This document shows positions 1-64,000 of a stretch of 64,000 bases of DNA, one piece after another. Each line of letters opens with the position of its first letter. Positions within the stretch are counted from its first letter, which is position 1. This stretch comes from a virus. Lineage: Duplodnaviria > Heunggongvirae > Uroviricota > Caudoviricetes. Location: IMG/VR virus record IMGVR_UViG_3300026980_000004; one strand, given 5' to 3'. The notes beneath the pieces were generated by a model, which was not told where the DNA came from, did not search any database, and saw only the letters and a program-made list of their open reading frames with translations. The position numbers were made by a program, and so were the translations under genes.

Positions 1-1210
1 AATTAACATAATAAAAGAAGAATATAATTTAATTAAAGAATCATTAACCGATATTGAAGAAATAAAAAATCATTCTTTTATAAAGGATATCGAAAAAAAT
101 GGTGGTAAACTATATTATGTTGGTGGTTTTGTTAGGGATTCTTTTCTTAATAAAGAATCAAAAGACATTGATATGTTAATATCTGGTATACCAATGGATA
201 GACTCGAACAAATATTAGCAAATAATGGAAAAGTTGATGCAGTTGGTAAATCTTTTGGCGTTTTAAAATTTATACCAAATGGAAGTGAATTGGATTTGGA
301 TATTGCAATACCAAGAGTAGAAAAATCAACAGGTAATAAATATACGGATTTTGAAGTTGTTGCAGATCATAATCTATCAATTGAGTCTGATTTGGCTAGA
401 AGAGATTTTACCTTCAACGCAATAGCAAAAGACATAAATGGAAATATAATAGACCCATTTAATGGAAGAAAAGATTTACAAAACAAATTAATAAGGATGG
501 TAAATCCAGAAGCATTTGGTGACGATCCTTTAAGAATGTTAAGAGCTATTCAGTTTTCAGCAAGATTTAATTTCACAATAGAAAAAAATACCTTTAATGA
601 AATAAAGAAAAATGCAAATAAAATAAAATCAATATCACCAGAAAGGATATTGATAGAATTTGATAAAATTGTAAAAAAGGGTAATATTGAAAATGGGATA
701 AAAAATTTAATAGATACAAATCTATATCAACATATTTTTAATAGTAAACCATCAATAAAATATAATGAAATTAATATTGATCAAATAAAAACAATGGGTG
801 AATTTATATTTTCACTATGTTATGGTTCATCAATTGATAATATATCGGATTTTTATAAAAATAAATTAAATGGTGATATTGAAAATACAAAACAAATTAA
901 AGCATTGGAATATATCTATAATAATATAGAAAATAATAGATTAAATAATTTGATGTCTATATTTAACGCATATTCAATATATCCAAATGTTATTAATTCT
1001 GATATATTTAATAATAATATTAAAAAATATATAAATGAATTTATTAAATATCCTAAAACAATAAAAGAATTGGATATTAATGGAAATGATATAATGAATC
1101 TAGGTTATAAAGGTCCAGAAGTTAAAGAAATGTTTTTAAAGGTACTTAAAGCAATATTCAATGATGAAATAAATAATAATAAAAAAGAAATAATTAATTA
1201 TATAAAATAA
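1..1210 (+). CDS. cca: CCA-adding tRNA nucleotidyltransferase (5' end lies upstream of window; frame is open from nt 2)
   Basis: Motifs GGFVRD...DIDM and RRDFTFNAIA typical of class II CCA enzymes. Upstream in-frame sequence INIIKEEYNLIKE has no stop back to nt 2 and matches the N-terminal leader family. Confidence 0.75.
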   Translation, partial: INIIKEEYNLIKESLTDIEEIKNHSFIKDIEKNGGKLYYVGGFVRDSFLNKESKDIDMLISGIPMDRLEQILANNGKVDAVGKSFGVLKFIPNGSELDLDIAIPRVEKSTGNKYTDFEVVADHNLSIESDLARRDFTFNAIAKDINGNIIDPFNGRKDLQNKLIRMVNPEAFGDDPLRMLRAIQFSARFNFTIEKNTFNEIKKNANKIKSISPERILIEFDKIVKKGNIENGIKNLIDTNLYQHIFNSKPSIKYNEINIDQIKTMGEFIFSLCYGSSIDNISDFYKNKLNGDIENTKQIKALEYIYNNIENNRLNNLMSIFNAYSIYPNVINSDIFNNNIKKYINEFIKYPKTIKELDINGNDIMNLGYKGPEVKEMFLKVLKAIFNDEINNNKKEIINYIK

Positions 1211-1234
1211 CTATTTATATAAAAAAATAAAACT

Positions 1235-1531
1235 ATGCTATACTTAGGATTTTCAATTACAATAACAATCGCAATTGTTGAATTGATAAAAAAAACAGAA
1301 ATATTTAAAGATAAAACTTTATTTAACAAAATTAAATTGGATAATTATAAATTATTGAGCATTGTAATTTGTTTATTAATTTTAATTATTCTAACTAAAT
1401 TATCATTTGTTGGATTACTATTTTTTGAGTTTTTATTGGTGGTATTACTACCATCTGTTGGATACGATTATCTATATGCACCAATTATAAAACCAATAGT
1501 AGATCCGTTAATTAAATTAATAAAAAAATAA
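1235..1531 (+). CDS. small hydrophobic membrane protein, hypothetical
   Basis: 98-aa ORF with two or three predicted TM segments; tight spacing to neighbours. Confidence 0.45.
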   Translation: MLYLGFSITITIAIVELIKKTEIFKDKTLFNKIKLDNYKLLSIVICLLILIILTKLSFVGLLFFEFLLVVLLPSVGYDYLYAPIIKPIVDPLIKLIKK

Positions 1532-1537
1532 AACATT

Positions 1538-1825
1538 ATGAAAACACAAAAAATTAAATTATCAGAACTAAAAGAAATTGTAAAAAAAGTAATCAAAGAA
1601 GAGAATCAACATAGATCAGTACCCCGCATTGATAAAAATGATTTTATGAATAATAGAGTTATTGAAATTGGTGATTTAAAAATCGTTTTAAGTCATTTAC
1701 AAAATCCAGATTATTATATTGCTAGATATTATGATATTGATAATGAACTTGAAGGTAGTTATGGTAGTCCTAATTATAGAGATGTCATATATGATATTTC
1801 CCATGAAATATCAACATTACAATAA
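1538..1825 (+). CDS. hypothetical protein carrying the KIKLSELKEIVKKVIKEE motif at its N-terminus
   Basis: ORF. The 54-bp DNA segment 1553-1606 is near-identical to 2153-2206. Confidence 0.5.
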   Translation: MKTQKIKLSELKEIVKKVIKEENQHRSVPRIDKNDFMNNRVIEIGDLKIVLSHLQNPDYYIARYYDIDNELEGSYGSPNYRDVIYDISHEISTLQ

Positions 1826-1871
1826 TAATTAAACTCAATAGTATTTATATTTATAATAAGAAAATAATAAT

Positions 1872-2690
1872 ATGAAAAAAGAATATATAGCATTTACAGC
1901 AAATTCATATGCAATTTCTTCCACAAAAGAAAAGGCACTTCAAGAACTTAAAAACTATTTAAAAAGGAATAAAATATTACCATCTGTAAATAAAGTTGGT
2001 ATTGTGGATATTACAGAACTTCCTGATGATGCAAAATTTAATTATGAAACATGGAAATTTACTGGATATTTTGATAATAAAGAAATTGATTTTCCAGTAA
2101 AAGTTATTTATGTTGATTGGAATAAAAAAAATGAAATTGTTACCGAATCAAAAAAAATTAAATTATCAGAACTAAAAGAAATTGTAAAAAAAGTAATTAA
2201 AGAAGAATCAGAACCTAATCAATTAAAAGAATCTTGGGAAGGTGTTGATAGAGATTTAGAAACTTCATTGTTCGAATATGGATTTGTTGCAAGACAAAAT
2301 GATAACAGAGATTATGATGATGAATGGTTTGTTCTATATGATATTGGTGAAAATAGATTTGATACTGGTCATATTAGAGAATCTGAATTGGATAATATTG
2401 TTTTGGGAAAAGAATGGGCAGACAATGACGATGTTCAATCATTTCTTGAATTTACTGGAAGTAGTAAAGAAGATTGGTTAAAATCACCATTCGTTAATAA
2501 ATTATCAAATCTTTTATCATACTTTGGATATCAAAATCTTATGGGTACATCGTATGGTGGATTCTCAAAAGATGATGCTGAACAAATGTTAATGGAAGAA
2601 TCATATAAACCAAAAACAAAAAAAATTAAATTAAAAGAGTTTAAGGAATTAGTGAAAAATGTAATTAAAGATGAGTACCAAAGAAAATAA
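1872..2690 (+). CDS. hypothetical protein with two copies of the K(I/L)KLSE(L/F)KE(I/L)VK motif
   Basis: 272-aa ORF. Preceded by TAGTATTTATA at 1840-1850. Confidence 0.55.
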   Translation: MKKEYIAFTANSYAISSTKEKALQELKNYLKRNKILPSVNKVGIVDITELPDDAKFNYETWKFTGYFDNKEIDFPVKVIYVDWNKKNEIVTESKKIKLSELKEIVKKVIKEESEPNQLKESWEGVDRDLETSLFEYGFVARQNDNRDYDDEWFVLYDIGENRFDTGHIRESELDNIVLGKEWADNDDVQSFLEFTGSSKEDWLKSPFVNKLSNLLSYFGYQNLMGTSYGGFSKDDAEQMLMEESYKPKTKKIKLKEFKELVKNVIKDEYQRK

Positions 2691-3099
2691 TAAACAAAAA
2701 TTATTTGAAGCATTCGATAAACTTTGTGGAACAAAATTATTAAAAGAAGAGAAATCACCAAAAGATTTATTAAAACAACATCTTATTGAATTAATTGATC
2801 TTGATAATTATGATGATTTAAATCAATATGCAAAAGGGGATGAAAAAATAATCGAACTATTTAAAACTTTTAAATCTGAAAAGGATTGGGATATTAAACA
2901 AAGTGGTTTAAAGAAAGCATTAGAAAACTGGTTAAGAGGTATGCCAACAATTTTAGATGCAATGCCAATATACTATGATGAAATTAAAAATTTATTATAT
3001 AGTATTGGAATTATTGATAGTAGAGATGTCGATGATGATGTTGTAGATAAATTATATTATAATACAATTGTCGATATTATATTAGACACTGTGAAATAA
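2671..3099 (+). CDS. hypothetical protein, possible head-internal protein; N-terminus KLFEAFDKLCGTKLL shared with ORF 25287-26441
   Basis: 142-aa ORF immediately upstream of the prohead protease gene. Shared 15-aa N-terminal leader contains an LxE site. Confidence 0.5.
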   Translation: MSTKENNKQKLFEAFDKLCGTKLLKEEKSPKDLLKQHLIELIDLDNYDDLNQYAKGDEKIIELFKTFKSEKDWDIKQSGLKKALENWLRGMPTILDAMPIYYDEIKNLLYSIGIIDSRDVDDDVVDKLYYNTIVDIILDTVK

Positions 3100-3122
3100 T
3101 ACAATAAATATATTTTATTTTA

Positions 3123-3165
3123 AAAACCAATATATTAATTTATATTGGTTTTTTTATTTTTTAAA
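3123..3165 (+). terminator. rho-independent terminator (AAAACCAATATA...TATATTGGTTTTT hairpin plus T-run)
   Basis: Inverted repeat followed by TTTTTATTTTTT. Confidence 0.6.
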
Positions 3166-3204
3166 CTTAATAGTATTTATAATTATAATTTATAAATATT
3201 TAAT

Positions 3205-3900
3205 ATGAGCCAAATATTAGGAAGAAACCAAACTGGTTTTGGAATTTTAATAGAACAAGATGCTGGTGGTTTTGTACCAGAAAGAAATACCGAATTAATT
3301 AATGAAGGTAAATTTGAAATATCACCAGATAAACCAATTCTGATTGATTGTATCCTACAAAAACATGATGTAGAAAATAGAAATGGTAGGGTATATCCAG
3401 AAAAGATTTTAAAAAAAGAAGTTGAAAGATATATGGATTTGGTTAATTCAAATTCAGCCTTAAATGAAGTTAACCACCCAAATGATTCAAATATTAATCT
3501 AAATAATATTGGACACCTAATTAAAAAAGTATGGTGGGAAGGTAATGTATTATGGGGTACACTTGAAATTATTACATCACCAGCATATATGAGAGAAGGT
3601 ATATGTTCATTGCCTGGTGATGGTATCGCTGAACTTTTAAAAAGAAAAGTAAAATTAGGGATATCAAGTAGAGGTATTGGTTCAATTAAAAATGTTGGTG
3701 GTAAAAACATAGTACAAGAAGATTTTGAACTAATATGTTTTGATTTAGTGGCATCGCCATCAACACCTGGGGCATATTTGATGAATGACACCATTAGAAC
3801 AGAAAATAATAAATCCAATATGTATGGTGAAGAGGTTGAAAAAACAAAACCATCAATTAACGAAAATTTAAATAATATTTTAGACAAATTCTTATTATAA
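3205..3900 (+). CDS. prohead core protease (T4 gp21-like, peptidase U9)
   Basis: NRNGRVYPEKILKKEV, LNEVNHPN and GISSRGIGSI align to T4 gp21 NRNKRLYPKRILEKAV, LGELNHPP and GVSSRGLGSL. Preceded by TAGTATTTATAATT. Confidence 0.85.
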   Translation: MSQILGRNQTGFGILIEQDAGGFVPERNTELINEGKFEISPDKPILIDCILQKHDVENRNGRVYPEKILKKEVERYMDLVNSNSALNEVNHPNDSNINLNNIGHLIKKVWWEGNVLWGTLEIITSPAYMREGICSLPGDGIAELLKRKVKLGISSRGIGSIKNVGGKNIVQEDFELICFDLVASPSTPGAYLMNDTIRTENNKSNMYGEEVEKTKPSINENLNNILDKFLL

Positions 3901-4043
3901 GAATAAAAATATCAAAAAAATTACTAATAAATATGTTAAAATATAACGATTTTAAAATAAAATAATATAAAAAATATATAATTATATATTTTTTATTAAA
4001 AACATAGTATTTATAATTAAATTTTAGTATAAAAAAAATTAAA

Positions 4044-5258
4044 ATGAGTAAAATTATTGAAAACGATAAGAATCTATTAAAAGATGCATTAGCAGAATAT
4101 AATGCAATTAAAGAAGAAGCAATCAAAGTTGCTAAAGATAGATTAGCTAAATCAATGCCTGACGTTATTGAAAATTTTCTAAAAGAAGAATTGGAAAATT
4201 CAATGAAAGATGAGGGTGTTATTAGTACTGATGATACCATGATTGATAATCAAGAATCAAGTGTTGCAGAGACAATGAAAGATGTTGATACACCAATGGG
4301 AGAATCAGAAGAAAAAGAAGATGACCATTCAGAAGAAATGGAAGATGATGAACTTACTGAAGAAGCAATTGAAGAAGCATTAAAAGAAATTGAAGAAATG
4401 AAAAACATGGACGAAGAAGAAATGGAATTAGATGAACATGGTATTTCTTTCGATGTTGATTTTGATGATGAAAAATTGGAAATCACAGATATTAAATCTG
4501 ATGATAAAGAATTTGATGATGTCGAATTTGAATTGGAATTGGATGATGAATCTGATGAAGATATGGATTCCGAAGATGAAGATATGGATGTTGAATTGGA
4601 TATTGACTCCGAAGATGAAGAATCTGATGATGAAGATATGGAGGAAATGGAAGAAGAAATGGATATCGAAGATATTGATTTAGATTCTTTAGATGAAGAA
4701 GATGAAGAAATGGAAGAGGGCTTGGCCCACACAATGACACATCAAAATGCAAAATCTGTTGGTGCTGAAGGTAATACCAATCACGGTAAAGCTAAAAGAC
4801 TTAGACCAGCAATGCAAGAGTCTGCAATGAAAAAAGATATTGATAAATTGATTAAAGAAAATCAAGATTTAAAATCAATCAATCTTGAATTCAAAGAAGC
4901 ACTTAAAAAGTATAAAACTCAATTATACGAAATGGCTGTGTTCAATGCCAATCTATCTCATGTTAATAATCTAATGGTTGAACATTCAACCACAGTTGAT
5001 GAGAAAAAAGATATTTTGAACAAATTTAAATCGGTATCTACTATCGAAGAATCTAAAAAGGTTTATAACGATATGGTTAATACACTTAACGAATCTAAAA
5101 AATCTAAAAAGACTATCGAAGAAATGGTAGAGAAACCAACAAACCAAGGTTCTGCAACTTCAAAAACAATTACAGAATCTATGGATAAAAATAGTCCAAT
5201 GGATAGCATCAAAGCAATTAAAGAAAGAATGATGTATCTAGAAACTAGAAGAAAATAA
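4044..5258 (+). CDS. acidic prohead scaffold/core protein (T4 gp22-like)
   Basis: 404 aa, extremely D/E-rich central region. Sits between the gp21 and gp23 homologs as in T4. Preceded by TAGTATTTATAATTAA. Confidence 0.6.
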   Translation: MSKIIENDKNLLKDALAEYNAIKEEAIKVAKDRLAKSMPDVIENFLKEELENSMKDEGVISTDDTMIDNQESSVAETMKDVDTPMGESEEKEDDHSEEMEDDELTEEAIEEALKEIEEMKNMDEEEMELDEHGISFDVDFDDEKLEITDIKSDDKEFDDVEFELELDDESDEDMDSEDEDMDVELDIDSEDEESDDEDMEEMEEEMDIEDIDLDSLDEEDEEMEEGLAHTMTHQNAKSVGAEGNTNHGKAKRLRPAMQESAMKKDIDKLIKENQDLKSINLEFKEALKKYKTQLYEMAVFNANLSHVNNLMVEHSTTVDEKKDILNKFKSVSTIEESKKVYNDMVNTLNESKKSKKTIEEMVEKPTNQGSATSKTITESMDKNSPMDSIKAIKERMMYLETRRK

Positions 5259-5294
5259 AAATTAAAAAAATTAAACTTATTAAAAAAATAAATT

Positions 5295-6947
5295 ATGGGA
5301 TATTTAGTTAATTCATCCGAAGTAGGAAATATCGGATTGAAACAATTAAGAGAACAAAGAGAGGTTACAACCCAAAGATGGGAAAAAATTGGTCTCTTGG
5401 AAGGTCTTGAAGGAAACATTAAAGAAAACTGTGCTCAATTATTTGAAAACCAGTTATCTTACATGATTAATGAATCAACTGATGCTGGTAACTCTGGTCA
5501 GTTTGAAACTGTTGCATTCCCTATCATTCGTAGGGTATTCTCTAAGTTGTTAGCTAACGACTTGGTTTCTGTACAGGCTCTAAACCTACCTTTGGGTAAG
5601 CTGTATTACATCAACCCTAAAATTTCTGTTAGAAATAATGATGGGACTCACACTTCTCCTGATGGAGCATATTCAAATGCTGCTGATTTGGCTGATAACG
5701 CTAAAACTCAGTTCGAAAACGTATCACTATATGATTCTTACTATGCAACTGAGTACGGTGAAGAAGGTACTTCTTTATTTGACCGTTCTAAGGGTGGTGT
5801 AACTGTTGTTACTGGTGCTACTGCTGGATCTTATGCAGTTGGTGATAAGAGTGTTAGATTGACTATTAGCGGTTTCACTACTACTGATCAGGGTAAATTG
5901 ATCGGACCTGCTGGTGTACCAATGGATACTGAATCTTTCTTGGCATCTTTGAAAATTGTTGCTGACGAAGATTTGGATGCACCTGCAGAATTCCCAGAAG
6001 AAACTATTGCAGCTGGTTCTAGTGTACCTTTCAATGTAAAAGTACAACAGTACGGTAAGGGTATTGTAAGTAAGGATGGTGAATTGGTTGTTGATGCTGA
6101 TTTGACATTCCCAGGTGTTGATGGATATCAAGCATTGAGTGCATCAACTGGTGTATCTTTCACTTATGAATATAAGACTTACAGCGATCTTGAGGAAGAT
6201 TCTGAAATGGCTGAAGTTACTTTTGGTCTTGACAGTGTAACTGTTTCAGTTGAATCTAGAAAGATGAGAGCACAGTGGACTCCAGAACTAGCACAAGACG
6301 TTTCTGCATTCCACAACTTTGATGCTGAAGCTGAATTGACAGCGTTGTTATCTGAGCAAATGGCTGCTGAGGTTGATAGAGAAATCTTAAGAGACTTACG
6401 TAGAGGTGCTGCTTGGACTGCAAGATGGGATTATAATGGTCTTAGAAAGCAGACTAATACTTACTTCGGTACTCAGAAGGATTATAATCAAACTTTGATC
6501 ACTAAGATCAACCAAATTTCTGCACAAATTCACAAATCTACTTTGAGAGGTTCCGCTTCTTGGATCGTAGTATCTGCTGAAGTTTCTGCAGTATTTGACG
6601 ATTTGGAATACTTCCACGTATCTAATGCAGCCCCTGATCAGGATAAGTATAATATGGGTATTGAAAGAGTTGGTGTCCTACAAGGAAGATACCAAGTATA
6701 TCGTGATCCATATGCACCAGCAAATACAATTTTGATTGGACATAAGGGTTCTTCAATATTAGAAGCGGGTTACATATACAGCCCGTACGTGCCAATGGTA
6801 CTTACTCCAGTGATGTACAATCCATTCGATTTCAAGCCAATTCGTGGAATACTTAGCCGGTACGCAAAGAAAATGGTCTTGAACAGATACTATGGACGTA
6901 TTTTAGTTGATGGTCTTCAGACTTTCGGTATCGGTGATTTGAACTAA
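5295..6947 (+). CDS. major capsid protein (T4 gp23-like, HK97 fold)
   Basis: FPIIRRVFSKLLANDLVSVQALNLP is similar to T4 gp23 PAVMGMVRRAIPNLIAFDICGVQPM. LAQDVSAFHNFDAEAELTALLSEQMAAEVDREI is similar to LAQDLRAVHGMDADAELSGILATEIMLEINREV. C-terminal YGRILVDGL is similar to FRRVYVKGI. Confidence 0.9.
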   Translation: MGYLVNSSEVGNIGLKQLREQREVTTQRWEKIGLLEGLEGNIKENCAQLFENQLSYMINESTDAGNSGQFETVAFPIIRRVFSKLLANDLVSVQALNLPLGKLYYINPKISVRNNDGTHTSPDGAYSNAADLADNAKTQFENVSLYDSYYATEYGEEGTSLFDRSKGGVTVVTGATAGSYAVGDKSVRLTISGFTTTDQGKLIGPAGVPMDTESFLASLKIVADEDLDAPAEFPEETIAAGSSVPFNVKVQQYGKGIVSKDGELVVDADLTFPGVDGYQALSASTGVSFTYEYKTYSDLEEDSEMAEVTFGLDSVTVSVESRKMRAQWTPELAQDVSAFHNFDAEAELTALLSEQMAAEVDREILRDLRRGAAWTARWDYNGLRKQTNTYFGTQKDYNQTLITKINQISAQIHKSTLRGSASWIVVSAEVSAVFDDLEYFHVSNAAPDQDKYNMGIERVGVLQGRYQVYRDPYAPANTILIGHKGSSILEAGYIYSPYVPMVLTPVMYNPFDFKPIRGILSRYAKKMVLNRYYGRILVDGLQTFGIGDLN

Positions 6948-6967
6948 TCATTGATTAAAATAATATA

Positions 6968-6996
6968 AAGAGGGGCTTTTTAGCCCCTTTTTTTTG
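6968..6996 (+). terminator. rho-independent terminator after capsid gene (GGGGCTTTTTAGCCCC plus T-run)
   Basis: Perfect 6-bp GC stem followed by TTTTTTTTG. Confidence 0.8.
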
Positions 6997-7027
6997 TTTA
7001 TATATTTTTTTATTTTATCTTTGTCAC

Positions 7028-8977
7028 ATGAAAGAGAAATTTGAAATAGATATTGAGTACGCAAAGGAATTGTACGATAATGGTACTTCCATGCGTAAAA
7101 TTGCTAAGATTTTAGAATGTAGTTTAACTAAAGTTCAAAAAGAATTAAATTCTTATAATTTTAATTTAAATAATCCATATAAAGAAGTTGACGGTAAAAA
7201 TTTAATTGCAATTTGTAAAAAAACTGGTAAAGAATTTTTTGATTATGATAATAGAAGTGGATCAATTACAACACATTTATTAGAATTATTTCCAGACTTA
7301 GAAATTCCCTCACATTACAAAAGAAAGGATATATTATATAAAACTTTTAAATATTGGTATCATAATTATTTTAATTTCGAATATAGAGATATAAAAAAAA
7401 CTGTAAAATGTAAATATTGTGAATGGGAAACAGAGGATATTAATAATCTATCGGGTGCGTATATGAATCATATGATAAATACACATGATATTGACATTGA
7501 TAAATATTTAAATGAATATCCTAATGATAAAATATTTTTTAAAAATTATGTGAGAAAAATTGAAAGAAATGAATTTTTAGACGATAAAGATAATCATGTT
7601 GAATGTAAAATATGTGGTGAAAGATTAAAAAAAATAACACAATCTCATTTAGATAATCATAATATCACACTATTTGAATATAAGAAAAAATACAAATTGT
7701 ATAATCCTAAAGATTATATTTCGAAAACATCACACGATATAATATTGGTGAATAGAAAAGAAAATTTCTTTCCAAAAAAAATACATAAAAGATCAAAAGG
7801 GGAGAATGAAATAATAAAATTTTTAAATTTTCATAATATTAAAACAATACCTAATGAGAGAAATTTATTAGATGGGTTCGAATTGGATATTTACCTACCA
7901 GAATATAAAATAGGTATTGAATTTAATGGAGTGTATTTCCATTCTGAATATACAGGAAAAAAGGATATTGAATATCATAAATCAAAAACAAATATATTAG
8001 AATCGAAGGGTATAAAATTAATTCATATATTTGATGTTAATTATGAAAAATGTACGAAAAAAATAAATAGGATGTTATTAGATTTTATTGGAATTAATTT
8101 AATTAAAATTAATACTGATAATAATATTGTAAACTATATTGATGAAAATAAAAAGAATGAATTTATCAGAAATAATACAATTAATGTAATTGACAAATCC
8201 GAATATTGTATATCTACAATAATAAATGAGAAAATATTTTCAATATTATGTTTTGATTATATTGAAAATAAAATCAAAATAAATAATTATATATGTAAAA
8301 TCGGATATAGAATAGAAGATGATCATATTTTAATGTTTGAATCAATCAAAACAAAATTTAAATTCGATCAAATTATTGGTTATTATAATAAATTATGGAA
8401 TGATTTTGATGGTAATTTTTTCGAAAAGTTGGGTTTTAAAAAAAATAAAAATATTGATCCTGATTTTTATTATATTAAATATAATGGAATCGATAAGAAT
8501 ATGTTGATTAATAAAAACTTTTATACTAAAGAATATTTAAAAGAAAGATTTAAAGATATTTATTCTGATATTCTTTCGGTTGATGAATTATTCAATAAAG
8601 CTGGTTATGATAAGATTTGGGATAGTGGGTCTATTGAATATCTTTTATATTCCGAAAATGATAATAATATATATAAATTAAATTTAAATAAACCAATTAA
8701 TAGAAAAAATACAATTAACCCACCAAAATATAAGGAAATTATTAATAATAAAAATAAAAAACCAAGTAAGAAGGTAGTTTTATTAGATTGTAATTATAAT
8801 TTTATTAGAATTTATAATTCAATAAAAGATTGTTCAAATCATATGGGTTATACATTTCATCAGGTTTATGAAAGATTAAGAGGTAAATATAAAAATAATT
8901 TACCACATAAATTTGTTTATTTGAAGGATTATAATGGTATATATGATCTAAAAAAAGATTTATATAAAATTTCTTGA
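7028..8977 (+). CDS. homing-endonuclease-like protein: multiple C2H2/C4 zinc fingers, endonuclease-like core, C-terminal NUMOD-like DNA-binding motif
   Basis: Cys/His pairs. Endonuclease-fold-like segment GENEIIKFLN...LLDGFELDIYLPEYKIGIEFNGVYFHS. C-terminal IRIYNSIKDCSNHMGYTFHQVYERLRGK resembles NUMOD/IENR helix motifs. Confidence 0.45.
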   Translation: MKEKFEIDIEYAKELYDNGTSMRKIAKILECSLTKVQKELNSYNFNLNNPYKEVDGKNLIAICKKTGKEFFDYDNRSGSITTHLLELFPDLEIPSHYKRKDILYKTFKYWYHNYFNFEYRDIKKTVKCKYCEWETEDINNLSGAYMNHMINTHDIDIDKYLNEYPNDKIFFKNYVRKIERNEFLDDKDNHVECKICGERLKKITQSHLDNHNITLFEYKKKYKLYNPKDYISKTSHDIILVNRKENFFPKKIHKRSKGENEIIKFLNFHNIKTIPNERNLLDGFELDIYLPEYKIGIEFNGVYFHSEYTGKKDIEYHKSKTNILESKGIKLIHIFDVNYEKCTKKINRMLLDFIGINLIKINTDNNIVNYIDENKKNEFIRNNTINVIDKSEYCISTIINEKIFSILCFDYIENKIKINNYICKIGYRIEDDHILMFESIKTKFKFDQIIGYYNKLWNDFDGNFFEKLGFKKNKNIDPDFYYIKYNGIDKNMLINKNFYTKEYLKERFKDIYSDILSVDELFNKAGYDKIWDSGSIEYLLYSENDNNIYKLNLNKPINRKNTINPPKYKEIINNKNKKPSKKVVLLDCNYNFIRIYNSIKDCSNHMGYTFHQVYERLRGKYKNNLPHKFVYLKDYNGIYDLKKDLYKIS

Positions 8978-9029
8978 AAGTTGTTTTTAACACTATTTTT
9001 TATAAATTTGTAAAAAAATAATAAATTAC

Positions 9030-10058
9030 ATGGAAAATACAGCACATCAATACAAGATTAGATTAAAAAAACAGGAAGAAGAACAGGATAGTTTACCGTT
9101 TAATTTATGTGATATTGAACTAAAAAATACAACATTAAAGTTAATTTCAAAGAAAGAAGCAGAAAATATTATAATTAAATACGAATGGTTAAAAAAAATG
9201 CCAGGTTTTAGCAAATATTTCTTTGGTTTATTTTTTAATATTAACGGTAATGAATATTTGGGTGGTGTTTTGGTATATGGTCCAGAATACGGTTCTAATA
9301 CAAATGTTTGGTATAAATATGGTTTTAATGATAAGATTTTATTACTTTCTAGAGGTGTATGTCTATGGTGGACACCAAAAAATACCGCTAGTTATTTTAT
9401 TTCAAGGGCAAATAAATGGATAAAAGGAAATACACAGTACAGAATTATAACAGCAACAATAGATCCTATGGCTGGAGAATTTGGAACAATTTATCAATCC
9501 TTAAATTGGTATTATGTTGGTTTGATGGGAGGTAATTATAGTAAGGGTGGTAGAGAGGTTAAAAGGATGAGTATTATTATTGGTGGGAAGCAATATAGTA
9601 CAAGATATATAAGAAAAAAATATGGTACAATGAAAAAAGAGGAAATTCTTAAAATACATCCTGATGCTATTTATGTACCACAATATAGAAAAAGAAGATA
9701 TTTTTATTTTATGGATACAAAAATGAATAATAAAAAATATTATGAAGCGATAAAAGATATGATTCAAGAATATCCTAAAAGAAAGGAAGATGATGCATTT
9801 GGTGTTATTTATATGCTGAAAAATAAAACTAACGATAAAAAATATATTGGTTGTACATATAAAAGTTTCTATGAAGAGTATTTAAATTATATGAATTTAA
9901 ATAAAGAAGAAATTGAAAATAAAGAACTATATAATGATATTTTTAAACATGGTTTTGATGAATTTGAAATGAAATTACTCAAAACAGAACAAGGAGATAA
10001 AAAAATAAAAGAAACTATTAATCTTTTACTAGAAGAATATAACGGAATAAAAATATGA
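9030..10058 (+). CDS. two-domain protein: uncharacterised N-terminal domain plus C-terminal GIY-YIG nuclease domain
   Basis: GVIYMLKNKTNDKKYIG has GIY-(10 aa)-YIG spacing. N-terminal domain carries ATIDPMAGEFGTIYQSLNWYYVG. Confidence 0.5.
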   Translation: MENTAHQYKIRLKKQEEEQDSLPFNLCDIELKNTTLKLISKKEAENIIIKYEWLKKMPGFSKYFFGLFFNINGNEYLGGVLVYGPEYGSNTNVWYKYGFNDKILLLSRGVCLWWTPKNTASYFISRANKWIKGNTQYRIITATIDPMAGEFGTIYQSLNWYYVGLMGGNYSKGGREVKRMSIIIGGKQYSTRYIRKKYGTMKKEEILKIHPDAIYVPQYRKRRYFYFMDTKMNNKKYYEAIKDMIQEYPKRKEDDAFGVIYMLKNKTNDKKYIGCTYKSFYEEYLNYMNLNKEEIENKELYNDIFKHGFDEFEMKLLKTEQGDKKIKETINLLLEEYNGIKI

Positions 10059-10678
10059 TAATATATTCTAGGTATGATTTTAATAGACAAGCAATTCTGA
10101 GTGGTTTAAATAATGAAAATTATACGGGAATTGTTATTGATAGGTATATAAAAGATAGAAAATTATTAACACAAGAAGAATATTATAAAATTGAGAATCT
10201 TAAATATGATGATACATTTTATCAAAATTTAATGTTTAGTGTGACAAATAGAAAAGAAATTGTTGATAATATTTTTGGTATTGGAACTGCGAAAATGTGC
10301 AGAATATTAAATAATTTATCTAGAACATATGAAGATGCTATTGTTTTAAAAAATTTATATAATTTAGAAAAACTAAAAATGGATGGTCATTTATCTGGTT
10401 ATTTTAGAAAAAGGAAATTGAGACAGGTAATGGACATTTTTGATAATTTAATTAAATCAAAAAAAGTTAGAATTACGGAAAACAAACATAAGGTTATACA
10501 ATCAAGTGAATATTTGATTTATTATGAAGATTATATTTTTTGTTGTCATTCTAATTTACCATATGATTTTTTTGAAAAATACGATGAAAATCATAAATGG
10601 TTATATTTGTATAATATATCTAATATGAGTAAATTATTGGATTTAATTGACCATAAATTTGGTAAATATATGAAATAA
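10055..10678 (+). CDS. hypothetical protein
   Basis: 207-aa ORF overlapping the upstream stop by 4 nt (translational coupling). Confidence 0.45.
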   Translation: MIIYSRYDFNRQAILSGLNNENYTGIVIDRYIKDRKLLTQEEYYKIENLKYDDTFYQNLMFSVTNRKEIVDNIFGIGTAKMCRILNNLSRTYEDAIVLKNLYNLEKLKMDGHLSGYFRKRKLRQVMDIFDNLIKSKKVRITENKHKVIQSSEYLIYYEDYIFCCHSNLPYDFFEKYDENHKWLYLYNISNMSKLLDLIDHKFGKYMK

Positions 10679-10694
10679 TGTTTATCTTTGTTAC

Positions 10695-20190: not shown

Positions 20191-20278
20191 ATATCAATAA
20201 AATAAAGGTACTTTCCGAGTGGATTAATCCCTCAGATTAAGGCTGCACAACCAGCCTAATTGCACTTTCTGCAATCCT
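20191..20278. ncRNA. 88-nt conserved element, copy 2, abutting and overlapping the stop codon of the Cas12/TnpB-like gene
   Basis: Identical to copy 1 over 88 nt. Located exactly where a TnpB right-end/omega-RNA scaffold or a Cas12f tracrRNA would lie. Confidence 0.45.
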
Positions 20279-21668
20279 ATTTTTTAAATTCGGTACTTAA
20301 TGAAATATTTTTTGCTCCGTTAAAATCGGCATGTATTTCTTTTCCAAAGATACTACATTTTTCATTAAGACAAGTAAATATTTGTTTATTTCTTGCAGTT
20401 TTTTCAATATTTCCACATTTATGACATTTTTGTGATGTATAAGCTGGATTTATTTTTCTTACAACAATATTATGTTTTTTTGCTTTATACATTATTTTTT
20501 CTTGGATACCATAATATCCCCAGATTCTCATAATATATTTTTTATTTTCCGTCAAATTCTCTTTATAATTCTCTAAATTTTCAATATTAATATATTTACA
20601 ATTATTATTTAGTGCCTCTTTAATAACGGAATTTGATATTTTGTGTTGTTCGGTGTTAGTCCAGTTTTTTTCAACTTTTTTTAATTTATCTAAAGCAGAT
20701 AATTTCTTTTTTCTACCTCTACCACCATTCGATATTTCCAGATTTTTAATTAATGATGTATATCTTTTTTTATATTGTAATTTATGTGAATCAAAGTGAT
20801 GAATATCACCTATTTGTTTTTTATAATAATCATTATCATTAATTGCAAGATAAACAGGTGCGTTCACCCCCAAGTCAACACCTAAAACTTTATTATCATC
20901 TAATTTTATTGTGTTATCCAATGGTTGTTTAAATGATAATAATAGAAATATTTTTTTATCTTTAAATTGTATGGCGGAATCACACAATTTATATTTATCG
21001 GTATCATTAATAATATGTTCAATAATTGCTTTATTATTTGATCTATCAGGACCAAAAAATAAACCAAAATTATAACCGAATAAATTTATATAATACTTAC
21101 CATTATCAAACTTAAAAAATAAACTAGGGTCTTTCACTAATTTACCGCTAATATTAAATGGAATAGGTAAACCTCTTTTATATATATTTAATGTTGATTT
21201 TCCAAGAAAATATTCCTTTTCTTTGATTTTATAATCATTTTCAATCTTTTTAGATAAAGATGCACTAATACTGGATAAACCTTTGGGTAATCGTTTGTTT
21301 ATATTATGATATACTAATGTAGTCTCTTTTGAATCATTATATATCATTTTTTTATATTCTTCATTATTCGAATATTTATTAATAATATCTCTATTTTGAT
21401 TCTTTAGTTCAATAAATTCAGTGGATTTAAAATTTTTAATTTCTGACATCTTATTGAGATTATTCACATATTTCTCATAATCTTCTTTATTGTGTTTTAG
21501 GATAAACTCGGGTAAGTTTTTCTTGATATGTAAATAATTAACACTGTCGTTAGCAATTTTATATAGATTATTATTTAAATAATGAAGTAAGTCGTAACAC
21601 TCATTTTTTTTATTACCTTCTTCATTAACAAATAATTCTATTTTTCTGGTTAATGTAATTTGTTCCAT
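20277..21668 (-). CDS. compact RuvC-type RNA-guided nuclease candidate (TnpB/Cas12f-like, 463 aa)
   Basis: RuvC-I GVDLGVNAPVYLAIND. RuvC-II YINIENL. Zn ribbon CHKCGN...CLNEKC. RuvC-III IHADFNGAKNISL. Adjacent to CRISPR array 2. Confidence 0.75.
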   Translation of the reverse strand: MEQITLTRKIELFVNEEGNKKNECYDLLHYLNNNLYKIANDSVNYLHIKKNLPEFILKHNKEDYEKYVNNLNKMSEIKNFKSTEFIELKNQNRDIINKYSNNEEYKKMIYNDSKETTLVYHNINKRLPKGLSSISASLSKKIENDYKIKEKEYFLGKSTLNIYKRGLPIPFNISGKLVKDPSLFFKFDNGKYYINLFGYNFGLFFGPDRSNNKAIIEHIINDTDKYKLCDSAIQFKDKKIFLLLSFKQPLDNTIKLDDNKVLGVDLGVNAPVYLAINDNDYYKKQIGDIHHFDSHKLQYKKRYTSLIKNLEISNGGRGRKKKLSALDKLKKVEKNWTNTEQHKISNSVIKEALNNNCKYINIENLENYKENLTENKKYIMRIWGYYGIQEKIMYKAKKHNIVVRKINPAYTSQKCHKCGNIEKTARNKQIFTCLNEKCSIFGKEIHADFNGAKNISLSTEFKK

Positions 21669-21674
21669 TTTATT

Positions 21675-21944
21675 TTAATTAACTTTTTTAACTTCAAGAA
21701 TTTCAAAACTTCTTACTCCACAAATTTGTTTACTATATAAATCTCTAATACATCCATTTTTAAAATAATTTTTTATGTTATCGTGTCTGGTTGTAAAGTA
21801 TTCAATAGATATATCACCATTTTGATAATATAATTTTACTTTATTTCTGTGTCTTTCACTATCTGAAATCGTACCTAAAATTAACATACCTATAAAGCAA
21901 ATTAATCCAAAAGCAGCGAATAAATTACTAAATGTTATTTTCAT
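21675..21944 (-). CDS. small secreted/membrane protein, hypothetical
   Basis: 89-aa ORF with N-terminal TM/signal segment. Confidence 0.35.
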   Translation of the reverse strand: MKITFSNLFAAFGLICFIGMLILGTISDSERHRNKVKLYYQNGDISIEYFTTRHDNIKNYFKNGCIRDLYSKQICGVRSFEILEVKKVN

Positions 21945-21945
21945 T

Positions 21946-22230
21946 TTATTTTAATTTAAACTGATTGTATATTTCTTCTGCCGTAAAGTAAGGACAAAAT
22001 TCTTTAAAATCCAAATGAAAATGTGATTTAAATTCATTTTTATTGACCCAATCACCATTATTTAATCTAAAATAATATGTTGATGTGTTTAGATTGATAT
22101 TAGACTTAAATTCATTATTTGGATTATTCGCCATATCACCAGACCAAAGATCAATGTGACCTTCTTTACAGTGAAATCTAAAAAATTTATACCAATTTTC
22201 TTTTAAGGTAACATATTTTATATTCACCAT
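21946..22230 (-). CDS. hypothetical protein
   Basis: 94-aa ORF, tightly packed. Confidence 0.35.
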   Translation of the reverse strand: MVNIKYVTLKENWYKFFRFHCKEGHIDLWSGDMANNPNNEFKSNINLNTSTYYFRLNNGDWVNKNEFKSHFHLDFKEFCPYFTAEEIYNQFKLK

Positions 22231-22491
22231 TTATTTTTTAATTTGTTCATATCCACAATCATCTAAAAATCCTTGTCCAACTGGACTTCCAAGCCATTGA
22301 ATTAATGTTAAACAAATATCTTCTTCGGTTTCGGTTAGATATTTGTTTGGATATTTTTGATATTTATCTTCCCAACCAAAAATAATTGCGGATAATGTGG
22401 TATTATCGTTTTCGAATTTTCCTTTGAATTTATCATGAAAAATCTTTTCCATTTCGTTAGTTTCAAATCTATATTCTTTGTTTGATTTCAT
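22231..22491 (-). CDS. hypothetical protein
   Basis: 86-aa ORF. Confidence 0.35.
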   Translation of the reverse strand: MKSNKEYRFETNEMEKIFHDKFKGKFENDNTTLSAIIFGWEDKYQKYPNKYLTETEEDICLTLIQWLGSPVGQGFLDDCGYEQIKK

Positions 22492-22754
22492 AATTCCTCT
22501 ATTTTAATTTTTAAATCACCATTACCTTTAATTATCCTATGATATTTAAGTTTAGGTATGAAAATTGTTTGATTATTAACTAATTTGAATGGTAATTCAT
22601 CATCAAATTGAAATGACCATCCAGAAGCCTGTATTACAGTCATTTTACGATCCTTTTCATCATAATGCCATACTAGGTCATATTTAGATGTGGATACCTT
22701 AAAAGTCCTTAAAAAGGTGTTTTCTGATAAGTCATTTTGATTGAAAATTTCCAT
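22488..22754 (-). CDS. hypothetical protein
   Basis: 88-aa ORF. Confidence 0.35.
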   Translation of the reverse strand: MEIFNQNDLSENTFLRTFKVSTSKYDLVWHYDEKDRKMTVIQASGWSFQFDDELPFKLVNNQTIFIPKLKYHRIIKGNGDLKIKIEEL

Positions 22755-22791
22755 GAGACAAAAATATGGAAATTTTTCGATTTAAAAAATA

Positions 22792-23922
22792 TTATTGTAA
22801 ACCTTTTAAAGTTTCTAAAACCCAAACGGGTGGATCATCTTCCGAATATTTTGGTGCTAATACAGAACCTTTAACATAATAGGCAATTTCAGCAACATCA
22901 TTTATTTCAACATCACCTATTTTATCTTTTATATTATTATAATCATCCCATGCACTTGTCCCTTTTTCTATTAAATTAAATAAAAATGTTCTAATAGTTT
23001 TATTTTTAATTTTTTTAATTTCATCCATTTTAATTAATTTATTTTTGGATTCAACATATGCTTTATAGTCAAAATTGAATAAATCATCTAAAACTTTTCT
23101 CATTTTATAACCATCATTTGTTAATGATGATCTTTCCAATTTTTCATATCCATATTTTTTTGCTAAATAAATCATTAAAATTTTACCATATCCTTTGCCT
23201 TTAACCAGACTTTTTATGATCGTGATATTTATTTCATTATTATAAATTCTGTAACGAACTTCCGCTAATGGTTTATTTTCATTTTTTTTATATAAAGTTG
23301 CGATATAATTATCTTGACCATAATAATAATCTATATGGTAATCTTTTACATCATAATCATCCAATATTTTATAAATGTTCGATTTATCTACTTTTGAAAA
23401 ATCCTCATTTAAGTTATTTACTTGATTAAATATACATCTATGGAATTCGTCATAACTTAAATATGGTGCTAATTCCTTAATTGGATTTATTTTTATATTT
23501 AAATTAACATTTAATTCTTTATTTAATATTTTAGCTGCAGTATATCTATGATGTCCATCTTGTATATAAAATCCTCTTTTACCGTTAATTTCTTTAAAAT
23601 CAACATCAATTGGTTCAGTTAAATCTATATTAGATGCCCATTGCTTTGGTGTTAATTTACTATGTTTAATTTCATATTTTACATTTTCAATATCATCCTT
23701 CCATTCTATTTTTAATAAAATTGGGTTTATTTTTTTTATTTCAATCTCATTAAATCCAAATGCCAATTTATCCAAGATATCGATATCAATTCCACCAGAT
23801 CTTAATAAATCTTCAGATGATTTAAATTTTTTTACAAAATCAATAACATCTTGATTTAGTTTTATTGTCGGACACTTACTGTTTTCAATTTCCTCTTTTA
23901 TTATTTTAATTATATTCATCAA
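22792..23922 (-). CDS. ParB-like nuclease domain fused to GNAT acetyltransferase-like domain; IIKEE-leader family
   Basis: YIQDGHHRYTAAKIL (ParB/Srx GxHR motif) and GKGYGKILMIYLAKKYG (GNAT motif). N-terminus MMNIIKIIKEE. Confidence 0.5.
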   Translation of the reverse strand: MMNIIKIIKEEIENSKCPTIKLNQDVIDFVKKFKSSEDLLRSGGIDIDILDKLAFGFNEIEIKKINPILLKIEWKDDIENVKYEIKHSKLTPKQWASNIDLTEPIDVDFKEINGKRGFYIQDGHHRYTAAKILNKELNVNLNIKINPIKELAPYLSYDEFHRCIFNQVNNLNEDFSKVDKSNIYKILDDYDVKDYHIDYYYGQDNYIATLYKKNENKPLAEVRYRIYNNEINITIIKSLVKGKGYGKILMIYLAKKYGYEKLERSSLTNDGYKMRKVLDDLFNFDYKAYVESKNKLIKMDEIKKIKNKTIRTFLFNLIEKGTSAWDDYNNIKDKIGDVEINDVAEIAYYVKGSVLAPKYSEDDPPVWVLETLKGLQ

Positions 23923-24800
23923 TGTAAAACTTTTCTATATTGATCATAATTATTTACAACCCAAAATACGACAGTTTCTAAATCATCATTTTCAAATAAT
24001 AGATTATAATTTTTTTGATTAAAAACTCCCCATTTCTCATTTTCACCTTCAGTTATTGGTATAAAATTCGTTGCGGTATTACCATAAAATATTACTTGTG
24101 ATTCATTATCACCATAATGCCAGACTTTTATACCAGATGCTCTAAACAAAATAACTTCATTACCATATTTATATCCAGATTTAGTCCAATTACCATAAGA
24201 TGATGCACCATATTTCTCAAAATCGTTAAGAGTATATGCAAAATTATAACCACCATATTTTTTTTCAAATTCACCCAATTGTGTTGTTAAACCAAGTTTA
24301 TCCATTTCATCGACACCATATTTAAAACCATTATTTGCAATTGATTCAGCATCTTTAGTAAAATGTACTAACCATTGATTTTTAATTAATTGTGGACTGA
24401 CATCAAAAAATGACCATGCTGGATATTCGGAATCTGGGATATCAAGTGTATTATTTGTTATTTTATCGTATAAATAATCGGCAAACTCATTATACAGTTC
24501 TTTATTATTTGATTCCAACCAAAAAATAAATTCAATATCATTATCATCAAACATGTCTACTTCCTCATCAGGTTCATCCTTATATAAACTTGGTTGGGTT
24601 TCTTTTGGCATTTCAAAATCGGTATCAGTTTCTATTAAAAAATCATTAAAAAAATAATAATATTCGTGCGGTAAATATTCCTTTTTCCGTTCCTCTGACA
24701 TCGATAAATAATCTTTTAAATATATCTCATTATTTGTGATATATTCTTTTATTAAATTATATTCTTCTTTAATTATTTTAAGTATTTTCATTTTCTTCAT
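23919..24800 (-). CDS. hypothetical protein, IIKEE-leader family (MKILKIIKEEYNLIKEY)
   Basis: 293-aa ORF whose N-terminal 20 aa are near-identical to the first residues of the window's opening reading frame. Confidence 0.45.
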   Translation of the reverse strand: MKKMKILKIIKEEYNLIKEYITNNEIYLKDYLSMSEERKKEYLPHEYYYFFNDFLIETDTDFEMPKETQPSLYKDEPDEEVDMFDDNDIEFIFWLESNNKELYNEFADYLYDKITNNTLDIPDSEYPAWSFFDVSPQLIKNQWLVHFTKDAESIANNGFKYGVDEMDKLGLTTQLGEFEKKYGGYNFAYTLNDFEKYGASSYGNWTKSGYKYGNEVILFRASGIKVWHYGDNESQVIFYGNTATNFIPITEGENEKWGVFNQKNYNLLFENDDLETVVFWVVNNYDQYRKVLH

Positions 24801-25287
24801 ATATTTTATAATGGTTCATTAATTGATTTTCATCACTAAAATATTGTATATTATCTTCATCTGGTGTATAATTTACCATTTCTCTACCTTTAATAATCAA
24901 TCCATCATAACCTAATTTTTTCATTTCTTCTTCCATTGATGTATTCTGTTCAAAAAAACTAAGACTATAACTCTTTCCATTTTTTTTACAAAAATCTTCA
25001 ATTAATTTTTGTCTTAGTAATTCAGCTTCATTTAACGAATAAACAATTTTAGGTTTTTGGGGTATAGCATTTACTACAAAATGAACATCACCATATTGTT
25101 TTGCCATTGCTTTATTACTCAATGGTACTGTGTATAAACCTTTACCAAATGAACCATAAACTTCATTTGGTTTTCCCAATTCTTTTATACCTCTTAATGT
25201 AACATTTTGACGCTTCCATTTATTATATTTTCTTTTCCATTCATTATAGTTATATGCTTCTTCTTTAATTATTTTTATTATATCCAT
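24778..25287 (-). CDS. hypothetical protein, IIKEE-leader family (MDIIKIIKEE)
   Basis: 169-aa ORF. Confidence 0.45.
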   Translation of the reverse strand: MDIIKIIKEEAYNYNEWKRKYNKWKRQNVTLRGIKELGKPNEVYGSFGKGLYTVPLSNKAMAKQYGDVHFVVNAIPQKPKIVYSLNEAELLRQKLIEDFCKKNGKSYSLSFFEQNTSMEEEMKKLGYDGLIIKGREMVNYTPDEDNIQYFSDENQLMNHYKIYEENENT

Positions 25288-26441
25288 TATAGTTCTTTTA
25301 TTAAATTTTTAAGATCATTCATTGCCTGTTTACTGTTATCATATTTAACAATACTCCCACCAGCATTTTTAAATAAAGACGTATATTTGATTCTATCATC
25401 AATTAATATATCGTTTTTACTTCTAACGACACTATCTTTTTTTGTTGTAATAACAACATCATTTACCAATTCACCAAAATTATCATCAACCCATCTTTTT
25501 TTATCAATCACTGATTGGTTATTAGGATCATCTTCATTACCAACTGGTGCAGATAGAATATTTGGTTTATTACCTGTTAATTTATTTGCAAGTTTTAAAA
25601 ACTCAATTGAATCTGGCATTAAATCCAATTTATAAAAGAAATTATCTCTACCAGCAACTTTAAATACCTTATTCGTATAATTTCTATATAATTTTTTTAA
25701 TTTCCTTGCAGATTCGTTATTAGGGTCTTTTTCCAATAAATCATTTATATATATTTTTAATTCATCAGTAGGTAGATTTATAATATCTGGATAATTCTCT
25801 TTAACATATTCATCAAATACGTTTTTTTCTTTTTGGTATTCCTCATTTTTATTTAGACCACCCTCCATATCTGCGAGCACACCATCTAAATCAAACCAAA
25901 TTTGAATATCATTAGAATTTGTCATATTAAAATCATCTTTTGTTATATTACCAATCGAACCAAACGGATTTCCATCTTTGTTATTTGCGATTGTAATATA
26001 GAAATATCTATCTGGTTCTGGATTTGATTTACCAATCATATTATAAATCTCATCCACAAATTTTCTTAATTCATCTTGATTTTTAACGGCAACAACAAAC
26101 GATTCTTTATCTTGCTCAGGTCTTTTACCGATAGTTGTATCACCCAAAACGATATTAGGAATTTGCATATTACTAAAATCAATAGATTCAAAATCATCCT
26201 TAAATGGTTTAAAACTCCTGATACTCGTTAATGTAACGTGTAGATTTTTACTGTCTAATTTTGTTAAATTATTTGGTATATTAATTTTATTAATATTATT
26301 AATTGTTGATTCATCCAACTTTAATAATAACCCAGTCCCATGTATAATTCTTTTATTAGGATCTACATTTTCTTTGATTAATAACTTCGTTCCACAAAGT
26401 TTATCAAACATTTCAAATAATTTAGTTTTATTATTGTTCAT
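25287..26441 (-). CDS. protein with C-terminal HAD-family 5'(3')-deoxyribonucleotidase-like domain; N-terminal KLFEMFDKLCGTKLL leader
   Basis: WFDLDGVLADME (HAD DxDGVLxD motif). N-terminal leader shared with ORF 2671-3099. Confidence 0.5.
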   Translation of the reverse strand: MNNNKTKLFEMFDKLCGTKLLIKENVDPNKRIIHGTGLLLKLDESTINNINKINIPNNLTKLDSKNLHVTLTSIRSFKPFKDDFESIDFSNMQIPNIVLGDTTIGKRPEQDKESFVVAVKNQDELRKFVDEIYNMIGKSNPEPDRYFYITIANNKDGNPFGSIGNITKDDFNMTNSNDIQIWFDLDGVLADMEGGLNKNEEYQKEKNVFDEYVKENYPDIINLPTDELKIYINDLLEKDPNNESARKLKKLYRNYTNKVFKVAGRDNFFYKLDLMPDSIEFLKLANKLTGNKPNILSAPVGNEDDPNNQSVIDKKRWVDDNFGELVNDVVITTKKDSVVRSKNDILIDDRIKYTSLFKNAGGSIVKYDNSKQAMNDLKNLIKEL

Positions 26442-26453
26442 AATTTTTTTTAT

Positions 26454-26993
26454 TTACCAAACAGCAGATGATGATAATCCCATCACATCTGAATAATATT
26501 TAGGTGCATAACATGCCCACCATCCTGGGGTGTCTCTGTCTTTCTTTTCAGAACATTTATGTCTCGCTCTAAAGGATTTTGCAGCTTCTGGATCACCATT
26601 TCTAATTGGTAGATTTGGATCACCAAAATATATAATTTTAGCAACTGTCTTACCGTCTTTATTTTTTCTACCTGTTGATCTATAAACCTTCCATGCCTTT
26701 TTCTTATTTTCTGTGGCTCTCATGGGTTTATCCAACGTTACTGATTTACCTTTATGTATACCTTTTCTACCTGTATCTGTTTTTTCGAAAATAAATTTAT
26801 CATTTTCATTTTGAAAATCGATGTAACCATTATCATATAAATTTCTAGCTTCGAAAAGTAGGTCATCAAATGATTTAGATTCTAATCTAAATACAGATTC
26901 AGTGATTGGTATATTATTTTTAATATGATATTGTAAATTTTCTGATGCCGTTAAATTTACAAATTCCTCTTTAATTAAATTATATATATTCAT
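26454..26993 (-). CDS. hypothetical basic protein, IIKEE-leader family (MNIYNLIKEE)
   Basis: 179-aa ORF. Confidence 0.4.
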   Translation of the reverse strand: MNIYNLIKEEFVNLTASENLQYHIKNNIPITESVFRLESKSFDDLLFEARNLYDNGYIDFQNENDKFIFEKTDTGRKGIHKGKSVTLDKPMRATENKKKAWKVYRSTGRKNKDGKTVAKIIYFGDPNLPIRNGDPEAAKSFRARHKCSEKKDRDTPGWWACYAPKYYSDVMGLSSSAVW

Positions 26994-27000
26994 TGTTTTT

Positions 27001-28080
27001 TTATTTAAAATTTAATATTTCATAAGCAGATTCTATATTACCAAAAATATTGGTTAATATTTCATCAGCTTCAAATAATTCAACAGGATCATTAAAATGA
27101 TTAAACATATAGGTATTTTGTTCATCATAATCTTCTTCATCATCAAAATATTCGCTTTCAACATCTTCAAACATTTTTGGTGGTTTAATCACTGTATATG
27201 AAAATCCCTCTTCATCAGTTTCGTAATAAAAATCAAATATGATATATACAAATCCGTTATAAGCGTATTTGTTAAATTCTTTTGTATTATCATTCCCATA
27301 AGTAAAACACCATAAAGAATTACATCCAATTTTTTTTAAATCTTCTGGATTACTAATTTTTATTATTAAATTATGTTTTTTATTAAATACAATACTAGAA
27401 TTAATTGAATTATTTTTTACTAGTTTAATGATATCTTCTTTTTTTATTTTATCTGAACTTAATAAATTTTCTTTATTATCAAAAAAATCTACGATATTAG
27501 ATATAGTATTATTTGATTTAAATGCCTTGTTTAAAATTTTATTTCTTATTTTATCATCCCTATTATTTAATTTATCAATCTGTTCATCCAATTCAGTTAT
27601 TAACACGACAAATAAATTAAATTCTGTGAAATTTCTCTCTAATCTTATATCATTTCTAATATTTCTTATTGCAGTTGATGGTATTTTTTTAAAAAAATTT
27701 ATTATATATTTTCGATAAAAAAGATATTGAATTAATTGATTAATTTCTTTTTGGGGTGTTTTATATATATTTAAATTTTTTAATGGTAATATATTTTTAT
27801 TATAATTTTTTAATTCATTATAAATATCATTCAAACTAAAATTACCATATAATGATTTATATACCGAATAATTCTCTTTTATATAAAAATATATATCCGA
27901 GATTATTTTTGTATAATGATCACCATTTGTTATTTTAAGAATATATTCTTTATCTTCTTTTGATAATAAACCTTTATTAAAGTATTCTTTATCTGCTAAT
28001 TGTAGGTTTTCAATTATAAGTTCTTCTTTTATAATTTTTATTAGATTATTCATATCTATCCAAATACATTTGTAAATCAT
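27001..28080 (-). CDS. hypothetical protein, IIKEE-leader family (MNNLIKIIKEE; true start probably at the internal Met)
   Basis: 359-aa ORF. Confidence 0.4.
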   Translation of the reverse strand: MIYKCIWIDMNNLIKIIKEELIIENLQLADKEYFNKGLLSKEDKEYILKITNGDHYTKIISDIYFYIKENYSVYKSLYGNFSLNDIYNELKNYNKNILPLKNLNIYKTPQKEINQLIQYLFYRKYIINFFKKIPSTAIRNIRNDIRLERNFTEFNLFVVLITELDEQIDKLNNRDDKIRNKILNKAFKSNNTISNIVDFFDNKENLLSSDKIKKEDIIKLVKNNSINSSIVFNKKHNLIIKISNPEDLKKIGCNSLWCFTYGNDNTKEFNKYAYNGFVYIIFDFYYETDEEGFSYTVIKPPKMFEDVESEYFDDEEDYDEQNTYMFNHFNDPVELFEADEILTNIFGNIESAYEILNFK

Positions 28081-28636
28081 TATAGCATTTTTGAGTTATT
28101 CCATTTTTAAAACCATCCTCAATAAAATACTCATTAACTTCATCAAAATCATCACCTTTAAATTGTAACAAGAGTGGTTTAATTTCATTACTTGATAATT
28201 CAATAAATTTAATTACAGGTATTAATTTACAACCAATTTTCTTTGCAGCCATTGCTCTATGCCTACCTTCTTGGGATGGTTTATTATTAACAAAATATGG
28301 TACAGGAAATTTATCACCATCCAACATATTCTGTGCATATTTATTAATTAATTCTTCATGTGTTGGTTGTAATGCATCATCATATGAAATTCCAAAACCT
28401 CTCGCAACATTATAAATGTACTGATCTGGTTTCATGTATTCTAATTTTGCTGTTCTTCTTTTATTAATAATTGAATATAAAGGCATATAAAATTCAACAT
28501 ATTGATCATATATTGAATCGATATCGAAATATTTATTGCATTCAATATCCTCTAATTCTTCCTTTATTATTTTTAATATATTCATTTTATTTAACATAAT
28601 CCTTGATTTCATCTTTAAAATCATTGAATTTATCAT
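28046..28636 (-). CDS. ParB-like nuclease domain protein, IIKEE-leader family (true start likely MNILKIIKEE at about 28546)
   Basis: SQEGRHRAMAAKKIG ParB/Srx motif. Confidence 0.5.
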   Translation of the reverse strand: MINSMILKMKSRIMLNKMNILKIIKEELEDIECNKYFDIDSIYDQYVEFYMPLYSIINKRRTAKLEYMKPDQYIYNVARGFGISYDDALQPTHEELINKYAQNMLDGDKFPVPYFVNNKPSQEGRHRAMAAKKIGCKLIPVIKFIELSSNEIKPLLLQFKGDDFDEVNEYFIEDGFKNGITQKCYNDLQMYLDRYE

Positions 28637-29456
28637 TAATATTCATCGCAATAGAATCCAAATCATCAAATAATCGATATAATAAATCGACAATATTTTC
28701 ACATTTTATTAATAAACTGTCCAGTATCTCAAAGTTCATATCATCTTCAAATTCTTCAGATAATCTATTACCAGTACGGATGTCTTCCTTTATTAATTCA
28801 ATGATTTCAATTATATTTTTTATTGATGATAAATCTAACCTTCTCTCTTCTGGTAAATTTACAACTAAATTGGATAAACCAACTAATTTACTCAATATAT
28901 TATCATTTATTAAAGATATTAATTCATTGATATTATCAATATTATTTAAATTGACAGAATCATATTTAAATTGTTCTTTAATTATTGATTTATATTCTTC
29001 TTTAATTAAATCATTATAATTATTAATCACCTTTAAAATTTTTATTTGTTTTGAATCAAGTGCAATGACCTCACCGATGTTACCCATTATATCTAATAAA
29101 ACAACACCATCATATCCATTCCTTTTTAACTTATCAAAATCTTCTTTATCAATAAAGTTAGCACTTTTAATAAATCTATCTTTTCTATCTAAATAATGAA
29201 AATCATTTTCAAAATAATACGGATTTTTAATATTAACATTACAAACATAAACATTTCCACCCTCAGCATAATCATATGCCTCACGTTTATTTGGTGTAAA
29301 ATAAAAACCATAATTATCATCACGTAAGAACCTTTTTTTTGATTGATCAAAACTTTTAAAAATCTTAGGTTCAGTCCTTTTTCCTTTTTCATCCCATTTG
29401 GGTGGTTGACCATGATAAAGAATTTTAGGTATCGCTGGATATTTTTTATTATTCAT
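28587..29456 (-). CDS. hypothetical protein
   Basis: 289-aa ORF overlapping its downstream neighbour. Confidence 0.4.
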   Translation of the reverse strand: MNNKKYPAIPKILYHGQPPKWDEKGKRTEPKIFKSFDQSKKRFLRDDNYGFYFTPNKREAYDYAEGGNVYVCNVNIKNPYYFENDFHYLDRKDRFIKSANFIDKEDFDKLKRNGYDGVVLLDIMGNIGEVIALDSKQIKILKVINNYNDLIKEEYKSIIKEQFKYDSVNLNNIDNINELISLINDNILSKLVGLSNLVVNLPEERRLDLSSIKNIIEIIELIKEDIRTGNRLSEEFEDDMNFEILDSLLIKCENIVDLLYRLFDDLDSIAMNINDKFNDFKDEIKDYVK

Positions 29457-29521
29457 AATAATAATATTAAAATTAAGTATACATATAAATACAAAAGTAT
29501 TTATATTTAAATAAAATACAT

Positions 29522-30097
29522 ATGGATAATCTTAAAAAAATAATCAGAGAAATTATAAAAGAAGGTGATAGAGAACATACTTATTACATGTTTTTCCAGA
29601 ATATTAAACAAATTAAAAGACAATGCGAAGAAATTCTAGAGATGGATAGACACAATGTTGATAATGTTTTAAAATCTGGACATGATTGGGCATCTGATCA
29701 TATATCAACTTCAAAAGATGATGTCGAAGAAGTATATAATTTTTTAAAAGAAAAATGTAAAAAGGATACGGTTGTTACTGATATTGATGATATAATTGAA
29801 TCTACTGAAAATAGGTTAACAGATGATGAAATTATTAAATTAGGTCATGAAATATTCGAAAAATATATGTACTCAGATAAAGATATTAAAAGAAAAGTGA
29901 AAGATGATTGGTCTAACGATGGTTTAAGCAGATTTGGTCAATTCACTAATAATAAATTATCTAATTTATTATCAGTAAAAGATAATAGAACAAGACAAAT
30001 GAAAATTCATGAAATTGTGGATCAATTAGAAATTTTAAAAGATTACATTAAAGATAATTCTATCGATATCTTAATAAAATCATTACTAATAAGATAA
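29522..30097 (+). CDS. hypothetical protein, IIKEE-like leader (MDNLKKIIREIIKEG)
   Basis: ORF preceded by AAGTATTTATATTT. Confidence 0.45.
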   Translation: MDNLKKIIREIIKEGDREHTYYMFFQNIKQIKRQCEEILEMDRHNVDNVLKSGHDWASDHISTSKDDVEEVYNFLKEKCKKDTVVTDIDDIIESTENRLTDDEIIKLGHEIFEKYMYSDKDIKRKVKDDWSNDGLSRFGQFTNNKLSNLLSVKDNRTRQMKIHEIVDQLEILKDYIKDNSIDILIKSLLIR

Positions 30098-30231
30098 TAT
30101 TATTTCACGATTTAAAAATCCAATAATAAACTCATATTCACCATTTAATGTTTTATCATGGGTTATTTTAATGAATGGAAATAAATATATTTGACCAAAT
30201 ATTTTAGATATTGTAATTTTCATATATATTA

Positions 30232-30681
30232 TTATATTAATTGTTCTCTATAACTTAATAACTTGTATAGGTTTTGTAATTGATGGACATGACTTATACA
30301 AGTTATATATTTATTATTAATTGAAACATCATAACTAGTATCATCTTCAGATATAACACCAATATTTTCAGCATCAATATCTTGATCTTCTTTTTCTAAT
30401 AAAAACCAATCATGAAGTATCCATTCTTTGTGAATATAAACGATATCTGTAATTGATTTTTTTACACTCTCAATACATTCAAATTTAAAATAATTTAACC
30501 AATAATCATTTATTATTATTGGTCTAACATCATTTAAAACAATAGACTCAGAATCGTTAATTCTTGGATAGAACATTATCCACTCATCATTTTCATCTAT
30601 GAATGATATTTCTTTAACTTGTACAATTGAACCACAGGGTAATTGGACATAATTATTAATCATTAAATCTCTTGCATCCAT
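30232..30681 (-). CDS. hypothetical protein
   Basis: 149-aa ORF. Confidence 0.4.
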   Translation of the reverse strand: MDARDLMINNYVQLPCGSIVQVKEISFIDENDEWIMFYPRINDSESIVLNDVRPIIINDYWLNYFKFECIESVKKSITDIVYIHKEWILHDWFLLEKEDQDIDAENIGVISEDDTSYDVSINNKYITCISHVHQLQNLYKLLSYREQLI

Positions 30682-30684
30682 TAT

Positions 30685-30931
30685 TTTAATAATTTTTTAA
30701 TTGTATTAATGATATTTCTATTATATTTTTTGGTTTCGGCATCACTTGCAAATAAATTATTTAAATCAATAAAATGATTCATCATTTCTTCCGCAACCTC
30801 TCTTCTTATTCTAATTGTTACAAATTTATTCATATTATTTTATTTAATTTTAACAAAACATGTTATATGTGATATTGGTGAATAACATATATATAAACTT
30901 TTTTCACAAATCTTTATAATTTTTTGATTTT
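30685..30931 (-). pseudogene. degraded N-terminal remnant of the integron-type tyrosine recombinase gene (copy of the 5' end of gene 49995-50798)
   Basis: rc 30931-30896 encodes MKNQKIIKICEK, matching MKNQKIIKICEQ of the intact gene. YSP, ISHI and HFID islands are conserved and interrupted by frameshifts and stops. Confidence 0.55.
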
Positions 30932-30990
30932 TCATGATGTAACTTCTTGAAAATTAATATGATATGAAAACTTACATATATATAATAGTT
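30932..30990 (+). other. attI-like site remnant ending in GTT (second copy)
   Basis: 30894-30990 is about 85% identical to 50754-50853. Both end in ATATATAATAGTT, and foreign-composition DNA starts immediately after. Confidence 0.5.
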
Positions 30991-31162
30991 GGCAAATATA
31001 AAATCATTCATCATATCTTATTGAATGAACAGCCTGTTCTACTGTATAAGCCATTTGCCAAAGTTTTCTAATATATGCTTTTGTCGGGCATTTAATGTTT
31101 ACTTCTTCTAAGTTGTTTTTGATGTGCTGATAGTACGTTTCAAAAGTCATGATTTTACGAAT

Positions 31163-31252
31163 TTGCCAACAATAAATAAAATGAATAGTACAGCTTGGTG
31201 TTCTGCATCTAACCGATGTTTTTGTGTGCGCTACTGCATTTTATTAGAGCCG
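31163..31252 (+). repeat. attC-like imperfect palindrome (AACAATAAATAAAATGAATAGTACAGC ... GCTACTGCATTTTATTAGAGCCG|TT)
   Basis: Left and right halves are reverse-complementary with bulges and end in CCGTT. Confidence 0.4.
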
Positions 31253-31318
31253 TTATGTGCATTAAAACGGCAAGGGCTAAAGCCCGCACAACACGGGGTA
31301 TAACCAATAAAAACACTA

Positions 31319-31618
31319 CTATTGTGCTTCTACAATTTCAAAGTCATCGCTACTGCACCAAAAATCGTCATCAGTAACTTTAACTTTGTCGTTCAATTTC
31401 GTGGCTGAATCCTGCCAATCTTCCCAATCCGTGTTGTTTAATAGCCAGTCGATACCTTCATAGTCATCTTCCATTACCCAGTCAACTTCTTCTTTGTAGT
31501 CTTGGCTTCCAATTTCTACACCGTCTTTTTTGGCATAGTAATTTGCTCGATTTTCAGCCACTAACATTAGTGGAATTTGAAATTGTCCGTTAGGTGTGTT
31601 GCATTTAATTACTTTCAT
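31319..31618 (-). CDS. hypothetical acidic protein (cassette-like gene)
   Basis: 99-aa ORF with higher GC than the phage backbone. Confidence 0.4.
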   Translation of the reverse strand: MKVIKCNTPNGQFQIPLMLVAENRANYYAKKDGVEIGSQDYKEEVDWVMEDDYEGIDWLLNNTDWEDWQDSATKLNDKVKVTDDDFWCSSDDFEIVEAQ

Positions 31619-31677
31619 CTTGTTATTTATTTTGGTTGTTATAAATCCGTGTTTTTACAGGTCATAGCCCAGCACTG

Positions 31678-31899
31678 TTAGCCACCATTTAATTCCGTAT
31701 CCGTTTCGGGGCGTGTGGTTGCTATTTGTTCTGCCATTCTTCGGCATGTGGCTTTGTCTCTTTCGGAAAGTTTATCCCAAAAGTCCATACTTCCTCCCTT
31801 TTGTGAAGTGTATCTATCAGCGTAAAGCCACATTGCACATCTCGCAGGTCTATGTGGGTCTAAGTTTCTTTGCTCTCTTTCAATTTCGTGTTGTGTCAT
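31678..31899 (-). CDS. hypothetical protein (cassette-like gene, GC-rich)
   Basis: 73-aa ORF. Confidence 0.3.
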   Translation of the reverse strand: MTQHEIEREQRNLDPHRPARCAMWLYADRYTSQKGGSMDFWDKLSERDKATCRRMAEQIATTRPETDTELNGG

Positions 31900-32033
31900 A
31901 TTAAAAACGTTTTATAATAACGTATAAAATTAATTGCTACGTTGTTGAGTTATTTTATATTTCTACTTCTAATCTACTGTTGTGGTTTGTGAAAAGTCGT
32001 GCATCTAATACATAACTAATCTTATACAAACCA

Positions 32034-32294
32034 TTAGCGGTAATTTTTCTTTGATTTACTATTCGGACATTTTTCATTGTGGCATAACATTTCACCGAAT
32101 AATCCTAAAAATCCATTTTTCGATACAGTTGAACCACAGTTCGTACAAAAATGTCCTACACCTTCTCGTATAACTCTACTTAGTGGTGGTTCAGGTGGTT
32201 TTGGAATATAACCACCGATAAAATCAGATATATTCAATTCTGATGAATGTTGTTCAAATGCCTGTATATTTTTCAATCTTTTGATCATAATCAA
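32034..32294 (-). CDS. zinc-ribbon protein (CTNCG...CHNEKC)
   Basis: 86-aa ORF with C4 pattern. Confidence 0.35.
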   Translation of the reverse strand: MIMIKRLKNIQAFEQHSSELNISDFIGGYIPKPPEPPLSRVIREGVGHFCTNCGSTVSKNGFLGLFGEMLCHNEKCPNSKSKKNYR

Positions 32295-32354
32295 AGTTTA
32301 TTTCTATATATAAATATTAGAAAATTAAAATTATATTAAACAAACTGTAGGTGA

Positions 32355-32564
32355 TTACTTGATTTTTCGAGCCAAGTAAAATTCTACAATCTCTTTGTCA
32401 GTAAGATCATCTACCGCTACTTGTTTACGCCATTGTATAAAATCAACTAACAGTTCTCTTCGCCCTGCAACACTAAGTAAAAACAGTAACTCATGTGCCA
32501 AATAAACAGCTTTATCTTCACCTATTCTATTTTTTCTTAGTAATTTAATAATTTTATCTTCCAT
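32355..32564 (-). CDS. hypothetical small protein
   Basis: 69-aa ORF. Confidence 0.3.
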   Translation of the reverse strand: MEDKIIKLLRKNRIGEDKAVYLAHELLFLLSVAGRRELLVDFIQWRKQVAVDDLTDKEIVEFYLARKIK

Positions 32565-32648
32565 ATCGTTACTTTATTTATCTGTTTTCGTAATATAGAA
32601 TACTATGTTTCTATTCACATATGCAAATCTTATATAATTTACAATATT

Positions 32649-32981
32649 CTATTTCACATTGTTTATATTAACTAATTCACGTAGTACTTTAATTTTTTGT
32701 GCCAATATCCATTTGCCGCCTTGATTTTCTGGTCTATGGAAATATTGGTAATCATCAACCTCAACTTCAATCCATATTCTATTATTTGATGATAAATGTG
32801 GTGCAAACGGTTTAACCAAACAATGCCAACCCTTTCTGATTGCATATCCATTTGTTGGGAATTCTTCAGCTTCAATCCATTTGTTCAATTCGAATCTGTA
32901 TTTTTTATTTATAAACAATGGTGCGATTGTCCCGTCTTTAAGTTTTCTAACTAATTTATATGCTATCATAATTTTAATCAC
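32649..32981 (-). CDS. hypothetical protein
   Basis: 110-aa ORF. Confidence 0.35.
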   Translation of the reverse strand: MIKIMIAYKLVRKLKDGTIAPLFINKKYRFELNKWIEAEEFPTNGYAIRKGWHCLVKPFAPHLSSNNRIWIEVEVDDYQYFHRPENQGGKWILAQKIKVLRELVNINNVK

Positions 32982-33465
32982 ACATATGTTCTAAATTGTG
33001 TTCAATTAATTTCCAGAGTAGTTTTTTTGCTCTCTGATGTTTTTGTTCTGCTTTTAGAGCTAGTTCTGAATATTGTTTTTCAGCCTCTTCTTGTTGTTCA
33101 GGTGTATGTGCAAATTTCCACTTAATACCCTTATATGTATAAGAACCATTATTATTATTCTCCCATTCCCAATCAAAATCACCCCACATTTTTTTCATTT
33201 GGTCAAAATGTTCCATTCTATACTCTTCATCATAGACTTTTTTCATTAATTCGAGTATTGTTCTGAGTCTTCTTGCATTTTTTTTTCCACTTACACTATA
33301 TGCTTTATCAGAATCCAAATAATTTGCAGTTCTTTGTAGTTGATAATGAAATAAATTCACTGCATGGATATAATCAAAATCATATCCTTTCCATATTATA
33401 GGTAAAAAGGAAATTACTCTTTTAATTCTTCTAAAGAACCATGATATATTATTAAATATTTCCAT
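32974..33465 (-). CDS. hypothetical protein
   Basis: 163-aa ORF. Confidence 0.35.
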   Translation of the reverse strand: MEIFNNISWFFRRIKRVISFLPIIWKGYDFDYIHAVNLFHYQLQRTANYLDSDKAYSVSGKKNARRLRTILELMKKVYDEEYRMEHFDQMKKMWGDFDWEWENNNNGSYTYKGIKWKFAHTPEQQEEAEKQYSELALKAEQKHQRAKKLLWKLIEHNLEHMCD

Positions 33466-33482
33466 TATCTAGTATGTTTATA

Positions 33483-34358
33483 TTAGTTAGAACCAAACAT
33501 TTTTTCATATAACATTTTAACTGCATGTTTTTCCTCGGCTGTATAACCACTAGGTTTTTCAAAACCAATTGATAATAAATTACATCCTAATATTGATAAA
33601 TTATTATTATCATATTTAGATTTATTGTATAACCATGCCATTAAAGCAGATGATGTATATGAATCATTAACTTGAACTTCCAAATAAAGTTTCTTACCCT
33701 TTTCAAAGTAAATATTTGATAAATGTTCTTTACCCTCTTTAGATGAACTATTATAAACATCAATATCTTTAATTAGGTTATCTAAAGATATTTCTTCTAA
33801 TATTTGTTTATTATCAGCGATTGCCTTTTTATTATATTCAATCAAACGATCACCAAAATATTTTTTGGTATTAATATAATCAATAAAAGTAAATGATTGA
33901 TCATTCTCATTGTGATCTTCTAAATTTTTTACAACAAATGTATCACCAATAAAATCATTAATATCAATTTTTGTATCACATTTATCGGCAGTACCATGAA
34001 ATTTAGTTAAATAAATATAATCATAATTACCTATAAATTGTTTATACACATTAGCACCACCAATAATCCAAATTATTTTATCTGGATAATTTTCCTCCAA
34101 TTCTTCTAACATATATTCAATATCGTTGTATACGAGTACACCACGTCCTTCCATTAATTTATTAGATAAAACAACATTTATTCTATTGGGTAGTGGTTTA
34201 CTACCGATTGATTCATATGTTTTAGATCCCATAACAACAATGTTATCGGATGTTAGTTCCTTGAATCTTTTTAAATCTTTTTTTGATTTGAAAACCAAAT
34301 CATTATTATAACCAATACAACCATTTGCATCGGTTGCTACTATCATATTAATCAACAT
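33483..34358 (-). CDS. frd: dihydrofolate reductase with about 120-aa C-terminal extension
   Basis: N-terminus MIVATDANGCIGYNNDLVFKSKKDLKRFKELTSDNIVVMGSKTYESIG is a classic DHFR fold signature. At 291 aa it is longer than the 193-aa T4 frd. Confidence 0.75.
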   Translation of the reverse strand: MLINMIVATDANGCIGYNNDLVFKSKKDLKRFKELTSDNIVVMGSKTYESIGSKPLPNRINVVLSNKLMEGRGVLVYNDIEYMLEELEENYPDKIIWIIGGANVYKQFIGNYDYIYLTKFHGTADKCDTKIDINDFIGDTFVVKNLEDHNENDQSFTFIDYINTKKYFGDRLIEYNKKAIADNKQILEEISLDNLIKDIDVYNSSSKEGKEHLSNIYFEKGKKLYLEVQVNDSYTSSALMAWLYNKSKYDNNNLSILGCNLLSIGFEKPSGYTAEEKHAVKMLYEKMFGSN

Positions 34359-34629
34359 TTTTTGACTTTTTTAAATATTTTATAATTAATTTAGAATCCT
34401 TCTCGTTAATGAAAAATCCATCCCATGATCCATATTTTGTTTTATAACCAAATATATAATATATTGCCAATTTAATTCTTTTAAAGAAAGATAATGAAGT
34501 ATTTAAATGTGGTTCAAACCATACACCATCATCTTTAGAATAGTAAAATGAATATTGATGTTCTAATGAACCACATTTACATATGAAAATATCTCTATCT
34601 AAATCATTTATTTTATTATTTTTTTTCAT
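34348..34629 (-). CDS. hypothetical protein
   Basis: 93-aa ORF. Confidence 0.35.
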   Translation of the reverse strand: MKKNNKINDLDRDIFICKCGSLEHQYSFYYSKDDGVWFEPHLNTSLSFFKRIKLAIYYIFGYKTKYGSWDGFFINEKDSKLIIKYLKKSKNVD

Positions 34630-35186
34630 TTAAATCACATTTAATTTTATCACCGTCTTTTGTCCATAACAATACTGAAGAATCCACAGTCATATTACTA
34701 CGTTCGGGATCTCTTTTCCAAAATTCATGTCTTATTACTTGAATTAAATCATATGCGACTCTACAACTATCATCAACATTTTCATTAAAAATACCGTAAC
34801 TACCATGATCATGCATATTTTCTTGTAGAAGAATATTTCTACCTTGATTTAATAATTTTTCACCCTCATCCCTTAATTTATGATATGCGTCATAATCAAT
34901 AGATAATTTAATATTTTCAATATCGTGCCAAGTTTTAATTTCTTCACCATTTCCCCAAGAAGCTTTTGTTTTAATATAATCATCACCAATTTCGATAATA
35001 ACACCTCTTTCGGTTTTTATCACCAACTTCAAGATCTTTTTGTGGTCTAAGTTTATCCGATAAAACACTTTGGAATGTTGGGTGATCTTTTATAACCCAC
35101 ATTTGTCCAATACCAACTCTAGAATAAAAATCAAGTGCTGTTTGGATTATTTTTAATTGTTCTTCAGTTATTTCTAGTTTTGGCAT
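34616..35186 (-). pseudogene. two overlapping ORFs (34983-35186 and 34616-35068) that probably form one gene interrupted by a frameshift at an A-run
   Basis: Frames switch at CCACAAAAAG; each ORF alone lacks a normal start or end context. Confidence 0.3.
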
Positions 35187-35406
35187 CTTTTCTGTAATTT
35201 TCGATTCCTACAATAAGTGTATATAATGGTGTTAATGAAATTGCGAAACATTCTTTATTAATCCAACATTCATATTGACCATCACCACCCACAATTAATT
35301 CTGTCCTATTCTTTCGTTGAAATTCAATAACATCTGCTAAGTTAAAGTTTTTTTCAACATATTCCAATTCTTTTTCCAAATAATTCATAAAAATGAAAAA
35401 ACCCAT
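35164..35406 (-). CDS. hypothetical protein
   Basis: 80-aa ORF. Confidence 0.3.
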   Translation of the reverse strand: MGFFIFMNYLEKELEYVEKNFNLADVIEFQRKNRTELIVGGDGQYECWINKECFAISLTPLYTLIVGIENYRKDAKTRNN

Positions 35407-35438
35407 ACCTTATGATATGGGTCTTTAATTTAGTGTTA

Positions 35439-36242
35439 TTATTTTAAACCTTTAATTACCGATGCAGAATTTGACCCAAACACATTATTAGAACCCCAAG
35501 GAGATATACCCCTTTCAGCCCAAATCCTTTCAGTTTGTGCTCTAAATAGTTCCAAATATTGTGGTTTTGATTGAAGGGCTTTTGTTTTATCGTTTAACAC
35601 TTCTGCATCATAATTACCCTGTGCTTCTGCAACTTTTGCCTTTGCAAGTGCAATTTGTTCAGCCTCTTTCTTTTCCGCTAATTGATTTCTACCGATCTGA
35701 ACTGCAGTTTCTTCTGCCAATTGTGAAATACCCTCTGGGATGTCGATATCTGTAAAGTTAGCTCTTTTATATTGAACATAGAATGATGCAAATTCATCTC
35801 TAAGAATTGCTTCCAATTTCTTTTCGGCATCAACCCTAGCATTTTTATTTAGATCAACCGCACCATATTGTGGGACAACTTCTTTTGCTGCACTACTAAT
35901 AGATTTCTCAATTTTCACTTGAAGATCTTTAACTTCTTTATGAAATAGATTAACCATTTCTGGCTGAAGATTCCAATCCACAGCAACCTGAATTTTAGTT
36001 AACATATCATTTTTATCATTAAATTCTAGTTCCATTACGGTTGTATTCTCACGAACATCATATTCAACCATATCATCCCATAACCAACCAAAACCAGTAT
36101 GCATACCCTCTGGATACACTTGTGACATATCTGTTGCACCACCCCATTCGACTCTGACACCCTTATGTCCAGAATCTACTGATGTACAACTTGTTGTAAA
36201 TACAACTACAATAATTGATAATGTAATAATTAATTTTCTCAT
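35439..36242 (-). CDS. SPFH/band-7 (prohibitin/HflK-like) lipoprotein
   Basis: Signal peptide plus lipobox (VFTTSC). Band-7-like core. Ala/Glu-rich coiled-coil tail. Confidence 0.5.
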   Translation of the reverse strand: MRKLIITLSIIVVVFTTSCTSVDSGHKGVRVEWGGATDMSQVYPEGMHTGFGWLWDDMVEYDVRENTTVMELEFNDKNDMLTKIQVAVDWNLQPEMVNLFHKEVKDLQVKIEKSISSAAKEVVPQYGAVDLNKNARVDAEKKLEAILRDEFASFYVQYKRANFTDIDIPEGISQLAEETAVQIGRNQLAEKKEAEQIALAKAKVAEAQGNYDAEVLNDKTKALQSKPQYLELFRAQTERIWAERGISPWGSNNVFGSNSASVIKGLK

Positions 36243-36598
36243 AATTTTATTTGTTTGTTTTTTAATTTATTTATGTAATATTTAAATAATAAATATATTG
36301 ATGTTATAATTAAGATAATTGGCCATAAAAAACCAATAATTAAAGAAAACCCTAAACCAATTAGGATATACATTAAAATATATTCAACTATTATATCATT
36401 ATCTGATTTTACATTTCTATGTCTACTTGAACCAGTTATAAGAAATTCAATATGGTAAATTACATTATAAAATGGTGATTTACTATTATAATTATCGTAA
36501 TCCACTAATAATTTTCTAAATTTTGGTACGAATGGTATTGATATATATAGCAAATAATAGACTATTGCAATATATTTACTTATTTCTATATAAATCAT
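36239..36598 (-). CDS. membrane protein, hypothetical
   Basis: 119-aa multi-TM ORF coupled to the SPFH gene. Confidence 0.4.
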   Translation of the reverse strand: MIYIEISKYIAIVYYLLYISIPFVPKFRKLLVDYDNYNSKSPFYNVIYHIEFLITGSSRHRNVKSDNDIIVEYILMYILIGLGFSLIIGFLWPIILIITSIYLLFKYYINKLKNKQIKL

Positions 36599-36738
36599 TA
36601 TTTTTTATTATTTCTATTTTCGGGATTTCTTAACCATTGGTAACTCATCCAGAATGCCCAGATTACAAATGCGATTAGTAGTAATGAAATTGTTCCTTTT
36701 AGCATAGTTTTAATTGTTTAAAGTGTAAATTTATAGAT

Positions 36739-37311
36739 TTATTTTATAATTTCCAATTCTTGTAGAATCTTTTTTACATTACTTTTCAATGTATCTAAAT
36801 CAGAGTCATTTACTATTGTATAATCAAAACCAGTATAATCATCTAATTCAATTTCTGATTGATGGTAATCAATATTTTTAATAGATGGTCTATTAATTCT
36901 GATTAATTGAGAATTATAAGAATTCAATGCCTCTGCTTCATTTTTAAATCTTAAGTCAGTAATGATCCAATAATAATTTTCTTTATATTTGGAGAGTGTT
37001 GAATTTATCCAAACATTTTGATGTACATTATTTCTCATAGCATCAGTACCAATTTTCTGCAATAATAATCTGGGTGTCATTTTTTGCATAATACAATCAT
37101 CATCTAAAAAATCCCATTGACTAGGTAATGGTGTATTTTTAAATTCTTCATTTTCCAATTCATCTCTTGTACATGAGATTAAATTACAAACAAAATCCTT
37201 TAAAATATCTGCGAATTTAACAATTTTAAATTTATTATTTGTTAACTCTTGAATAATATTTGCAACCGTATCTTTACCGTGTTGTTTTTTTGCGGATAAT
37301 GCAATAATCAT
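36739..37311 (-). CDS. deoxynucleoside monophosphate kinase (T4 gene 1-like)
   Basis: N-terminal P-loop MIIALSAKKQHGKDTVANII is similar to T4 gp1 MKLIFLSGVKRSGKDTTADFI. Confidence 0.6.
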   Translation of the reverse strand: MIIALSAKKQHGKDTVANIIQELTNNKFKIVKFADILKDFVCNLISCTRDELENEEFKNTPLPSQWDFLDDDCIMQKMTPRLLLQKIGTDAMRNNVHQNVWINSTLSKYKENYYWIITDLRFKNEAEALNSYNSQLIRINRPSIKNIDYHQSEIELDDYTGFDYTIVNDSDLDTLKSNVKKILQELEIIK

Positions 37312-37496
37312 TTATTTTTTATTTTATTATAACAAGTATTAAAATTAATTTCTTCACCAGCATCAAACCCAAATGATGTATTTTTCCACCAAATATATAT
37401 ATTATCGTTTAAGGAATAAAATATTCCAGCCGAATTATTTTTCATTTTATTGGTTTTTAGACAATTTTCTGCTTGATTATTTAAATATATATCCAT
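37308..37496 (-). CDS. hypothetical small protein
   Basis: 62-aa ORF. Confidence 0.3.
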   Translation of the reverse strand: MDIYLNNQAENCLKTNKMKNNSAGIFYSLNDNIYIWWKNTSFGFDAGEEINFNTCYNKIKNK

Positions 37497-37499
37497 AAA

Positions 37500-37745
37500 T
37501 TATATATTTAATAGTGCTTTATAATAATCAGATGCCAATAAATTATTAGCCCCACTTTTAGATTTAATAATTTTTTTTAATCTATTTTCAGCACCCTCAA
37601 GCAGTTCCCATAATGTACCATTATCATATTCCTTTGAAATTATAGAATCAAACTTATTTCTATATTCTGGATATTCATCTACTAATTTATTTTTAAATAT
37701 GTTAAATCTTCTCTTAATTAATTTTTCTGCCGTAGTTTTATCCAT
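37500..37745 (-). CDS. hypothetical small protein
   Basis: 81-aa ORF. Confidence 0.3.
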   Translation of the reverse strand: MDKTTAEKLIKRRFNIFKNKLVDEYPEYRNKFDSIISKEYDNGTLWELLEGAENRLKKIIKSKSGANNLLASDYYKALLNI

Positions 37746-37920
37746 TTTAATTATATTTAGTTAATAAATTTTTAAATTCTTCTGATTTAATTAATGTTTT
37801 ATAAGATGTGTACATTTTTTTTATCACACTACCACCAACTGGATTTTTTCTAAAACCATCTCTATATATTGCATCGTTTTCAGATATATCAAATAATTTG
37901 AATTTAATATTTGCAAATTC

Positions 37921-38292
37921 TTAAAATTTATCAATAATATTTTTAATATATGATAATTTAACATGAGTATTGTCCCATATAATATTATAACCGTTTTCCA
38001 AAAACATTGTTGCGTTTGAAAACTCAATGTCAGTCACTAATTTTTCAAGATCGTATTCTAATAATGGTTTATTTTTTATCATATAACGAATATCATCCCT
38101 ATTTATTCTAAGATAATCAGGGTTATCAATTATAAATTCTTTTGCAAATGTTGATTTACCAGAGGCTGGAATCCCTATAAGAATTAATATTTCTTTAGAT
38201 TTCTCTTCCATATTCTTTTTTATAAAGATCAAAATTTCTAAATTGTGAATGAATGTATTTCCATGTTTCATTAAAATCTTCAACAGTTCCAT
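37921..38292 (-). CDS. P-loop kinase (polynucleotide-kinase-like N-terminal domain), short
   Basis: ILILIGIPASGKSTFAKEF Walker A followed by RINRDDIR, resembling the Pnk kinase domain. At 123 aa it may be truncated. Confidence 0.45.
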   Translation of the reverse strand: MELLKILMKHGNTFIHNLEILIFIKKNMEEKSKEILILIGIPASGKSTFAKEFIIDNPDYLRINRDDIRYMIKNKPLLEYDLEKLVTDIEFSNATMFLENGYNIIWDNTHVKLSYIKNIIDKF

Positions 38293-38396
38293 GTGTTGAT
38301 GATTTGTATGTTGATCTAATTCCTTTTGGTTTTAGATCATATTTCCTAATAATTTTTTTATTTGGTATTAAAAGATTTTTTATTTTGTACAGCATT

Positions 38397-39590
38397 TTAG
38401 TATTTTTTAAAAGTGGGTTCATAATATTTTTTTATTGTAAATAATGATTCTTCTTTATCCGTTAGGAGTTTTGATCCTATTCTTCTTATTGGTTGTGATA
38501 TAATCCCTAAAATTCTTAAATCATCAATAATCTTATCAATCTCATTATTGGTTAGGTTATCATTATTAACAATTGATTTTATTTCGTTTTGGGTAATCGA
38601 TGAATTTTTATTTTTAATTGTATATAATTTTTCAATTATATCTATATATTGTTTATATTCTTTAAATTCCTTACTATTTCTTATATAATTTATTTTATTT
38701 TTTTCAATTTGCTCATTATGTTTAGTAATCTCATCATTTTTTAATTTTATCAAACCAATTTTGTTACCAATAAAAATTATTCCGAACTCTGTAATAATCG
38801 TAAATATAATAAACATAATGATAATAATATTATTCTTATCATTAAAATTCGTTAAATTCTCATTTCTTTTTTCCCTAATGGTATTAATTACAGATCGTAA
38901 CTCGTTTTCTAACTCATTTACTTTAGATTTTTTATATGTATTAAATTTTAAATCTAATTCAATTAAATTATTATTAACCTGATCAATTTTATTATTAATA
39001 TCTTTATAATATTCTCTTAAGCTAATGCTTCTTATTTGTGAATCATCGTAGTTATCTCTATCGGATTTATATTGATTTAATTGACTCATATATATGTTAT
39101 ATGTACCACTAAAATCATTAACATCAACTATTTTTAAATTTTTAATTTGATTGATTTTATCATTATAATAGTTTGTTGTATCCAATATTGATTGATTAAT
39201 GGTATTTTCAATGATAATTGTAGTATCTTCTTTTTTATCTAGAAATTTATATATACCATATGTTGAAATTGATATTGATAATACTACTGTTATAGATGCA
39301 ATTATTATATTTTCGATTGATTTATCAAATGAAAATAAACTAATTAATTTATTTACTTTGATAATTTCATTTGTAATTATTAACAATAATAAAAATATAC
39401 CAAATATAACAATCAAATATGGTTCAATCCCTAAATTTGATAATTCTTTAATAATAGATAATGAAAATAAAATTGAAAAAAAGGATAATATTTTAATAAA
39501 AAAATTATTCAATTTATCAATTATTATATTTTTCTTTGGTTCCCATTGTGATTCGGTAACCAATAATTTTTCAATGTCTTCAATCTTCAT
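38397..39590 (-). CDS. membrane protein with coiled-coil region, hypothetical
   Basis: 397-aa ORF with several TM segments. Confidence 0.4.
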   Translation of the reverse strand: MKIEDIEKLLVTESQWEPKKNIIIDKLNNFFIKILSFFSILFSLSIIKELSNLGIEPYLIVIFGIFLLLLIITNEIIKVNKLISLFSFDKSIENIIIASITVVLSISISTYGIYKFLDKKEDTTIIIENTINQSILDTTNYYNDKINQIKNLKIVDVNDFSGTYNIYMSQLNQYKSDRDNYDDSQIRSISLREYYKDINNKIDQVNNNLIELDLKFNTYKKSKVNELENELRSVINTIREKRNENLTNFNDKNNIIIIMFIIFTIITEFGIIFIGNKIGLIKLKNDEITKHNEQIEKNKINYIRNSKEFKEYKQYIDIIEKLYTIKNKNSSITQNEIKSIVNNDNLTNNEIDKIIDDLRILGIISQPIRRIGSKLLTDKEESLFTIKKYYEPTFKKY

Positions 39591-39874
39591 AAGATTATTT
39601 TTAGAAACTAACCAATGACAAATTTATAATAAAAATATATATGTGTCAACCTTTTATTATTATTTCTGAACCATTGCTCAATATAATTTTGCACGATTGA
39701 TTTTTTTCTAATCTAATAACATGTTTATATATGTAATTTGTATCAGCACTGAACGTTACTACGTTTGCTAGTTGTTGTTTTTCTTCTTCTAATTCGTAAC
39801 CTTTTGCTCTAGAATCACCCATATTAATAATATTAAATTTTAAAAAAAGGGTGGAAAAATCCACCCCACCATTT

Positions 39875-40252
39875 TTATTTCAACATTGCTTCAAGTTCTT
39901 CTACACTCTTACTTGCAAGCTCTTGATCCTTTTTCAACTTAATTAGATTAAGAATATGTTGATTTGTCTCCTTATTTTGTGCTTTGGTTCTTTCATCCTC
40001 CAATTCTTTTTTCTTTGTAAGATATACATCTTTAAGAATTTCAAATTGAAGTTCCTTTTCTTTGTCTACAACGAAATTATCATCCAAGAAAGATAATTCA
40101 TCATCATTCTGTGATTTCAACTCTTTCTTTAGGTTCTTAATTGAATTGCTTAGTTTGGTTAAACTAAGGTCCCATAATTGTTCAACCGATAGAACACCTT
40201 GTGTTGTTTTAAATCTTAACTGATTTTTTGTTGCTAATTTGTAAATATCCAT
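39875..40252 (-). CDS. coiled-coil protein, hypothetical
   Basis: 125-aa ORF. Confidence 0.35.
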   Translation of the reverse strand: MDIYKLATKNQLRFKTTQGVLSVEQLWDLSLTKLSNSIKNLKKELKSQNDDELSFLDDNFVVDKEKELQFEILKDVYLTKKKELEDERTKAQNKETNQHILNLIKLKKDQELASKSVEELEAMLK

Positions 40253-40256
40253 TATT

Positions 40257-42449
40257 TTAAAATTTAATTTTTAATGTTCTTTTAAATGATCCACTGACTC
40301 GTACAATTAATTCATCTTTAACAGTTGAATTAAAACCAATTCCTGATAGTTGCTTATTTGAGGGTTCTATCATTGATTGATTACCCAATACTTCCAATAC
40401 TTTTCTATGTTGGAGTAATTCACTATTCAAATATTCATTATGAAAACTTCTTAGAGGTGCATCGGTTTTACAGTTACTCAACATAAAGAAATAATGCTTA
40501 TTCCCAATATTGTTATCACCCCAATAATTTGGTGATTGACAAACAAGATTTACTTTATGAAATTTATTCGTATCTAAATTCCAGATAGTATTTGTTTTTT
40601 CTTGACTAACATCTAGCTTATTTTTAATCTCAAATTTACCATTTTTTAAAGTAACTTCAGCTACAACTACATTACCACTAAATGAATTTGGATATTCATA
40701 TGTGTATGAATTACCATCAAATTCGATTTCAGCTGTAAAACCCTTTGATCCTCTATTAGAAAACATGTTTACCCAGAAAGTATAAACACCGTCTTTCATT
40801 TTACTTTTATCAAGATATGAAATATTTTCAACGATATTTTTATTTTTGTAGGTATTTGGTGTTGTAATATCAACATCTAGTTGCCCACCATTACGAGTTC
40901 TACTATCACCACGATCTTTTCTATATGGTGTGTCATAACCAATTTTAGTTCCGTTTGGTTCTTTACACCAAGCATCCAAATCGGTATTATCACTAGGATC
41001 ATTTTCACCCCACATAATACTGAATCTTAATGCACAATCAACTAATCCACCCTTTTCTTTTACAGCATCTTTAATATATGATTTACCAGCTAAATTACCG
41101 TTATATGTCCAGCTAAATGGATTACCCCATTTAAATATATTTTTAGATTCTGGACTATTACCTGTAATTAAACTAACAAAATTAGAATTAAATCTATTTT
41201 CAAGATATACTTCAACAGAGGTTGATGTAGGAAGAATGTCATTCATGAATTTATCAATTGTAACTTCTTCAACGTTGTCCAATTCACTTCTTTTATGTCT
41301 TGAACTTTTTGTAGCTTTAACATTATCAAATAAGCTCGCAGACTTTACCTTTGTATTATCAACATTTGTATGAAGAATTTCATCAATATTAATATCATCA
41401 ATTGTTGCAAATCTTCTGTTAAATGAATCCTCATATCCATTTTCGATTACAAAAGCTTCAGCTTCTTTAATTTGTTTTTCGGTGATTGGTGCCTTTGCCT
41501 TCATATAATTAACTGGGTCTGCACGTTTATTCCAATCAAGACATGCTTTATTCAGTTCTTTACCTTCGGCTAATTCAACACAAATAGTACCGATTAATTC
41601 ATTTCTAAATTTAGCATAAGGTAACTCATATGATTTAACCCATGCGTAGTTATCTCTTTTTGTAGAGCCAATTTGATCATATTCCTTTTTAAACTTAATA
41701 AAATCAATTAGTTTGGGTAAATATGAATCACCATTTAACAGTGAACCTTGTGTGATTAAATCTTTAACTAATTGTAATGTATCTAATGGAATTTCACCCA
41801 AACCTCTTTTAAATACATCCTTAGCATCACGATATTCACCCCTGATTTTTTCAATTGAATCATTCCCAAATTTAACAAACTTTCTATCCAAGAAAACATG
41901 GTAGTGGTTAAATTCATAGACCCGATCAGTTGTAACAACACCAAATTTATTTACTTCATCTTGAGTATATTTTTTTAGTGTTTTTACAATACCCAACTGA
42001 TACTTCAATAAATTTTTATTGGTTTTTTCGTATGGTAATGAATTTAATTCATCATACGTTTCAAAAAATACATTTGAAACTTTTGATTTTTTTAATTTAT
42101 TTGATAATTTATTTGCTGGATTATAATAAATTGAGTCTTGATTTATATCTAAATCAAACATCGTTAAAATATCCAGATTATTATCAATGGCAACAACATT
42201 TCCATATCTTCTAATGAAGTTTTTATCATTATTACAGTTATGATAAGAACTATTTGGATCTCTAAATACGGGATCATCACCCTTCTTAAACGATTTTAAA
42301 TACAACTCCCACAAATCATCACCAGATACTGAAGATTTAAATAATTTAAAATTTGATTGCAAATAATCAAATCTTTTTGAGATTAGATTATTGAATTCAG
42401 TAAACGATAAATCTAAATCGTTTATTTTTTTTGAAAGTGTTGTTTCCAT
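40257..42449 (-). CDS. large hypothetical protein (730 aa)
   Basis: Long uninterrupted ORF; no motif I can assign confidently. Confidence 0.45.
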   Translation of the reverse strand: METTLSKKINDLDLSFTEFNNLISKRFDYLQSNFKLFKSSVSGDDLWELYLKSFKKGDDPVFRDPNSSYHNCNNDKNFIRRYGNVVAIDNNLDILTMFDLDINQDSIYYNPANKLSNKLKKSKVSNVFFETYDELNSLPYEKTNKNLLKYQLGIVKTLKKYTQDEVNKFGVVTTDRVYEFNHYHVFLDRKFVKFGNDSIEKIRGEYRDAKDVFKRGLGEIPLDTLQLVKDLITQGSLLNGDSYLPKLIDFIKFKKEYDQIGSTKRDNYAWVKSYELPYAKFRNELIGTICVELAEGKELNKACLDWNKRADPVNYMKAKAPITEKQIKEAEAFVIENGYEDSFNRRFATIDDINIDEILHTNVDNTKVKSASLFDNVKATKSSRHKRSELDNVEEVTIDKFMNDILPTSTSVEVYLENRFNSNFVSLITGNSPESKNIFKWGNPFSWTYNGNLAGKSYIKDAVKEKGGLVDCALRFSIMWGENDPSDNTDLDAWCKEPNGTKIGYDTPYRKDRGDSRTRNGGQLDVDITTPNTYKNKNIVENISYLDKSKMKDGVYTFWVNMFSNRGSKGFTAEIEFDGNSYTYEYPNSFSGNVVVAEVTLKNGKFEIKNKLDVSQEKTNTIWNLDTNKFHKVNLVCQSPNYWGDNNIGNKHYFFMLSNCKTDAPLRSFHNEYLNSELLQHRKVLEVLGNQSMIEPSNKQLSGIGFNSTVKDELIVRVSGSFKRTLKIKF

Positions 42450-42799
42450 AATAATAGATGTTTGTTTATTAAAATTTCTCTTTTTTCCGAAAGATGTCCC
42501 AAAGTTAATATTATTTTTCTAATCTCCAAAATTTTCTGTTCGATTTCTTTTGATTCATTAAAATTAAGATAATTTCTTTCGGTTAAATATGAAATATAAT
42601 ACAGAATTTTTTTTAAACCAATATCGGCATCATAATGCTTATTGGAAATATATAGTAAATAGATATTATGTATTGAATTATGAATCACATCGATATCTGG
42701 TGATGCACTATCTAGTTTATTATTGTTATAATTAAATTTAGAAATTATAATCGTAATTAATAATAGTGTATATATTATATTAATGAATAAAATATCCAT
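42422..42799 (-). CDS. hypothetical protein with N-terminal TM segment
   Basis: 125-aa ORF. Confidence 0.35.
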   Translation of the reverse strand: MDILFINIIYTLLLITIIISKFNYNNNKLDSASPDIDVIHNSIHNIYLLYISNKHYDADIGLKKILYYISYLTERNYLNFNESKEIEQKILEIRKIILTLGHLSEKREILINKHLLLWKQHFQKK

Positions 42800-42802
42800 T
42801 TC

Positions 42803-43171
42803 TTAGTCTTTGACGATTTCAATTATTTCTTTGAATGGATTATATTCAACTTGAAAACACCTCATCCAAAGCCCCTCATCCAATAGTAATTCATCATGTT
42901 CATCATGAGAGATTACAGCATCACCACCAATCACCTCAAATATTAAATTTTCCATTGTTGCAATTTCTTCATTCGTCATTGTCATGATTTTATCATCATC
43001 ACTATGCAAAATTAAATCAGTACCCTCACAAGGAATTACATCATGGCTGTGTCCTGTAACTTCACCAAGTCCAACAACAATTTTATTAATTTTTTTTGAA
43101 TGTAAATTTTTATTAATATTATTAAGTTTTAATAATATCATATCACCATGTCTTAGTTTTTTTGTATACAT
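42803..43171 (-). CDS. hypothetical protein
   Basis: 122-aa ORF. Confidence 0.35.
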   Translation of the reverse strand: MYTKKLRHGDMILLKLNNINKNLHSKKINKIVVGLGEVTGHSHDVIPCEGTDLILHSDDDKIMTMTNEEIATMENLIFEVIGGDAVISHDEHDELLLDEGLWMRCFQVEYNPFKEIIEIVKD

Positions 43172-43176
43172 AATTT

Positions 43177-43839
43177 TTATGCTTCAGAATATAAATTTAA
43201 ATAATCTTCTTTTGTAAATGGCTCACCATTTGGAAATCTCATTGTCCATGCAATTGCCGATATTGCATCGCTATTACATCTACTATCAGAACTATCAACA
43301 TATAAATAATAAATTCTATCTGTTGAAGTATCTTTACATTTAACATAACAAATGTCTTCTGGGGTATTTAACTTATTTTTATCAATCAAATATAATTCAT
43401 AAATATCTTCAAACTCATGAATCTCTTCAATTAATTCTTCTTTCTTAAAAACCTCAGTAACTTTATGTGATTTTTTACCTGATATTTTATATCTTGGTTG
43501 TTTTTTGATAATAACTTTACGATCGATTAATTTAGGCTCTATTACTTTTTGAATTTCTTCGGGTCCTATTAATGATAGTATTTTATATTTCAGTTCTTGA
43601 TTTGTTAATTTAAATGCATCAACTGCATTCCAAGGTCTTACTCGATTATCATCCCAAATCTCTTTAGCCTTCTTAATAATTTCATCGTATTCGGAATTTT
43701 CAATATGCAAATATCGATTTTTTATATGATCCCATGTATTATCTTTATTAATTTTTAAAATTCTAATGAGATCAACCAAAGAATCTAATTTGATTTCCTC
43801 ATAAAAATATTTAAAATTTTTATAATCAAGGTTTAACAT
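43177..43839 (-). CDS. hypothetical protein
   Basis: 220-aa ORF. Confidence 0.4.
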   Translation of the reverse strand: MLNLDYKNFKYFYEEIKLDSLVDLIRILKINKDNTWDHIKNRYLHIENSEYDEIIKKAKEIWDDNRVRPWNAVDAFKLTNQELKYKILSLIGPEEIQKVIEPKLIDRKVIIKKQPRYKISGKKSHKVTEVFKKEELIEEIHEFEDIYELYLIDKNKLNTPEDICYVKCKDTSTDRIYYLYVDSSDSRCNSDAISAIAWTMRFPNGEPFTKEDYLNLYSEA

Positions 43840-43840
43840 T

Positions 43841-44083
43841 TTAGTAAATAACTATATTATTATTATAAATCCTATTAAATAATTCTTCTTTGATATCAAA
43901 TTCTAGATTTGCCACAAATTCGGAAAAATCCATATTTTCTGTTTCTCTAACAACAGATAACAAATGTCTGAAATTTTTAGAATAATTCAAAATATTTGAA
44001 TAATTTTTTTCATTTTTCTTTAGATCTTTAATGAAATAAACTAATTCTGAATTACTAAACTCCTTCACATATTTTTTTAACAT
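43841..44083 (-). CDS. hypothetical protein
   Basis: 80-aa ORF. Confidence 0.3.
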   Translation of the reverse strand: MLKKYVKEFSNSELVYFIKDLKKNEKNYSNILNYSKNFRHLLSVVRETENMDFSEFVANLEFDIKEELFNRIYNNNIVIY

Positions 44084-44087
44084 ATTA

Positions 44088-46568
44088 TTATTTGATTTTA
44101 ATTGTTAATTCTTCTGAATTTTTTAAATATTTAATTTCAATTAGATTACCTTCTTTTATATTTCCCTTAATAATCTCATCTGATATAGGATCTTCGATAT
44201 ATTTTTGAATTGCTCTGTTTAATGGTCTTGCACCATATATTTGATTATAACCTCTTTCTATTAGAAAATTATATGCGGTGTCAAATATTTTAATTTTATA
44301 ACCCAAGTTATTTAATTTATTAATCAAATTCTCGATATTTAATTTAATGACTCTTTTAATATCTTCTTTTGATAAATTATTAAAAGTAACAATATTATCG
44401 ATTCGATTTATAAATTCGGGTGGTAATGATTTTTGAAGTTCTTTTTCAATTATTTGTTTATTAATTTCATTTTGATTATCAACATCTGTCTTTGTCGAAA
44501 AACCAATCCCATTGCCAAATGTTTGAATTTTTCTAACACCAATATTTGATGTCATAATAATAATGGTATTTTTAAAATTAATTGTTCTACCCAAGCCATC
44601 TGTTAATATACCATCATCAAATACTTGTAATAACAAATTAAATACATCTGGATGTGCCTTTTCAATTTCATCTAATAAAATAACTGAATATGGTTTTCTT
44701 CTAACCTTTTCTGTTAGTTGACCACCCTGCTCATGTCCAACATAACCAGGAGGCGAACCGATTAGTCTACTAACATTAAATGATTCCATATATTCAGACA
44801 TATCAATTCTAATAAAAGAATCTTTAGTTCCGAATAGATATTCTGCAAGCTCTTTTGTTAAATGTGTCTTACCCACACCTGATGAACCCAAAAATAAAAA
44901 AACACCATTTGGTTTTGATTCATTTTGTAAACCAACCCTATTTCTCTTAATAGCTTTTACAATATCATCAACTGCATGTTCTTGTCCGATAACTTTACTA
45001 TTTAAAACATCGTTCATTTTTAATAGTCTATTATTATCATTTTCGGATAGTTTTTTTACGGGTACACCAGTTATCGATGTAATAACATCACCAACATCGT
45101 CTAATGATACATCAAATCTATCATTTTTTGTATCTCTTTCCCATTTTTCTTTTATTTTATTTAAATCCTTTAGTAGTTTTTTTTCTTTATCTCTTAGACC
45201 AACAGCCTTTTCATATTCTTGAGTTTTAACTACCTTTATTTTCTCACTTTTAATATTTTCAATTTCAGTTTCAATTTTAACAATATCTTCTGGTATTGTT
45301 TGGTTGTTAATATAAACCCTTGAACCAACCTCATCAAATATATCGACAGCTTTATCTGGAAAAAATCTATCAGTTATAAATCTATTAGATAATTTAACAC
45401 AAGCCTCAATAACCTCATCTGAATATCTTACTTTATGAAACTCTTCATAAACAGGTTTGATTTGTTTTAAAATATTTATTGTTTCATCAACTGTAGTCTC
45501 TTCAACCATAACAGTTTGAAATCTTCTCGTTAATGCACTATCTTTTTCAATATTTTCCCTATATTCATTCAATGTTGTTGCACCAATACATTGCATTTCA
45601 CCATTAGCCAATGCGGGTTTAATCATATTTGATGCATCCAATGAACCAGATGCTCCACCAGCACCTATAATCGTATGTAGTTCATCGATAAATAAAATAA
45701 TATCTGGATTATCAACCAATTCAGACATAATCCCTTTCAATCTTTCTTCAAATTGACCTCTATATTTTGTACCTGCAACAAGTAAACCCAAATCCAAACT
45801 AACAATTCTTTTATCATGTAATTTTCTTGATACCTTCTTTTCTTTTATTTTCTGTGCTAGTAAATTAATAATATTTGATTTACCAACACCTGGTTCTCCA
45901 ATTAATAATGGATTTCTTTTAGTTCTTCTAGATAATATTTGTGATAATCTTTTTACTTCTTTATCTCTACCAATGACAGGATCTAATTTACCCTCCTCAG
46001 CCATTTTAGATAAATCCCTACTAAAATTATCTAAAATCGGTGTTTTTGATTTTGTATTAGTATTTTTTTTATTATTTGAATTCGTATTACCGAATATTGT
46101 ATCACCATCATCATCGTTTGTATACATATTACTCTCTATATTTATATTTGAATATTCGTCTTTAATAAAATCGTGGATTTTTATGTAAAATAAATCATTT
46201 TTGTTTAAAACGGTTTTAATATCAGAATCACTTCTGAGTAAAGATAATAAAAGATGTTCAACTTCAACAGTTCTTAGACCAAAACTTTTGGCCTCTTTAT
46301 AACTTTCAACTAATACCTGATTATACTTATCCGATATTTTAAATGTGGGGTCGGTATTATTAAATTTACCACTAAATAATAATTTTAAAATCTCTGTTTT
46401 AATCTTTTCATTATCAATTTTAAAATATTCCAATATTTCTGACATGAAATTATTTCTAAATAATGATAATGATAAATGTTCTAAACAAACAATTGTATGT
46501 GAGTTTGTTGTTGCGATTCTTTTTGAATCGTTAATAATGTCTTTAATTTCTGATGAAAGATCGATCAT
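44088..46568 (-). CDS. Clp/Hsp100-family double-AAA+ ATPase (ClpC/ClpB-like)
   Basis: Clp_N-like repeats. Walker A GEPGVGKS (AAA-1) and GSSGVGKT (AAA-2). Sensor/arginine-finger contexts present. Confidence 0.8.
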   Translation of the reverse strand: MIDLSSEIKDIINDSKRIATTNSHTIVCLEHLSLSLFRNNFMSEILEYFKIDNEKIKTEILKLLFSGKFNNTDPTFKISDKYNQVLVESYKEAKSFGLRTVEVEHLLLSLLRSDSDIKTVLNKNDLFYIKIHDFIKDEYSNINIESNMYTNDDDGDTIFGNTNSNNKKNTNTKSKTPILDNFSRDLSKMAEEGKLDPVIGRDKEVKRLSQILSRRTKRNPLLIGEPGVGKSNIINLLAQKIKEKKVSRKLHDKRIVSLDLGLLVAGTKYRGQFEERLKGIMSELVDNPDIILFIDELHTIIGAGGASGSLDASNMIKPALANGEMQCIGATTLNEYRENIEKDSALTRRFQTVMVEETTVDETINILKQIKPVYEEFHKVRYSDEVIEACVKLSNRFITDRFFPDKAVDIFDEVGSRVYINNQTIPEDIVKIETEIENIKSEKIKVVKTQEYEKAVGLRDKEKKLLKDLNKIKEKWERDTKNDRFDVSLDDVGDVITSITGVPVKKLSENDNNRLLKMNDVLNSKVIGQEHAVDDIVKAIKRNRVGLQNESKPNGVFLFLGSSGVGKTHLTKELAEYLFGTKDSFIRIDMSEYMESFNVSRLIGSPPGYVGHEQGGQLTEKVRRKPYSVILLDEIEKAHPDVFNLLLQVFDDGILTDGLGRTINFKNTIIIMTSNIGVRKIQTFGNGIGFSTKTDVDNQNEINKQIIEKELQKSLPPEFINRIDNIVTFNNLSKEDIKRVIKLNIENLINKLNNLGYKIKIFDTAYNFLIERGYNQIYGARPLNRAIQKYIEDPISDEIIKGNIKEGNLIEIKYLKNSEELTIKIK

Positions 46569-46739
46569 TAGCTTAAAATAATTCCGTATTTTGTTTTAAT
46601 CATTTCTGAATTAAGAATTTCAGTTTTCCCTGTATTAATATCGTATGCATCTTCGTGAACAATAATATATTCATCCGATCTGATAAGAATAATGTAAATT
46701 AATTCAGGTTCATTCATTAATTGAAATGTCCTAATTGGT

Positions 46740-46961
46740 TTATTTTTTATTTCTTTCCAAAGCATATATTCGTTTAATTATTTCTTCGTTCGTTTGTTTA
46801 TCAAGACTACTCACATCATCACCAACAATTGCATCTTCTCTCCCTAAATTATAGGCACGTAATAAAAGAGGATTTGGATTCCACATTTTTTTTCTACCAT
46901 ATAATTCATCTTTAAATCCGCAAATATACGTTTCTAATAATATATTATCTTGATCATCCAT
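46740..46961 (-). CDS. hypothetical small protein
   Basis: 73-aa ORF. Confidence 0.3.
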   Translation of the reverse strand: MDDQDNILLETYICGFKDELYGRKKMWNPNPLLLRAYNLGREDAIVGDDVSSLDKQTNEEIIKRIYALERNKK

Positions 46962-47081
46962 ATTTTAATAATAATAATTTAGCTTTATTAATATATTCTT
47001 CCATTAGCATTTAATTTTGACTAAAAAATCAATATGTGCATATCCTTTATCCGTATTAACAGTTTGAAATAATATAGAAAA

Positions 47082-48260
47082 TTATCCCTTTATAGTATAA
47101 ACTATTGGGTTTACTGCTAAACCCTCTATCCCATCTGAAAATACATTTGGGACTACTTTCCGTAAAATATTATATGAACCATTTATATCTGAATTAATTA
47201 ATCTACCATCTGAAGCTTTAAATAAACCTCTTTTAATTCTTTTTCCCAAATATTTAACATGTTTGCAAATATCTTCCATATCAAGAAATGAACATTTTGA
47301 TGTGTATGATTCTTCATTAATTATAACAGATATACCCTCAATTTCACATTTATATGTTAACATATAAATTAAATTTGAATATGGGATTGATACAAATTTC
47401 TGATTATTTACTTTACCAATATTAATGTCTTGTTTCCATTCTTTATTATAACCAATAATGAGTTTTGTTATATTATTGGAAACTAAATGATTCACCAATT
47501 GTCGGCTTGATTTATGTAAATAATCATGAATTTTATTTCTTCTTTTTAATCCAAGTTTTTTTATTTTATTTGTTATTTTCTTTGTTTGATATTTTGCTTT
47601 TAATTTATTATAATATTGATTAATTGATTTAACTGGTTTACCATTAATAATAAATGGATCAAATACATTACTTGTTACACTCATTAGATTATTAACACCC
47701 AAATCAATAGATGCTATTTTATTATTTTCAATTATATTTTTATTTGATTTGATTGTATAAATAATTTCAATTATAAAATAACCTAATTTTGGGACAATTC
47801 TTACTTGATTAATGTTTTCTTTTTTTGTAGTAACTATTATATCAGTACCAGATAGTTTTATTTTTCCATTTTTTAATTTCCTTCGAGAAATCGCACCTTT
47901 TTCATATATAACAACCATTTTACCATCTTTGGGTAAATATTGTGGTATTTTTATCTTTTTATTATATTTTCCAATATTTTTCTTTTTTAATAATGAGAAA
48001 AATGATTTAAAAGATTTATCAACCAACATTAATGTTTGATTACTTACTTTTCTGGGTAATTCAATATAATCAATTTGGTTATTATCTATAAAATTTCTAT
48101 TTACACCATAATAATTTATATATTGGTTATTTTTAAAAAAATGTTGTCTAACAAAATATAATGCAGAATTATAAAGATTTTTACTCAATGAAGATAATTT
48201 ATTGCATTCATTAAAATATTTATGATTATTATTAATTATATGTTGTTCTACTAATTGCAT
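47082..48260 (-). CDS. tnpB: TnpB (IS605/IS607 OrfB, RuvC-like nuclease)
   Basis: RuvC-I ASIDLGVNNLMSV. C-terminal YTSKCSF...NSDINGSYNI (RuvC-III). Zn ribbon partly degenerate. Confidence 0.7.
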   Translation of the reverse strand: MQLVEQHIINNNHKYFNECNKLSSLSKNLYNSALYFVRQHFFKNNQYINYYGVNRNFIDNNQIDYIELPRKVSNQTLMLVDKSFKSFFSLLKKKNIGKYNKKIKIPQYLPKDGKMVVIYEKGAISRRKLKNGKIKLSGTDIIVTTKKENINQVRIVPKLGYFIIEIIYTIKSNKNIIENNKIASIDLGVNNLMSVTSNVFDPFIINGKPVKSINQYYNKLKAKYQTKKITNKIKKLGLKRRNKIHDYLHKSSRQLVNHLVSNNITKLIIGYNKEWKQDINIGKVNNQKFVSIPYSNLIYMLTYKCEIEGISVIINEESYTSKCSFLDMEDICKHVKYLGKRIKRGLFKASDGRLINSDINGSYNILRKVVPNVFSDGIEGLAVNPIVYTIKG

Positions 48261-48827
48261 TTATGATTCAATAAATTTAATAATATCTTCTTTATTTCTT
48301 TTTTTTCTTAAGCCATACATTCTTGCAGAGAATGAATAAATAATCGAAACCAAATCTTCCATTAGTGAATTTTTATCGCTATCTTGGTTGTTTACTACGA
48401 TAATTTTTCTATCTTGAAGTTCGAGAAGTGTTTGAATATAATTAAAACCAAATCGTGTTAATCTATCTTTGTGTTCTATTAGTAGTATATCCCATGATTT
48501 ATCTTGGAGGAGTTTTATTAGTTTTGGTCTTTGGTCATTCATTCCAGACCCAATTTCCTTAACCGATTTATTAATCTTAAAATTATTACGATTTGAATAT
48601 TCTATTAGTCTATCTAATTGCCTATCTAGATTTTCTTTCATTTCTGAGGATGATACTCTACAATATATCGCAACGGTTTTATCTGTTTCAATTTGTTTGG
48701 GGATAAAAATATTACCTAATTTATCTTTAAATGCACCATCTATTAAACCTCTTTTATAATGATTCCAAGCAGTACGATAAGTTATAGACATATTTTTTGC
48801 GTAATCACTCAATTTTATATATTTCAT
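48261..48827 (-). CDS. tnpA: IS607-type TnpA serine recombinase (N-terminal MerR-like HTH plus resolvase catalytic domain)
   Basis: AIYCRVSSSEMKENLDRQ has the catalytic Ser of the resolvase family. Small size (188 aa) is typical of IS607 TnpA. Confidence 0.7.
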   Translation of the reverse strand: MKYIKLSDYAKNMSITYRTAWNHYKRGLIDGAFKDKLGNIFIPKQIETDKTVAIYCRVSSSEMKENLDRQLDRLIEYSNRNNFKINKSVKEIGSGMNDQRPKLIKLLQDKSWDILLIEHKDRLTRFGFNYIQTLLELQDRKIIVVNNQDSDKNSLMEDLVSIIYSFSARMYGLRKKRNKEDIIKFIES

Positions 48828-48880
48828 ATATATAAATACTCAATAATTTATTTATTTTCTTAATATTCTAGATTTTTCCA

Positions 48881-49738
48881 TTAAATTTTATTAACTTTGC
48901 TATCACTTAATGAACTTTTATATTTATGATTCCAATCATTAATTTTTTTATCATATTCTTGTTTTAGAATCGCATTCTTATTATTAACATCTTCAACATC
49001 GATTTTATGTTGTGAAATTCTTTTTTGATTTTCTTCAGATACCAAGTTTTTAACTTTAGCTTTAATATAATTTACCTTTTTTTCATAATTCCTATGAACG
49101 TTAGCTAGTTTATTATGGAGTTCATCGTAAAAATCGACTTGGTGGTGTTGTGATATTGTAATAATTGATTTTTCATCTTTCTTTTGTTCAAACCATTCAA
49201 TCGATGGAATATTATGAACTTGAGACCTAAAATTTTCAAGAATTGAATTTTTATGTATGAATTGACCAATATGTGCAGCATGTGCTTCATTATCTAAATA
49301 CTCATTATATTCCTCATCTGTCAATTGATCAAAACCCCACTCTTCATCAACTAATATAAGACTAGGTTCTAATTCGTATTTTGGATTTTCTGGCTTTTCA
49401 ACATTAAAAACAAATTCCTTATCTTTTTCTTCCTCAATTAACTGATCTTTTCTTTTCATAGCATCCATTAAATATGCTTGAAAAGAATGTAATCTAGCCT
49501 TTTCTTCTAATAATTTATCAACATCATATGGTATTTTTTTAGTCTTATATATAATAACGTCACCAAAATATTTATCATATAAACCATATGATTTAAATTT
49601 TTTATTAATGTTTTCAGCTTTTTGATTACACAAATTTGATAATGATTGTGCATCTGACATCGATAGTCCTTCTTTACCTAAATTTCTCATATTTTTTTTA
49701 TTATTTATAATTATTGTGGAAACCCATCTAATTTCCAA
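48881..49738 (-). CDS. coiled-coil protein, hypothetical
   Basis: 285-aa ORF. Confidence 0.4.
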   Translation of the reverse strand: MEIRWVSTIIINNKKNMRNLGKEGLSMSDAQSLSNLCNQKAENINKKFKSYGLYDKYFGDVIIYKTKKIPYDVDKLLEEKARLHSFQAYLMDAMKRKDQLIEEEKDKEFVFNVEKPENPKYELEPSLILVDEEWGFDQLTDEEYNEYLDNEAHAAHIGQFIHKNSILENFRSQVHNIPSIEWFEQKKDEKSIITISQHHQVDFYDELHNKLANVHRNYEKKVNYIKAKVKNLVSEENQKRISQHKIDVEDVNNKNAILKQEYDKKINDWNHKYKSSLSDSKVNKI

Positions 49739-49968
49739 TTTTCATATTCTTCTAAGACTAAATCAATAATTGGTTTAGCATGTTCAAGTATTTTATTATT
49801 TAATTCAACAACCTCTGGAATATCATTACCATTTTCATCCAATGGAATCAAAATAGTACCACCCATTTTATCAATAAAATATGCTTGAATTGCAACTTTT
49901 AATCTGATATCTAATGGTATTTGTTTTAATGATTCTCTAATGTCGAAATTTTCTTCTTTTTTTATCAT
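49711..49968 (-). CDS. hypothetical small protein upstream of the recombinase
   Basis: 85-aa ORF. Confidence 0.3.
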   Translation of the reverse strand: MIKKEENFDIRESLKQIPLDIRLKVAIQAYFIDKMGGTILIPLDENGNDIPEVVELNNKILEHAKPIIDLVLEEYENWKLDGFPQ

Positions 49969-49994
49969 AACGAAACAAAGGTATAATTTATTTT

Positions 49995-50798
49995 TTAAAC
50001 TACCAAATTCACCTTTGACAAAATTTGATTCGAAACATGTGTATAAATTTCTGTTGTTTTATCATTTGAATGTCCTAAAATTTTTTGTATAATTCTTAGG
50101 TCAGTCCCATTTTCTAATAATGCGGTTGCTGATGAATGTCTCAAAGTGTGTATCGAACTTTCATTGTCAATATATTTTTTGTAAATTTTTTGACAACTCC
50201 CTATTGAATATTGTTCATTTTTTTGACCATTGAAAAGATAATTAGTTGGTTTATATTGTTTATAATATAATCTAAGTAATTCTAAAACTGTTTGTGATAG
50301 TGGAACTATCCTATCTTTCCTACCTTTGGCATTTTTAATGTGGATTAACATTTTTTTTGAATCAATATCTTCAATTTTTAGATTTACGACTTCAGAAACT
50401 CTTAAACCAACTGAAAAAGTTACACTTAATATTGATTTGTGTTTAATATTTTCAATTTGAGATAATTTGAATTTTATTAATTCACAATCAATTACTTTAG
50501 GTAATTTCTTTTCTGATCTAGGTCTTTTAAATGACACTTTATCATATTTTTTACCTAAAACTTCTTTATATAAAAATCTAATTGAATTAATTACTTGATT
50601 TTGTTGTGATGTTGATGTGAATTTATAATTATTCAAATAGTGTTTAAAATCATCAGAACTACAATGAATGATTTGCTTATCACCCATGCTATCAATAAAA
50701 TGTTTTATATGTGATATATAATTTTCTTTGGTTCTTGGTGAATAGTTTAGATATATAAACTTTTGTTCACAAATCTTTATAATTTTTTGGTTTTTCAT
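49995..50798 (-). CDS. intI: tyrosine recombinase, putative integron-type integrase
   Basis: C-terminal catalytic region LRHSSATALLENGTDLRIIQKILGHSNDKTTEIYTHV (R..H..R..Y). Divergently oriented next to an attI-like site and a cassette array. Short (267 aa) for a classical IntI. Confidence 0.6.
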   Translation of the reverse strand: MKNQKIIKICEQKFIYLNYSPRTKENYISHIKHFIDSMGDKQIIHCSSDDFKHYLNNYKFTSTSQQNQVINSIRFLYKEVLGKKYDKVSFKRPRSEKKLPKVIDCELIKFKLSQIENIKHKSILSVTFSVGLRVSEVVNLKIEDIDSKKMLIHIKNAKGRKDRIVPLSQTVLELLRLYYKQYKPTNYLFNGQKNEQYSIGSCQKIYKKYIDNESSIHTLRHSSATALLENGTDLRIIQKILGHSNDKTTEIYTHVSNQILSKVNLVV

Positions 50799-50853
50799 GT
50801 TGTAAGATATTGAAAATTAATATATTATGAAAACTTATGTATATATAATAGTT
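50799..50853 (+). other. attI-like recombination site ending in the G|TT crossover triplet
   Basis: Ends in ATATATAATAGTT. The 10 nt GTTGTGGTGC are exactly reverse-complementary to GCACCACAAC at 51108-51117 (R'' of the first attC). Duplicated at 30932-30990. Confidence 0.55.
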
Positions 50854-50861
50854 GTGGTGCA

Positions 50862-51101
50862 TCATAATTCACGTACAGCTACAACAATTCCATTTTTAGG
50901 AGTGCCATCAGAAAAAAGCCCTTCGTGTTCTATTTCTGCAATCATTTTATCACCCCAATGATTATTCTTATAATTCCACAAAGCATCAAACCTATCTTGT
51001 GTAATTCCAACTTTCGGGTGAAACGTATCTTCACTATTTAATGGCTCACAAGTCATTGACTTTTTTCTGCTTAATCCTACTAATTTAAAATCTGATTTCA
51101 T
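50862..51101 (-). CDS. cassette 1 gene (reverse-oriented), hypothetical
   Basis: 79-aa ORF inside the first cassette. Confidence 0.4.
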   Translation of the reverse strand: MKSDFKLVGLSRKKSMTCEPLNSEDTFHPKVGITQDRFDALWNYKNNHWGDKMIAEIEHEGLFSDGTPKNGIVVAVREL

Positions 51102-51107
51102 AATTAA

Positions 51108-51236
51108 CGCACCACAACACAGTATAAAATCAAGCGTGGTTATAGTGTCTTTTTGACCGCTTCGGCTGTTTAAGTAGTTTGTAGCTGGCGGAGAAGTGTT
51201 TGCCGTTCATTCCCCGCCAGCTTTTATACTCGTCCG
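51108..51236 (+). repeat. attC site 1
   Basis: GCACCACAAC...CAGTATAAAATC / GCTTTTATACTCGTCCG|TTAGGC; R' GTTAGGC is the canonical core. Confidence 0.65.
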
Positions 51237-51449
51237 TTAGGCAACATTTTTAACCACTTTACGTATTTTTGTCTTCGCAGTGGTATCATTGTACCTATAT
51301 AAAATATCTTCTATTTCTAATATTTCTTTTTGTGGTAAATTTAAACCAGTTTCAACATACCTACCACTGCTTATACAAGCATCTACAAATTCTTTTAATT
51401 TATCTCTTGTTATCATAATAAAACGTTGCCTAACAAAGTGTATAAGCAA
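51237..51449 (-). CDS. cassette 2 gene (reverse-oriented), hypothetical
   Basis: 70-aa ORF. Confidence 0.4.
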   Translation of the reverse strand: MLIHFVRQRFIMITRDKLKEFVDACISSGRYVETGLNLPQKEILEIEDILYRYNDTTAKTKIRKVVKNVA

Positions 51450-51544
51450 TAGCCGTTAGGCGTTTTAACTATTCCAGTTGTTAATATTTAATTTTGTACT
51501 TCTAATCAAATTCCGTGTTCGGCTACTGCTCATACACTCGTCCG
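51425..51544 (+). repeat. attC site 2
   Basis: GTTGCCTAAC matches the rc of the cassette start TTAGGCAAC. Halves AACAAAGTGTATAAGCAATAGCCG / CGGCTACTGCTCATACACTCGTCCG|TT. Confidence 0.65.
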
Positions 51545-51565
51545 TTGTATGCAATAAAAATTATT

Positions 51566-51734
51566 TAGTACAATTGTGTAACGCATTACTGTAAGCGTTT
51601 TTTGGCGTGTTGCCATAACCAAGTACAATTCTATTTTTATCCCAAGTATCATAAACAACATAACCATTTTTATATCCTAAATTGTGTAGGCAACACTTAG
51701 GGTGTATCTTTTTTAAATTATCTCGTGCTTTCAT
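51566..51734 (-). CDS. cassette 3 gene (reverse-oriented, 56 aa; below the ORF-track cutoff)
   Basis: Translates as MKARDNLKKIHPKCCLHNLGYKNGYVVYDTWDKNRIVLGYGNTPKNAYSNALHNCTK. Confidence 0.3.
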
Positions 51735-51753
51735 AATTTTTACAGTTCGCTAC

Positions 51754-51844
51754 GCCATACAACAAAGTGTATAGCAAATAGCCTATTAATATTCAGTTTT
51801 TAATTCAACGGTCTGTGCTTCGGCTACTTGCCATACACAAGGCG
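51754..51844 (+). repeat. attC site 3 (91 nt)
   Basis: GCCATACAAC...GGCTACTTGCCATACACAAGGCG|TTAGCAG. Confidence 0.6.
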
Positions 51845-51856
51845 TTAGCAGTAATA

Positions 51857-52138
51857 TCATTTTTGTTCGTGAGTAACCCAACCATTTTGTTTTAATTCAG
51901 TTGCGTATTCGTGAATGATTTTATACTGCTCATATTGTTCATCTGTGCAATGATATGAATTGAATTTTTGCAAAAACATTTCATAAACTATCATTTCAAC
52001 AATCTTTGGTATCCCACTATATGCTTCCATAAGTGCTTTATAATTTTTTTCCTGACCAAATGTTTTTGCAAAAAACAAAATGGCATTTTCTACTTGTTCT
52101 TTACTTGCTTTCATATTTTTATATTTATCGTTAAACAA
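51857..52138 (-). CDS. cassette 4 gene (reverse-oriented), hypothetical
   Basis: 93-aa ORF. Confidence 0.4.
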   Translation of the reverse strand: MFNDKYKNMKASKEQVENAILFFAKTFGQEKNYKALMEAYSGIPKIVEMIVYEMFLQKFNSYHCTDEQYEQYKIIHEYATELKQNGWVTHEQK

Positions 52139-52147
52139 AAATGATAC

Positions 52148-52239
52148 ATACTGCTAACAGCGTATATGAGAAGTGGCACAGAAACATTTGTGCTAAATTT
52201 CAACATTCTACAAGTGCCACTTCTCATATACGCAAAACG
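52148..52239 (+). repeat. attC site 4 (92 nt)
   Basis: TACTGCTAAC (rc of cassette start TTAGCAGTA). GCGTATATGAGAAGTGGCAC / GTGCCACTTCTCATATACGCAAAACG|TT. Confidence 0.65.
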
Positions 52240-52250
52240 TTAGTGGCAAT

Positions 52251-52529
52251 TTAGTCATCAGACATACCACTTCTACATTTTATATCTTCCAAATCCCACA
52301 AAAAAAGTAGTGTGTTATTAAAGGTCGCATCATACCAAGGATATTTTGGATGGTCTTTGAATTGTTTTGCGTTCTTCAAAGCTAACTTTTTTTGTTCGGT
52401 ATATTTTTCAATCAAAGCATCAATAAAACTACCACTAACATCAAATAAATCCAATACTTGCTTTAGTGCTTCATCAGCAGTCATTTCTCCATTTTTAACC
52501 TTGTGCTTATAATAATCTGTTGCTTTCAT
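52251..52529 (-). CDS. cassette 5 gene A (reverse-oriented), hypothetical 92-aa helical protein
   Basis: ORF paired with a neighbouring 92-aa ORF in the same cassette (two-gene cassette; possibly a TA-like pair). Confidence 0.4.
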   Translation of the reverse strand: MKATDYYKHKVKNGEMTADEALKQVLDLFDVSGSFIDALIEKYTEQKKLALKNAKQFKDHPKYPWYDATFNNTLLFLWDLEDIKCRSGMSDD

Positions 52530-52569
52530 AACCGTACTGTATTTATTTGCATTCCGTTGTAGGTAATAG

Positions 52570-52848
52570 CTATTCAGGGTTCAGTTCTCTAAATAACTTA
52601 TATATGTTTTCGGGCTTTGTGAATAAGTCATTAACCCCAGTCAGCACTCTAACAACTGTGTATAATGCTCGTAGGTAGTCGCTATTATCATTGAAGTAAA
52701 TTGCGGAAACTGCTGCATTTAGTGCTTCCTTACTTGCATCGCTACTACCTACAACACCAAATAAAACCAATAGCCTGTCTTTTGCTTCTTGCTTGCTTAT
52801 TTCGTGTTTACAAAGTTCATCTATAATTGAGTCTATTTTCTTTTCCAT
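52570..52848 (-). CDS. cassette 5 gene B (reverse-oriented); start trimmed to the internal Met MEKKIDSIIDEL
   Basis: The upstream part of ORF-track entry 52570-52935 is low-complexity and overlaps a + strand gene. Confidence 0.35.
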   Translation of the reverse strand: MEKKIDSIIDELCKHEISKQEAKDRLLVLFGVVGSSDASKEALNAAVSAIYFNDNSDYLRALYTVVRVLTGVNDLFTKPENIYKLFRELNPE

Positions 52849-52875
52849 ACGGCTACTGTTTTTATTTGTGGAACG
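52849..52875 (+). repeat. degenerate/truncated attC 5 retaining only the R' end (AACG|TTGTGGGTAATATT)
   Basis: GTTGTGGGTA is reverse-complementary to TACCCACAAC at 53402-53411. Confidence 0.4.
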
Positions 52876-52930
52876 TTGTGGGTAATATTGAAAAACTGAA
52901 ATTGAAAAGAATTGATTGGATATTATTATT

Positions 52931-53396
52931 GGCATACATCGGAATCCACATAGTTATCGGATTGATTTATGTGCTAAATCTTTATGACCGAGAATGGATT
53001 CAGGATTTCTATTTTGTAATTCCATTTATTTATGTGTTTTTGATATTTGACATTTATCATAAACGATTTTGGAATAACAGAATTCTGATGATTTGGGGAA
53101 TTATCGGAGTAATTCAATTAGTCATTTATTATAACTATAGTGATTTACCTGAAATTCAAACCATGAATGGAAATGATTTGATTTGGTTAAAAGCATTGCC
53201 TTTGACAATCCTGACCTCTTATATCTTAAATTTGATTAATAAAAAAGTTTATGGAGATAACTTTATAGTAACCGCATTTCGACTAGACCCGAAACGGATT
53301 GACCAAAAAGACGGAAGAAAGTTGAGACCAGCTGACTATATTTTCTCTGTAAGCGGATTTATGATTATAATATTTGGAACAGTATTTACGAATTAA
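52931..53396 (+). CDS. cassette 6 gene: multi-TM membrane protein (start uncertain; TTG at 52931 or a later Met)
   Basis: ORF 52827-53396 in the track overlaps the opposite-strand gene; hydrophobic throughout. Confidence 0.35.
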
Positions 53397-53400
53397 AATA

Positions 53401-53579
53401 CTACCCACAACAATGGCTATAGTTCATTGCTACTCTCCTGCTTCAATTTAAAATTTTTCTTACTTTTAATACTTAAACATAAAGAGGAATGATTTCGTTA
53501 CGCTGTTTGCTTCGCACGTGTGGAAAAAACTAGCAACGCTTCGCAAACCGCCAACCGCAACGAAACCATAGCCCAAACC
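53401..53579 (+). repeat. attC site 6 (179 nt; near-identical to attC 8)
   Basis: ACCCACAACAATGGCTATAGTTCATTGC ... GCAACGAAACCATAGCCCAAACCG|TTGCCAG. Confidence 0.65.
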
Positions 53580-53626
53580 GTTGCCAGTAATTTAACCGAA
53601 CTAAAAAGCATTAATATATTGATTAA

Positions 53627-54400
53627 ATGAAAAGCCAAATTTTAGTTTATTTTCTTTCAATCTTCATACTCTTTTCTTGTAAAAACAAAGACAATGAATT
53701 GACCGAAATGAATTCATTTTTACAAGCTAATTTTGAATTCAACAACCGAACTCTGAATAAGAATAAAGGAGATTATTATAGAATAATTGAGGAGATGCCT
53801 TCTCGAGAAATTGAAAAACTGAATGAATTGGATTCAAGATTTGAATCGTTAATTTTTGCAATTGATAGAGCAATCAAGAATAAAGAAAAAAATCTGGAAA
53901 ACATTATTGCGGAATCCAACGAAATTCTAAATGAGGTTCCGAAAATTGTAGACAATAGAAAAGACTATTTATTACCAGAATTTAAACAGCCGAAAACTGA
54001 CTCTAAAGATTTAAGTCTAAAATACATAAAGAATAGACTTGTAATTGCAATGGCTTATGCATTTGAATATGCGAGCCGACAAACTTATTCTGTTGATGGA
54101 TTGTATAAAGTTGACATAGACAGTATAATCTCAAGAAAAACAGACAGCGGAATTAAACTTACCTTGACTTCAAGGTTTGGACAACCAATAAAAGAAAACA
54201 GACACATTTTGATTAATAAAATCGAACTCAATGGAAAAGAACAAAAAATTGATTTTGAACTTAAAGATAATTACTCTTTTGCGGACATTGAATTAGATTC
54301 ATTACAATCTGGAATTTATAAAATGAACGGAATTTTACGTTTTTATCATAGAGAACAAAAATTTGACATACCGTTCGAAAAGGAATTTAAAGTGGAATAA
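53627..54400 (+). CDS. cassette 7 gene: lipoprotein (Bacteroidetes-type lipobox LFSC)
   Basis: Signal peptide MKSQILVYFLSIFILFSCKNK. Confidence 0.5.
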   Translation: MKSQILVYFLSIFILFSCKNKDNELTEMNSFLQANFEFNNRTLNKNKGDYYRIIEEMPSREIEKLNELDSRFESLIFAIDRAIKNKEKNLENIIAESNEILNEVPKIVDNRKDYLLPEFKQPKTDSKDLSLKYIKNRLVIAMAYAFEYASRQTYSVDGLYKVDIDSIISRKTDSGIKLTLTSRFGQPIKENRHILINKIELNGKEQKIDFELKDNYSFADIELDSLQSGIYKMNGILRFYHREQKFDIPFEKEFKVE

Positions 54401-54403
54401 AAA

Positions 54404-54530
54404 CTACTGGCAACAACGTGTATAGCTCATTGCGGCTGAATTCCTAATCGGAATTCATTGCAATTTGCTATCTTTGGTACACGGCGGAAAATCCTCGCGG
54501 ATTTCCCGCAACGAGCCATACACAAGACCG
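54404..54530 (+). repeat. attC site 7
   Basis: TACTGGCAAC (rc of the preceding GTTGCCAGTA). GGCAACAACGTGTATAGCTCATTGCGG / CCGCAACGAGCCATACACAAGACCG|TTGGC. Confidence 0.7.
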
Positions 54531-54547
54531 TTGGCATTAATTTTAGA

Positions 54548-55183
54548 ATGACAGAATACAGAATAAAAGTTATTAAACAGAAGAGACTATTGATTTCTAT
54601 TTTCCTGGTGTCGATAATCTTCCCTTTTTGTTTTCTGATTCCAACTCAATTTGACTTAATTATCTGGAAAATAACTGTTCCAATTTTGACAGTTGGAATT
54701 CTTGGGATTCTAATGTTTTATTTCACTGTTGGACAATTAAGAATAACACTTAAAAATAGAAAACTCGATTTTCAATGGAAACGAAAACCAATATTGAATT
54801 TCAAAGAATATAACTCAATCGGAATTGATGAAATCACAACTATAATAGTTGAACAAGGAATATTTTTACGGAAATTAAAAACAGAAAACTCTGAAATCGA
54901 ACTTGGTGGAATAAAATCCAAAAATGCGGATTCATTAAAATTGCTGAATTTATTAAAGTCAGAGACAAGTGTTAAACCAAAAGATAGTTGGGACGTTTGG
55001 AAAGAGCGTGGTTGGTTGAAAATCGCATATCAAATTAACCTTTTAATTTTAATTATAGCAACTGGCATAGTAATTACATTTATCATTCTAAAAGGATTTG
55101 ACTCAAAGCTATTGTTGTTTATTCCGTTAGTTTTAAGCCAACTATTTTTTAGCCATTTACAAATGAAAGACAAACTGAAATAA
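54548..55183 (+). CDS. cassette 8 gene: multi-TM membrane protein (start trimmed to ATG outside the attC)
   Basis: MTEYRIKV...; several hydrophobic helices. Confidence 0.5.
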   Translation: MTEYRIKVIKQKRLLISIFLVSIIFPFCFLIPTQFDLIIWKITVPILTVGILGILMFYFTVGQLRITLKNRKLDFQWKRKPILNFKEYNSIGIDEITTIIVEQGIFLRKLKTENSEIELGGIKSKNADSLKLLNLLKSETSVKPKDSWDVWKERGWLKIAYQINLLILIIATGIVITFIILKGFDSKLLLFIPLVLSQLFFSHLQMKDKLK

Positions 55184-55188
55184 AAAAC

Positions 55189-55367
55189 TAATGCCAACAC
55201 TGGCTATAGTTCATTGCTACTCTCCTGCTTCAATTTAAAATTTTTCTTACTTTTAATACTTAAACATCAAGGGGAATGATTTCGTTACGCTGTTTGCTTC
55301 GCACGTGTGGAAAAAACTAGCAACGCTTCGCAAACCGCAAACCGCAACGAAACCATAGCCCAAACCG
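55189..55367 (+). repeat. attC site 8 (179 nt)
   Basis: TAATGCCAAC is the rc of GTTGGCATTA at the cassette start; over 90% identical to attC 6. Confidence 0.7.
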
Positions 55368-55392
55368 TTGGGCACCATATAAAAATTTAGAA

Positions 55393-55878
55393 TTGACCGA
55401 TAAAGTACCTTCATATCCCTCAGAATTATCTAATGAAAGACTTGCCGAAATCAAAAAGGAGATTAATGGAGATATTCGGATTTATCTCAAGAATTGTTCA
55501 GAAAACTATCTTGAATACATAAATGCTGCTCAAAAGCTATTTCCAGAAGTTTATGAACGAATGAAAAAGTTTGACTCGGAATTCGATATGACTGCATACT
55601 TATCAGAACTGGACGAAGCAAAAAAGTCAAAAGATGTAGGAACGGAATATGGACTTTTAAAAAATGGAGTGGAAATGAGAATTTATACACCTGCTACTTA
55701 CCATAGGTTAGCCATGCTTCATGAAAAAAATGGACGCTTGGAAAAAGCAAGAGATGTTTGTCTGACTTGGTTTGAAACTGACTTTTGGAAGTTGCCTAAT
55801 ACTTGGAAAGGTAGTTTAAGAATTTTGGACAGACTGGAAAAAATTGAAAAAAAATACGGTGCCCAACACCGGCTATAG
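55393..55878 (+). CDS. cassette 9 gene: hypothetical soluble protein (TTG start)
   Basis: 161-aa ORF. Confidence 0.45.
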   Translation: MTDKVPSYPSELSNERLAEIKKEINGDIRIYLKNCSENYLEYINAAQKLFPEVYERMKKFDSEFDMTAYLSELDEAKKSKDVGTEYGLLKNGVEMRIYTPATYHRLAMLHEKNGRLEKARDVCLTWFETDFWKLPNTWKGSLRILDRLEKIEKKYGAQHRL

Positions 55879-55987
55879 TTCATTGCGGCGGAATTTCCTC
55901 TCGGAAATTCCTGCGTATTTGCTAACTTTGGTTTACGGCGGAATAGTTCTGCCGAACCATTCCGCAACGAAACCATAGCCCAAACCG
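55858..55987 (+). repeat. attC site 9
   Basis: GGTGCCCAAC is the rc of GTTGGGCACC. Confidence 0.7.
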
Positions 55988-56003
55988 TTGGCGTTAATTT
56001 AAA

Positions 56004-56435
56004 ATGAATTACATAAAGACTAACATATTGCTATTTATAATGTTCATTCCGTTCATCAATTTTGGACAGGAAAAGGACGGAGAATGTGTGGAATATGAAC
56101 CGATTGAAATGTACAATTTGAGAATAGCAATAATTGAAAAACAGAATTTAGACGTTTGGCCAAGTATTGTGGAAATTAAAAATCTAACGGAATTAAATAC
56201 TAAAAGAAAAGACTCTCTGATTTTATTCATTGCCGAAACCGATAACGGAGACAAATTACGAATGACAAATTCTTCGGACTTGAGCAAGTTTGCGGAAATG
56301 GAATATAAGAATGATTGCAGACAAGATGGGACGATATTGACCGACTTAAAACTTGGGAAAATTAATCTGACTGAAATGAAAGCGGAAATATTTTGTCGGA
56401 AAGAAAAATACGCTGAACTGAAAATAAAAAACTAA
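56004..56435 (+). CDS. cassette 10 gene: secreted protein (signal peptide)
   Basis: 143-aa ORF with N-terminal hydrophobic leader. Confidence 0.45.
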   Translation: MNYIKTNILLFIMFIPFINFGQEKDGECVEYEPIEMYNLRIAIIEKQNLDVWPSIVEIKNLTELNTKRKDSLILFIAETDNGDKLRMTNSSDLSKFAEMEYKNDCRQDGTILTDLKLGKINLTEMKAEIFCRKEKYAELKIKN

Positions 56436-56617
56436 CGCCAACAATAGCTATAAGTAATGCGGAAAGTCTGGGCAAAATCGAAGGTTTAGGCTTGTTTTCT
56501 CGCTCGCAATTTATATATTTATCGGATGAAATTAATAAATTAAAAATTGCTCGCTTGGGGTCGTGTTGAATTGAAAGGTTTTGTCTTTTTTAGTCCGCAC
56601 TACTCATAGCCAAACCG
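56433..56617 (+). repeat. attC site 10 (185 nt)
   Basis: TAACGCCAAC is the rc of GTTGGCGTTA. Confidence 0.65.
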
Positions 56618-56628
56618 TTGGCAACAAT

Positions 56629-57144
56629 ATGAAAATCAACGCAGATTCCTACATAACAAATAGTCTTGTTTACCGATTGAGTAATTACTCATACGGAATA
56701 GGAATTTTATTGACTTTAATACTGCTGACTTTTTATTGGACAGATAAAAACAATCCTGAAATAGGAACTATATTCTTGATATTCGGGATTCTAATATTTT
56801 TATCACTCATAATAGGACGAATCGCTCGAATTGTTTCGGGCGGATATTTTTGGCATCATATCAAAAATGACTTTAAGATAAATCAAGACTCTATCGAATT
56901 AGAAAATGAACGATATGAATTCGATAAAATAAAATTGCTCAAGTTTAACATAACGGATTATGAAAAACGAAAACCGTTCTTATATCAACATATTCTAAAA
57001 GACACACGGAATATGATAAAATTTGTGACTGATGAAAATATTATTCAGGTACATTTCAAACCCGAAAATGAATCTGAAAATGAATATTTGACTGAATTAA
57101 AAAAAATGTGGAATGCTAAAAATACTGTTGCCAACAATGTATAA
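56629..57144 (+). CDS. cassette 11 gene: membrane protein (start trimmed to the Met outside the attC)
   Basis: MKINADSYITN...; two TM helices. Confidence 0.45.
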   Translation: MKINADSYITNSLVYRLSNYSYGIGILLTLILLTFYWTDKNNPEIGTIFLIFGILIFLSLIIGRIARIVSGGYFWHHIKNDFKINQDSIELENERYEFDKIKLLKFNITDYEKRKPFLYQHILKDTRNMIKFVTDENIIQVHFKPENESENEYLTELKKMWNAKNTVANNV

Positions 57145-57255
57145 CCGCAATTACGGTGGATTCGACTACGTCCGAATCCACTCGGAATTGCTAACGTCAG
57201 TTCTAAACCTAAAATTTACGCATATTAACCCGTAACTGACGGTTATACGAGACCG
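57126..57255 (+). repeat. attC site 11
   Basis: TGTTGCCAAC is the rc of GTTGGCAACA. Confidence 0.7.
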
Positions 57256-57270
57256 TTGCCAAACATTTGA

Positions 57271-57858
57271 ATGAAAATAGTCGGTACAAATATAAATTTC
57301 GTTTTACTCGACATAAATAGCGTAAAAGAAAAGAATGAATTAATTCTGACCTTGACCAACATCAGTTATTTACCGAGAGAGTTAAAGCCAAATGAATATA
57401 AAAAATTCAAGCTGACTGTTTATGGAATCGAACAATTGGAATTAGCAAAAGAGTCGATTTCGGAATTTCTAAATGACTACGTAGACATTGAACAAACCGA
57501 AAACAAAACCCTTGAATTCTGGAGTGACCAACACAAAATTGGAGAATTTGGTTTTGAAAAATTCAAAGAAGAAGTTGCGGAATTGGACAAAGCCGATTGG
57601 ATAGAAAACTATAAACAAGCATTGAAAATATATTATCGAGATTATGACCAACAGATAAAACTATCTCGATTAGAAAATGAGTTTTTAAGTAAGTTAGAGA
57701 ATCTGATAAAAGACGAGGTTAGGAAATCGGACAAAAAACTGGAATTCTTTAATGAAAACAGTTCAAAATCTGAATCAATAACTGACAAACTAAATCTCTT
57801 AAAAAGATTGGATAATATTAAAACGGAGTATCTGACAAAGTGCAAAAACGTGGAATAA
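57271..57858 (+). CDS. cassette 12 gene: hypothetical protein
   Basis: 195-aa ORF. Confidence 0.45.
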   Translation: MKIVGTNINFVLLDINSVKEKNELILTLTNISYLPRELKPNEYKKFKLTVYGIEQLELAKESISEFLNDYVDIEQTENKTLEFWSDQHKIGEFGFEKFKEEVAELDKADWIENYKQALKIYYRDYDQQIKLSRLENEFLSKLENLIKDEVRKSDKKLEFFNENSSKSESITDKLNLLKRLDNIKTEYLTKCKNVE

Positions 57859-57866
57859 AAAAACGT

Positions 57867-57994
57867 TTGGCAACAATGTATAACCGCAATTACGGCGGAT
57901 TCGACTACGTCCGAATCCACTCGGAATTGCGAGCGCCAGTCCTTAACCGAAAAACATTAACTTTAAACCCGTAACTGACGGTTATACTAGACCG
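57867..57994 (+). repeat. attC site 12 (about 90% identical to attC 11)
   Basis: TTTGGCAAC is the rc of GTTGCCAAA. Confidence 0.7.
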
Positions 57995-58006
57995 TTGTAA
58001 ACAATT

Positions 58007-58507
58007 ATGAAAAAAATCCTGACTTTAATTCTGATTTCAGTTTTTATAGGTAGTTGCAAGACTTCCGAAAGAAAACCAAAATCGAATGCGGACGAATTAC
58101 AACAGCGGATTTTAGGAAACGTAATGGGATTAAATCGATTGGAACTAACCGCAAGTTTTGACGAATGCGGAGAATGGGGCGGACACGATGAGAAATTTGA
58201 TATTTATCGTGAAAATAAAATACTCTTTGCGGAATACGTTGAGGATATTGTTGACTGCAAAGACCCTTATTCAGAAAACAGAAAAATAGCGGAACGGAAA
58301 ACTTTACGGCTGAATGAAACGCACGAAAAAGCTATCGTGAAATATCTGAATTCTTTACTGGAAATTGGATTAAAAATGGAATTACCCTATCACGCTGGAA
58401 CTCATTATAGTGCTGTAATGAATGACTCAACTATGATATTAAAGTATCACTCTGTGAAAAGCAGTTGGAATGAATACGAAAAACTAAAAGCTGAATTATT
58501 AAAATAA
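58007..58507 (+). CDS. cassette 13 gene: lipoprotein (lipobox FIGSC); cassette duplicated at 63880 onward
   Basis: MKKILTLILISVFIGSCKT signal. Confidence 0.5.
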   Translation: MKKILTLILISVFIGSCKTSERKPKSNADELQQRILGNVMGLNRLELTASFDECGEWGGHDEKFDIYRENKILFAEYVEDIVDCKDPYSENRKIAERKTLRLNETHEKAIVKYLNSLLEIGLKMELPYHAGTHYSAVMNDSTMILKYHSVKSSWNEYEKLKAELLK

Positions 58508-58509
58508 CT

Positions 58510-58640
58510 GTTTACAACAACGGCTATAGTTCATTACGGCTGAAATTCCTAATCGGAATTTCGAGCCTTTTTGCTAAATTTATGGTTACGGCGGAATGAT
58601 ACTCGCGTACCATTCCGTAACGAAACCATAGCCAAAACCG
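58510..58640 (+). repeat. attC site 13
   Basis: TTTACAAC is the rc of GTTGTAAA. Confidence 0.7.
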
Positions 58641-58665
58641 TTAGCTGTAATTTAAACCAAACTTT

Positions 58666-59370
58666 GTGGCAGAAAAGAAAGACATCGAAAAACTAATAGT
58701 TCAGAATAAAAAAAGCAATCTGAAAAACCATTGGAACGATGCATTTTTCTACAACACGACAAAGTACAGCGGAGAAATTAAGCCGAATGAACTTTTGATT
58801 TGGCGTTCATCGCATTTTTTACGTAGTGCATATCCTATATTCCATCTGACTTTTGACCAAAACAATAAACTTAATGGAATAAAAAAAGAGAAAAATCCTT
58901 ACCACAAACTACTGAATAAATTGACAATTGGATTTTTAATTGTGTTAATAACAGGTCTGTTCATAACAACTGAATTGAAAACCGCAATTATTGGAACAAT
59001 CGGAATCGCAGTAATTGGAACGTTATTGAGTTTGGTTTTAAGAAAATCTAAAAGATATGAAATCAAACTTTTGACTGACGAGCTGAAAGAGGCCATTGAA
59101 AATATTGAACAGTTGAATAATCCCGAACTGATTAATAAACCAAAATCAGAATCAGAATCAAAAACAGAAAAGGTTAAAGAATGGACTTTTACAAAAGTTT
59201 TGACAAGGCTTCTGCTATATCCTTTTTGCCTACTGATTTTATGGTTTTCAATTACTGGGTTTTTACCAGAAGGAAAAACATTATATGGACTATTTGGAAT
59301 AGTAGTCGCATTGGCATATCCAATAACTGACATACTGCTGATATTCGGAAAAAATAAAAACTACAGCTAA
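58666..59370 (+). CDS. cassette 14 gene: multi-TM membrane protein (GTG start)
   Basis: 234-aa ORF. Confidence 0.45.
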   Translation: MAEKKDIEKLIVQNKKSNLKNHWNDAFFYNTTKYSGEIKPNELLIWRSSHFLRSAYPIFHLTFDQNNKLNGIKKEKNPYHKLLNKLTIGFLIVLITGLFITTELKTAIIGTIGIAVIGTLLSLVLRKSKRYEIKLLTDELKEAIENIEQLNNPELINKPKSESESKTEKVKEWTFTKVLTRLLLYPFCLLILWFSITGFLPEGKTLYGLFGIVVALAYPITDILLIFGKNKNYS

Positions 59371-59546
59371 CAACGGCTATGAGTAATGCGGGCTTAGGTA
59401 CTGAATTCAAACTTTCTGCTTCTTTTTCCGCTCGCAATTTGTATATTTATTGAGAAAAATAATAAACATAAAAATGGCTCGCTATGGTCAGTGCTGAATT
59501 GAAACTAATAGATTTATTTGCCCCGCACTACACATAGCCTGAACCG
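59365..59546 (+). repeat. attC site 14 (182 nt)
   Basis: AGCTAAC is the rc of GTTAGCT. Confidence 0.65.
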
Positions 59547-59567
59547 TTGTACGCAATTTGAGAAACG

Positions 59568-60179
59568 ATGAGTAAAAAATCAATATTGATTTCTATATTA
59601 ATAATCGGAATTGGAATTTCTCTTTGGTATTTCGGATTTTTTAGTCGATATAATTATTTGACTGCCAAAACTGATATTGCAAAAAATAACCCTCAAATAG
59701 TTTATGTTGGAGAGTCAATGCTAACACCATCGGATTTAAACACTGTGAGTAAAAAGTATGGTTTTGAAATTATTGGTTTTGGTTGCACATTGAGCGCAGT
59801 AGAGCAAAACGGAATTGAAATTTATAATTCCCAAATGGACAACTATCTGGACAAACTAAATGGAATTGGATGGAAATCTGAATACAAAAAAGAGATTGAT
59901 TCTCTAATGAAACTGACTAATATTCCAAAAAGCGCATTTTGGATTGAAAAAAACGGAAATGGATTTTGGTATAATGTGGATTTTATGCACAGTCACAAGA
60001 ACAACGCAAGAATTTCAATTTTCGACAAATTTGGCGAACTAATTACGGATGGAAAATTTATTTTGGTATGTCCGACAGACGAAATTGAATTTATGGACGA
60101 TTTGGAAAAACAAATTGACTTTTATGACGGAGAGAATATTCAATTAAAAAGCAATTGTTACTTATTAAAAAGAAAATAA
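59568..60179 (+). CDS. cassette 15 gene: N-terminally anchored/secreted hypothetical protein
   Basis: 203-aa ORF. Confidence 0.45.
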   Translation: MSKKSILISILIIGIGISLWYFGFFSRYNYLTAKTDIAKNNPQIVYVGESMLTPSDLNTVSKKYGFEIIGFGCTLSAVEQNGIEIYNSQMDNYLDKLNGIGWKSEYKKEIDSLMKLTNIPKSAFWIEKNGNGFWYNVDFMHSHKNNARISIFDKFGELITDGKFILVCPTDEIEFMDDLEKQIDFYDGENIQLKSNCYLLKRK

Positions 60180-60184
60180 AAACT

Positions 60185-60314
60185 GCGTACAACAACGTGT
60201 AAGCGCAATAACGGCTGAATTTCCTAATCGGAAATTCAACTCGTTTTGCTAAATTAGGTGCGTCAGCGGAAAGTACTCGCGTACTTTCCCGTTACTGACG
60301 CTTACACAAAACCG
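60185..60314 (+). repeat. attC site 15
   Basis: GCGTACAAC is the rc of GTTGTACGC. Confidence 0.7.
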
Positions 60315-60434
60315 TTACCTGCAAGCTGAAAAAAGAGCCAACCGCACAAAACAAAGAGTGCCGAAAAAGGCACACATTGTTTTTTTGCCAACGCTCGGAA
60401 TAACATTAAATTTGAGAAAAAACATAAAATATAT

Positions 60435-63400
60435 ATGAGCTTATTTCAGAACTCTGTTCTAAACAAATATTTAAAAGGATTGGAGTCCGAAAAAGTTACG
60501 CAAGCATACGAGCGATTTACAAGTCATTTCCATAATCCAACCATTCAAGAAAACATTCGAAACTCGAAAGAGGAACAATATCAAGGTGAATTTCTAATTG
60601 ACCTTTTTGTGAATGTTTTGGGCTACACGAAAAATCCAACGCCTGAATTTAATCTGACCACTGAATTAAAAAACATAAAAGGCTCTAAAAAGACAGATGG
60701 AGCAATTCTAAAAGGTGACAAAGCACTTGCAGTAATTGAACTGAAAGGAACAAACACAACCGATTTAAGTAAAGTAGAAACCCAAGCATTTGGATATAAA
60801 AACAACCAGCCAGGTTGTAATTATGTAATTACTTCCAACTTTGAAAAATTGCGTTTTTACATAGACAACGCAGTTGATTTTGAGGAATTTAATCTTTTTC
60901 AGCTTTCAAAAGAACGTTTTGATATACTTTGGCTTTGTCTTTCATCCGATTATCTGTTAAAGGACATTCCGAAAAAGATTAAAGATGAATCCTTAACCCA
61001 AGAGGAAAACGTCACTAAAAAACTTTACAAAGATTACGCTTCATTTAGAAACGAGATTTTTGATGCCATTCAAAAAGAGAATCCTGAATATGACAAACTA
61101 ACTTTATTCAAGAAAACGCAGAAATTACTCGACCGTTTTCTATTTATCTTTTTTGCAGAAGATAGATTATTATTGCCACCAAACTCAATTCGTTCCATCG
61201 TAAACCAATGGACTGATTTACGAGATAAATATGACGAGTATTTTCCTTTGTACGACCGATTTAAGAAATATTTCGGTTATATGAACACAGGACACAAAGG
61301 ACAACAGCACGATATTTTCGCCTATAATGGTGGCCTCTTTGCACCTGACGAGATTTTGGACAACATCAAAATCAATGACGATTTACTTTACAAACACACA
61401 GTTAATTTAAGTAACTACGATTTTGAAAGTGAAGTAAGTGTAAATATACTTGGTCACATTTTTGAACACTCGTTAAACGACATTGACGAAATTCAAGCAG
61501 AGATTCAAGGAATAGAAACCGAACAGAACAAAACCAAGCGTAAAAAAGACGGTGTTTTTTACACGCCAAAATACATTACCAAATACATTGTAGATAATAC
61601 AGTTGGTAAACTTTGTGAGGAAAAGAAAATTGAATTTGACATACAAGAAGCTGAATACGAAAAAGAACGAAAGGGAAGACAAAAAGCGACCTTAAAAAAA
61701 CTAACTCAAAAGTTAGAAGATTACAGAAAGTGGTTATTACAGATTACCATTTGCGACCCAGCTTGTGGTAGTGGAGCTTTTCTAACTCAAGCATTGGAAT
61801 TTCTAATTTCAGAACATCAATACATTGACGAATTACAAGCTAAACTTTTTGGAGATGCAATGATATTAAGCGAAGTTGAAAATGCTATTTTGGAAAACAA
61901 TATTTATGGTGTTGATATTAATGAGGAAAGTGTTGACATTGCAAAACTATCATTGTGGTTAAGAACTGCACAAAAAGGCAGAAAATTAACCTCATTAAAC
62001 AACAATATAAAATGTGGCAACAGTTTAATTGACGACCCAACTTTTGCTGGAGAAAAAGCTTTTAATTGGCAAAATGAATTTCCAGAGGTATTTGCAAAAG
62101 GTGGTTTTGATATTATTATTGGAAATCCCCCTTATGTTCAGCATAGAAGATTAATGGAATATTCAAGTCACTTTAAAAACCATTTTTCAGTTTATACTGG
62201 CACATCTGATTTAAGTGTATATTTTTATGAACAGGCAATAAATATTTTAAAAGACAACGGATTTTTAGCTTACATTAATACAAATAAGTTTTTTAACACC
62301 GAATATGGCTTACCATTAAGAAACTACTTAACTAATTATCAAATCAATACAATAATCAATTTTGAACAAGTGTCAATTTTCAAAGACGCATTGGTTTCAA
62401 GTACAATAAACCTAATTCGAAAATCAAATCCATTAAGTATCGTAAATTATATAGAGTTCAATAAAGAAAAACTTGCAGATTTAGATTTTCAAAACGAGCT
62501 AATTACTCGAAAGAGAGAAATAACCAACAATTATTTAAAGAAAAACAGTTGGTTGTTTACTGACCCTAAAATTTCTTTAATCATTAAAAAGATAAAAGGT
62601 AAGGGTAAAGCATTAGGCGATATTGAGGATTTAGAAATTAAAAGAGGTATTACTACAGGCTATGATGATGCATTTTTGATAGAAAAATCGCATTTATTAA
62701 ACACTTCCTATCCTGAAATTTCAAAATCAATTTTGCGAGGAAAAGACATAAAAAGATATGAGCTATCAGAAAGTGGTTTAAGTTTACTATTTATACCTTG
62801 GCATTTCCCATTACACTTGGATGAATCTATAAGTGGTGCTAGTCAAGATGCAGAAGAATCTTTGAAAATAAAATATCCTCAACTTTACGAACATTTGCTA
62901 AAGCATAAGGATAGGTTATCTAACAGGAACAAGTCAGAAACTGGTAAGAGATATGAATGGTATGCTTTACAAAGGTGTGCAGCTTCATATTATGAACTTT
63001 TTGATAAACCTAAAATAGTTTGGGGTTTAATAACTGGTAATTGGGGATTTAGTTTAGACGAATCTGGAAATTTTCTAACTAGTTCGTCATTCTTTTTGAC
63101 TTCGAATAATATAAATCTTAAGTTTCTTTTAGGTTTGTTAAACTCAAAATTGTATAAATTTTATTTCAAGAATGTGGGTGAGCAAACTGCTGGCGGAGCT
63201 TATGTATTGAAAAAAACTTCGGTTGAAAAATTTATTTATCCATCTATAAAAGAAAATAATCTATTGCTTGAAAACATCAATCAAATGAGAATATTAAGCA
63301 ATAATTTGAATAAATATGAAGCAAATTTTTTAATGCTTGTAAAATCCAAGTTTGGTGATTTAAAATTAACAACAAAACTTCGTAGCTGGCACAATTTAGA

Positions 63401-63650
63401 CTTTAATCTATTTTTAAAAGATTTAGAAAAAGTACGAAAAAAATATGCTAAAGAAAATGAAACTGAATACAATAAGATTTCATTGAGTGAACAAGCGGAA
63501 TGGATGCAGTATTTTAATGAGCAGAAACAAAAAGCAGATGAATTAAAAAGAAAAATTGAAAAAACGGACAGAGAAATTGACCAAATGGTTTATGAATTGT
63601 TCGCATTGACAAAAGAGGAAATAAACATTGTGGAAGAAGCCACTGCATAA
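60435..63650 (+). CDS. Type IIG restriction-modification enzyme (fused PD-ExK endonuclease, gamma-class N6-adenine methyltransferase, target-recognition region)
   Basis: N-terminal D...ELK nuclease motif (TDGAILKGDKALAVIELKG). MTase motif I DPACGSGAFL. Motif IV GNPPY. 1071 aa. Confidence 0.75.
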   Translation: MSLFQNSVLNKYLKGLESEKVTQAYERFTSHFHNPTIQENIRNSKEEQYQGEFLIDLFVNVLGYTKNPTPEFNLTTELKNIKGSKKTDGAILKGDKALAVIELKGTNTTDLSKVETQAFGYKNNQPGCNYVITSNFEKLRFYIDNAVDFEEFNLFQLSKERFDILWLCLSSDYLLKDIPKKIKDESLTQEENVTKKLYKDYASFRNEIFDAIQKENPEYDKLTLFKKTQKLLDRFLFIFFAEDRLLLPPNSIRSIVNQWTDLRDKYDEYFPLYDRFKKYFGYMNTGHKGQQHDIFAYNGGLFAPDEILDNIKINDDLLYKHTVNLSNYDFESEVSVNILGHIFEHSLNDIDEIQAEIQGIETEQNKTKRKKDGVFYTPKYITKYIVDNTVGKLCEEKKIEFDIQEAEYEKERKGRQKATLKKLTQKLEDYRKWLLQITICDPACGSGAFLTQALEFLISEHQYIDELQAKLFGDAMILSEVENAILENNIYGVDINEESVDIAKLSLWLRTAQKGRKLTSLNNNIKCGNSLIDDPTFAGEKAFNWQNEFPEVFAKGGFDIIIGNPPYVQHRRLMEYSSHFKNHFSVYTGTSDLSVYFYEQAINILKDNGFLAYINTNKFFNTEYGLPLRNYLTNYQINTIINFEQVSIFKDALVSSTINLIRKSNPLSIVNYIEFNKEKLADLDFQNELITRKREITNNYLKKNSWLFTDPKISLIIKKIKGKGKALGDIEDLEIKRGITTGYDDAFLIEKSHLLNTSYPEISKSILRGKDIKRYELSESGLSLLFIPWHFPLHLDESISGASQDAEESLKIKYPQLYEHLLKHKDRLSNRNKSETGKRYEWYALQRCAASYYELFDKPKIVWGLITGNWGFSLDESGNFLTSSSFFLTSNNINLKFLLGLLNSKLYKFYFKNVGEQTAGGAYVLKKTSVEKFIYPSIKENNLLLENINQMRILSNNLNKYEANFLMLVKSKFGDLKLTTKLRSWHNLDFNLFLKDLEKVRKKYAKENETEYNKISLSEQAEWMQYFNEQKQKADELKRKIEKTDREIDQMVYELFALTKEEINIVEEATA

Positions 63651-63750
63651 GCCATACACATTTGAAATTCGCTCAAGCCAACGCTACGCCAAAAATTGCA
63701 AAAGAGTATGTCTTGCCAACGCTGAAAACCAAGCTGAACAGAAAAAAAGC

Positions 63751-63879
63751 CAGCTTACAACAACGTATATAAAAAATAGCGGTTTAGTCGCTTAATCAAA
63801 AGAAAATGAATAAATTAGAGGTCAGTTATAATCCGAAAAGTTAGTGCGTAAAATCCGCTACTTTTCATATACAAGACCG
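63751..63879 (+). repeat. attC site 16
   Basis: CAGCTTACAAC is approximately the rc of GTTACCTGCAAGCTG. ACGTATATAAAAAATAGCGG / CCGCTACTTTTCATATACAAGACCG|TT. Confidence 0.6.
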
Positions 63880-63892
63880 TTGTAAACAATTA

Positions 63893-64000
63893 TGAAAAAA
63901 ATCCTGACTTTAATTCTGATTTCAGTTTTTATAGGTAGTTGCAAGACTTCCGAAAGAAAACCAAAATCGAATGCGGACGAATTACAACAGCGGATTTTAG
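63893..64000 (+). CDS. start of a second copy of the cassette 13 lipoprotein gene (truncated by the window end)
   Basis: 63872-64000 is identical to 57986-58114. Confidence 0.5.

Follow-up and report, generated by a model that had tools for sequence, protein, structure and literature searches.

Why should about ten otherwise unrelated proteins of one phage begin with the same ten residues? We confirm that they do. The peptide M-x-I-(I/L)-K-I-I-K-E-E opens seven open reading frames in the 64,000-nucleotide stretch of DNA analysed here (the window), together with one upstream gene and a CCA-adding enzyme that the window edge truncates. The DNA comes from an uncultured jumbo phage of T4 type, ~266 kb in size, for which a search found no cultured relative. 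Its genome has a GC content of ~25%, and Ile, Lys, Asn and Glu are abundant in its proteins. By Pfam, the window encodes a prohead protease of the S77 (gp21-like) family as well as a capsid protein of the gp23 type.

An earlier note on this DNA had proposed that the leader is a packaging signal, pointing to a gp21 homolog, which is indeed encoded; each checkable element of its argument was borne out. The promoter motif, capsid-site resemblance, genome-specific leaders and cargo swapping described below lend this proposal computational support rather than proof. We put at roughly 0.6 the probability that the leader serves as a propeptide for capsid targeting and processing, of the kind represented by the T4 capsid-targeting sequence (CTS). 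Coordinates are collected in Table 1.

Table 1. Leader genes, head-module genes and promoter-like motifs, in window coordinates unless a contig is named
Feature	Position	Strand	Assignment and N-terminus
Gene J, CCA-adding enzyme	1..1210	+	Pfam PolyA_pol, PolyA_pol_RNAbd, tRNA_NucTran2_2; leader cut by window edge
Small head-module protein	1538..1825	+	N-terminal motif KIKLSELKEIVKKVIKEE (motif 3)
Promoter-like motif	1840..1848	+	AGTATTTAT, 31 nt 5' of gene 1872
Head-module protein	1872..2690	+	Motif 3 internal (about residues 95-111), variant at C-terminus
Gene immediately 5' of protease	2671..3099	+	Leader 2, KLFEAFDKLCGTKLLKEE
Promoter-like motif	3172..3180	+	AGTATTTAT, 32 nt 5' of protease gene
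gp21-type prohead protease	3205..3900	+	Peptidase_S77, PF03420, E = 1.3e-26
Promoter-like motif	4006..4014	+	AGTATTTAT, 37 nt 5' of scaffold-like gene
Acidic scaffold-like protein	4044..5258	+	Between protease and capsid genes; assigned by sequence and position
gp23-type major capsid protein	5295..6947	+	Pfam Gp23, PF07068, E = 1.1e-72, from residue 68
Protein with two internal repeats	11977..12711	-	NESTKPKTQKIKLSEVRQLVRKMLKE(E/A), motif 3 variants
Leader gene I	12721..13257	-	MEFIRKIIKEE (codons 13225-13257); cargo matches phrog_8582
Back-to-back motif pair	13265..13302		13265-13273 (-) for gene I; 13294-13302 (+) for gene 13344
460-aa protein	13344..14726	+	AFFERMRELAAVNKQIIKES, resembling leader 2 (weak assignment)
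Leader gene A	22792..23919	-	MNIIKIIKEE (23890-23919); ParB-like DGHHRY domain, GNAT-like C-terminus; phrog_1033
Leader gene B	23919..24791	-	MKILKIIKEEYNLIKE
Leader gene C	24778..25287	-	MDIIKIIKEE; conserved ART-like domain next
Operon gene X	25287..26441	-	Leader 2 (KLFEMFDKLCGTKLLIKEN); NT5C/HAD nucleotidase domain
Leader gene D	26454..26993	-	MNIYNLIKEE; cargo matches phrog_7595
Leader gene E	27001..28053	-	MNNLIKIIKEE; uncharacterised cargo
Leader gene F	28046..28585	-	MNILKIIKEE, then ParB-like motif (QEGRHRAMAAKKIG)
Gene G, first of operon	28587..29456	-	ART-PolyVal domain (residues 10-140), PF18760, E = 7.4e-11; plus former leader gene
Back-to-back motif pair	29484..29506		TTGTATTTATA (-) for G-to-A operon; AGTATTTATA (+) for gene H
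Gene H, divergent	29522..30097	+	MDNLKKIIREIIKEG, weak leader match
Leader gene K	L004 7504-8709		Just upstream of window

A shared leader on unrelated proteins

Searching all six frames of the window with the expression [ILVM]K[ILV]IKEE gave five matches, each lying directly after the methionine that opens a minus-strand ORF (starts at 23919, 24791, 25287, 28053 and 28585). When the 88 predicted proteins are shuffled with their composition preserved, such strict matches number 0.0105 on average, with a maximum of 1. With a PSSM of the leader copies, seven N-termini, among them those at 26993 and 13257 (genes D and I), reach 23.6-28.7, and no other site in the window exceeds 13.4; these scores are partly circular because the PSSM was built from the same copies. 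When the first 40 residues of all 88 proteins are compared with one another, leader pairs score 30-45, against a 99th percentile of 28 for all pairs.

The leader genes had been described as paralogous. They are not, because BLAST similarity among their products is confined to residues 1-22 (the first 10-22 residues), and the accompanying statement that the downstream domains are unrelated holds good: they belong to different families (CCA enzyme, ParB-like, ART, HAD or unknown). Four gene starts need revision, since translation most likely begins at the methionine preceding the leader: 23919 rather than 23922, 24791 rather than 24800, 28053 rather than 28080, and 28585 rather than 28636. Gene H, previously counted as a leader gene, has an N-terminus that is a weak and divergent match.

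A second shared leader (leader 2, KLFE.FDKLCGTKLL(I)KE) is found on the gene immediately 5' of the protease and on operon gene X, and these two form the best-scoring N-terminal pair in the window (54). The earlier list had missed this second leader, the internal copy in gene G, and gene K.

The leader spans ten residues. Positions 4 and 7 are hydrophobic, positions 9 and 10 are Glu, and the sequence contains an (L/I)-x-E-type site, I-K-E, at residues 7-9. It is a predicted amphipathic helix. In the AF2 model of the gene C protein (pLDDT 91) the leader has a pLDDT of 93-96 and starts one long helix spanning residues 3-28; this helix runs into the conserved domain, so the leader may there be part of the fold. 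In the model of the CCA enzyme, residues 1-20 have a pLDDT of 58-72, compared with >90 for the body.

Cargo of the leader genes

The proteins carrying the leader are 169-405 aa long, have one or two domains each, and include ART-PolyVal, ParB-like, GNAT and CCA enzymes. Some assignments are tentative: the GNAT-like C-terminus of gene A was read from the sequence and had no library match, and the ParB assignment of gene F is based on its motif, again with no library match. The ATG of gene A overlaps the stop codon of gene B. The cargo domain of gene B sits within a 1697-aa multidomain protein of another phage (L006) and occurs also at L007 9335-10813. Gene C has 415 homologs, with 69% identity across them in the domain and 23% in the leader region; some members of the family have no leader at all. 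Foldseek returned weak ART and pre-ejectosome matches for the gene C model. The complete start of the CCA enzyme, taken from the source contig (L004 8759-9976), is MNIINIIKEEYNLIKE.

Gene G has no N-terminal leader. It instead contains an internal one, NNYNDLIKEE, at residues ~145-154 (about 28995-29024), and in relatives its C-terminal half corresponds to a free-standing protein of 144 aa that begins MNIYKIIKEE (P0121 and P0122; 63% identity). By this comparison, gene G is a fusion that retains a formerly N-terminal leader.

The head module and a promoter-like motif

The protease has the sequence G-I-L-I-E near its N-terminus, and the LIE is kept in relatives; T4 gp21 carries an autocleavage-type motif, LIE-9 (PMC9026906). 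The scaffold-like gene has the same position as T4 gp22. Its product includes AIKEE, FLKEE and LIKEN. In relatives that share 77% identity in the capsid protein, the scaffolds match it at 35-42% identity. The predicted maturation site of the capsid protein is ..SYMINE(60)/STD (the slash marking the cut), with M[IL]NE/S conserved in 11 relatives. The window also encodes an 826-aa ATP-dependent AAA+ protease. Across the 88 proteins the pattern [IVL][IVL]KE[EN] occurs 14 times (shuffle mean 1.43, maximum 7), and all 14 sites are in head-module, leader or promoter-linked genes, the scaffold among them.

Protease, scaffold and core genes have a promoter-like motif in common with the leader operon. 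The motif, (T)AGTATTTATA, stands 12-50 nt 5' of core-like, protease, scaffold and gp13-like genes and is likewise found before leader genes K, I and H, with a one-mismatch variant before the G-to-A operon. In relatives, TATTTATA precedes the protease and scaffold genes. No terminator-like sites were found in 21500-30500, and sigma-70-like sites show no enrichment (81, against 89.6 expected).

Leader variants and exchanged cargo in relatives

Another variant of the leader, MELRKFIATTIREYLNE, is N-terminal in 71/71 IMG/VR occurrences and is found in identical form on 40 BLAST-distinct cargo clusters. Nearly all of these genes are preceded by the promoter-like motif. Contigs with capsid proteins 77-78% identical to that of the window carry this other variant, and the homolog of gene E in L077 bears it in place of leader 1. 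The same cargo domains have different, genome-specific leaders in other phages (L009, L010, L011), and CCA enzymes may carry leader 1, leader 2 or no leader at all; judging from N-terminal sequences, they are elsewhere fused to ParB-like and ART-like modules. In L107 the borders of the operon are kept, with a homolog of gene H at the same border, and the cargo set is different; the gene D homolog of this contig begins MQIYNLIKEE. In the high-GC phage L007, a leader cluster lies directly 5' of the protease and capsid genes.

In three lineages the end of the leader resembles the lineage's own predicted capsid maturation site: IKE and MINE/S in the window, ..EYLNE and M[IL]NE/S in the majority of the clade, and FRSL[VIA]E and YRSLEE/T in L007. 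The LNE that ends MELRKFIATTIREYLNE is the predicted capsid-site tripeptide of its clade. Selection on the leader acts on the peptide and not on the DNA: L002 encodes an identical MNIIKIIKEE with 5 synonymous changes, and the codons of the MELRKFIATTIREYLNE leader vary (CGT/AGA, TTG/CTT).

A proposed capsid-targeting role

A leader that is shared, modular and genome-specific is what the sequences show; we infer late expression timing, docking, cleavage, packaging and injection of the leader proteins. The cargo genes would be transcribed from a promoter type shared with head-assembly genes, and the amphipathic N-terminal helix would dock each cargo protein on the scaffolding core of the assembling prohead. 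The gp21-type protease would cut the leader after Glu (I-K-E/E), and the cargo enzymes freed in the capsid would enter the next host with the DNA. Packaged cargo would comprise ADP-ribosyltransferase-like, ParB-like, GNAT, nucleotidase and CCA-adding enzymes, although we know of no precedent for a packaged CCA-adding enzyme. Leader and promoter would together form a portable address label, with relatives using their own variant and swapping cargo behind it. The cargo types would fit injected effectors, considering the ART-PolyVal and GNAT domains, the occurrence of the gene B domain in a multidomain protein, and the CCA fusions. Against capsid targeting, an (L/I)xE match is weakly informative and a 25% GC genome favours K, I and E. 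The leader may belong to the fold in the gene C protein, and one copy of the promoter-like motif stands before an IS607-like recombinase; moreover, gene G lacks an N-terminal leader and gene X has a different one.

The T4 CTS has the sequence MKTYQEFIAE, and the CTS of the internal proteins was reportedly described by Mullaney and Black in 1996. It is carried by internal proteins IPI, IPII and IPIII (reviews PMC9026906, PMC3012670); positions 4 and 7 contribute to targeting, positions 8 and 10 to processing (PMC9026906). In both phages a tag of about ten residues stands at the N-terminus of otherwise unrelated proteins, is hydrophobic at positions 4 and 7, ends in a Glu that fits a gp21-type (L/I)xE site, and is kept while the cargo set differs between related phages. 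The plasticity of the locus likewise resembles that of the T4 internal-protein genes, and a protease of the gp21 family, a scaffold and a capsid protein of the gp23 type are encoded by both genomes. The I-K-E to which the earlier note drew attention is joined by agreement at positions 4 and 7; the shared pattern is one of length, positions 4/7 and Glu at 10, with no residue-level homology between leader and CTS. The T4 cargo consists of small basic proteins, whereas here it consists of enzymes (ART, ParB-like, GNAT, nucleotidase, CCA), with some 10 or more cargo genes in each genome, a minimum of 40 cargo families for one leader variant in the clade, at least two leader classes in one genome and lineage-specific variants. 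The function of the present leader is a prediction.

T4 Alt, an ADP-ribosyltransferase, undergoes trimming by the prohead protease and is injected along with the DNA (PMC5512222, PMC9026906). The present ARTs would similarly be made together with head proteins, but they belong to the ART-PolyVal family and not to that of Alt, and their packaging is a prediction. Polyvalent proteins join 2-15 domains in a chain (Iyer et al. 2017, PMC5512222); the ART-PolyVal domain of gene G, the ParB-like domain of gene A and the gene B domain of the 1697-aa L006 protein recall them, and delivery with the DNA is predicted for both. Here, in contrast, the domains are separate genes, all behind the same short leader, and the word 'leader' is absent from the text of that study. 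The phiKZ-like and SPN3US giant phages have ejection proteins with long propeptides, proposed to target them into the prohead (PMC5694885). Their head and ejection proteins are trimmed after Glu by a gp21-related protease, as we suppose for the leader proteins. Unlike the leader, their propeptides are mostly >100 residues long and occur in paralog families, with no short tag on unrelated domains.

Alternative explanations

An amphipathic helix could dock on a partner other than the prohead core, with the leader proteins acting in the producing cell and never being packaged. The effectors might be bundled in one complex, or the leader might serve as a recognition signal for a chaperone or the 826-aa ATP-dependent protease, an AAA+ enzyme whose gene is present in the window, and a genome-specific leader suits any co-evolving partner. 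We nevertheless consider this unlikely, since it leaves unexplained the likeness of leader end and capsid site in three lineages, the promoter motif common to head genes, and the position of the L007 leader cluster beside protease and capsid genes.

Conservation might instead concern a cassette of DNA or RNA, composed of promoter, 5' UTR and translation start and maintained as a recombination site or to control expression, with the peptide incidental; we regard this as improbable. The motif and 5' region are co-conserved before most MELRKFIATTIREYLNE genes, cargo is shuffled between relatives, and T4-type phages offer a precedent in their PeSL (promoter-early stem-loop) cassettes (PMC2839356). 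PeSLs comprise early sigma-70-type promoters and stem-loop terminators with no coding part (Arbiol et al. 2010, PMC2839356). Like the present units, they contain a promoter, recur before accessory genes and could drive cassette shuffling, but here the motif is common to head genes, stem-loop terminators are absent and the unit extends into the peptide. Furthermore, within the operon the peptide is conserved but the upstream DNA is not, genes for identical peptides show many synonymous differences, and L007 has an analogous peptide with unrelated DNA. A cassette role may in any case be compatible with capsid targeting and add to it.

Clustering of the genes, the ParB-like motifs of both A and F and the ART-like character of both C and G might suggest true paralogs, with the leader as the sole recognisable remnant of a common ancestor or fold. 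This is very improbable given that BLAST similarity ends by residue 22, that the cargo comes from different families, and that the same domains have other leaders or none in other phages. A chance or composition effect of an AT-rich genome with Lys, Ile, Asn and Glu common at N-termini is refuted by the shuffle statistics, all five strict matches being N-terminal, and the same peptide is present in a contig of 38% GC.

The leader and its cargo

Several genes of the minus-strand operon A-G, and some outside it, begin with a short N-terminal tag of the type M-x-I-(I/L)-K-I-I-K-E-E, the leader, behind which lies the remainder of each protein, its cargo. We read the leader as an address and processing tag like the T4 capsid targeting sequence (CTS), and predict packaging and cleavage of the proteins that carry it, a reading to which we give a probability of roughly 0.6.

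In a six-frame translation of the window (GC ~25%), the pattern [ILVM]K[ILV]IKEE has five matches, each directly after the Met that opens a minus-strand ORF (23919, 24791, 25287, 28053 and 28585). A position matrix made from the leader copies themselves scores seven N-termini at 23.6-28.7, including those at 26993 (MNIYNLIKEE) and 13257 (MEFIRKIIKEE), with the next best site across the window at 13.4. When the first 40 residues of all proteins are compared with one another, pairs of leaders score 30-45, against a 99th percentile of 28 over all pairs. The window comes from a ~266-kb metagenomic contig (L004), and upstream sequence of this contig gives the N-terminus of the CCA-adding enzyme as MNIINIIKEEYNLIKE; the preceding gene (K, GTG start) opens in the same way. 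Our count of leader genes covers the window and the adjoining upstream contig sequence. The shared leader described in the earlier note thus stands for the seven matrix-scored N-termini and the CCA-adding enzyme, whilst H, which it had also listed, is only a weak match. Four of the start codons it proposed (23922, 24800, 28080 and 28636) are probably to be shifted: the Met just before each leader is the likelier start, and gene junctions are then tight or overlapping. A full-text literature search for the leader peptides returned 0 papers.

Features of the window and of related contigs (window positions unless a contig is named)
Feature	Position (strand)	Content
J	1-1210 (+), cut by window edge	CCA-adding enzyme
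tRNA-repair theme	1-1210; 17136-17942; 18494-19726	two CCA-type nucleotidyltransferases and a Thg1-like tRNA-His guanylyltransferase
Motif 3 gene	1538-1825	motif 3 at start
Core-like gene	1872-2690	motif 3 within
Leader 2 gene	2671-3099	directly upstream of prohead protease
Prohead protease	3205-3900	Peptidase_S77 (gp21-type)
HNH/homing-endonuclease-like ORF	7028-8977	649 aa; directly after capsid gene
Mom-family protein	9030-10058	next after the HNH/homing-endonuclease-like ORF
Duplicated-motif gene	11977-12711 (-)	motif 3 twice within; internally duplicated NESTKPKTQKIKLSEVRQLVRKMLKE between two modules, as if linker or cleavage motifs recurred along a polyprotein
I	12721-13257 (-)	cargo without assigned function
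Intergenic	13265-13302	back-to-back promoter-like pair, divergent genes
TnpB-like gene	20277-21668 (-)	second of its kind
Operon A-G	22792-29456 (-)
A		ParB-like domain; GNAT-like tail (from sequence reading only)
B		domain found within a 1697-aa multidomain protein of another phage (L006)
C		ART-like domain
D, E		cargo without assigned function
F		ParB-like motif, without library match
X	25287-26441 (-)	NT5C/HAD; mid-operon
G	28587-29456 (-)	ART-PolyVal (PF18760, E = 7.4e-11); internal leader copy
Intergenic	29484-29506	back-to-back promoter-like pair, divergent genes
H	29522-30097 (+)
ATP-dependent protease	44088-46568 (-)	826 aa; phrog_4871, E = 1e-254
IS607-like pair	47082-48827 (-)	serine recombinase and TnpB-like transposase, inside the phage genome
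K	L004 7504-8709	GNAT-containing domain
FRSLxE cluster	L007 2005-16477	three paralogs, three unrelated genes
Long protease-position ORF	L096 6552-8459	635 aa
Paralogs near protease	L098 1046-5376	three genes

A Pfam comparison of 40 leader-bearing cargo representatives turned up no shared family, and the leader is therefore covered by no library model. Against the PDB, the C model drew only weak Foldseek matches (best E = 0.068). The C-terminal half of G exists in relatives as a separate 144-aa protein (63% identity) that starts MNIYKIIKEE, and G is therefore a gene fusion that keeps a former N-terminus. Megablast of the locus against cultured phages and tblastn of cargo C gave no hits, linking the phage to neither a cultured relative nor a proteome, and the nearest cultured ART-PolyVal homologs, gp156 and gp157 of Tenacibaculum phage pT24, have no clear shared leader.

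Other shared motifs and a promoter-like sequence

X lacks the leader. It has instead a second shared N-terminus, leader 2 (KLFE.FDKLCGTKLL(I)KE), in common with the gene directly upstream of the prohead protease, and the two form the top-scoring N-terminal pair in the window (54). A third motif, KIKLSELKEIVKKVIKEE, recurs at the positions marked in the table. The short pattern [IVL][IVL]KE[EN] occurs 14 times in the 88 predicted proteins, against a shuffle mean of 1.43 and maximum of 7; all 14 occurrences fall in head-module, leader or promoter-linked genes, the scaffold-like protein included, and 0 in the remaining genes.

Correctly oriented copies of the promoter-like sequence (T)AGTATTTATA are found 12-50 nt ahead of head genes (core-like 1872, protease, scaffold and a gp13-like neck gene), of the leader genes K, I and H, and of gene 13344. 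A one-mismatch variant precedes the first gene of the G-to-A operon, and one further copy stands ahead of the IS607-like recombinase. In relatives, TATTTATA is found ahead of the protease and scaffold genes. Read as its reverse complement, this core gives the T4 late promoter TATAAATA. The temporal class of the motif is inferred. Within the operon a scan found no terminator-like sites, and sigma-70-like sites were not in excess.

Leaders in related phages

The 415 homologs of cargo C are 69% identical over the domain but only 23% over the first ~20 residues, and some are without a leader. Genes neighbouring these homologs in their contigs share a leader peculiar to each genome: a MELRKFIATTIREYLNE-type leader on at least eight genes in L009, MKDSRKLLATIAKGYLNE in L010, and MDFKKIIKEELELLNE with related forms in L011. 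Searched as a DNA pattern in IMG/VR, TTIREYLNE gave 69 stretches on ~65 contigs (11-501 kb, 25-39% GC); it lies 8-9 residues past the start Met in 71/71 occurrences and on 40 BLAST-distinct cargo clusters, ART-PolyVal and GNAT enzymes among them. Since two contigs with MELRK..TTIREYLNE carry a capsid protein 77-78% identical to that of the window, the window phage is a member of the TTIREYLNE clade, with a diverged leader. In L107 (24% GC) the operon has the same borders as in the window, with an H homolog and back-to-back promoter motifs at one end and homologs of A and 22754 at the other; its cargo list differs from the window's, and every member has a variant of the leader.

A distant T4-type phage of high GC content (L007, 59% GC) has six consecutive genes with a leader of their own, ..FRSL[VIA]E; immediately downstream of them come a gp21-like protease (29% identity, E = 2e-12) and a Gp23 capsid protein, the aligned capsid site being YRSLEE/T (slash, predicted cleavage point). 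Three of its leader genes encode 467-624-aa paralogs (..DDPDIFISFR..IGINPKS..) and three are unrelated, the FRSLxE-type leader being common to all. In another relative (L098, 23% GC, capsid protein 50% identical), three paralogs a short way upstream of the protease start M(L)N.LQEKSD..IDLE.LNNFLLEKGD, which may be another leader type. The ORF at the protease position in L096 is much longer than the ~235 aa of other relatives, which suggests that the protease gene has undergone an insertion or fusion.

Relation of the leader to head assembly

The window also encodes an acidic scaffold-like protein and a Gp23-type capsid protein. The latter contains ..SYMINE(60)/STD ~18 residues ahead of a conserved FETVAFPIIRRVF block, which corresponds to the point after residue 65 where T4 gp23 is cut. 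A propeptide of 65 residues is given for T4 gp23 in PMC9958956. M[IL]NE/S is kept in 11 relatives, and the L-N-E that ends the TTIREYLNE leader is the tripeptide of the clade's predicted capsid site. Near the protease N-terminus G-I-L-I-E is retained, T4 gp21 having LIE-9 (PMC9026906). Positions 4 and 7 of the leader are hydrophobic and positions 9 and 10 are Glu; for the T4 CTS, positions 4 and 7 are important in targeting and 8 and 10 in processing (PMC9026906). Identity to relatives is 77% for the capsid protein and 56% for the protease but 35-42% for the scaffold, which diverges much faster.

The main rival to a packaging and cleavage tag is that the leader is a docking helix for another partner. 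In the AF2 model of C the leader is the start of a confident helix (residues 3-28) that runs on into the domain, and this model weakens the propeptide reading; in that of the CCA-adding enzyme the leader is a predicted helix (residues 3-25, pLDDT 58-72) on a body above 90, which fits it. The phage-encoded ATP-dependent protease might instead be what reads N-terminal tags. A pure DNA or RNA cassette is disfavoured: codon variants of TTIREYLNE are synonymous (CGT/AGA, TTG/CTT), and L002 (38% GC) has an identical MNIIKIIKEE with five synonymous changes, so that the conserved entity is the peptide. The promoter and leader unit may nevertheless double as a recombination cassette. A recent repeat of the leader DNA was also considered and rejected, as only ~30 nt are alike, with synonymous differences, and upstream DNA within the operon is unrelated. 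Paralogy, asserted in the earlier note, is rejected, BLAST similarity among the proteins being confined to residues 1-22. Chance is disfavoured, residue shuffles of the 88 proteins giving 0.0105 matches to [ILVM]K[ILV]IKEE on average and never more than one.

Beyond the tag itself, we tentatively propose, at slightly less than even odds, that a clade of uncultured AT-rich jumbo T4-type phages uses a modular cassette, made of a head-gene promoter and an address peptide, by which dozens of interchangeable enzymes that modify the host enter the capsid for co-injection. The address would vary by lineage, each variant co-evolving with the fast-diverging scaffold of its lineage, and leader classes would be swappable on the same cargo, which would include ARTs, acetyltransferases, ParB-type nucleases and nucleotidases and extend even to a tRNA CCA-adding enzyme. 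Such a system would be a split-gene counterpart of polyvalent proteins (the word 'leader' is absent from the text of PMC5512222, which describes these) and a code for protein packaging, both natural and programmable, that is much richer than the T4 internal proteins, widening the capsid-targeting principle of T4 from a few small coliphage proteins to a clade-wide modular system. The tag would then mark, from sequence alone, the proteins that a large group of environmental giant phages injects with its DNA, information that is very difficult to obtain for uncultured viruses in any other way. The tagged proteins would together form an inventory of enzymes for a first strike against host defences and for host takeover, with unexpected members, such as a CCA-adding enzyme that could mend damaged tRNA ends on arrival. 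The system would further supply short peptides, specific to each lineage, by which foreign proteins could be loaded into phage capsids.

CCA-adding enzymes

The leader is present on the first of the two CCA-type nucleotidyltransferases only, and a search of the window for tRNA genes found none. Homologs of the CCA-adding enzyme occur without an extension, with a leader-1-type extension or, on some stand-alone enzymes, with a leader-2-type N-terminus (SYKKRLSELAGTKLLTES). Others are fused to ParB-like, ART-like or 2H/HAD modules, as read from their N-terminal sequences; in P0130, P0132, P0133, P0140 and similar proteins of other metagenomic phages the CCA-adding domain is part of 500-700-aa fusion proteins, whose partners include 2H-phosphoesterase/HAD modules.

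Follow-up and report, generated by a model that had tools for sequence, protein, structure and literature searches.

The window analysed here, the whole stretch of 64,000 nucleotides, belongs to a ~265-kb T4-like jumbo phage with 25% GC. This phage possesses an integron-like system. Its tyrosine recombinase is Xer-like and 267 aa long; attI lies next to the gene, and attC sites delimit the cassettes of an array (hereinafter the main array). Elsewhere in the window, a second copy of the recombinase 5' end and attI region (the stub and attI') is followed by an island of further cassettes. The features discussed below are:

30840-30935, minus strand: recombinase stub, a 31-codon ORF (MKNQKIIKICEKSLYICYSPISHITCFVKIK, then a stop codon), pseudogene remnant of residues 1 to ~35
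30852-30991, minus strand: paralogous platform copy (recombinase 5' end and attI region), matching 50694-50854
30936-30990, minus strand: attI', 54 nt from the stub ATG to the crossover, core ATATATAATAG|TT
30989-31252, plus strand: cassette c1, with a 48-aa ORF at 31004-31150 (minus strand)
31164-31258, plus strand: attC1, R'' TGCCAAC ... R' G|TTATGT, with G at 31252
31253-31677, plus strand: cassette c2a, with a 99-aa ORF at 31319-31618 (minus strand)
31678-32033, plus strand: cassette c2b, with a 73-aa ORF at 31678-31899 (minus strand)
31912-32039, plus strand: attC2, a decayed terminal site in which R'' ends in AAT, not AAC, and R' is A|TTAGCG, not G|TT
32034-32294, minus strand: remnant of cassette c3, an 86-aa zinc-ribbon-like ORF
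32355-32981, minus strand: two ORFs (69 aa and 110 aa) of intermediate composition, GC 0.31 and GC3 0.20-0.25
49995-50798, minus strand: resident tyrosine recombinase, intact, 267 aa, Pfam Phage_integrase and SAM_4
50799-50853, minus strand: resident attI, crossover G at 50851, with the main array coming next

The catalytic motifs GLRVSE, HTLRH, GHS and IYTHV of the resident recombinase are intact and align to those of XerA and VchIntIA. Its closest relatives in sequence and structure are XerA (4a8e, E 2e-32) and the integrase of Cellulophaga phage Ingeline (38% identity), and its homologues carry XerD annotation throughout. Some relatives, for example those behind P0083-P0088, have an integrase 85-95% identical to it. 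The integrase of Polaribacter phage Freya, like Ingeline a Bacteroidota phage, is also among its best relatives. The recombinase scores under the cutoff for both XerA and TIGR02249; against the latter it reaches 157.6 bits (cutoff 265), with the match divided into two stretches. The IntI-specific domain near patch III is missing from the enzyme, which is short of ~48 residues there: in the alignment its residues 173-209 (37 residues) lie opposite residues 175-259 (85 residues) of VchIntIA (2a3v). Because the recombinase is Xer-like and lacks this domain, the name intI, under which it was initially annotated, denotes functional analogy and not family membership.

The attI lies directly upstream of the recombinase gene, and cassettes enter at G|TT. 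More than 30 related loci share the core AAC|TATTATATATA, and in these loci the variable cassette DNA sets in at the crossover, after AAC/GTT. The platform, together with attC arrays, recurs in >30 large viral contigs. The first five ORFs of the main array and the ORFs of the island are encoded on the minus strand and face the integrase; those of the island are all oriented like the surrounding phage genes. In L001, 31 consecutive cassette genes have the same reverse, integrase-facing orientation. The arrangement of cassette ORFs co-oriented with a Pc promoter, with attC at the ORF 3' end, is not present, and promoter-like hexamers are not enriched over shuffles.

An attC covariance model (R1) was trained on the main array only. 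Over 15 sites, both partners vary in 18 of the 25 base pairs; none of 500 shuffles reached the observed covariation score, and slid controls collapsed. The sites have the arrangement R''-L''/L'-R' with conserved AAC/GTT and variable length, and their structure is kept above their sequence. Searched through the 64 kb with filters off, the model gave non-training hits at E < 0.2 in the main array, at 31164-31258 and at 31912-32039 only. Other AT-rich phage DNA, 1.42 Mb in all, yielded only 12 hits with the model, clustered in 4 loci. A cassette start pairs with its own R'', not with that of the preceding site; the complementarity extends over 10 nt in c1 and in 14 of the 17 main-array cassettes, compared with 3-7 nt in the same-site control. 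As candidates for extrahelical bases that might set strand choice, only two conserved mismatch positions and, at some sites, a 1-nt bulge can be seen. Folded whole as ssDNA, attC1 and attC2 are thermodynamically weak and no different from shuffles (z of +0.3 and -0.9, respectively). Folding of the arms alone was more informative.

The platform copy at 30.9 kb is a paralogue of the resident one. In BLASTN, 30875-30991 and 50735-50854 are identical at 105 of 120 positions (88%, E 2e-38), in agreement with the ~85% repeat of an attI-like site described previously; the same repeat is found as family D18. A collinear 24-nt block (30852-30875 and 50694-50717) lies beyond an 18-nt deletion. The repeat terminates exactly at GTTG in both copies (G at 30988 and 50851, respectively) and, running back from the G|TT crossover, takes in the 54 nt of the attI region and the first ~31 recombinase codons. 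The similarity holds at the protein level, with residues 1-35 of the intact recombinase matching 30853-30936 at 60% identity in tblastn (E 4e-6); beyond these residues, tblastn found no further recombinase homology within 28000-31000. Compared with the intact gene, the stub has lost 3 nt and 18 nt without a change of frame and has acquired a stop codon. Recombinase fragments in this region had been noted as broken by frameshifts. Three of them (MKNQKIIKICEK, YSP and ISHI) do belong to the recombinase and lie in the one 31-codon ORF, the interruptions being the in-frame deletions and the stop codon, while HFID is a chance match inside an unrelated 50-aa ORF.

The crossover of attI' falls between G (30988) and TT (30989-30990). 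Conserved attI columns were defined as those at least 85% conserved among 19 related platforms; attI' agrees with 29 of these 31 columns and the resident attI with 30. Of the platforms compared, the resident one is the best match to the stub and attI', with a score of 167 compared with at most 128 for 31 relatives, and the intergenic motif GTAAGTTTTCATA is common to the two window copies only. The two copies are ~12% diverged from each other, similar to the divergence between lineages. As direct repeats, attI and attI' flank 19.9 kb of phage genes, as the bracketing by two attI copies proposed earlier requires. Independent assemblies from three sources (ENA, JGI and Logan) agree at 100% identity over the region around 30.9 kb, indicating that it is not an assembly artefact.

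Behind attI' stand three or four genuine cassettes. The start of c1, GTTGGCAAAT (30988-30997), is perfectly complementary over 10 nt to its own R'', ATTTGCCAAC (31164-31173); the inverted repeat seen initially in front of an attC-like palindrome is therefore present, with 10 perfect bases rather than 12. Its site, attC1, scores 25.0 bits with the model (E 4.5e-4, whole window, filters off), and its L-stem forms, though weak and AT-rich. GC3 is 0.29 in c1 and 0.15 in the backbone.

The attC arms of c2a (31286-31320 and 31640-31683) surround its 99-aa ORF and define a third attC, 31286-31683. These arms form a canonical R/L hairpin of -11.4 kcal/mol, equal to that of a main-array site. With GC3 of 0.36, c2a is 88% identical at the nucleotide level to a Roseivirga sp. 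contig (JBFVJR010000064, L156), in which the gene lies between attC hits, and the homology begins exactly at the GTT of the preceding attC. One island cassette has 88-91% DNA identity to genes of Bacteroidota mobile elements. The boundary of c2b probably lies at G|TTAGCC (31677/31678), as judged from the c2a attC and the end of the L156 homology. The stop codon of its 73-aa ORF overlaps the G|TTA boundary, and its GC is 0.44. The terminal site, attC2, scores 49.7 bits with the model (E 1.6e-10) and retains two family-specific A.C mismatch positions in the L stem. No canonical ssDNA fold was obtained for attC2, and its R'' shows no complementarity with the start of c2b. For c3, no attC of its own is recognisable. 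This cassette has 75% aa identity to a cassette in a related phage array (L011, 9154-9384), and the left boundary is the same in both (...TAA|C in L011 and ...TAA|T in the window). A cassette insertion at this second site, as first suggested, is thus upheld by the attC model hits, by the complementarity in c1 and by two cassettes whose homologues share their boundaries. The platform copy is decaying: its integrase gene is a stub, one attC has AAT/ATT for AAC/GTT and one cassette is without an attC.

The 69-aa and 110-aa ORFs farther downstream may be old cassettes or lineage-specific genes; 32355-32981 has no attC hit and no homologue in L162, the only syntenic relative. The 110-aa ORF matches phrog_12224. 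The foreign composition ascribed to the island stands, with GC3 of 0.29-0.36 compared with 0.15 for the backbone, over a shorter extent than first drawn. An island reaching 33470 was rejected, as the 163-aa gene at 32974-33465 is conserved backbone, syntenic in L162, and the island ends before 32974. Pfam and PHROG searches gave no function for the island proteins, and Rfam and tRNA scans were empty.

In L162, the 163-aa and 149-aa genes that flank the insert are 434 nt apart, and attI, stub and attC are all absent between them. Since this syntenic relative is without the whole insert, the comparison indicates that the 30.9-kb platform copy is derived; L162 may instead have lost the insert, as "derived" rests on one relative with 55-73% aa identity. 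Together with the closeness of the stub to the resident copy, the absence of the insert from L162 makes the past duplication or rearrangement of the platform, as originally proposed, plausible. Searches for close relatives that might vary at attI' were negative. Scanning IMG/VR with two flank proteins, the 149-aa one and DHFR, found nothing, a metagenome protein scan for close relatives returned nothing, and exact-pattern DNA scans for the lineage-specific attI sequence returned nothing from viral or metagenome contigs. A 730-aa anchor gave 80 loci, with synteny too poor for ancestral order. Among isolated phages, megablast detected no match to 24 kb of the sequence, and exact-protein look-ups returned only identical island copies.

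In the main array, two otherwise identical genomes diverge straight after an attC GTT (52875-52877), where a chimeric join with a host array is possible. Along with the intact catalytic motifs of the resident enzyme, this difference may speak for a working system. At attI', no variation was found among the 6-8 contigs with the region, those compared directly being 100% identical, and there is consequently no direct sign of current activity there.

The locus is best explained as a decayed paralogous platform, with cassettes integrated at attI' and an island array that is now eroding (probability about 0.78). The data establish that the two platform copies are paralogous, that attI is conserved, that the island attCs belong to the family of the main array, where the cassettes are bounded, that they are of foreign origin and that one relative lacks the insert. 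In principle, the repeats could delimit, as its attL and attR, an integrative element of 19.9 kb (30991-50853) that entered the phage genome through its own integrase, the island being one end of it. The repeats are indeed direct, and the integrase gene lies just within one end, as in many integrative elements. However, all ~140 nt of the repeat lie between the crossover and the integrase and none beyond the crossover, which is not the shape of an attL/attR core; a short core at both ends, with the DNA between absent from empty sites, was not found. Moreover, the genes between the repeats are ordinary backbone, with the 25% GC and the strand of their flanks. They include a DUF8224 protein present in 207 viral contigs, and DHFR and its neighbours are syntenic in L162, which has no repeat. 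The element reading is accordingly very improbable, and its prophage form was rejected on the one-sided repeat and the presence of the DHFR-proximal genes in the repeat-less L162.

Import of attI', stub and cassettes by recombination with a co-infecting related phage, with the platform elsewhere in its genome, is unlikely, albeit less so than the integrative element. The neighbourhood of the platform differs among relatives (in L039 it adjoins the capsid module), truncated integrase genes and a second attI core are seen in other lineages (L033, L038 and L040-L044), and the two window copies are as diverged as copies from different lineages. Against an import stand the motif GTAAGTTTTCATA, which no copy outside the window has, and the score of the stub, highest against the resident platform (167 compared with at most 128). 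A reading in which the similarity comes from chance, from promoter sequence of low complexity and high AT content or from misassembly, with the island made of ordinary moron genes, is refuted. The region is indeed rich in A and T, with promoter-like hexamers no commoner than in shuffles; yet the repeat match has E 2e-38 and extends to protein, attI' keeps 29 of 31 conserved columns, the attC hits are specific to the island, cassette boundaries are common to other arrays and three independent assemblies give the same sequence.

Under the preferred reading of a decayed paralogous platform, the platform was most likely duplicated or rearranged after the split from the syntenic relative, and most of the recombinase gene was then deleted. 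Foreign, GC-richer cassettes would have been integrated at attI' and at the attCs behind it by the same site-specific reaction. The resident recombinase presumably acted on attI' in trans. The outcome is a second small array (c1, c2a, c2b and c3, from 30989 to ~32300), which is now eroding under the AT bias of the phage: AAC to AAT, GTT to ATT, AT-rich stems and the loss of one attC.

Integrons are regarded as bacterial devices and are defined by the IntI integrase. To our knowledge, earlier reports from phages concern scattered attC clusters or borrowed fragments, and our literature search found no description of a phage platform with attC arrays. The present case is a native phage platform, conserved in many large phage genomes, with a shorter, Xer-like enzyme. 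Since the genome studied here has two copies of the platform, a single enzyme may serve both docking sites. The orphan attI' is a natural experiment on which part of the platform is required in cis, on the fixation and erosion of an array in an AT-rich virus and on gene uptake by phages. Recombination of folded attC sites by a recombinase without the IntI domain would be a direct experimental target. If the system is active and acts in trans, two direct attI copies would permit deletion or excision of the 19.9-kb segment. The predicted products of attI' x attI are a deletion junction ...ACTTACATATATATAATAG|TTGTGGTGC and a circle junction ...ACTTATGTATATATAATAG|TTGGCAAATAT. More broadly, and with somewhat less than even confidence, we suggest that T4-like jumbo phages of a widespread clade, whose hosts appear to be Bacteroidota, operate a genuine, active integron on a minimal Xer-like recombinase without the IntI domain, with a stock of small, reverse-oriented and plausibly counter-defence cassettes, exchange with host attC arrays, several attI per genome and attI' served in trans.

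The phage system resembles integrons, including sedentary chromosomal integrons, in that attI lies by a divergently placed tyrosine recombinase gene with the crossover at G|TT. It also resembles integrons in its attC sites (R''-L''...L'-R', AAC/GTT triplets and covarying stems), in the complementarity of the cassette start to its own R'' and possibly in a cassette content that varies between close genomes, as the main array suggests. Unlike integrons, its recombinase is without the IntI-specific domain, one ORF lies within an attC loop, the replicon is a jumbo phage and there are two attI per replicon; unlike in classical integrons, the phage-type cassette ORFs face the integrase. In chromosomal integrons with inactivated intI, for example in Xanthomonas, a decayed integrase gene stands by a retained attI and array, with gradual fixation. 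The 30.9-kb copy similarly has a decayed integrase gene beside a kept attI and array, but its orphan site might still be used in trans by the product of the intact paralogue, which lies 19.9 kb away. The nearest relatives of the phage enzyme are Xer recombinases (XerA, XerC and XerD) and the Bacteroidota phage integrases of Ingeline and Freya. Such Xer-type recombinases and phage integrases act on dif or attP/attB duplex sites, and we know of none beside folded attC-type arrays. A cluster of attC sites without an integrase is termed a CALIN (Cury et al. 2016, PMC4889954). The island resembles CALINs and degenerate integrons as an attC cluster adjoining an integrase pseudogene, with three attC sites within 31164-32039 and the 31-codon stub next to them. 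A survey of integron components in phages (Qi et al. 2023, PMC9892861) found clusters of attC and, now and then, fragments of integrons in temperate and virulent phages; the cases were sporadic, in 21 phages, and mostly CALINs or pieces of bacterial integrons, and IntI1 recombines attC sites of phages. In contrast to those cases, the platform described here is native, is conserved across >30 large viral contigs, relies on a non-IntI recombinase of its own and is present in two copies in this genome.

The initial annotation described a second, degraded copy of the recombinase gene start and attI at 30.9 kb, followed by an island of foreign genes. This observation is confirmed, and its interpretation is supported with three corrections, which concern the recombinase, the damage to the second copy and the end of the island. 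The resident platform, in the right part of the window, encodes one recombinase:

49995-50798, minus strand, 267-aa tyrosine recombinase (Pfam Phage_integrase and SAM_4)

The recombinase scores 177 bits with the XerA profile, below the cutoff of 220, and 157.6 bits with the integron-integrase family TIGR02249, for which the cutoff is 265 and the match falls in two pieces. Residues 20-172 and 210-258 align to VchIntIA (PDB 2a3v), with complete catalytic motifs. In this alignment, 85 residues of IntIA are replaced by 37, so the recombinase has no IntI-specific domain. The name intI thus applies by analogy of function, and the recombinase is not a canonical IntI. Among more than 5,000 homologues, the best 120 listed are almost all 267 aa long and the named ones are called XerD. 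Because the IntI-specific domain is absent and the family is annotated as XerD, IntegronFinder-type searches would class these phage arrays as integrase-less. The resident attI core, ATATATAATAG/TT (the slash marks the crossover), lies 54 nt upstream of the recombinase start codon. DNA beyond the crossover is GC-richer and arranged as cassettes.

Fifteen inter-ORF repeats from 51.1-63.9 kb were aligned and show attC architecture (R''...AAC, L'', L', GTT...R'). Specifically, 18 of 25 pairs are altered on both sides, paired cells make up 82.6% compared with 25-35% when the partners are slid, and none of 500 shuffles matches the observed covariation score. In 14 of the 17 main-array cassettes, the start is perfectly complementary to R'' of the cassette's own attC over exactly 10 nt, compared with only 3-7 nt for the same-site R'/R'' match used as control. 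This 10-nt complementarity is the hallmark of cassettes inserted as in integrons. Minus-strand ORFs of the phage-type main-array cassettes begin within their own attC. Near-identical repeats at 57983-58115 and 63868-64000 (133 nt, 99% identity) and at 53390-53583 and 55177-55370 (194 nt, 95% identity) duplicate one cassette start and one long attC.

A covariance model, R1, was trained on main-array sites alone and scanned against the whole window with filters off. At E < 0.2, its non-training matches are 52749-52881 and 52433-52562 in the main array and, elsewhere in the window, only 31912-32039 (attC2; 49.7 bits, E 1.6e-10) and 31164-31258 (attC1; 25.0 bits, E 4.5e-4), both within the island. 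As a control for specificity, R1 was also scanned against a further 1.42 Mb of AT-rich phage DNA, where it gives 12 matches grouped in 4 loci.

The repeat of the recombinase start and attI holds at both the DNA and the protein level. Positions 30875-30991 align to 50735-50854 with 105 of 120 identical (88%; BLASTN, E 2e-38), and an 18-nt deletion in the second copy is followed by a collinear 24-nt block. The recombinase remnant (stub) is a 31-codon ORF, MKNQKIIKICEKSLYICYSPISHITCFVKIK followed by a stop codon, where the intact gene reads MKNQKIIKICEQKFIYLNYSPRTKENYISHIKHFID. Both deletions in the stub are in frame, and the damage consists of these deletions and the stop codon, not of the frameshifts first described. 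Tblastn finds recombinase residues 1-35 at the stub (E 4e-6) and nothing else, the next best match having E 0.25; 'HFID', taken for a further remnant, thus matches by chance and belongs to a 50-aa ORF that is unrelated to the recombinase. The second copy also holds the 54-nt attI region and the G/TT crossover (G = 30988). Of 31 attI columns at least 85% conserved across 19 related platforms, this second attI (attI') matches 29 and the resident attI 30.

The cassettes of the island follow attI':

30989-31252, cassette c1, start GTTGGCAAAT, own R'' ATTTGCCAAC; follows the 10-nt complementarity rule
31253-31677, cassette c2a, 99-aa ORF between attC arms 31286-31320 and 31640-31683
31678-32033, cassette c2b, 73-aa ORF, stop codon overlapping the G/TTA boundary; terminates in attC2
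32034 onward, cassette c3, 86-aa ORF; 75% identical to a cassette in a related phage array (L011)

The attC matches, the 10-nt rule in c1 and the boundaries common to other arrays bear out the suggested cassette insertion at the second attI. The c2a arms flank the ORF and fold into a canonical R/L hairpin of -11.4 kcal/mol, equal to one main-array site, so the ORF sits inside the attC loop. Within this attC (31286-31683), the L'' and L' arms enclose the 99-aa ORF in full. In DNA, c2a is 88% identical to part of a contig from a Roseivirga sp. genome (L156), where the homologue is flanked by attC matches of 46 and 28 bits; the homology starts precisely at GTT in the attC before it, which is unrelated. 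Small phage-like contigs also have a gene that is 93% (protein) and 91% (DNA) identical to the c2a ORF. The c3 boundary is the same in L011 (TAA/C) and in the window (TAA/T); no recognisable attC of its own was found for c3. GC3 is 0.29-0.36 from c1 to c2b and 0.18-0.25 over 32034-33465, compared with 0.15 in the backbone. The 163-aa gene at 32974-33465 is backbone, syntenic in a relative (L162), so the island ends before 32974 and is shorter than the extent to 33470 first given.

The stub and attI' match the resident platform best (score 167, at most 128 for 31 relatives), and a private intergenic motif, GTAAGTTTTCATA, is common to both window copies. The syntenic relative L162, with proteins 55-73% identical, has the order Band_7, DHFR and 163-aa genes, two small genes and a 149-aa gene; its last conserved pair, the 163-aa and 149-aa genes, lies 434 nt apart. 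The L162 locus contains neither attI nor stub and no attC match above 11 bits, which makes the insert 30834-32973 specific to the window's lineage. The proposed duplication or rearrangement of the platform within the phage agrees with the comparison to L162 and with the resident platform as nearest match. The simplest route would be duplication of the platform, then loss of most of the recombinase gene by deletion. The stub and attI' may instead have been imported from a co-infecting relative; duplication within the phage remains the simpler account. Just downstream of the stub, the 50-aa ORF (30681-30833, minus strand) has a homologue in L162 (5631-5771, 44% identity) on the opposite side of the 149-aa gene, a shift that hints at local rearrangement at the time of stub formation.

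The second array looks largely frozen, because attC2 has triplets AAT and ATT instead of the family's AAC and GTT, both attC1 and attC2 have a high AT content and form weak folds, no attC accompanies c3, c2b does not begin with a sequence complementary to R'' of attC2, and the 30.9-kb region is identical across all close relatives examined. Relative to the Roseivirga homologue, R' of c2a has changed from G to A and from C to T; these changes and those in the attC2 triplets all run from GC to AT, as does the composition bias of the phage. That c2a is near-unameliorated nevertheless speaks for fairly recent capture.

At about 25% GC, the window is AT-rich; it includes the following features:

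5295-6947, T4-type major capsid protein (Pfam Gp23, E 1e-72)
17985-18135, 18182-18280, 19745-20167, 20191-20289, 20277-21668 (minus), CRISPR-like arrays, 99-nt elements, TnpB/Cas12f-like ORF
60435-63650, plus strand, MmeI/Eco57I-like restriction-modification enzyme, a cassette in 52801-64000

Other products are a tRNA nucleotidyltransferase, a Mom-like protein, homing endonucleases and a ClpB-like ATPase. The same sequence occurs on ENA ERZ508509 NODE_55 (265,825 nt), JGI 3300027026 (265,679 nt) and one Logan contig, with 100% identity across 20232-44358 or 39995-52877. This makes the replicon a jumbo phage about 265 kb long. The two CRISPR-like arrays share a 36-nt repeat, GTTGTGAATACCTTTCATTTGTTGGGTAGTGACAAC, in 7 copies with 29-30 nt spacers in one and 2-3 copies in the other. 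A 99-nt element comes after each array (96% identity between the two elements), and the 3' end of the 463-aa TnpB/Cas12f-like ORF (Pfam Cas12f1-like_TNB) touches the larger array. This region has no Rfam match; the arrays and the ORF may constitute a type V system in miniature, encoded by the phage. An IS607-like pair at 47082-48827 (minus strand), a TnpB (392 aa, OrfB_IS605 and Cas12f1-like_TNB) with a serine recombinase (188 aa, Resolvase), lies between the two attI copies.

The window and NODE_55 are 100% identical from 39995 to the attC GTT at 52875-52877 and carry different cassettes immediately past 52877 (window 52875-52878; L001 7921-7922), the base at which the Logan contig also stops. 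The position is a perfect cassette junction, and the divergence at this canonical crossover point is either polymorphism in cassette content or a branch in the assembly. Short contigs with bacterium-like coverage (25x in ERZ508509 vs 84x for the phage) match window 52801-64000 at 100% identity, and in ERZ508520 NODE_89 the same cassettes continue into the chromosome of a member of Bacteroidota, which carries T9SS and GH92 genes (Por_Secre_tail, GH92). The plus-strand, larger cassettes here are identical to those of bacterial-coverage contigs L127 and L134; in L127, a 166-aa cassette is present again after the restriction-modification cassette. The longest contig with the flank protein is 276,998 nt, about the 265.8-kb phage plus 11 kb. 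There are three possible readings: host-type cassettes occur in some phage genomes, phage and host array are joined, or a shared attC has given rise to a chimeric contig. The 30.9-kb finding is unaffected, because it lies deep in phage sequence confirmed by three assemblies.

In IMG/VR, 40 loci on contigs of up to 430 kb encode a related recombinase (62-81% identity) and keep the attI core. R1 finds 211 attC matches in these loci and L001, nearly all upstream of the integrase and on the opposite strand. The arrays are internal to phage contigs; one locus (L026) has endolysin and nuclease genes beyond the array. Shortened integrase genes recur (residues 1-19, 1-38 and 1-84, plus one internal deletion), each still adjoining attI and attCs:

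L038 8753-9004, L039 10001-10401, L040-L044 10001-10114, integrase genes shortened or with an internal deletion

Another locus, L033, has a second attI core at 10176, 9 kb from the integrase, with attCs alongside. Orphan or secondary sites thus recur within the clade. The L039 platform adjoins a capsid module.

Integron parts were reported in 21 phages, mostly as CALINs (Qi et al. 2023, PMC9892861), and a full-text literature search turned up no account of such a platform in jumbo phages. The second copy and its island work like an orphan attI with a CALIN inside a phage-borne integron-like system, which falls outside the integron family in the strict sense because of its integrase domain and the orientation of its cassettes.

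Follow-up and report, generated by a model that had tools for sequence, protein, structure and literature searches.

A probable IS607-family insertion sequence, with TnpB and an overlapping omegaRNA, at the 3′ end of a conserved jumbo phage gene

The locus and its phage setting

Two adjoining genes on the minus strand of a 64,000-nucleotide stretch of viral DNA – hereafter the window – lie at the centre of this analysis. The first, tnpA (48261..48827, minus strand), encodes a 188-aa serine transposase of the IS607 type, with an HTH domain at the N-terminus and the catalytic domain at the C-terminus; its stop codon at 48261 abuts the ATG of tnpB at 48260 (47082..48260, minus strand), which encodes a 392-aa protein of the RNA-guided nuclease family. 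A preliminary description of the window had named this pair and its order, and both the open reading frames and family models above cut-off bear it out. TnpA scores 165.6 bits against the IS607 family transposase model NF033518 (cut-off 110), which it covers from position 2 to 187 of 187, and is also recognised by PF00239 Resolvase (E 1.4e-19). It is full length, is collinear with 14 relatives, and conserves both the RVSS nucleophile motif (residues 56-59) and the motif DRLTRFG; the closest solved relatives are the catalytic domains of ISC1926 and IS1535 TnpA (6dgc, E 1.7e-29; 6dgb, E 2.6e-25). TnpB reaches 173 bits against NF040570 guided_TnpB (cut-off 100), and PF01385 and PF07282 also match.

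In the alignment of relatives D186 of RuvC-I and D358 of RuvC-III (within an NSDIN motif) are both canonical, and to this extent the RuvC motifs reported earlier are correct; at RuvC-II they are not, since a profile alignment places an invariant glycine, Gly270, at the position of the canonical glutamate (E324 of AsCas12f). Two further invariant residues, E316 and E317, lie in the strand after Gly270 and are candidates to compensate for the missing canonical glutamate. No CxxC (C4) zinc finger is present in the alignment of relatives. As judged from these alignments, TnpB belongs to the RuvC-II-rearranged type that has already been described. A PDB search with the single sequence returned no match, whereas profile and fold searches did: the AF2 model (pLDDT 83) matches the folds of AsCas12f, ISFba1 TnpB and ISDra2 TnpB with TM 0.59-0.69. 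The nearest TnpB elsewhere is 63% identical.

The surrounding DNA is that of a large tailed phage. The window carries a major head protein (5295-6947; phrog_138, E 2e-69), and its positions 37082-52877 are identical to a 265,825-bp contig, a phage genome of about 266 kb. Both tnpA and tnpB are transcribed in the same direction as the neighbouring genes. The element, at 0.227 GC, is close to its flanks (0.264 and 0.279) and gives no compositional sign of recent arrival. A promoter scan, uninformative in DNA so rich in AT, returned 26 sites against 26.6 expected. A tyrosine recombinase lies 1.1 kb from the element. The neighbourhood had been described as containing an integron, a label that the neighbouring recombinase (267 aa) does not sustain: it falls below the integron-integrase cut-offs of TIGR02249 (157.6 against 265) and NF011946 (103 against 435). 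Repeats resembling attC were seen between small ORFs at another locus, L001.

The same window holds a second, TnpB-like nuclease of 463 aa (20277-21668, minus strand), accompanied, as had been reported, by two CRISPR arrays (19743-20168 and 17984-18150) of seven and three repeats, each repeat 36 nt. Its match to the PDB Cas12f structures 9nzo/9nzr (E 4.4e-59) and its position beside a CRISPR array identify it as a genuine Cas12f, that is, a type V-F effector. When the two proteins are aligned as the preliminary description had envisaged, the 392-aa TnpB and the 463-aa Cas12f share 28% identity over 122 aa, a weak match with a pairwise E of 0.007. This weak alignment, combined with the true Cas12f identity of the larger protein, puts the two nucleases on different branches; the two are only distantly related, and the natural comparison of transposon-borne and domesticated nucleases proposed for this window is less direct than had been implied.

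The omegaRNA and the ends of the element

An omegaRNA had been anticipated at the 3′ end of tnpB, and a scaffold strongly supported by covariation is found there (47059..47152, minus strand). It overlaps the last 23 codons of tnpB and consists of a stem, P(-1), an invariant ATAGAGG, three hairpins and a terminal ACTGT (47063-47059); the tnpB stop lies 23 nt from the right end. In P(-1), TCCCA (47152-47148) pairs with TGGGA (47133-47129): across 21 relatives 105 of 105 cells are paired, with covariation at four of the five positions. Across the rest of the RNA pairing holds in 86.5% of cells, and in 11 pairs both sides have changed; in controls for this pairing, which excluded P(-1), none of 500 shuffles was as good and slid controls were at most 53% paired. 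The covariance model (R1) finds the omegaRNA at 89.8 bits (E 2e-17) as its sole match in the 64 kb, and this score is as high as those of relatives that are present in multiple copies. A curated subfamily alignment was needed: from a simple MAFFT alignment of 14 divergent relatives RNAalifold retrieved a single helix. An RNA helix forces paired changes of Pro and Gly codons in the overlapping TnpB. Known guide RNAs were also considered as candidates. Neither RAGATH-18 nor any other Rfam family gave a match, either at the gathering threshold or, for 46800-49000, with E relaxed to 10.

The flanking phage DNA just past the right end provides the predicted guide, TAATACGGATAAAGGATATG (47039..47058, minus strand), which would form the guide segment of the omegaRNA; its length is assumed, the figure of 20 nt being borrowed from ISFba1 (PMC11061315). 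The predicted guide sequence occurs once in the window. A search with this guide and the spacers of the Cas12f arrays gave no matches elsewhere in the window or in the loci examined.

The two ends of the element differ in how closely they can be placed. The right end is fixed to the base: the motif ACTGT (47059..47063, minus strand) contains a proposed crossover TG at 47061-47060, similarity among relatives ends directly after AC-T-N-T, and a terminal motif A-C/T-T-N-T is kept in 26 relatives. The left end (48828..48906, minus strand), placed by homology to the left ends of relatives and only to about 12 bases, has its junction at GTGA (48906-48903), with TG at 48905-48904 as the proposed crossover and then 76 nt to the tnpA ATG. 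Comparison with the relative L074 gives 31 of 45 bases in common inside this boundary against 19.5 outside it. We place the left end at about 48906-48903, with an alternative boundary at 48895, and with less certainty than the right. The span given in the preliminary description (47040-48880) was nearly right, in that the right end lies at 47059/47060 and the left probably near 48905, some 25 bases further into the upstream ORF; given this right end, the final 20 bases of that span are the predicted guide.

The alternative boundary is marked by GTTAATA (48889..48895, minus strand), 7 bp that recur in direct orientation at the right junction (47054-47060). As a target signature this repeat was downgraded, for the heptamer occurs four times in 2.1 kb; AGTTAAT is in addition an internal left-end motif in L074. 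Terminal inverted repeats are absent: the left 40 nt aligned with the reverse complement of the right 40 nt score 9, a value equalled by 238 of 500 shuffles.

Comparison among relatives reveals a simple rule. All 12 of 12 have G-T-N-T at the left junction and C-T-N-T at the right end, with N identical, and a matching N at both ends is as expected of serine-recombinase crossover sites. In all 12 relatives a distance of 86-104 nt separates this GTNT from tnpA; their left junctions include seven independent GTCT sites. The element in the window departs from this rule: its left junction, AAGTGA, lies 79 nt before tnpA and has GTGA where GTGT is expected, so that the left GTGA and the right CTGT share TG only. 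The GTGA junction, the 79-nt distance and the existence of a second candidate boundary 11 bases away count against a simple reading of the locus as an element. Our preferred interpretation of the family pattern is that GTNT is a target-adjacent motif (TAM) matching the target of the transposase; in the window GTGT would form only at the predicted empty joint.

Insertion site, mobility and competing explanations

The element occupies the 3′ end of an upstream phage gene, P0121 (48881..49690, minus strand; 269 aa), whose last seven codons and stop (DSKVNKI and the termination codon) probably come from the element. Its product falls 30-35 aa short of every homologue; the nine that were aligned (299-310 aa) run on for another 25-35 aa, and its match to the family profile ends at position 267 of 305; two relatives of 56-57% identity are full length and have no insertion sequence behind them. 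The peptide encoded past the right end (VNTDKGYAHIDFLVKIKC, then a stop) was considered as the displaced C-terminus and set aside as unproven: it adds 1.6 bits to the profile match, no better than the wrong frames, and in Smith-Waterman alignment it reaches p ~0.15 against shuffles. That this peptide is not detectably the lost C-terminus counts against a clean insertion into an intact gene. On the other side of the element, and outside it, lies a phage gene of 73 aa (46740..46961, minus strand). It is found on eight contigs, and its neighbours are the same in all of them, the insertion sequence included; a 72% identical homologue was found at one locus (L085), in another, non-syntenic context.

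Of the uninterrupted homologous region against which the ends were to be defined, the collections searched contain full-length, element-free relatives of the upstream gene, and no empty copy of this phage. Exact-pattern searches of metagenome and viral collections for both candidate empty joints gave no match, and exact-protein look-ups with TnpB and the 73-aa protein returned occupied sites only, on 7-8 contigs. Neither did megablast of 40000-53000 match any INPHARED phage, nor did a 285-aa flank protein have relatives among IMG/VR or JGI contigs. A second copy of the element was not found, and the context is single throughout the 7-8 contigs. With every contig on record in one context, the mobility of the element in the window is left to evidence from its family. 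There, a 1,880-bp relative with identical ends, GTCT...ACTCT, is present (at L012, L013, L018 and L020/L023) in at least four different phage flanks, from which we conclude that the family transposes as a unit of tnpA, tnpB and omegaRNA. More than 8,000 proteins belong to this TnpB family, which is represented at 548 or more loci in phage contigs of IMG/VR.

These observations lead us to conclude, with considerable confidence, that the locus is an IS607-family insertion sequence of about 1.85 kb (~47060-48905, minus strand), present in one copy and apparently intact, in a jumbo phage at the 3′ end of a conserved phage gene. It comprises the serine transposase TnpA, a RuvC-II-rearranged TnpB without zinc finger and a structured omegaRNA. 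The earlier proposal of an IS607 element inserted among phage genes is in this respect upheld by the ends and RNA shared with other contexts, by the truncated flanking gene and by the relatives that lack the insertion sequence. The ends that had been called for are in hand to the base on the right, and to within about 12 bases on the left.

Might the element nonetheless be a fixed and immobile relic, an old arrival whose left end has drifted, which TnpA no longer moves and which persists because TnpB with its omegaRNA removes revertants or is of use to the phage, say in cutting relatives that compete with it? Such a history would fit the single copy found in all eight contigs of the lineage, the distance to the nearest TnpB elsewhere (63% identity), the GTGA for GTGT in a left end shorter than those of 12 relatives, and the base composition, which matches that of the phage. 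It would fit, too, the frequent loss of tnpA in the family, where the gene is kept at about 19 of 82 loci and survives in L003 as a 24-aa remnant only. Yet both ORFs are full length with their catalytic residues conserved, TG can be read at both proposed junctions, and the omegaRNA scores as well as those of multi-copy relatives; we regard a relic as possible, if on the improbable side. That tnpA and tnpB are instead a resolvase gene and a nuclease gene ancestral to the phage, with no mobile insertion at all, is highly improbable, since many phage contexts unrelated to one another share the pair, its RNA and its end motifs, the pair is missing beside relatives of the flanking gene, and that gene is truncated exactly here. 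What speaks for ancestral genes is that no empty site was found and that orientation and composition are those of the neighbours.

A separate issue is whether TnpB still cuts. Gly270 at the position of the canonical glutamate, together with the lack of a zinc finger, could indicate a catalytically dead protein that acts as an RNA-guided DNA binder or repressor, in the manner of TldR. We consider this distinctly unlikely: D186 and D358 are conserved, and the invariant E316/E317 in the next strand fit a compensated Glu-to-Gly rearrangement with an alternative Glu, which is taken to keep activity (PMC10691335). The gene, moreover, is still linked to tnpA, and the guide is still set by the flank.

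Proposed mechanism and comparison with known systems

If the locus is an IS607-family element with an active nuclease, the following mechanism can be proposed. TnpA would excise and insert the element through recombination between short cores, TG in this case, that have to be equal at both ends, and transposition of the IS607 type would leave no target duplication. Excision is predicted to give the circle junction ...TTATTTCAAAC-TG-ATAGCAAAGTTAAT... and an empty joint that would read ...AAAGTTCATTAAGTG joined to TTAATACGGATAAAGG.... Read-through transcription would produce the omegaRNA, whose 3′ ~20 nt of flanking phage DNA (TAATACGGATAAAGGATATG) would guide TnpB to cut the element-free allele, predicted as ...TTAAGTGT joined to TAATACGG..., with G-T-N-T as TAM. 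The occupied site, we propose, escapes cleavage because it reads C-T-G-T. A break mended from the occupied copy would keep the element in the population, and could allow it to spread to co-infecting relatives. The TAM, the guide length, the ends of the RNA and the nuclease activity are components of this scheme that we infer.

In large part the element is ordinary, a further example of an IS607/TnpB kind already common in large phages, and TnpB transposons in phages are a documented phenomenon. Its value is that of a well-delimited IS607/TnpB example from a jumbo phage with the guide RNA mapped, and of a GTNT/CTNT rule that predicts both the crossover site of the transposase and the TAM of the nuclease. 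This prediction is testable, and might make available a compact nuclease of 392 aa whose motif is short and AT-compatible. A more speculative thought, and one that we hold to be rather doubtful, is that the element and upwards of 500 relatives in phages constitute a phage-specialised OMEGA lineage, which could act as gene drive and weapon in competition between phages. The marks of such a lineage may be the Gly-for-Glu exchange at RuvC-II, the lack of a zinc finger, an omegaRNA of ~95 nt set in the coding end, and the G-T-N-T motif, the variable base of which may co-evolve with the crossover site of the transposase. Were this so, TnpB would, on co-infection, cleave the 3′ end of a conserved gene in relatives free of the element, and these relatives would be converted or excluded, much as by phage homing endonucleases.

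Parallels to each component are found among known systems. With the TnpA proteins of Helicobacter pylori IS607, IS1535 and ISC1926 (PMC6188088) the transposase shares the order of HTH and catalytic domain and a homology of E 1e-25 to 1e-29; those elements use a GG core, whereas TG is proposed here. With the RIIr clades of TnpB (Altae-Tran et al. 2023; PMC10691335) the nuclease shares a Gly in place of the RuvC-II Glu, an alternative conserved Glu further on, a RuvC-III motif of the NADxN type and the association with a serine recombinase; some RIIr branches are enriched in viruses and some lack the zinc finger (PMC10691335).

ISFba1 (PMC11061315; PDB 8iaz) likewise has an IS607-associated TnpB of ~390 aa from low-GC, gut-type sequences, with a fold similarity of TM ~0.6 at ~16% sequence identity. 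Its reRNA (184 nt), derived from RAGATH-18, lies wholly downstream of tnpB (PMC11061315), whereas the scaffold described here overlaps the coding end, and in its TnpB the triad is canonical (D194/E290/D371) and the TAM is AGGAG, whereas the canonical Glu is missing from ours. ISDra2 (IS200/IS605; PDB 8h1j, 8exa) resembles the present element in an omegaRNA that overlaps the 3′ end of tnpB, in a guide taken from the flank past the right end, and in the fold of TnpB (TM 0.64-0.69, at 16% sequence identity); it differs in its Y1 transposase, its transposition through single-stranded DNA, its canonical RuvC-II Glu and its zinc finger.

The most extensive parallels are with CboIS607 of Clostridium botulinum, where the target of TnpA, TGGG, is also the TAM of TnpB, the ωRNA scaffold reaches the right end and ends in the last two bases of the TAM, and the occupied site, TCGG, escapes cleavage (PMC10690162). 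Unlike CboIS607/IStron, the element described here lacks a group I intron, has a RuvC-II-rearranged TnpB without zinc finger and resides in a jumbo phage. The core differs as well, being GG within TGGG in CboIS607 and T-N-T within G-T-N-T in the present family, where N varies between subfamilies. The arrangement is nonetheless alike: in both a serine-recombinase tnpA is followed by tnpB on the same strand, without inverted repeats and, for our element putatively, without target duplication and with a short core common to the two ends. In both, moreover, the target motif beside the left end, which in our family is a predicted one, is similar to the bases that close the right end and the omegaRNA scaffold, and a single upstream base is altered at the occupied site – TGGG to TCGG in CboIS607, GTNT to CTNT in the family to which our element belongs.

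The element and its omegaRNA

The element resides in phage DNA, as indicated by a major head protein at 5295-6947 (phrog_138, E 2e-69); a 730-aa protein at 40257-42449 also matches phrog_1735 (E 8e-211). Since positions 37082-52877 are 100% identical to a 265,825-bp ENA contig, the host is a jumbo phage, with a GC content of ~24%; a search of the GenBank phage collection found no close relative. Two minus-strand genes make up the coding part: tnpA (48261-48827, 188 aa) and tnpB (47082-48260, 392 aa), the start codon of the latter abutting the stop codon of the former. TnpA matches the NCBIfam equivalog for IS607 transposases, NF033518, over its full length (165.6 bits against a cut-off of 110), together with Pfam Resolvase. 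Its catalytic domain resembles solved IS607-family TnpA structures (6dgc, E 1.7e-29; 6dgb, E 2.6e-25), and alignment with 14 relatives shows it to be full length, with RVSS and DRLTRFG motifs present. TnpB scores 173 bits against NF040570 (guided_TnpB, cut-off 100 bits) and also matches PF01385 and PF07282. The ORF pair named in the preliminary description is thus upheld, with both family models passed: the IS607-family element is real and apparently intact, carries an omegaRNA and lies where a gene of the jumbo phage has its 3' end.

Evidence for the omegaRNA came from relatives of TnpB at 48-63% identity (80 IMG/VR loci and several metagenomic contigs). When tnpB 3' regions are aligned, similarity runs past the stop codon and halts abruptly after A-C/T-T-N-T, here ACTGT at 47063-47059, 23 nt past the tnpB stop. 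Ahead of this motif, an invariant ATAGAGG and three hairpins are seen; over 10 aligned subfamily sequences, pairing holds in 86.5% of cells and both sides have changed in 11 pairs, values reached by none of 500 shuffles, while sliding the partners gives at most 53%. A further helix, the fourth, joins TCCCA (47152-47148) to TGGGA (47133-47129); it pairs in every one of 105 cells across 21 relatives and covaries at four of five positions, full strand swaps included (TTGGG/CCCAA). Because it falls within the tnpB coding region it forces coupled Pro/Gly codon changes in TnpB, and across 47129-47152 these codons indeed swap sides between subfamilies (VPN..DGIE versus VGE..YPIE). The subfamily covariance model, which also recovers relatives left out of its building, has one match in the window (47133-47059, minus strand, 89.8 bits, E 2e-17), the next best scoring 14 bits. 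The stop in similarity, the covariation and the model match identify the structured RNA at the tnpB 3' end, where an omegaRNA had been sought, as the scaffold, and set the right end at 47059/47060. Were the system to work as other TnpB systems do, the guide would be the ~20 nt past this end, TAATACGGATAAAGGATATG, a sequence unique within the window.

Ends, insertion and mobility

A related 1,880-bp element (ends GTCT...ACTCT) shows that tnpA, tnpB and omegaRNA move as one unit in this family: its copies at loci L012, L013, L018 and L020/L023 are 96.6-99.8% identical and occupy at least four different flanks. In 12 relatives that keep tnpA, G-T-N-T is found 86-104 nt before the gene, and in all 12 its N equals that of the right-end C-T-N-T (C in four lineages, G in five, A in three); taking the nine G and C cases alone, the probability of a chance match per 70-nt AT-rich stretch is ~0.15. 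Such matching would follow if the serine-recombinase crossover core, which has to be the same at the two ends, were T-N or N-T. The right end here reads CTGT and the homologous left position AAGTGA (48908-48903), that is GTGA, 79 nt before tnpA; as the two ends have only TG in common, TG is suggested as the core.

From GTGA inward, the window and a relative, L074, are alike at 31 of 45 bases, against 19.5 of 45 outward, a contrast that is weaker for other relatives. A second candidate boundary is a 7-bp direct repeat, GTTAATA (48895-48889 and 47060-47054). Given that likeness to L074 stops at GTGA, that GTTAATA occurs four times in 2.1 kb and that AGTTAAT is internal to the L074 left end, we place the putative left end at 48906-48903, giving an element of ~1,845 bp; no terminal inverted repeats were found between its ends. 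Of the IS ends that were to be defined at the outset, comparison with relatives thus fixes the right one to the base and the left one to within ~12 bases; no uninterrupted copy was found in the collections searched.

The insertion itself is reflected in P0121, the 269-aa product of the upstream phage gene (48881-49690, minus strand), which belongs to a family of 166 proteins. Homologues of 299-310 aa run 25-35 residues past its end (9 of 9 aligned), and the family profile aligns only up to position 267 of 305; if the boundary is as proposed, the final seven codons and stop would be element-derived. In the two closest long-contig relatives (56-57% identity) the gene is full length and followed by ordinary genes, without an IS. 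The displaced C-terminus is not recognisable downstream of the right end, the result either of deletion alongside insertion or of prior divergence in this lineage. No collection searched held an empty site and the 7-8 contigs with exact flanking or TnpB proteins all have the same arrangement; this makes the element a fixed feature of the lineage sampled, the nearest TnpB elsewhere being 63% identical. Insertion among phage genes, as originally described, accords with the full-length IS-free relatives; the family is mobile, and this element may be.

At the locus of that nearest TnpB (L003:3291-4564) the upstream tnpA is reduced to its last 24 codons, just after a 94-aa N6/N4 methyltransferase fragment; the locus has the look of a decayed IS607 whose insertion site may have been a methyltransferase gene. 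At a threshold of E 1e-10 the TnpB family exceeds 8,000 proteins, with at least 548 IMG/VR loci; tnpA is lost at most loci and kept at about 19 of 82. Related jumbo-phage contigs carry further TnpB genes of another type, with an HTH_OrfB_IS605 domain (L004:783-1979; L086:9882-11120), so these phages harbour several TnpB lineages side by side.

The Cas12f locus and other cargo

The CRISPR-flanked TnpB relative of the preliminary description is present as a 463-aa Cas12f homologue (20277-21668, minus strand; PDB 9nzo, E 4.4e-59), followed by a 7-repeat array (19743-20168), an RlaP-like nucleotidyltransferase gene (18494-19726) and a 3-repeat array (17984-18150). A 99-nt element, which may be a tracrRNA or leader, precedes each array (20191-20289 and 18182-18280; copies 96% identical). 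The whole (17984-21668, minus strand) is a compact phage-encoded type V-F system, whose spacers had no matches within the window or fetched loci. Aligned with the IS607 TnpB, the Cas12f homologue matches only weakly, at 28% identity across 122 residues (pairwise E 0.007): judged by sequence, the two belong to different branches that happen to be in one genome, and are not a transposon nuclease and its descendant.

Adjoining the CRISPR locus is a Thg1-like tRNA-His guanylyltransferase homologue (17136-17942, minus strand; PF04446, E 1.5e-24); according to ARAGORN, the window lacks tRNA genes. Next to the head gene, 7028-10058 (plus strand) encodes a 649-aa HNH/homing-endonuclease-like ORF and a Mom-like DNA-modification protein with a homing-endonuclease-like C-terminus fused on, more selfish or defence-related cargo. 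A XerC/XerA-like tyrosine recombinase (49995-50798; 267 aa, XerA- or integron-like, below both cut-offs) is preceded in the 265-kb contig by ~22 co-oriented ORFs of 57-99 aa, between which repeats such as TTGTTAGGCAACGTT and CTACAACGGTT resemble integron attC cores; the region (49995-52877 and L001:1-7460) may be an integron-like cassette array. Identity to this contig ends at 52877/52878, exactly at an AACGTT motif where a Logan contig also stops. Beyond it the sequence is wholly different (GC 33% versus 25%), with plus-strand ORFs lacking Pfam matches and an MmeI-like restriction-modification enzyme (60435-63650); the break could reflect strains having exchanged a cassette, or a join made in assembly.

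Relation to known systems

The AF2 model of TnpB (pLDDT 83) is about equally close to AsCas12f, ISFba1 TnpB, ISDra2 TnpB and mimivirus Fanzor2 (TM 0.59-0.69, ~16% identity). Of the RuvC motifs first reported, D186 and D358 are canonical, the latter within NSDIN, a 'derived' NADxN type, but the position of the AsCas12f RuvC-II glutamate E324 is an invariant glycine, G270. E316/E317 on the next strand are invariant, and the four zinc-finger cysteines are missing in 26 of 26 aligned members. Altae-Tran et al. described RuvC-II-rearranged TnpBs with Gly for Glu and an alternative Glu thought to compensate, in branches some of which are virus-enriched and some without a zinc finger (PMC10691335). 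The glycine, the further conserved glutamate and the missing zinc finger all match these types; nuclease activity is thus plausible.

RAGATH-18 was considered as the guide RNA and rejected, since Rfam gave no match with E relaxed to 10; whereas the RAGATH-18 type is a 184-nt RNA wholly downstream of tnpB (PMC11061315), the scaffold here overlaps the tnpB coding end. The element is of a known kind: earlier work has described TnpB in huge phages, its association with serine recombinases and the rearranged active site (PMC10691335), and a further paper reportedly refers to TnpB and megaphages (PMC12607003). The most useful by-products are the rule for the ends and GTNT as a predicted motif. In CboIS607 the TnpA target TGGG is also the TnpB TAM, the scaffold reaches the right end and closes with the final two bases of the TAM, and the occupied-site TCGG escapes cutting (PMC10690162); by likeness to TGGG/TCGG, G versus C at the first position (GTNT/CTNT) would act alike here.

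Follow-up and report, generated by a model that had tools for sequence, protein, structure and literature searches.

The 64,000-nt stretch of viral DNA analyzed here (the window) is probably composed of two parts: a segment of a ~266-kb phage that carries its own integron-like platform (positions 1-52877), and a segment of a host chromosomal cassette array (52878-64000) that was joined to it, likely by misassembly. An initial annotation had placed an integron platform with at least 17 cassettes inside a phage genome. The platform indeed lies in a large phage genome, since the backbone encodes a gp23-like head protein (phrog_138) and an independent 265,825-bp assembly shows the same platform, but just six of the cassettes in the window belong to the phage, and the array from 52878 onward is that of a host contig (NODE_89).

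The phage recombinase

The recombinase gene (49995-50798, minus strand) encodes a 267-aa Xer-like tyrosine recombinase, an analogue of integron integrases, that matches PF00589 (2.4e-36 in a profile search) and PF13495. As proposed initially, it carries a complete catalytic region, with R133, K158, H217, R220, H243 and Y252 all intact. The protein is 62-91% identical to homologues in at least 40 viral contigs and to thousands of metagenome proteins.

If this enzyme were an IntI, as the initial annotation had it, the window would contain a canonical integron (IntI, attI and attC, in the IntegronFinder sense) that happens to sit in a phage. This reading could draw on the partial matches to the integron integrase profiles TIGR02249 (4.5e-46) and PRK15417 (1.8e-29), on VchIntIA (2a3v) being the second-best solved relative, and on the presence of attI-like and attC-like sites with a G|TT crossover. 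However, the recombinase missed both IntI cut-offs (157.6 bits vs 265 for TIGR02249, with the match falling in two stretches, and 103 vs 435 for PRK15417), the best-matching profile was that of the archaeal XerA (XerA_Arch, NF040815; 177.1 bits vs a cut-off of 220), and the best solved relative was a Pyrococcus XerA-type entry (4a8e, 1.7e-32). The alignment with VchIntIA was split into two pieces, with 37 recombinase residues opposite 85 in IntI, and no IntI-specific insertion was found between residues 192 and 217 (YLFNGQ to HTLRHS) in 11 family members. The scores with the XerD and XerC profiles were 146.9 (cut-off 329.6) and 144.2 (cut-off 335), respectively. The recombinase lacks the IntI-specific additional domain and falls below the curated IntI, XerA, XerC and XerD cut-offs; together with the mirrored spacer asymmetry and the missing canonical extrahelical bases of its sites (as judged against PMC5027507), and with the inverted cassette ORFs, this makes a canonical integron very unlikely.

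With the Xer recombinases (archaeal XerA, bacterial XerC/XerD) the phage enzyme shares its best profile and structure matches, the domain layout, the size (~267-290 aa) and the lack of an extra domain. It differs from them in scoring below every Xer equivalog cut-off, in not being located at a dif-type site, and in being tied to hairpin arrays and a conserved AAC/GTT junction. Among isolated phages, Cellulophaga phage Ingeline and Polaribacter phage Freya encode the nearest relatives, two proteins annotated as integrases that are 36-38% identical. These two phages were rejected as carriers of the same platform: there was no conserved attI, and only weak, scattered sites with no convincing adjoining arrays were found.

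About 1.2 kb from the integrase gene, and outside the platform, lies an IS607-family element (47082-48827, minus strand) with a serine-recombinase TnpA (NF033518 transpos_IS607, 8.6e-49) and a TnpB (NF040570 guided_TnpB, 1.1e-50).

The attI-like site and its second copy

The site ending in GTT (50851-50853) that had been described beside the recombinase gene was found exactly there, 53 nt from the ATG. This attI-like insertion site (50799-50853, crossover at the G|TT) is conserved over ~53 nt in every related locus that has sequence in this position, with the consensus ...TATATATAATAG|TT, or AAC|TATTATATATA when read in the integrase sense. The conservation stops exactly at the AAC/GTT triplet, and the sequence past it is unrelated from locus to locus. 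The start of the first cassette, which follows this site, pairs with the 5′ box of that cassette.

A second copy of the site (attI-2), accompanied by a remnant of the 5′ end of the integrase gene, is located at 30888-30990 (G|TT at 30988-30990), i.e., in the undisputed phage backbone, and is 90% identical to 50750-50853 over 104 nt. A cassette is inserted at this copy (30989-31258, plus strand); it carries an attC-like site at 31164-31258 (scanner score 19.5), and its ends are complementary, with GTTGGCAA at 30988 facing TTGCCAAC at 31163-31170.

Detection and structure of the hairpin sites

Hairpin sites were detected with a purpose-written anchored-stem scanner, on which all site calls across loci rest, and the opposite strand, the backbone and shuffled sequence served as controls. 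An earlier heuristic that demanded a 7/7 stem was overly strict, and a covariance model built from the hairpin arms only missed known sites owing to the 40-130-nt loop. The intergenic AAC...GTT imperfect palindromes reported initially were borne out: 17 were found in the window, 94-188 nt in length, all with plus polarity and far above chance, and at a score of at least 20 there were none on the minus strand of the window or in the 50-kb backbone. Six of them lie in the phage part, at 51112-51242, 51428-51550, 51757-51850, 52152-52245, 52433-52562 and 52749-52881 (C1 to C6; all coordinates include the 7-nt boxes). The host part contains those at 53405-53586, 54408-54536, 55192-55373, 55861-55993, 56436-56623 and 57129-57261, followed by those at 57868-58000, 58512-58646, 59365-59552, 60187-60320 and 63755-63885. 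Near-identical pairs of sites had also been noted, and one such pair (53390-53583 and 55177-55370) is 94.8% identical. No family matched in an Rfam scan of the window, and Rfam has no attC family.

The order of elements in each hairpin is AAC, a short unpaired spacer, an interrupted stem, a variable loop, the other strand of the stem, a longer spacer and C-GTT. In 23 sites, 92.4% of the stem cells were paired, vs 27-37% when the partners were slid, and 57 compensatory cells were counted vs 16 in shuffles. The minus strand folded more stably, by 0.9-5.7 kcal/mol, at all 16 sites tested. In the bacterial arrays as well as in 167 phage sites, the R″ arm has an unpaired spacer of 1-3 nt and the R′ arm one of 5-6 nt, and the interruptions of the stem are A.C mismatches or one extra base on the R′ arm. 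In canonical attC sites both arms carry a 5-6-nt spacer, and the L″ arm of the bottom strand has 2-3 extrahelical bases (PMC5027507). Hence the hairpins are attC-like and show strong covariation, but their unpaired bases are mirrored with respect to the canonical site.

Cassette ends and cassette genes

The complementarity of cassette ends at consecutive junctions, on which the initial annotation had based the cassette assignment, was reproduced. In 14 of the 17 cassettes, the 10 nt that begin with the GTT and the 10 nt that end with the next AAC are perfect reverse complements of each other, and two further cassettes are complementary over 8 nt, so that 16/17 junctions show it over 8-10 nt; it fails only in the 3.5-kb restriction-modification (RM) cassette (C17). 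Non-cognate pairs of ends matched over a mean of 4.0 nt, and the only one out of 289 that reached 8 nt or more belongs to a duplicated cassette. The crossover point is placed at the G|TT of the R′ box, because three cassette pairs common to otherwise unrelated phage arrays end 2-5 nt beyond the GTT of the right box. A crossover at the 5′ AAC box, which would restore the canonical gene-then-site order in the phage, was considered and rejected, since the shared cassettes end at the 3′ GTT box; it is also contradicted by the attI site, whose GTT lies on the same strand.

The six phage cassettes (50852-52875, plus strand in attC polarity) are 100% identical to the independent phage contig, which is collinear with the window up to 52877. 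They contain small ORFs on the minus strand, which are inverted relative to the attC polarity and read towards the integrase gene. In related phage arrays the same holds for 132 cassette ORFs out of 150, the 18 opposite ones being mostly tiny. Searches of the C1-C16 cassette proteins against Pfam and PHROG gave no matches, save weak sub-threshold ones to TPR and DUF1398. A relationship of C5 and C6 as paralogues with a common N-terminal motif was rejected, as BLASTP finds nothing. The RM enzyme announced among the cassettes was identified as a Type IIG/IIL enzyme of the Eco57I/MmeI type, encoded by the host cassette C17 (60435-63650, plus strand; PF07669 Eco57I, 9.9e-48, with MmeI_Mtase, TaqI_C and MmeI_N domains), which clusters at 90% with Mangrovimonas yunxiaonensis WP_036117801.1. 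The GC content is ~0.33 in the array vs ~0.25 in both the backbone and the AT-rich integrase gene, in agreement with the initial description. A sigma-70 scan of the platform returned 17 sites where 17.5 were expected, i.e., promoter and terminator signals were at chance level; no terminator-like T-runs were found in the platform, and a tRNA scan found none.

The platform in related phages

Upstream of the homologous recombinase, one or more attC-like sites are present in 35 of 40 related IMG/VR contigs, and in 29 of them they form arrays of 2-19 sites. In 509 kb of non-redundant phage loci, 167 sites were detected in the array polarity vs 12 in the opposite one, with the arrays upstream of the integrase, and the background of the scanner was 4 matches in 256 kb of shuffled sequence. 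Bounded arrays have phage genes on either side, and the flanks in the related contigs encode phage DNA polymerase, nuclease and Dda-like helicase families. These results show that the platform of the phage is genuine. Neither the backbone nor the array had a megablast match among GenBank phages, and genome and metagenome collections searched for exact patterns of the window sequence yielded nothing.

That the recombinase acts on the hairpins is inferred from this co-localization. It could instead be an ordinary lysogeny or dimer-resolution enzyme next to unrelated intergenic repeats (terminators or REP-like elements), as might be argued from its nearest relatives, the annotated Ingeline and Freya integrases, which have no convincing adjoining arrays, and from the lack of an Rfam match. 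Terminators or REPs, however, would not yield a 10-nt complementarity that links each cassette start specifically to the hairpin of the same cassette, blocks of homology with a G|TT at their end, a conserved junction next to the recombinase that stops at the triplet in related loci, or a strict polarity relative to the recombinase (167 vs 12), and the T-runs of terminators were not found. We therefore give this alternative almost no weight, and retain an enzyme that acts on the hairpins.

The junction at cassette C6

Whether the whole array is contiguous with the phage, as had been claimed, was checked with independent assemblies. The phage contig NODE_55 (265,825 bp, 84x coverage) is 100% identical to the window up to 52877 and then diverges, the point of divergence being precisely the G|TT of the sixth site. 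Past this point it continues with at least 17 more sites with small co-oriented ORFs, and the phage's own array in this assembly amounts to at least 23 sites, running beyond the 10-kb flank. The reciprocal junction X-C6-C7′, where C7′ is the cassette that follows C6 in the phage, was not found in a look-up limited to the 93% cluster representative of C7′; this representative belongs to other phage arrays, so that the look-up has little bearing on the junction. Contigs of bacterial origin (25x and 8x) are identical to the window from 52801/52875 onward. Exactly one cassette, C6 (a 323-nt block at 52555-52877, plus strand), is common to the phage and host arrays, being 100% identical in both and having a G|TT at both boundaries. 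Because the phage and host assemblies split at 52877 and share only C6, the 276,998-bp source contig is a hybrid of two replicons, and the claimed contiguity ends in a phage-host or chimeric junction from 52878 onward.

A contig with the order X-C6-C7 (L130) matches the window over 52555-53511 and the phage contig only over 52555-52877, a Logan contig (L067) crosses the left boundary of C6 unbroken and stops at the right one (52877), and another contig (L061) begins at 52875. A misassembly across the 323-nt C6 repeat is most likely behind the hybrid: the source contig would pass from one replicon to the other through this repeat.

The hybrid could also be real, if the phage were integrated as a prophage in the host cassette array, either by its integrase in a hairpin-by-hairpin reaction or by homologous recombination across C6; the window would in that case span a genuine prophage-host junction. 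The switch at precisely the G|TT, the uniform polarity of all 17 sites, as integration between directly oriented sites requires, and the contig that has no branch at the left C6 boundary but ends at the right one are consistent with such an integration, and the X-C6-C7 arrangement could be the scar of an imprecise excision. The source contig has the size of a whole phage plus a host flank (265,825 or 265,845 bp plus about 11.15-11.17 kb), but contig sizes fit an integrated prophage and a misassembly equally well; the pattern of L067 would also fit real C5-C6-C7 molecules. On the other hand, a single contig links the phage to the host, in two other assemblies the phage has a closed length (265,825 bp, and 265,845 bp in a JGI contig) and the host contig stands apart from it (134,620 bp, and 134,640 bp in a JGI contig), the phage is at 84x and the host-type array at ~25x in the same sample, and the existence of both parental arrangements around a 323-nt repeat suffices for a false join. 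We consider an integrated prophage unlikely.

Integron-type enzymes (IntI) can move several contiguous cassettes as one circle, so that a phage sub-population might have acquired 12 or more host cassettes as one block in its own array downstream of C6, in which case the host-type cassettes would be truly packaged phage DNA. The maintained polarity, the junction at the G|TT and the traffic between both arrays that C6 reveals would agree with this. Nevertheless, the coverage of the host-type segment is host-like, in NODE_89 this segment continues into chromosomal genes, related phage arrays lack cassettes in the canonical orientation (132 vs 18, mostly tiny ORFs), and the source contig stops ~30-50 nt after the window without ever returning to phage sequence. 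Such a capture is thus very improbable, and misassembly across C6 is kept as the preferred origin of the join.

The host chromosomal array

By its sequence content, the segment 52878-64000 is Flavobacteriaceae chromosomal DNA. It holds the cassettes C7-C18 (array at 52876-64000, plus strand), with ORFs in the canonical orientation, and is 100% identical to short ~25x contigs. The contig that matches it (NODE_89, 134,620 bp) runs on into TetR, epimerase, Por_Secre_tail (T9SS) and GH92 genes. Proteins of the host cassettes fall into clusters of at least 90% identity with proteins of Croceibacter, Olleya, Mesoflavibacter, Spongiivirga and Mangrovimonas, and cassette proteins were also found in the genomes of Nonlabens, Croceibacter and other Flavobacteriaceae. 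The same site architecture and end complementarity were observed in Nonlabens sp. MB-3u-79 (CP025116), in Croceibacter MAGs and in a Saccharicrinis chromosome. As to whether the array at 52876-64000 might be a CALIN (two or more attC sites lacking a nearby integrase), a recombinase gene was found neither at the distal array end of NODE_89 nor within 10 kb of the homologous Croceibacter array. Hence, these Bacteroidota chromosomal clusters share with the phage array the site architecture, the end complementarity and one 100% identical cassette, and differ from it in their canonical gene orientation and in the lack of a recombinase near the Croceibacter array. In the IntegronFinder 2.0 survey, Bacteroidetes had only In0 elements and one complete integron, in Salinibacter (PMC9024848).

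Proposed mechanism and relation to known systems

In the model that we favor, a jumbo phage (~266 kb) infects a marine Flavobacteriaceae host and carries a platform made up of an Xer-like recombinase devoid of the IntI extra domain, an attI-like site and small hairpin-ended cassettes. By analogy with IntI chemistry, the cassettes would be excised as circles through recombination between two folded single-stranded hairpins and inserted at a G|TT, either that of attI or that of a further hairpin. The exchanged strand would be the one that carries 5′-AAC at the R′ box (in this case the minus strand). Since the enzyme lacks a domain for reading extrahelical bases, the strand would be chosen by the asymmetry of the spacer, which has 3-4 nt more on the R′ arm and thereby mirrors a canonical attC. 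The phage cassette genes, which point to the integrase gene, are presumably transcribed with the leftward phage genes rather than from a Pc promoter, and the host array has the same type of hairpin with the canonical gene orientation.

This platform resembles canonical integrons (the mobile class 1 and the sedentary chromosomal ones of Vibrio and Xanthomonas) in that a tyrosine recombinase gene adjoins an insertion site, most cassettes carry a single gene, every cassette has at its end an imperfect palindrome in which AAC and GTT are conserved, the crossover occurs at the G|TT of the 3′ box, and the start of a cassette pairs with the 5′ box of the same cassette. In addition, the bottom strand folds more stably, and one array can contain duplicated cassettes as well as near-identical sites. 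It differs from them in that the phage recombinase lacks the domain that contacts extrahelical bases and fails the IntI cut-offs, and in that the spacer of the sites is 1-3 nt on R″ and 5-6 nt on R′ instead of 5-6 nt on each arm. The sites have no L″ bulges of the G16 or T23/24 type; their place is taken by A.C mismatches of the top strand, which are G.T wobbles in the bottom strand, or by one additional base in the R′ arm. Furthermore, the promoterless genes of canonical integrons read away from attI and are driven by Pc, whereas phage cassettes have their genes inverted, in the same direction as the recombinase gene (132/150 ORFs), and the carrier is a jumbo phage.

The initial statement that integrons in virulent T4-like phages are essentially unreported was too strong, since attC clusters in virulent phages were published in 2023 (Qi et al., PMC9892861). 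Those phage CALINs have few attC sites (a minimum of two, and three in the one detailed) and no cognate recombinase, and the three complete integrons reported in temperate phages or prophages are canonical host integrons that were picked up (PMC9892861). The phage CALINs share with the present system the occurrence of attC-type sites and cassettes in phages, including a Polaribacter (Flavobacteriaceae) phage, and of DNA methyltransferase or RM genes among the cassettes; they differ from it in that here a non-IntI recombinase is encoded lineage-wide by the phages, attI is conserved, and arrays reach at least 23 sites.

If the model holds, single-stranded recombination of hairpin cassettes may not need the IntI-specific domain. 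A dispensable domain would widen the definition of an integron and explain the near-absence of Bacteroidota integrons in profile-based surveys. Jumbo phages would then hold an exchangeable, modular bank of dozens of small accessory genes, for which roles in counter-defense or host takeover are plausible. Since C6 is 100% identical in the phage and host arrays and its boundaries are exactly at the G|TT, it is direct sequence evidence of a recent cassette exchange between phage and chromosome, and it ties the uncultured phage to a Flavobacteriaceae host. A more far-reaching proposal is that a domain-less integron-type recombinase, shared by large Bacteroidota phages that form a widespread group, maintains the phage cassette bank, acts in both directions on integrase-less host arrays and could integrate the 266-kb phage by hairpin-by-hairpin recombination, with the hybrid contig being real; we hold this to be doubtful. 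Were the phage enzyme to act on host arrays, however, phages would provide the missing recombinase of the Bacteroidota attC clusters.

Arrays of this kind break or mis-join metagenome assemblies, so that viral contigs that end in them need to be checked. The window itself ends in a repeat: cassette C14 (57995-58640) recurs from 63880 to the window end (63880-64000, plus strand), 57983-58642 is 99.8% identical to positions 5303-5962 of another contig (L053), and this second copy of C14 is a probable assembly break point.

An array of attC-like hairpin sites

From the insertion-site GTT at 50851-50853, located 53 nt past the recombinase start codon, to the end of the window, 17 imperfect palindromes of the form AAC...GTT (94-188 nt) were found, all in one polarity. 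When scored with a purpose-written anchored-stem scanner, 16 of these sites gave values of 20-35 and the first one gave 19.5. The top score elsewhere in the window, on either strand, was likewise 19.5, and corresponded to a genuine extra site, which follows a second copy of the attachment site (attI-2). The palindromes have the attC layout: the AAC and GTT triplets are invariant, inside invariant AACA and CGTT, and between them lies a stem in three paired parts (6-9 bp, 2-4 bp and ~6 bp, in this order), which are separated by two interruptions and followed by a variable loop. Covariation in the stem was strong among 23 sites, drawn from the window and from seven further contigs, with 92.4% of the cells paired vs 27-37% with slid partners, and 57 compensatory cells vs 16 in shuffles; our own covariance model, built from the hairpin arms alone, failed with the long loops. 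In all of the 16 sites tested the minus strand folded more stably than the plus strand, by 0.9-5.7 kcal/mol, which resembles the bottom-strand bias of canonical attC sites (PMC5027507). The unpaired features, however, are non-canonical. A canonical attC site has a spacer of 5-6 nt per arm, and two or three extrahelical bases in the L″ arm of the bottom strand (Nivina et al., PMC5027507), whereas here the spacer is 1-3 nt on the R″ (5′) arm and 5-6 nt on the R′ (3′) arm, a pattern seen in 167 phage sites and in bacterial arrays, and the interruptions are A·C mismatches in the top strand (G·T wobbles in the bottom strand) or one extra base in the R′ arm. Relative to the sites of Nivina et al., the asymmetry is therefore mirrored.

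The complementarity between cassette ends proposed in the initial annotation was upheld: in 14 of the 17 cassettes the 10 nt from GTT were the exact reverse complement of the 10 nt ending at the next AAC, and in two further cassettes this held over 8 nt, whereas non-cognate pairs of cassette ends matched over a mean of 4.0 nt. The sole failure was the 3.5-kb restriction-modification (RM) cassette. This cassette (60315-63879), the only one whose ends (GTTACCTGCAAG vs CCAGCTTACAAC) are not complementary, has a non-coding leader and trailer of ~120 nt with repeated GCCAACGCT motifs, and may have arisen by cassette fusion or decay. In cassettes C5 and C6, the ORF begins ~90 nt within the cassette's own attC-like site (52433-52562 and 52749-52881, respectively), so that, with correct ORF calls, each hairpin would be partly coding; no similarity was detectable between the two proteins.

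By end complementarity itself, the 5′ box and the 3′ box are indistinguishable as the crossover point. The crossover is at the G↓TT of the 3′ box, because the two copies of a duplicated cassette (57995 onward and 63880 onward) are preceded by different sites, the homology of cassettes common to unrelated phage arrays ends 2-5 nt beyond GTT, and cassette C6 (52555-52877) is flanked by GTT at both ends. The attachment site (attI) also has its GTT on the plus strand, so that, by analogy with IntI chemistry, the strand exchanged would be the minus (bottom) one.

The recombinase lacks the IntI-specific domain

The tyrosine recombinase (267 aa, 49995-50798, minus strand) has an intact catalytic set (R133, K158, H217, R220, H243 and Y252). 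Its top curated profile was that of the archaeal XerA (177 bits vs a cut-off of 220); the integron integrase profile TIGR02249 scored 157.6 vs a cut-off of 265, with the match split in two stretches, and the XerD and XerC profiles, both also under their cut-offs, ranked after TIGR02249. In a comparison with solved structures, the recombinase aligned in one piece with a Pyrococcus XerA-type enzyme and in two pieces with VchIntIA (structure 2a3v), residues 20-172 with IntI 19-174 and residues 210-258 with IntI 260-308. Between these two pieces there are 37 residues in the recombinase vs 85 in IntI, and this gap is the location of the IntI-specific domain, which in VchIntIA touches the extrahelical bases. 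A domain-less enzyme and sites devoid of canonical extrahelical bases are a coherent pairing, and the recombinase is outside the IntI family as presently defined.

The window joins a phage array to a host array

The GC content of the window is ~25% up to ~50.8 kb and ~33% from there to the end. The backbone is that of a large phage: it encodes a gp23-type major head protein (phrog_138) with 30-40% identity to those of uncultured 480-595-kb phages and other jumbo phages, and also a ClpB-like ATPase, a nucleotidyltransferase and an IS607 TnpA/TnpB pair. The IS607-family element (serine-recombinase TnpA plus TnpB, 47082-48827) lies ~1.2 kb from the recombinase gene, and the independent phage contig NODE_55 contains it too. 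From cassette C7 on, the encoded proteins are bacterial. The C14 lipoprotein has 80-90% identity to proteins of Croceibacter, Tenacibaculum and Nonlabens, and shares one 90% cluster with proteins of Olleya, Mesoflavibacter and Spongiivirga, and the cluster of the RM enzyme includes a Mangrovimonas protein; the chromosome of Nonlabens sp. MB-3u-79 carries 14 sites with the same architecture, its genes being canonically oriented.

The window belongs to a 276,998-bp contig, and other assemblies of the same community give two separate replicons. The ENA contig NODE_55 (265,825 bp, 84x) is 100% identical to window 40000-52877, and beyond C6 it carries a further 17 sites, with small ORFs in the same orientation as the recombinase gene; one Logan contig terminates at 52877. 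Contigs at ~25x and ~9x match the window with 100% identity beginning at 52801 or 52875, and NODE_89 (134,620 bp), which is identical to the window from 58566 to the end and is a Bacteroidota chromosome, continues with eight more cassettes, and then a TetR gene, an epimerase, a T9SS-sorted protein and a GH92 glycosidase. Separate JGI contigs of 265,845 and 134,640 bp also exist, and two other near-identical phage genomes are 265,665 and 246,115 bp long. The decisive evidence is a further JGI contig of 3,178 bp (L130), which carries host-type cassettes (X), C6 and C7 in this order, and it matches the window at 52555-53511, whereas the phage contig is matched only at 52555-52877. Therefore, the phage (C5-C6-C7′, C7′ being the cassette after C6 in NODE_55) and the bacterium (X-C6-C7) have exactly one cassette in common, C6, which is 100% identical, with G↓TT at both ends. 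The order C5-C6-C7 of the window is thus a hybrid path via the 323-nt C6 repeat, and two thirds of its array is host chromosome, joined via the shared cassette.

The source contig exceeds NODE_55 by 11,173 bp (276,998 - 265,825) and host-type sequence makes up 11,123 nt of the window, so that the source contig probably comprises the entire phage genome, with the opening at C6, and a tail of 11 kb, which ends within a second copy of the repeated cassette C14. We consider a false join between phage and host in this contig more likely than not, because each of the two parental arrangements was found, the reads of the short-read assemblies are probably shorter than the repeat (an assumption), the coverage of the phage and host parts differs more than threefold within one sample, and only one of several assemblies makes the link. 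The length arithmetic (276,998 vs 265,825 bp) fits equally a real link, i.e., an integrated prophage or recombination across C6, and the left C6 boundary, unbranched in the Logan contig, fits it as well; nevertheless, with two parental arrangements and such a coverage gap we regard a real link as unlikely, and the capture of host cassettes en bloc into the phage array as very improbable. With a false join as with the other readings, the presence of C6 in both arrays shows a recent recombination between phage and host arrays at canonical crossover points. The gene in C6 has the inverted orientation of the phage type, which suggests that the cassette moved from phage to host.

The platform is conserved among phages

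Homologues of the recombinase (62-81% identity) were found in 40 IMG/VR contigs, the longest being 430 kb, and thousands more, with up to 91% identity, among metagenome proteins. The genes adjoining the homologous recombinases showed no conservation with the neighbours in the window. In every locus with sequence there, the ~53 nt from the start codon to the AAC/GTT triplet were kept (AAC followed by TATTATATATA...), and similarity among loci ended exactly at this triplet. Upstream of it, at least one site was present in 35 of the 40 loci and arrays of 2-19 sites in 29, with a constant polarity relative to the recombinase across the loci with sites (167 sites in the array polarity vs 12 in the opposite one in 509 kb of non-redundant loci; 4 in 256 kb of shuffled control). 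The arrays terminate inside the 10-kb flank wherever that much flank exists, and phage gene families are found on both sides, with a family B DNA polymerase beside the recombinase in locus L030, and a phage nuclease and a Dda-like helicase surrounding the array in L013. An identical arrangement was observed in three contigs (84, 103 and 256 kb) from different samples. Cassette ORFs are directed at the recombinase gene in 132 of 150 cases in the related phage arrays, and likewise in C1-C6 of the window, which is the inverse of the orientation in canonical integrons. The platform is a phage feature throughout the lineage. The recombinase, the G↓TT site, the hairpin-bounded cassettes and the complementary cassette ends of the initial annotation were all confirmed, and its reading as a phage integron is partly supported: the platform is real and widespread in phages, but it is no canonical integron, and most of the array in the window is host DNA.

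An IntegronFinder screen of 10,705 phage genomes (Qi et al. 2023, PMC9892861) yielded one In0, 17 small CALINs (attC clusters without integrase), one of them in a Polaribacter phage, and three complete integrons, each of which was a canonical host-type element in a temperate phage or prophage. For Bacteroidetes, only In0 elements and one complete integron (Salinibacter) were reported with IntegronFinder 2.0 (PMC9024848). A full-text literature search of incomplete coverage gave no previous account of a domain-less recombinase that is encoded by a phage and accompanied by a conserved attI and large arrays, nor of attC arrays in Flavobacteriaceae.

Two of the phage loci, L029 (8948-11607) and L034 (10404-13627), have a second array of 6-8 sites in the same polarity, several kb downstream of the recombinase gene, which is truncated in L034.

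A second attI in the phage backbone

At 30888-30990, within the backbone of the phage and ~20 kb away from the main platform, lies attI-2, together with a remnant (~50 nt) of the 5′ end of the integrase gene; over 104 nt this region has 90% identity to 50750-50853. The region is followed by at least one cassette with an attC-like site (30989-31258), and the stretch up to ~32.3 kb is GC-richer and resembles degraded cassettes. Five loci of other phages (L036-L040) appear to be integrase-less secondary sites of this kind. Near attI-2, a backbone ORF of 84 aa (32034-32288, minus strand) has 75% identity to a cassette ORF (9154-9384) within the array of an unrelated phage contig, L007; the similarity suggests that it is a former cassette.

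Related loci in bacteria and cultured phages

Bacterial relatives of the recombinase (~35-38% identity), often in several copies per genome, were observed in Chitinophagaceae (L086, L096, L099, L102-L104, L107 and others). In these loci an 85-88-nt attC-like hairpin lies on the same strand at a constant ~2.28 kb from the start of the recombinase, often with more sites downstream, a geometry that differs from that of the phage platform; the recombinase and hairpin may be another kind of mobile unit. A bacterial array in Croceibacter MAG contigs (L046-L049), which has no recombinase within 10 kb, includes a Type III restriction-modification pair (Mod, Res and an HTH gene) that is complete and flanked by attC-like sites. 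Among ten isolates of the Polaribacter phage Freya (MT732463-MT732472; Freya_10 is locus L041), the position of the integrase gene shifts from 50 to 4147 as the genome increases from 43,978 to 48,920 bp, which fits a variable region upstream of this gene, although the start points of the circular records could also differ; only weak attC-like matches were found in that region. Finally, the Saccharicrinis sp. chromosome OY760657 (1.35 Mb, L124) carries a partial relative of the recombinase (37% identity) amid 11 attC-like sites, whose polarity on this bacterial chromosome is phage-like.
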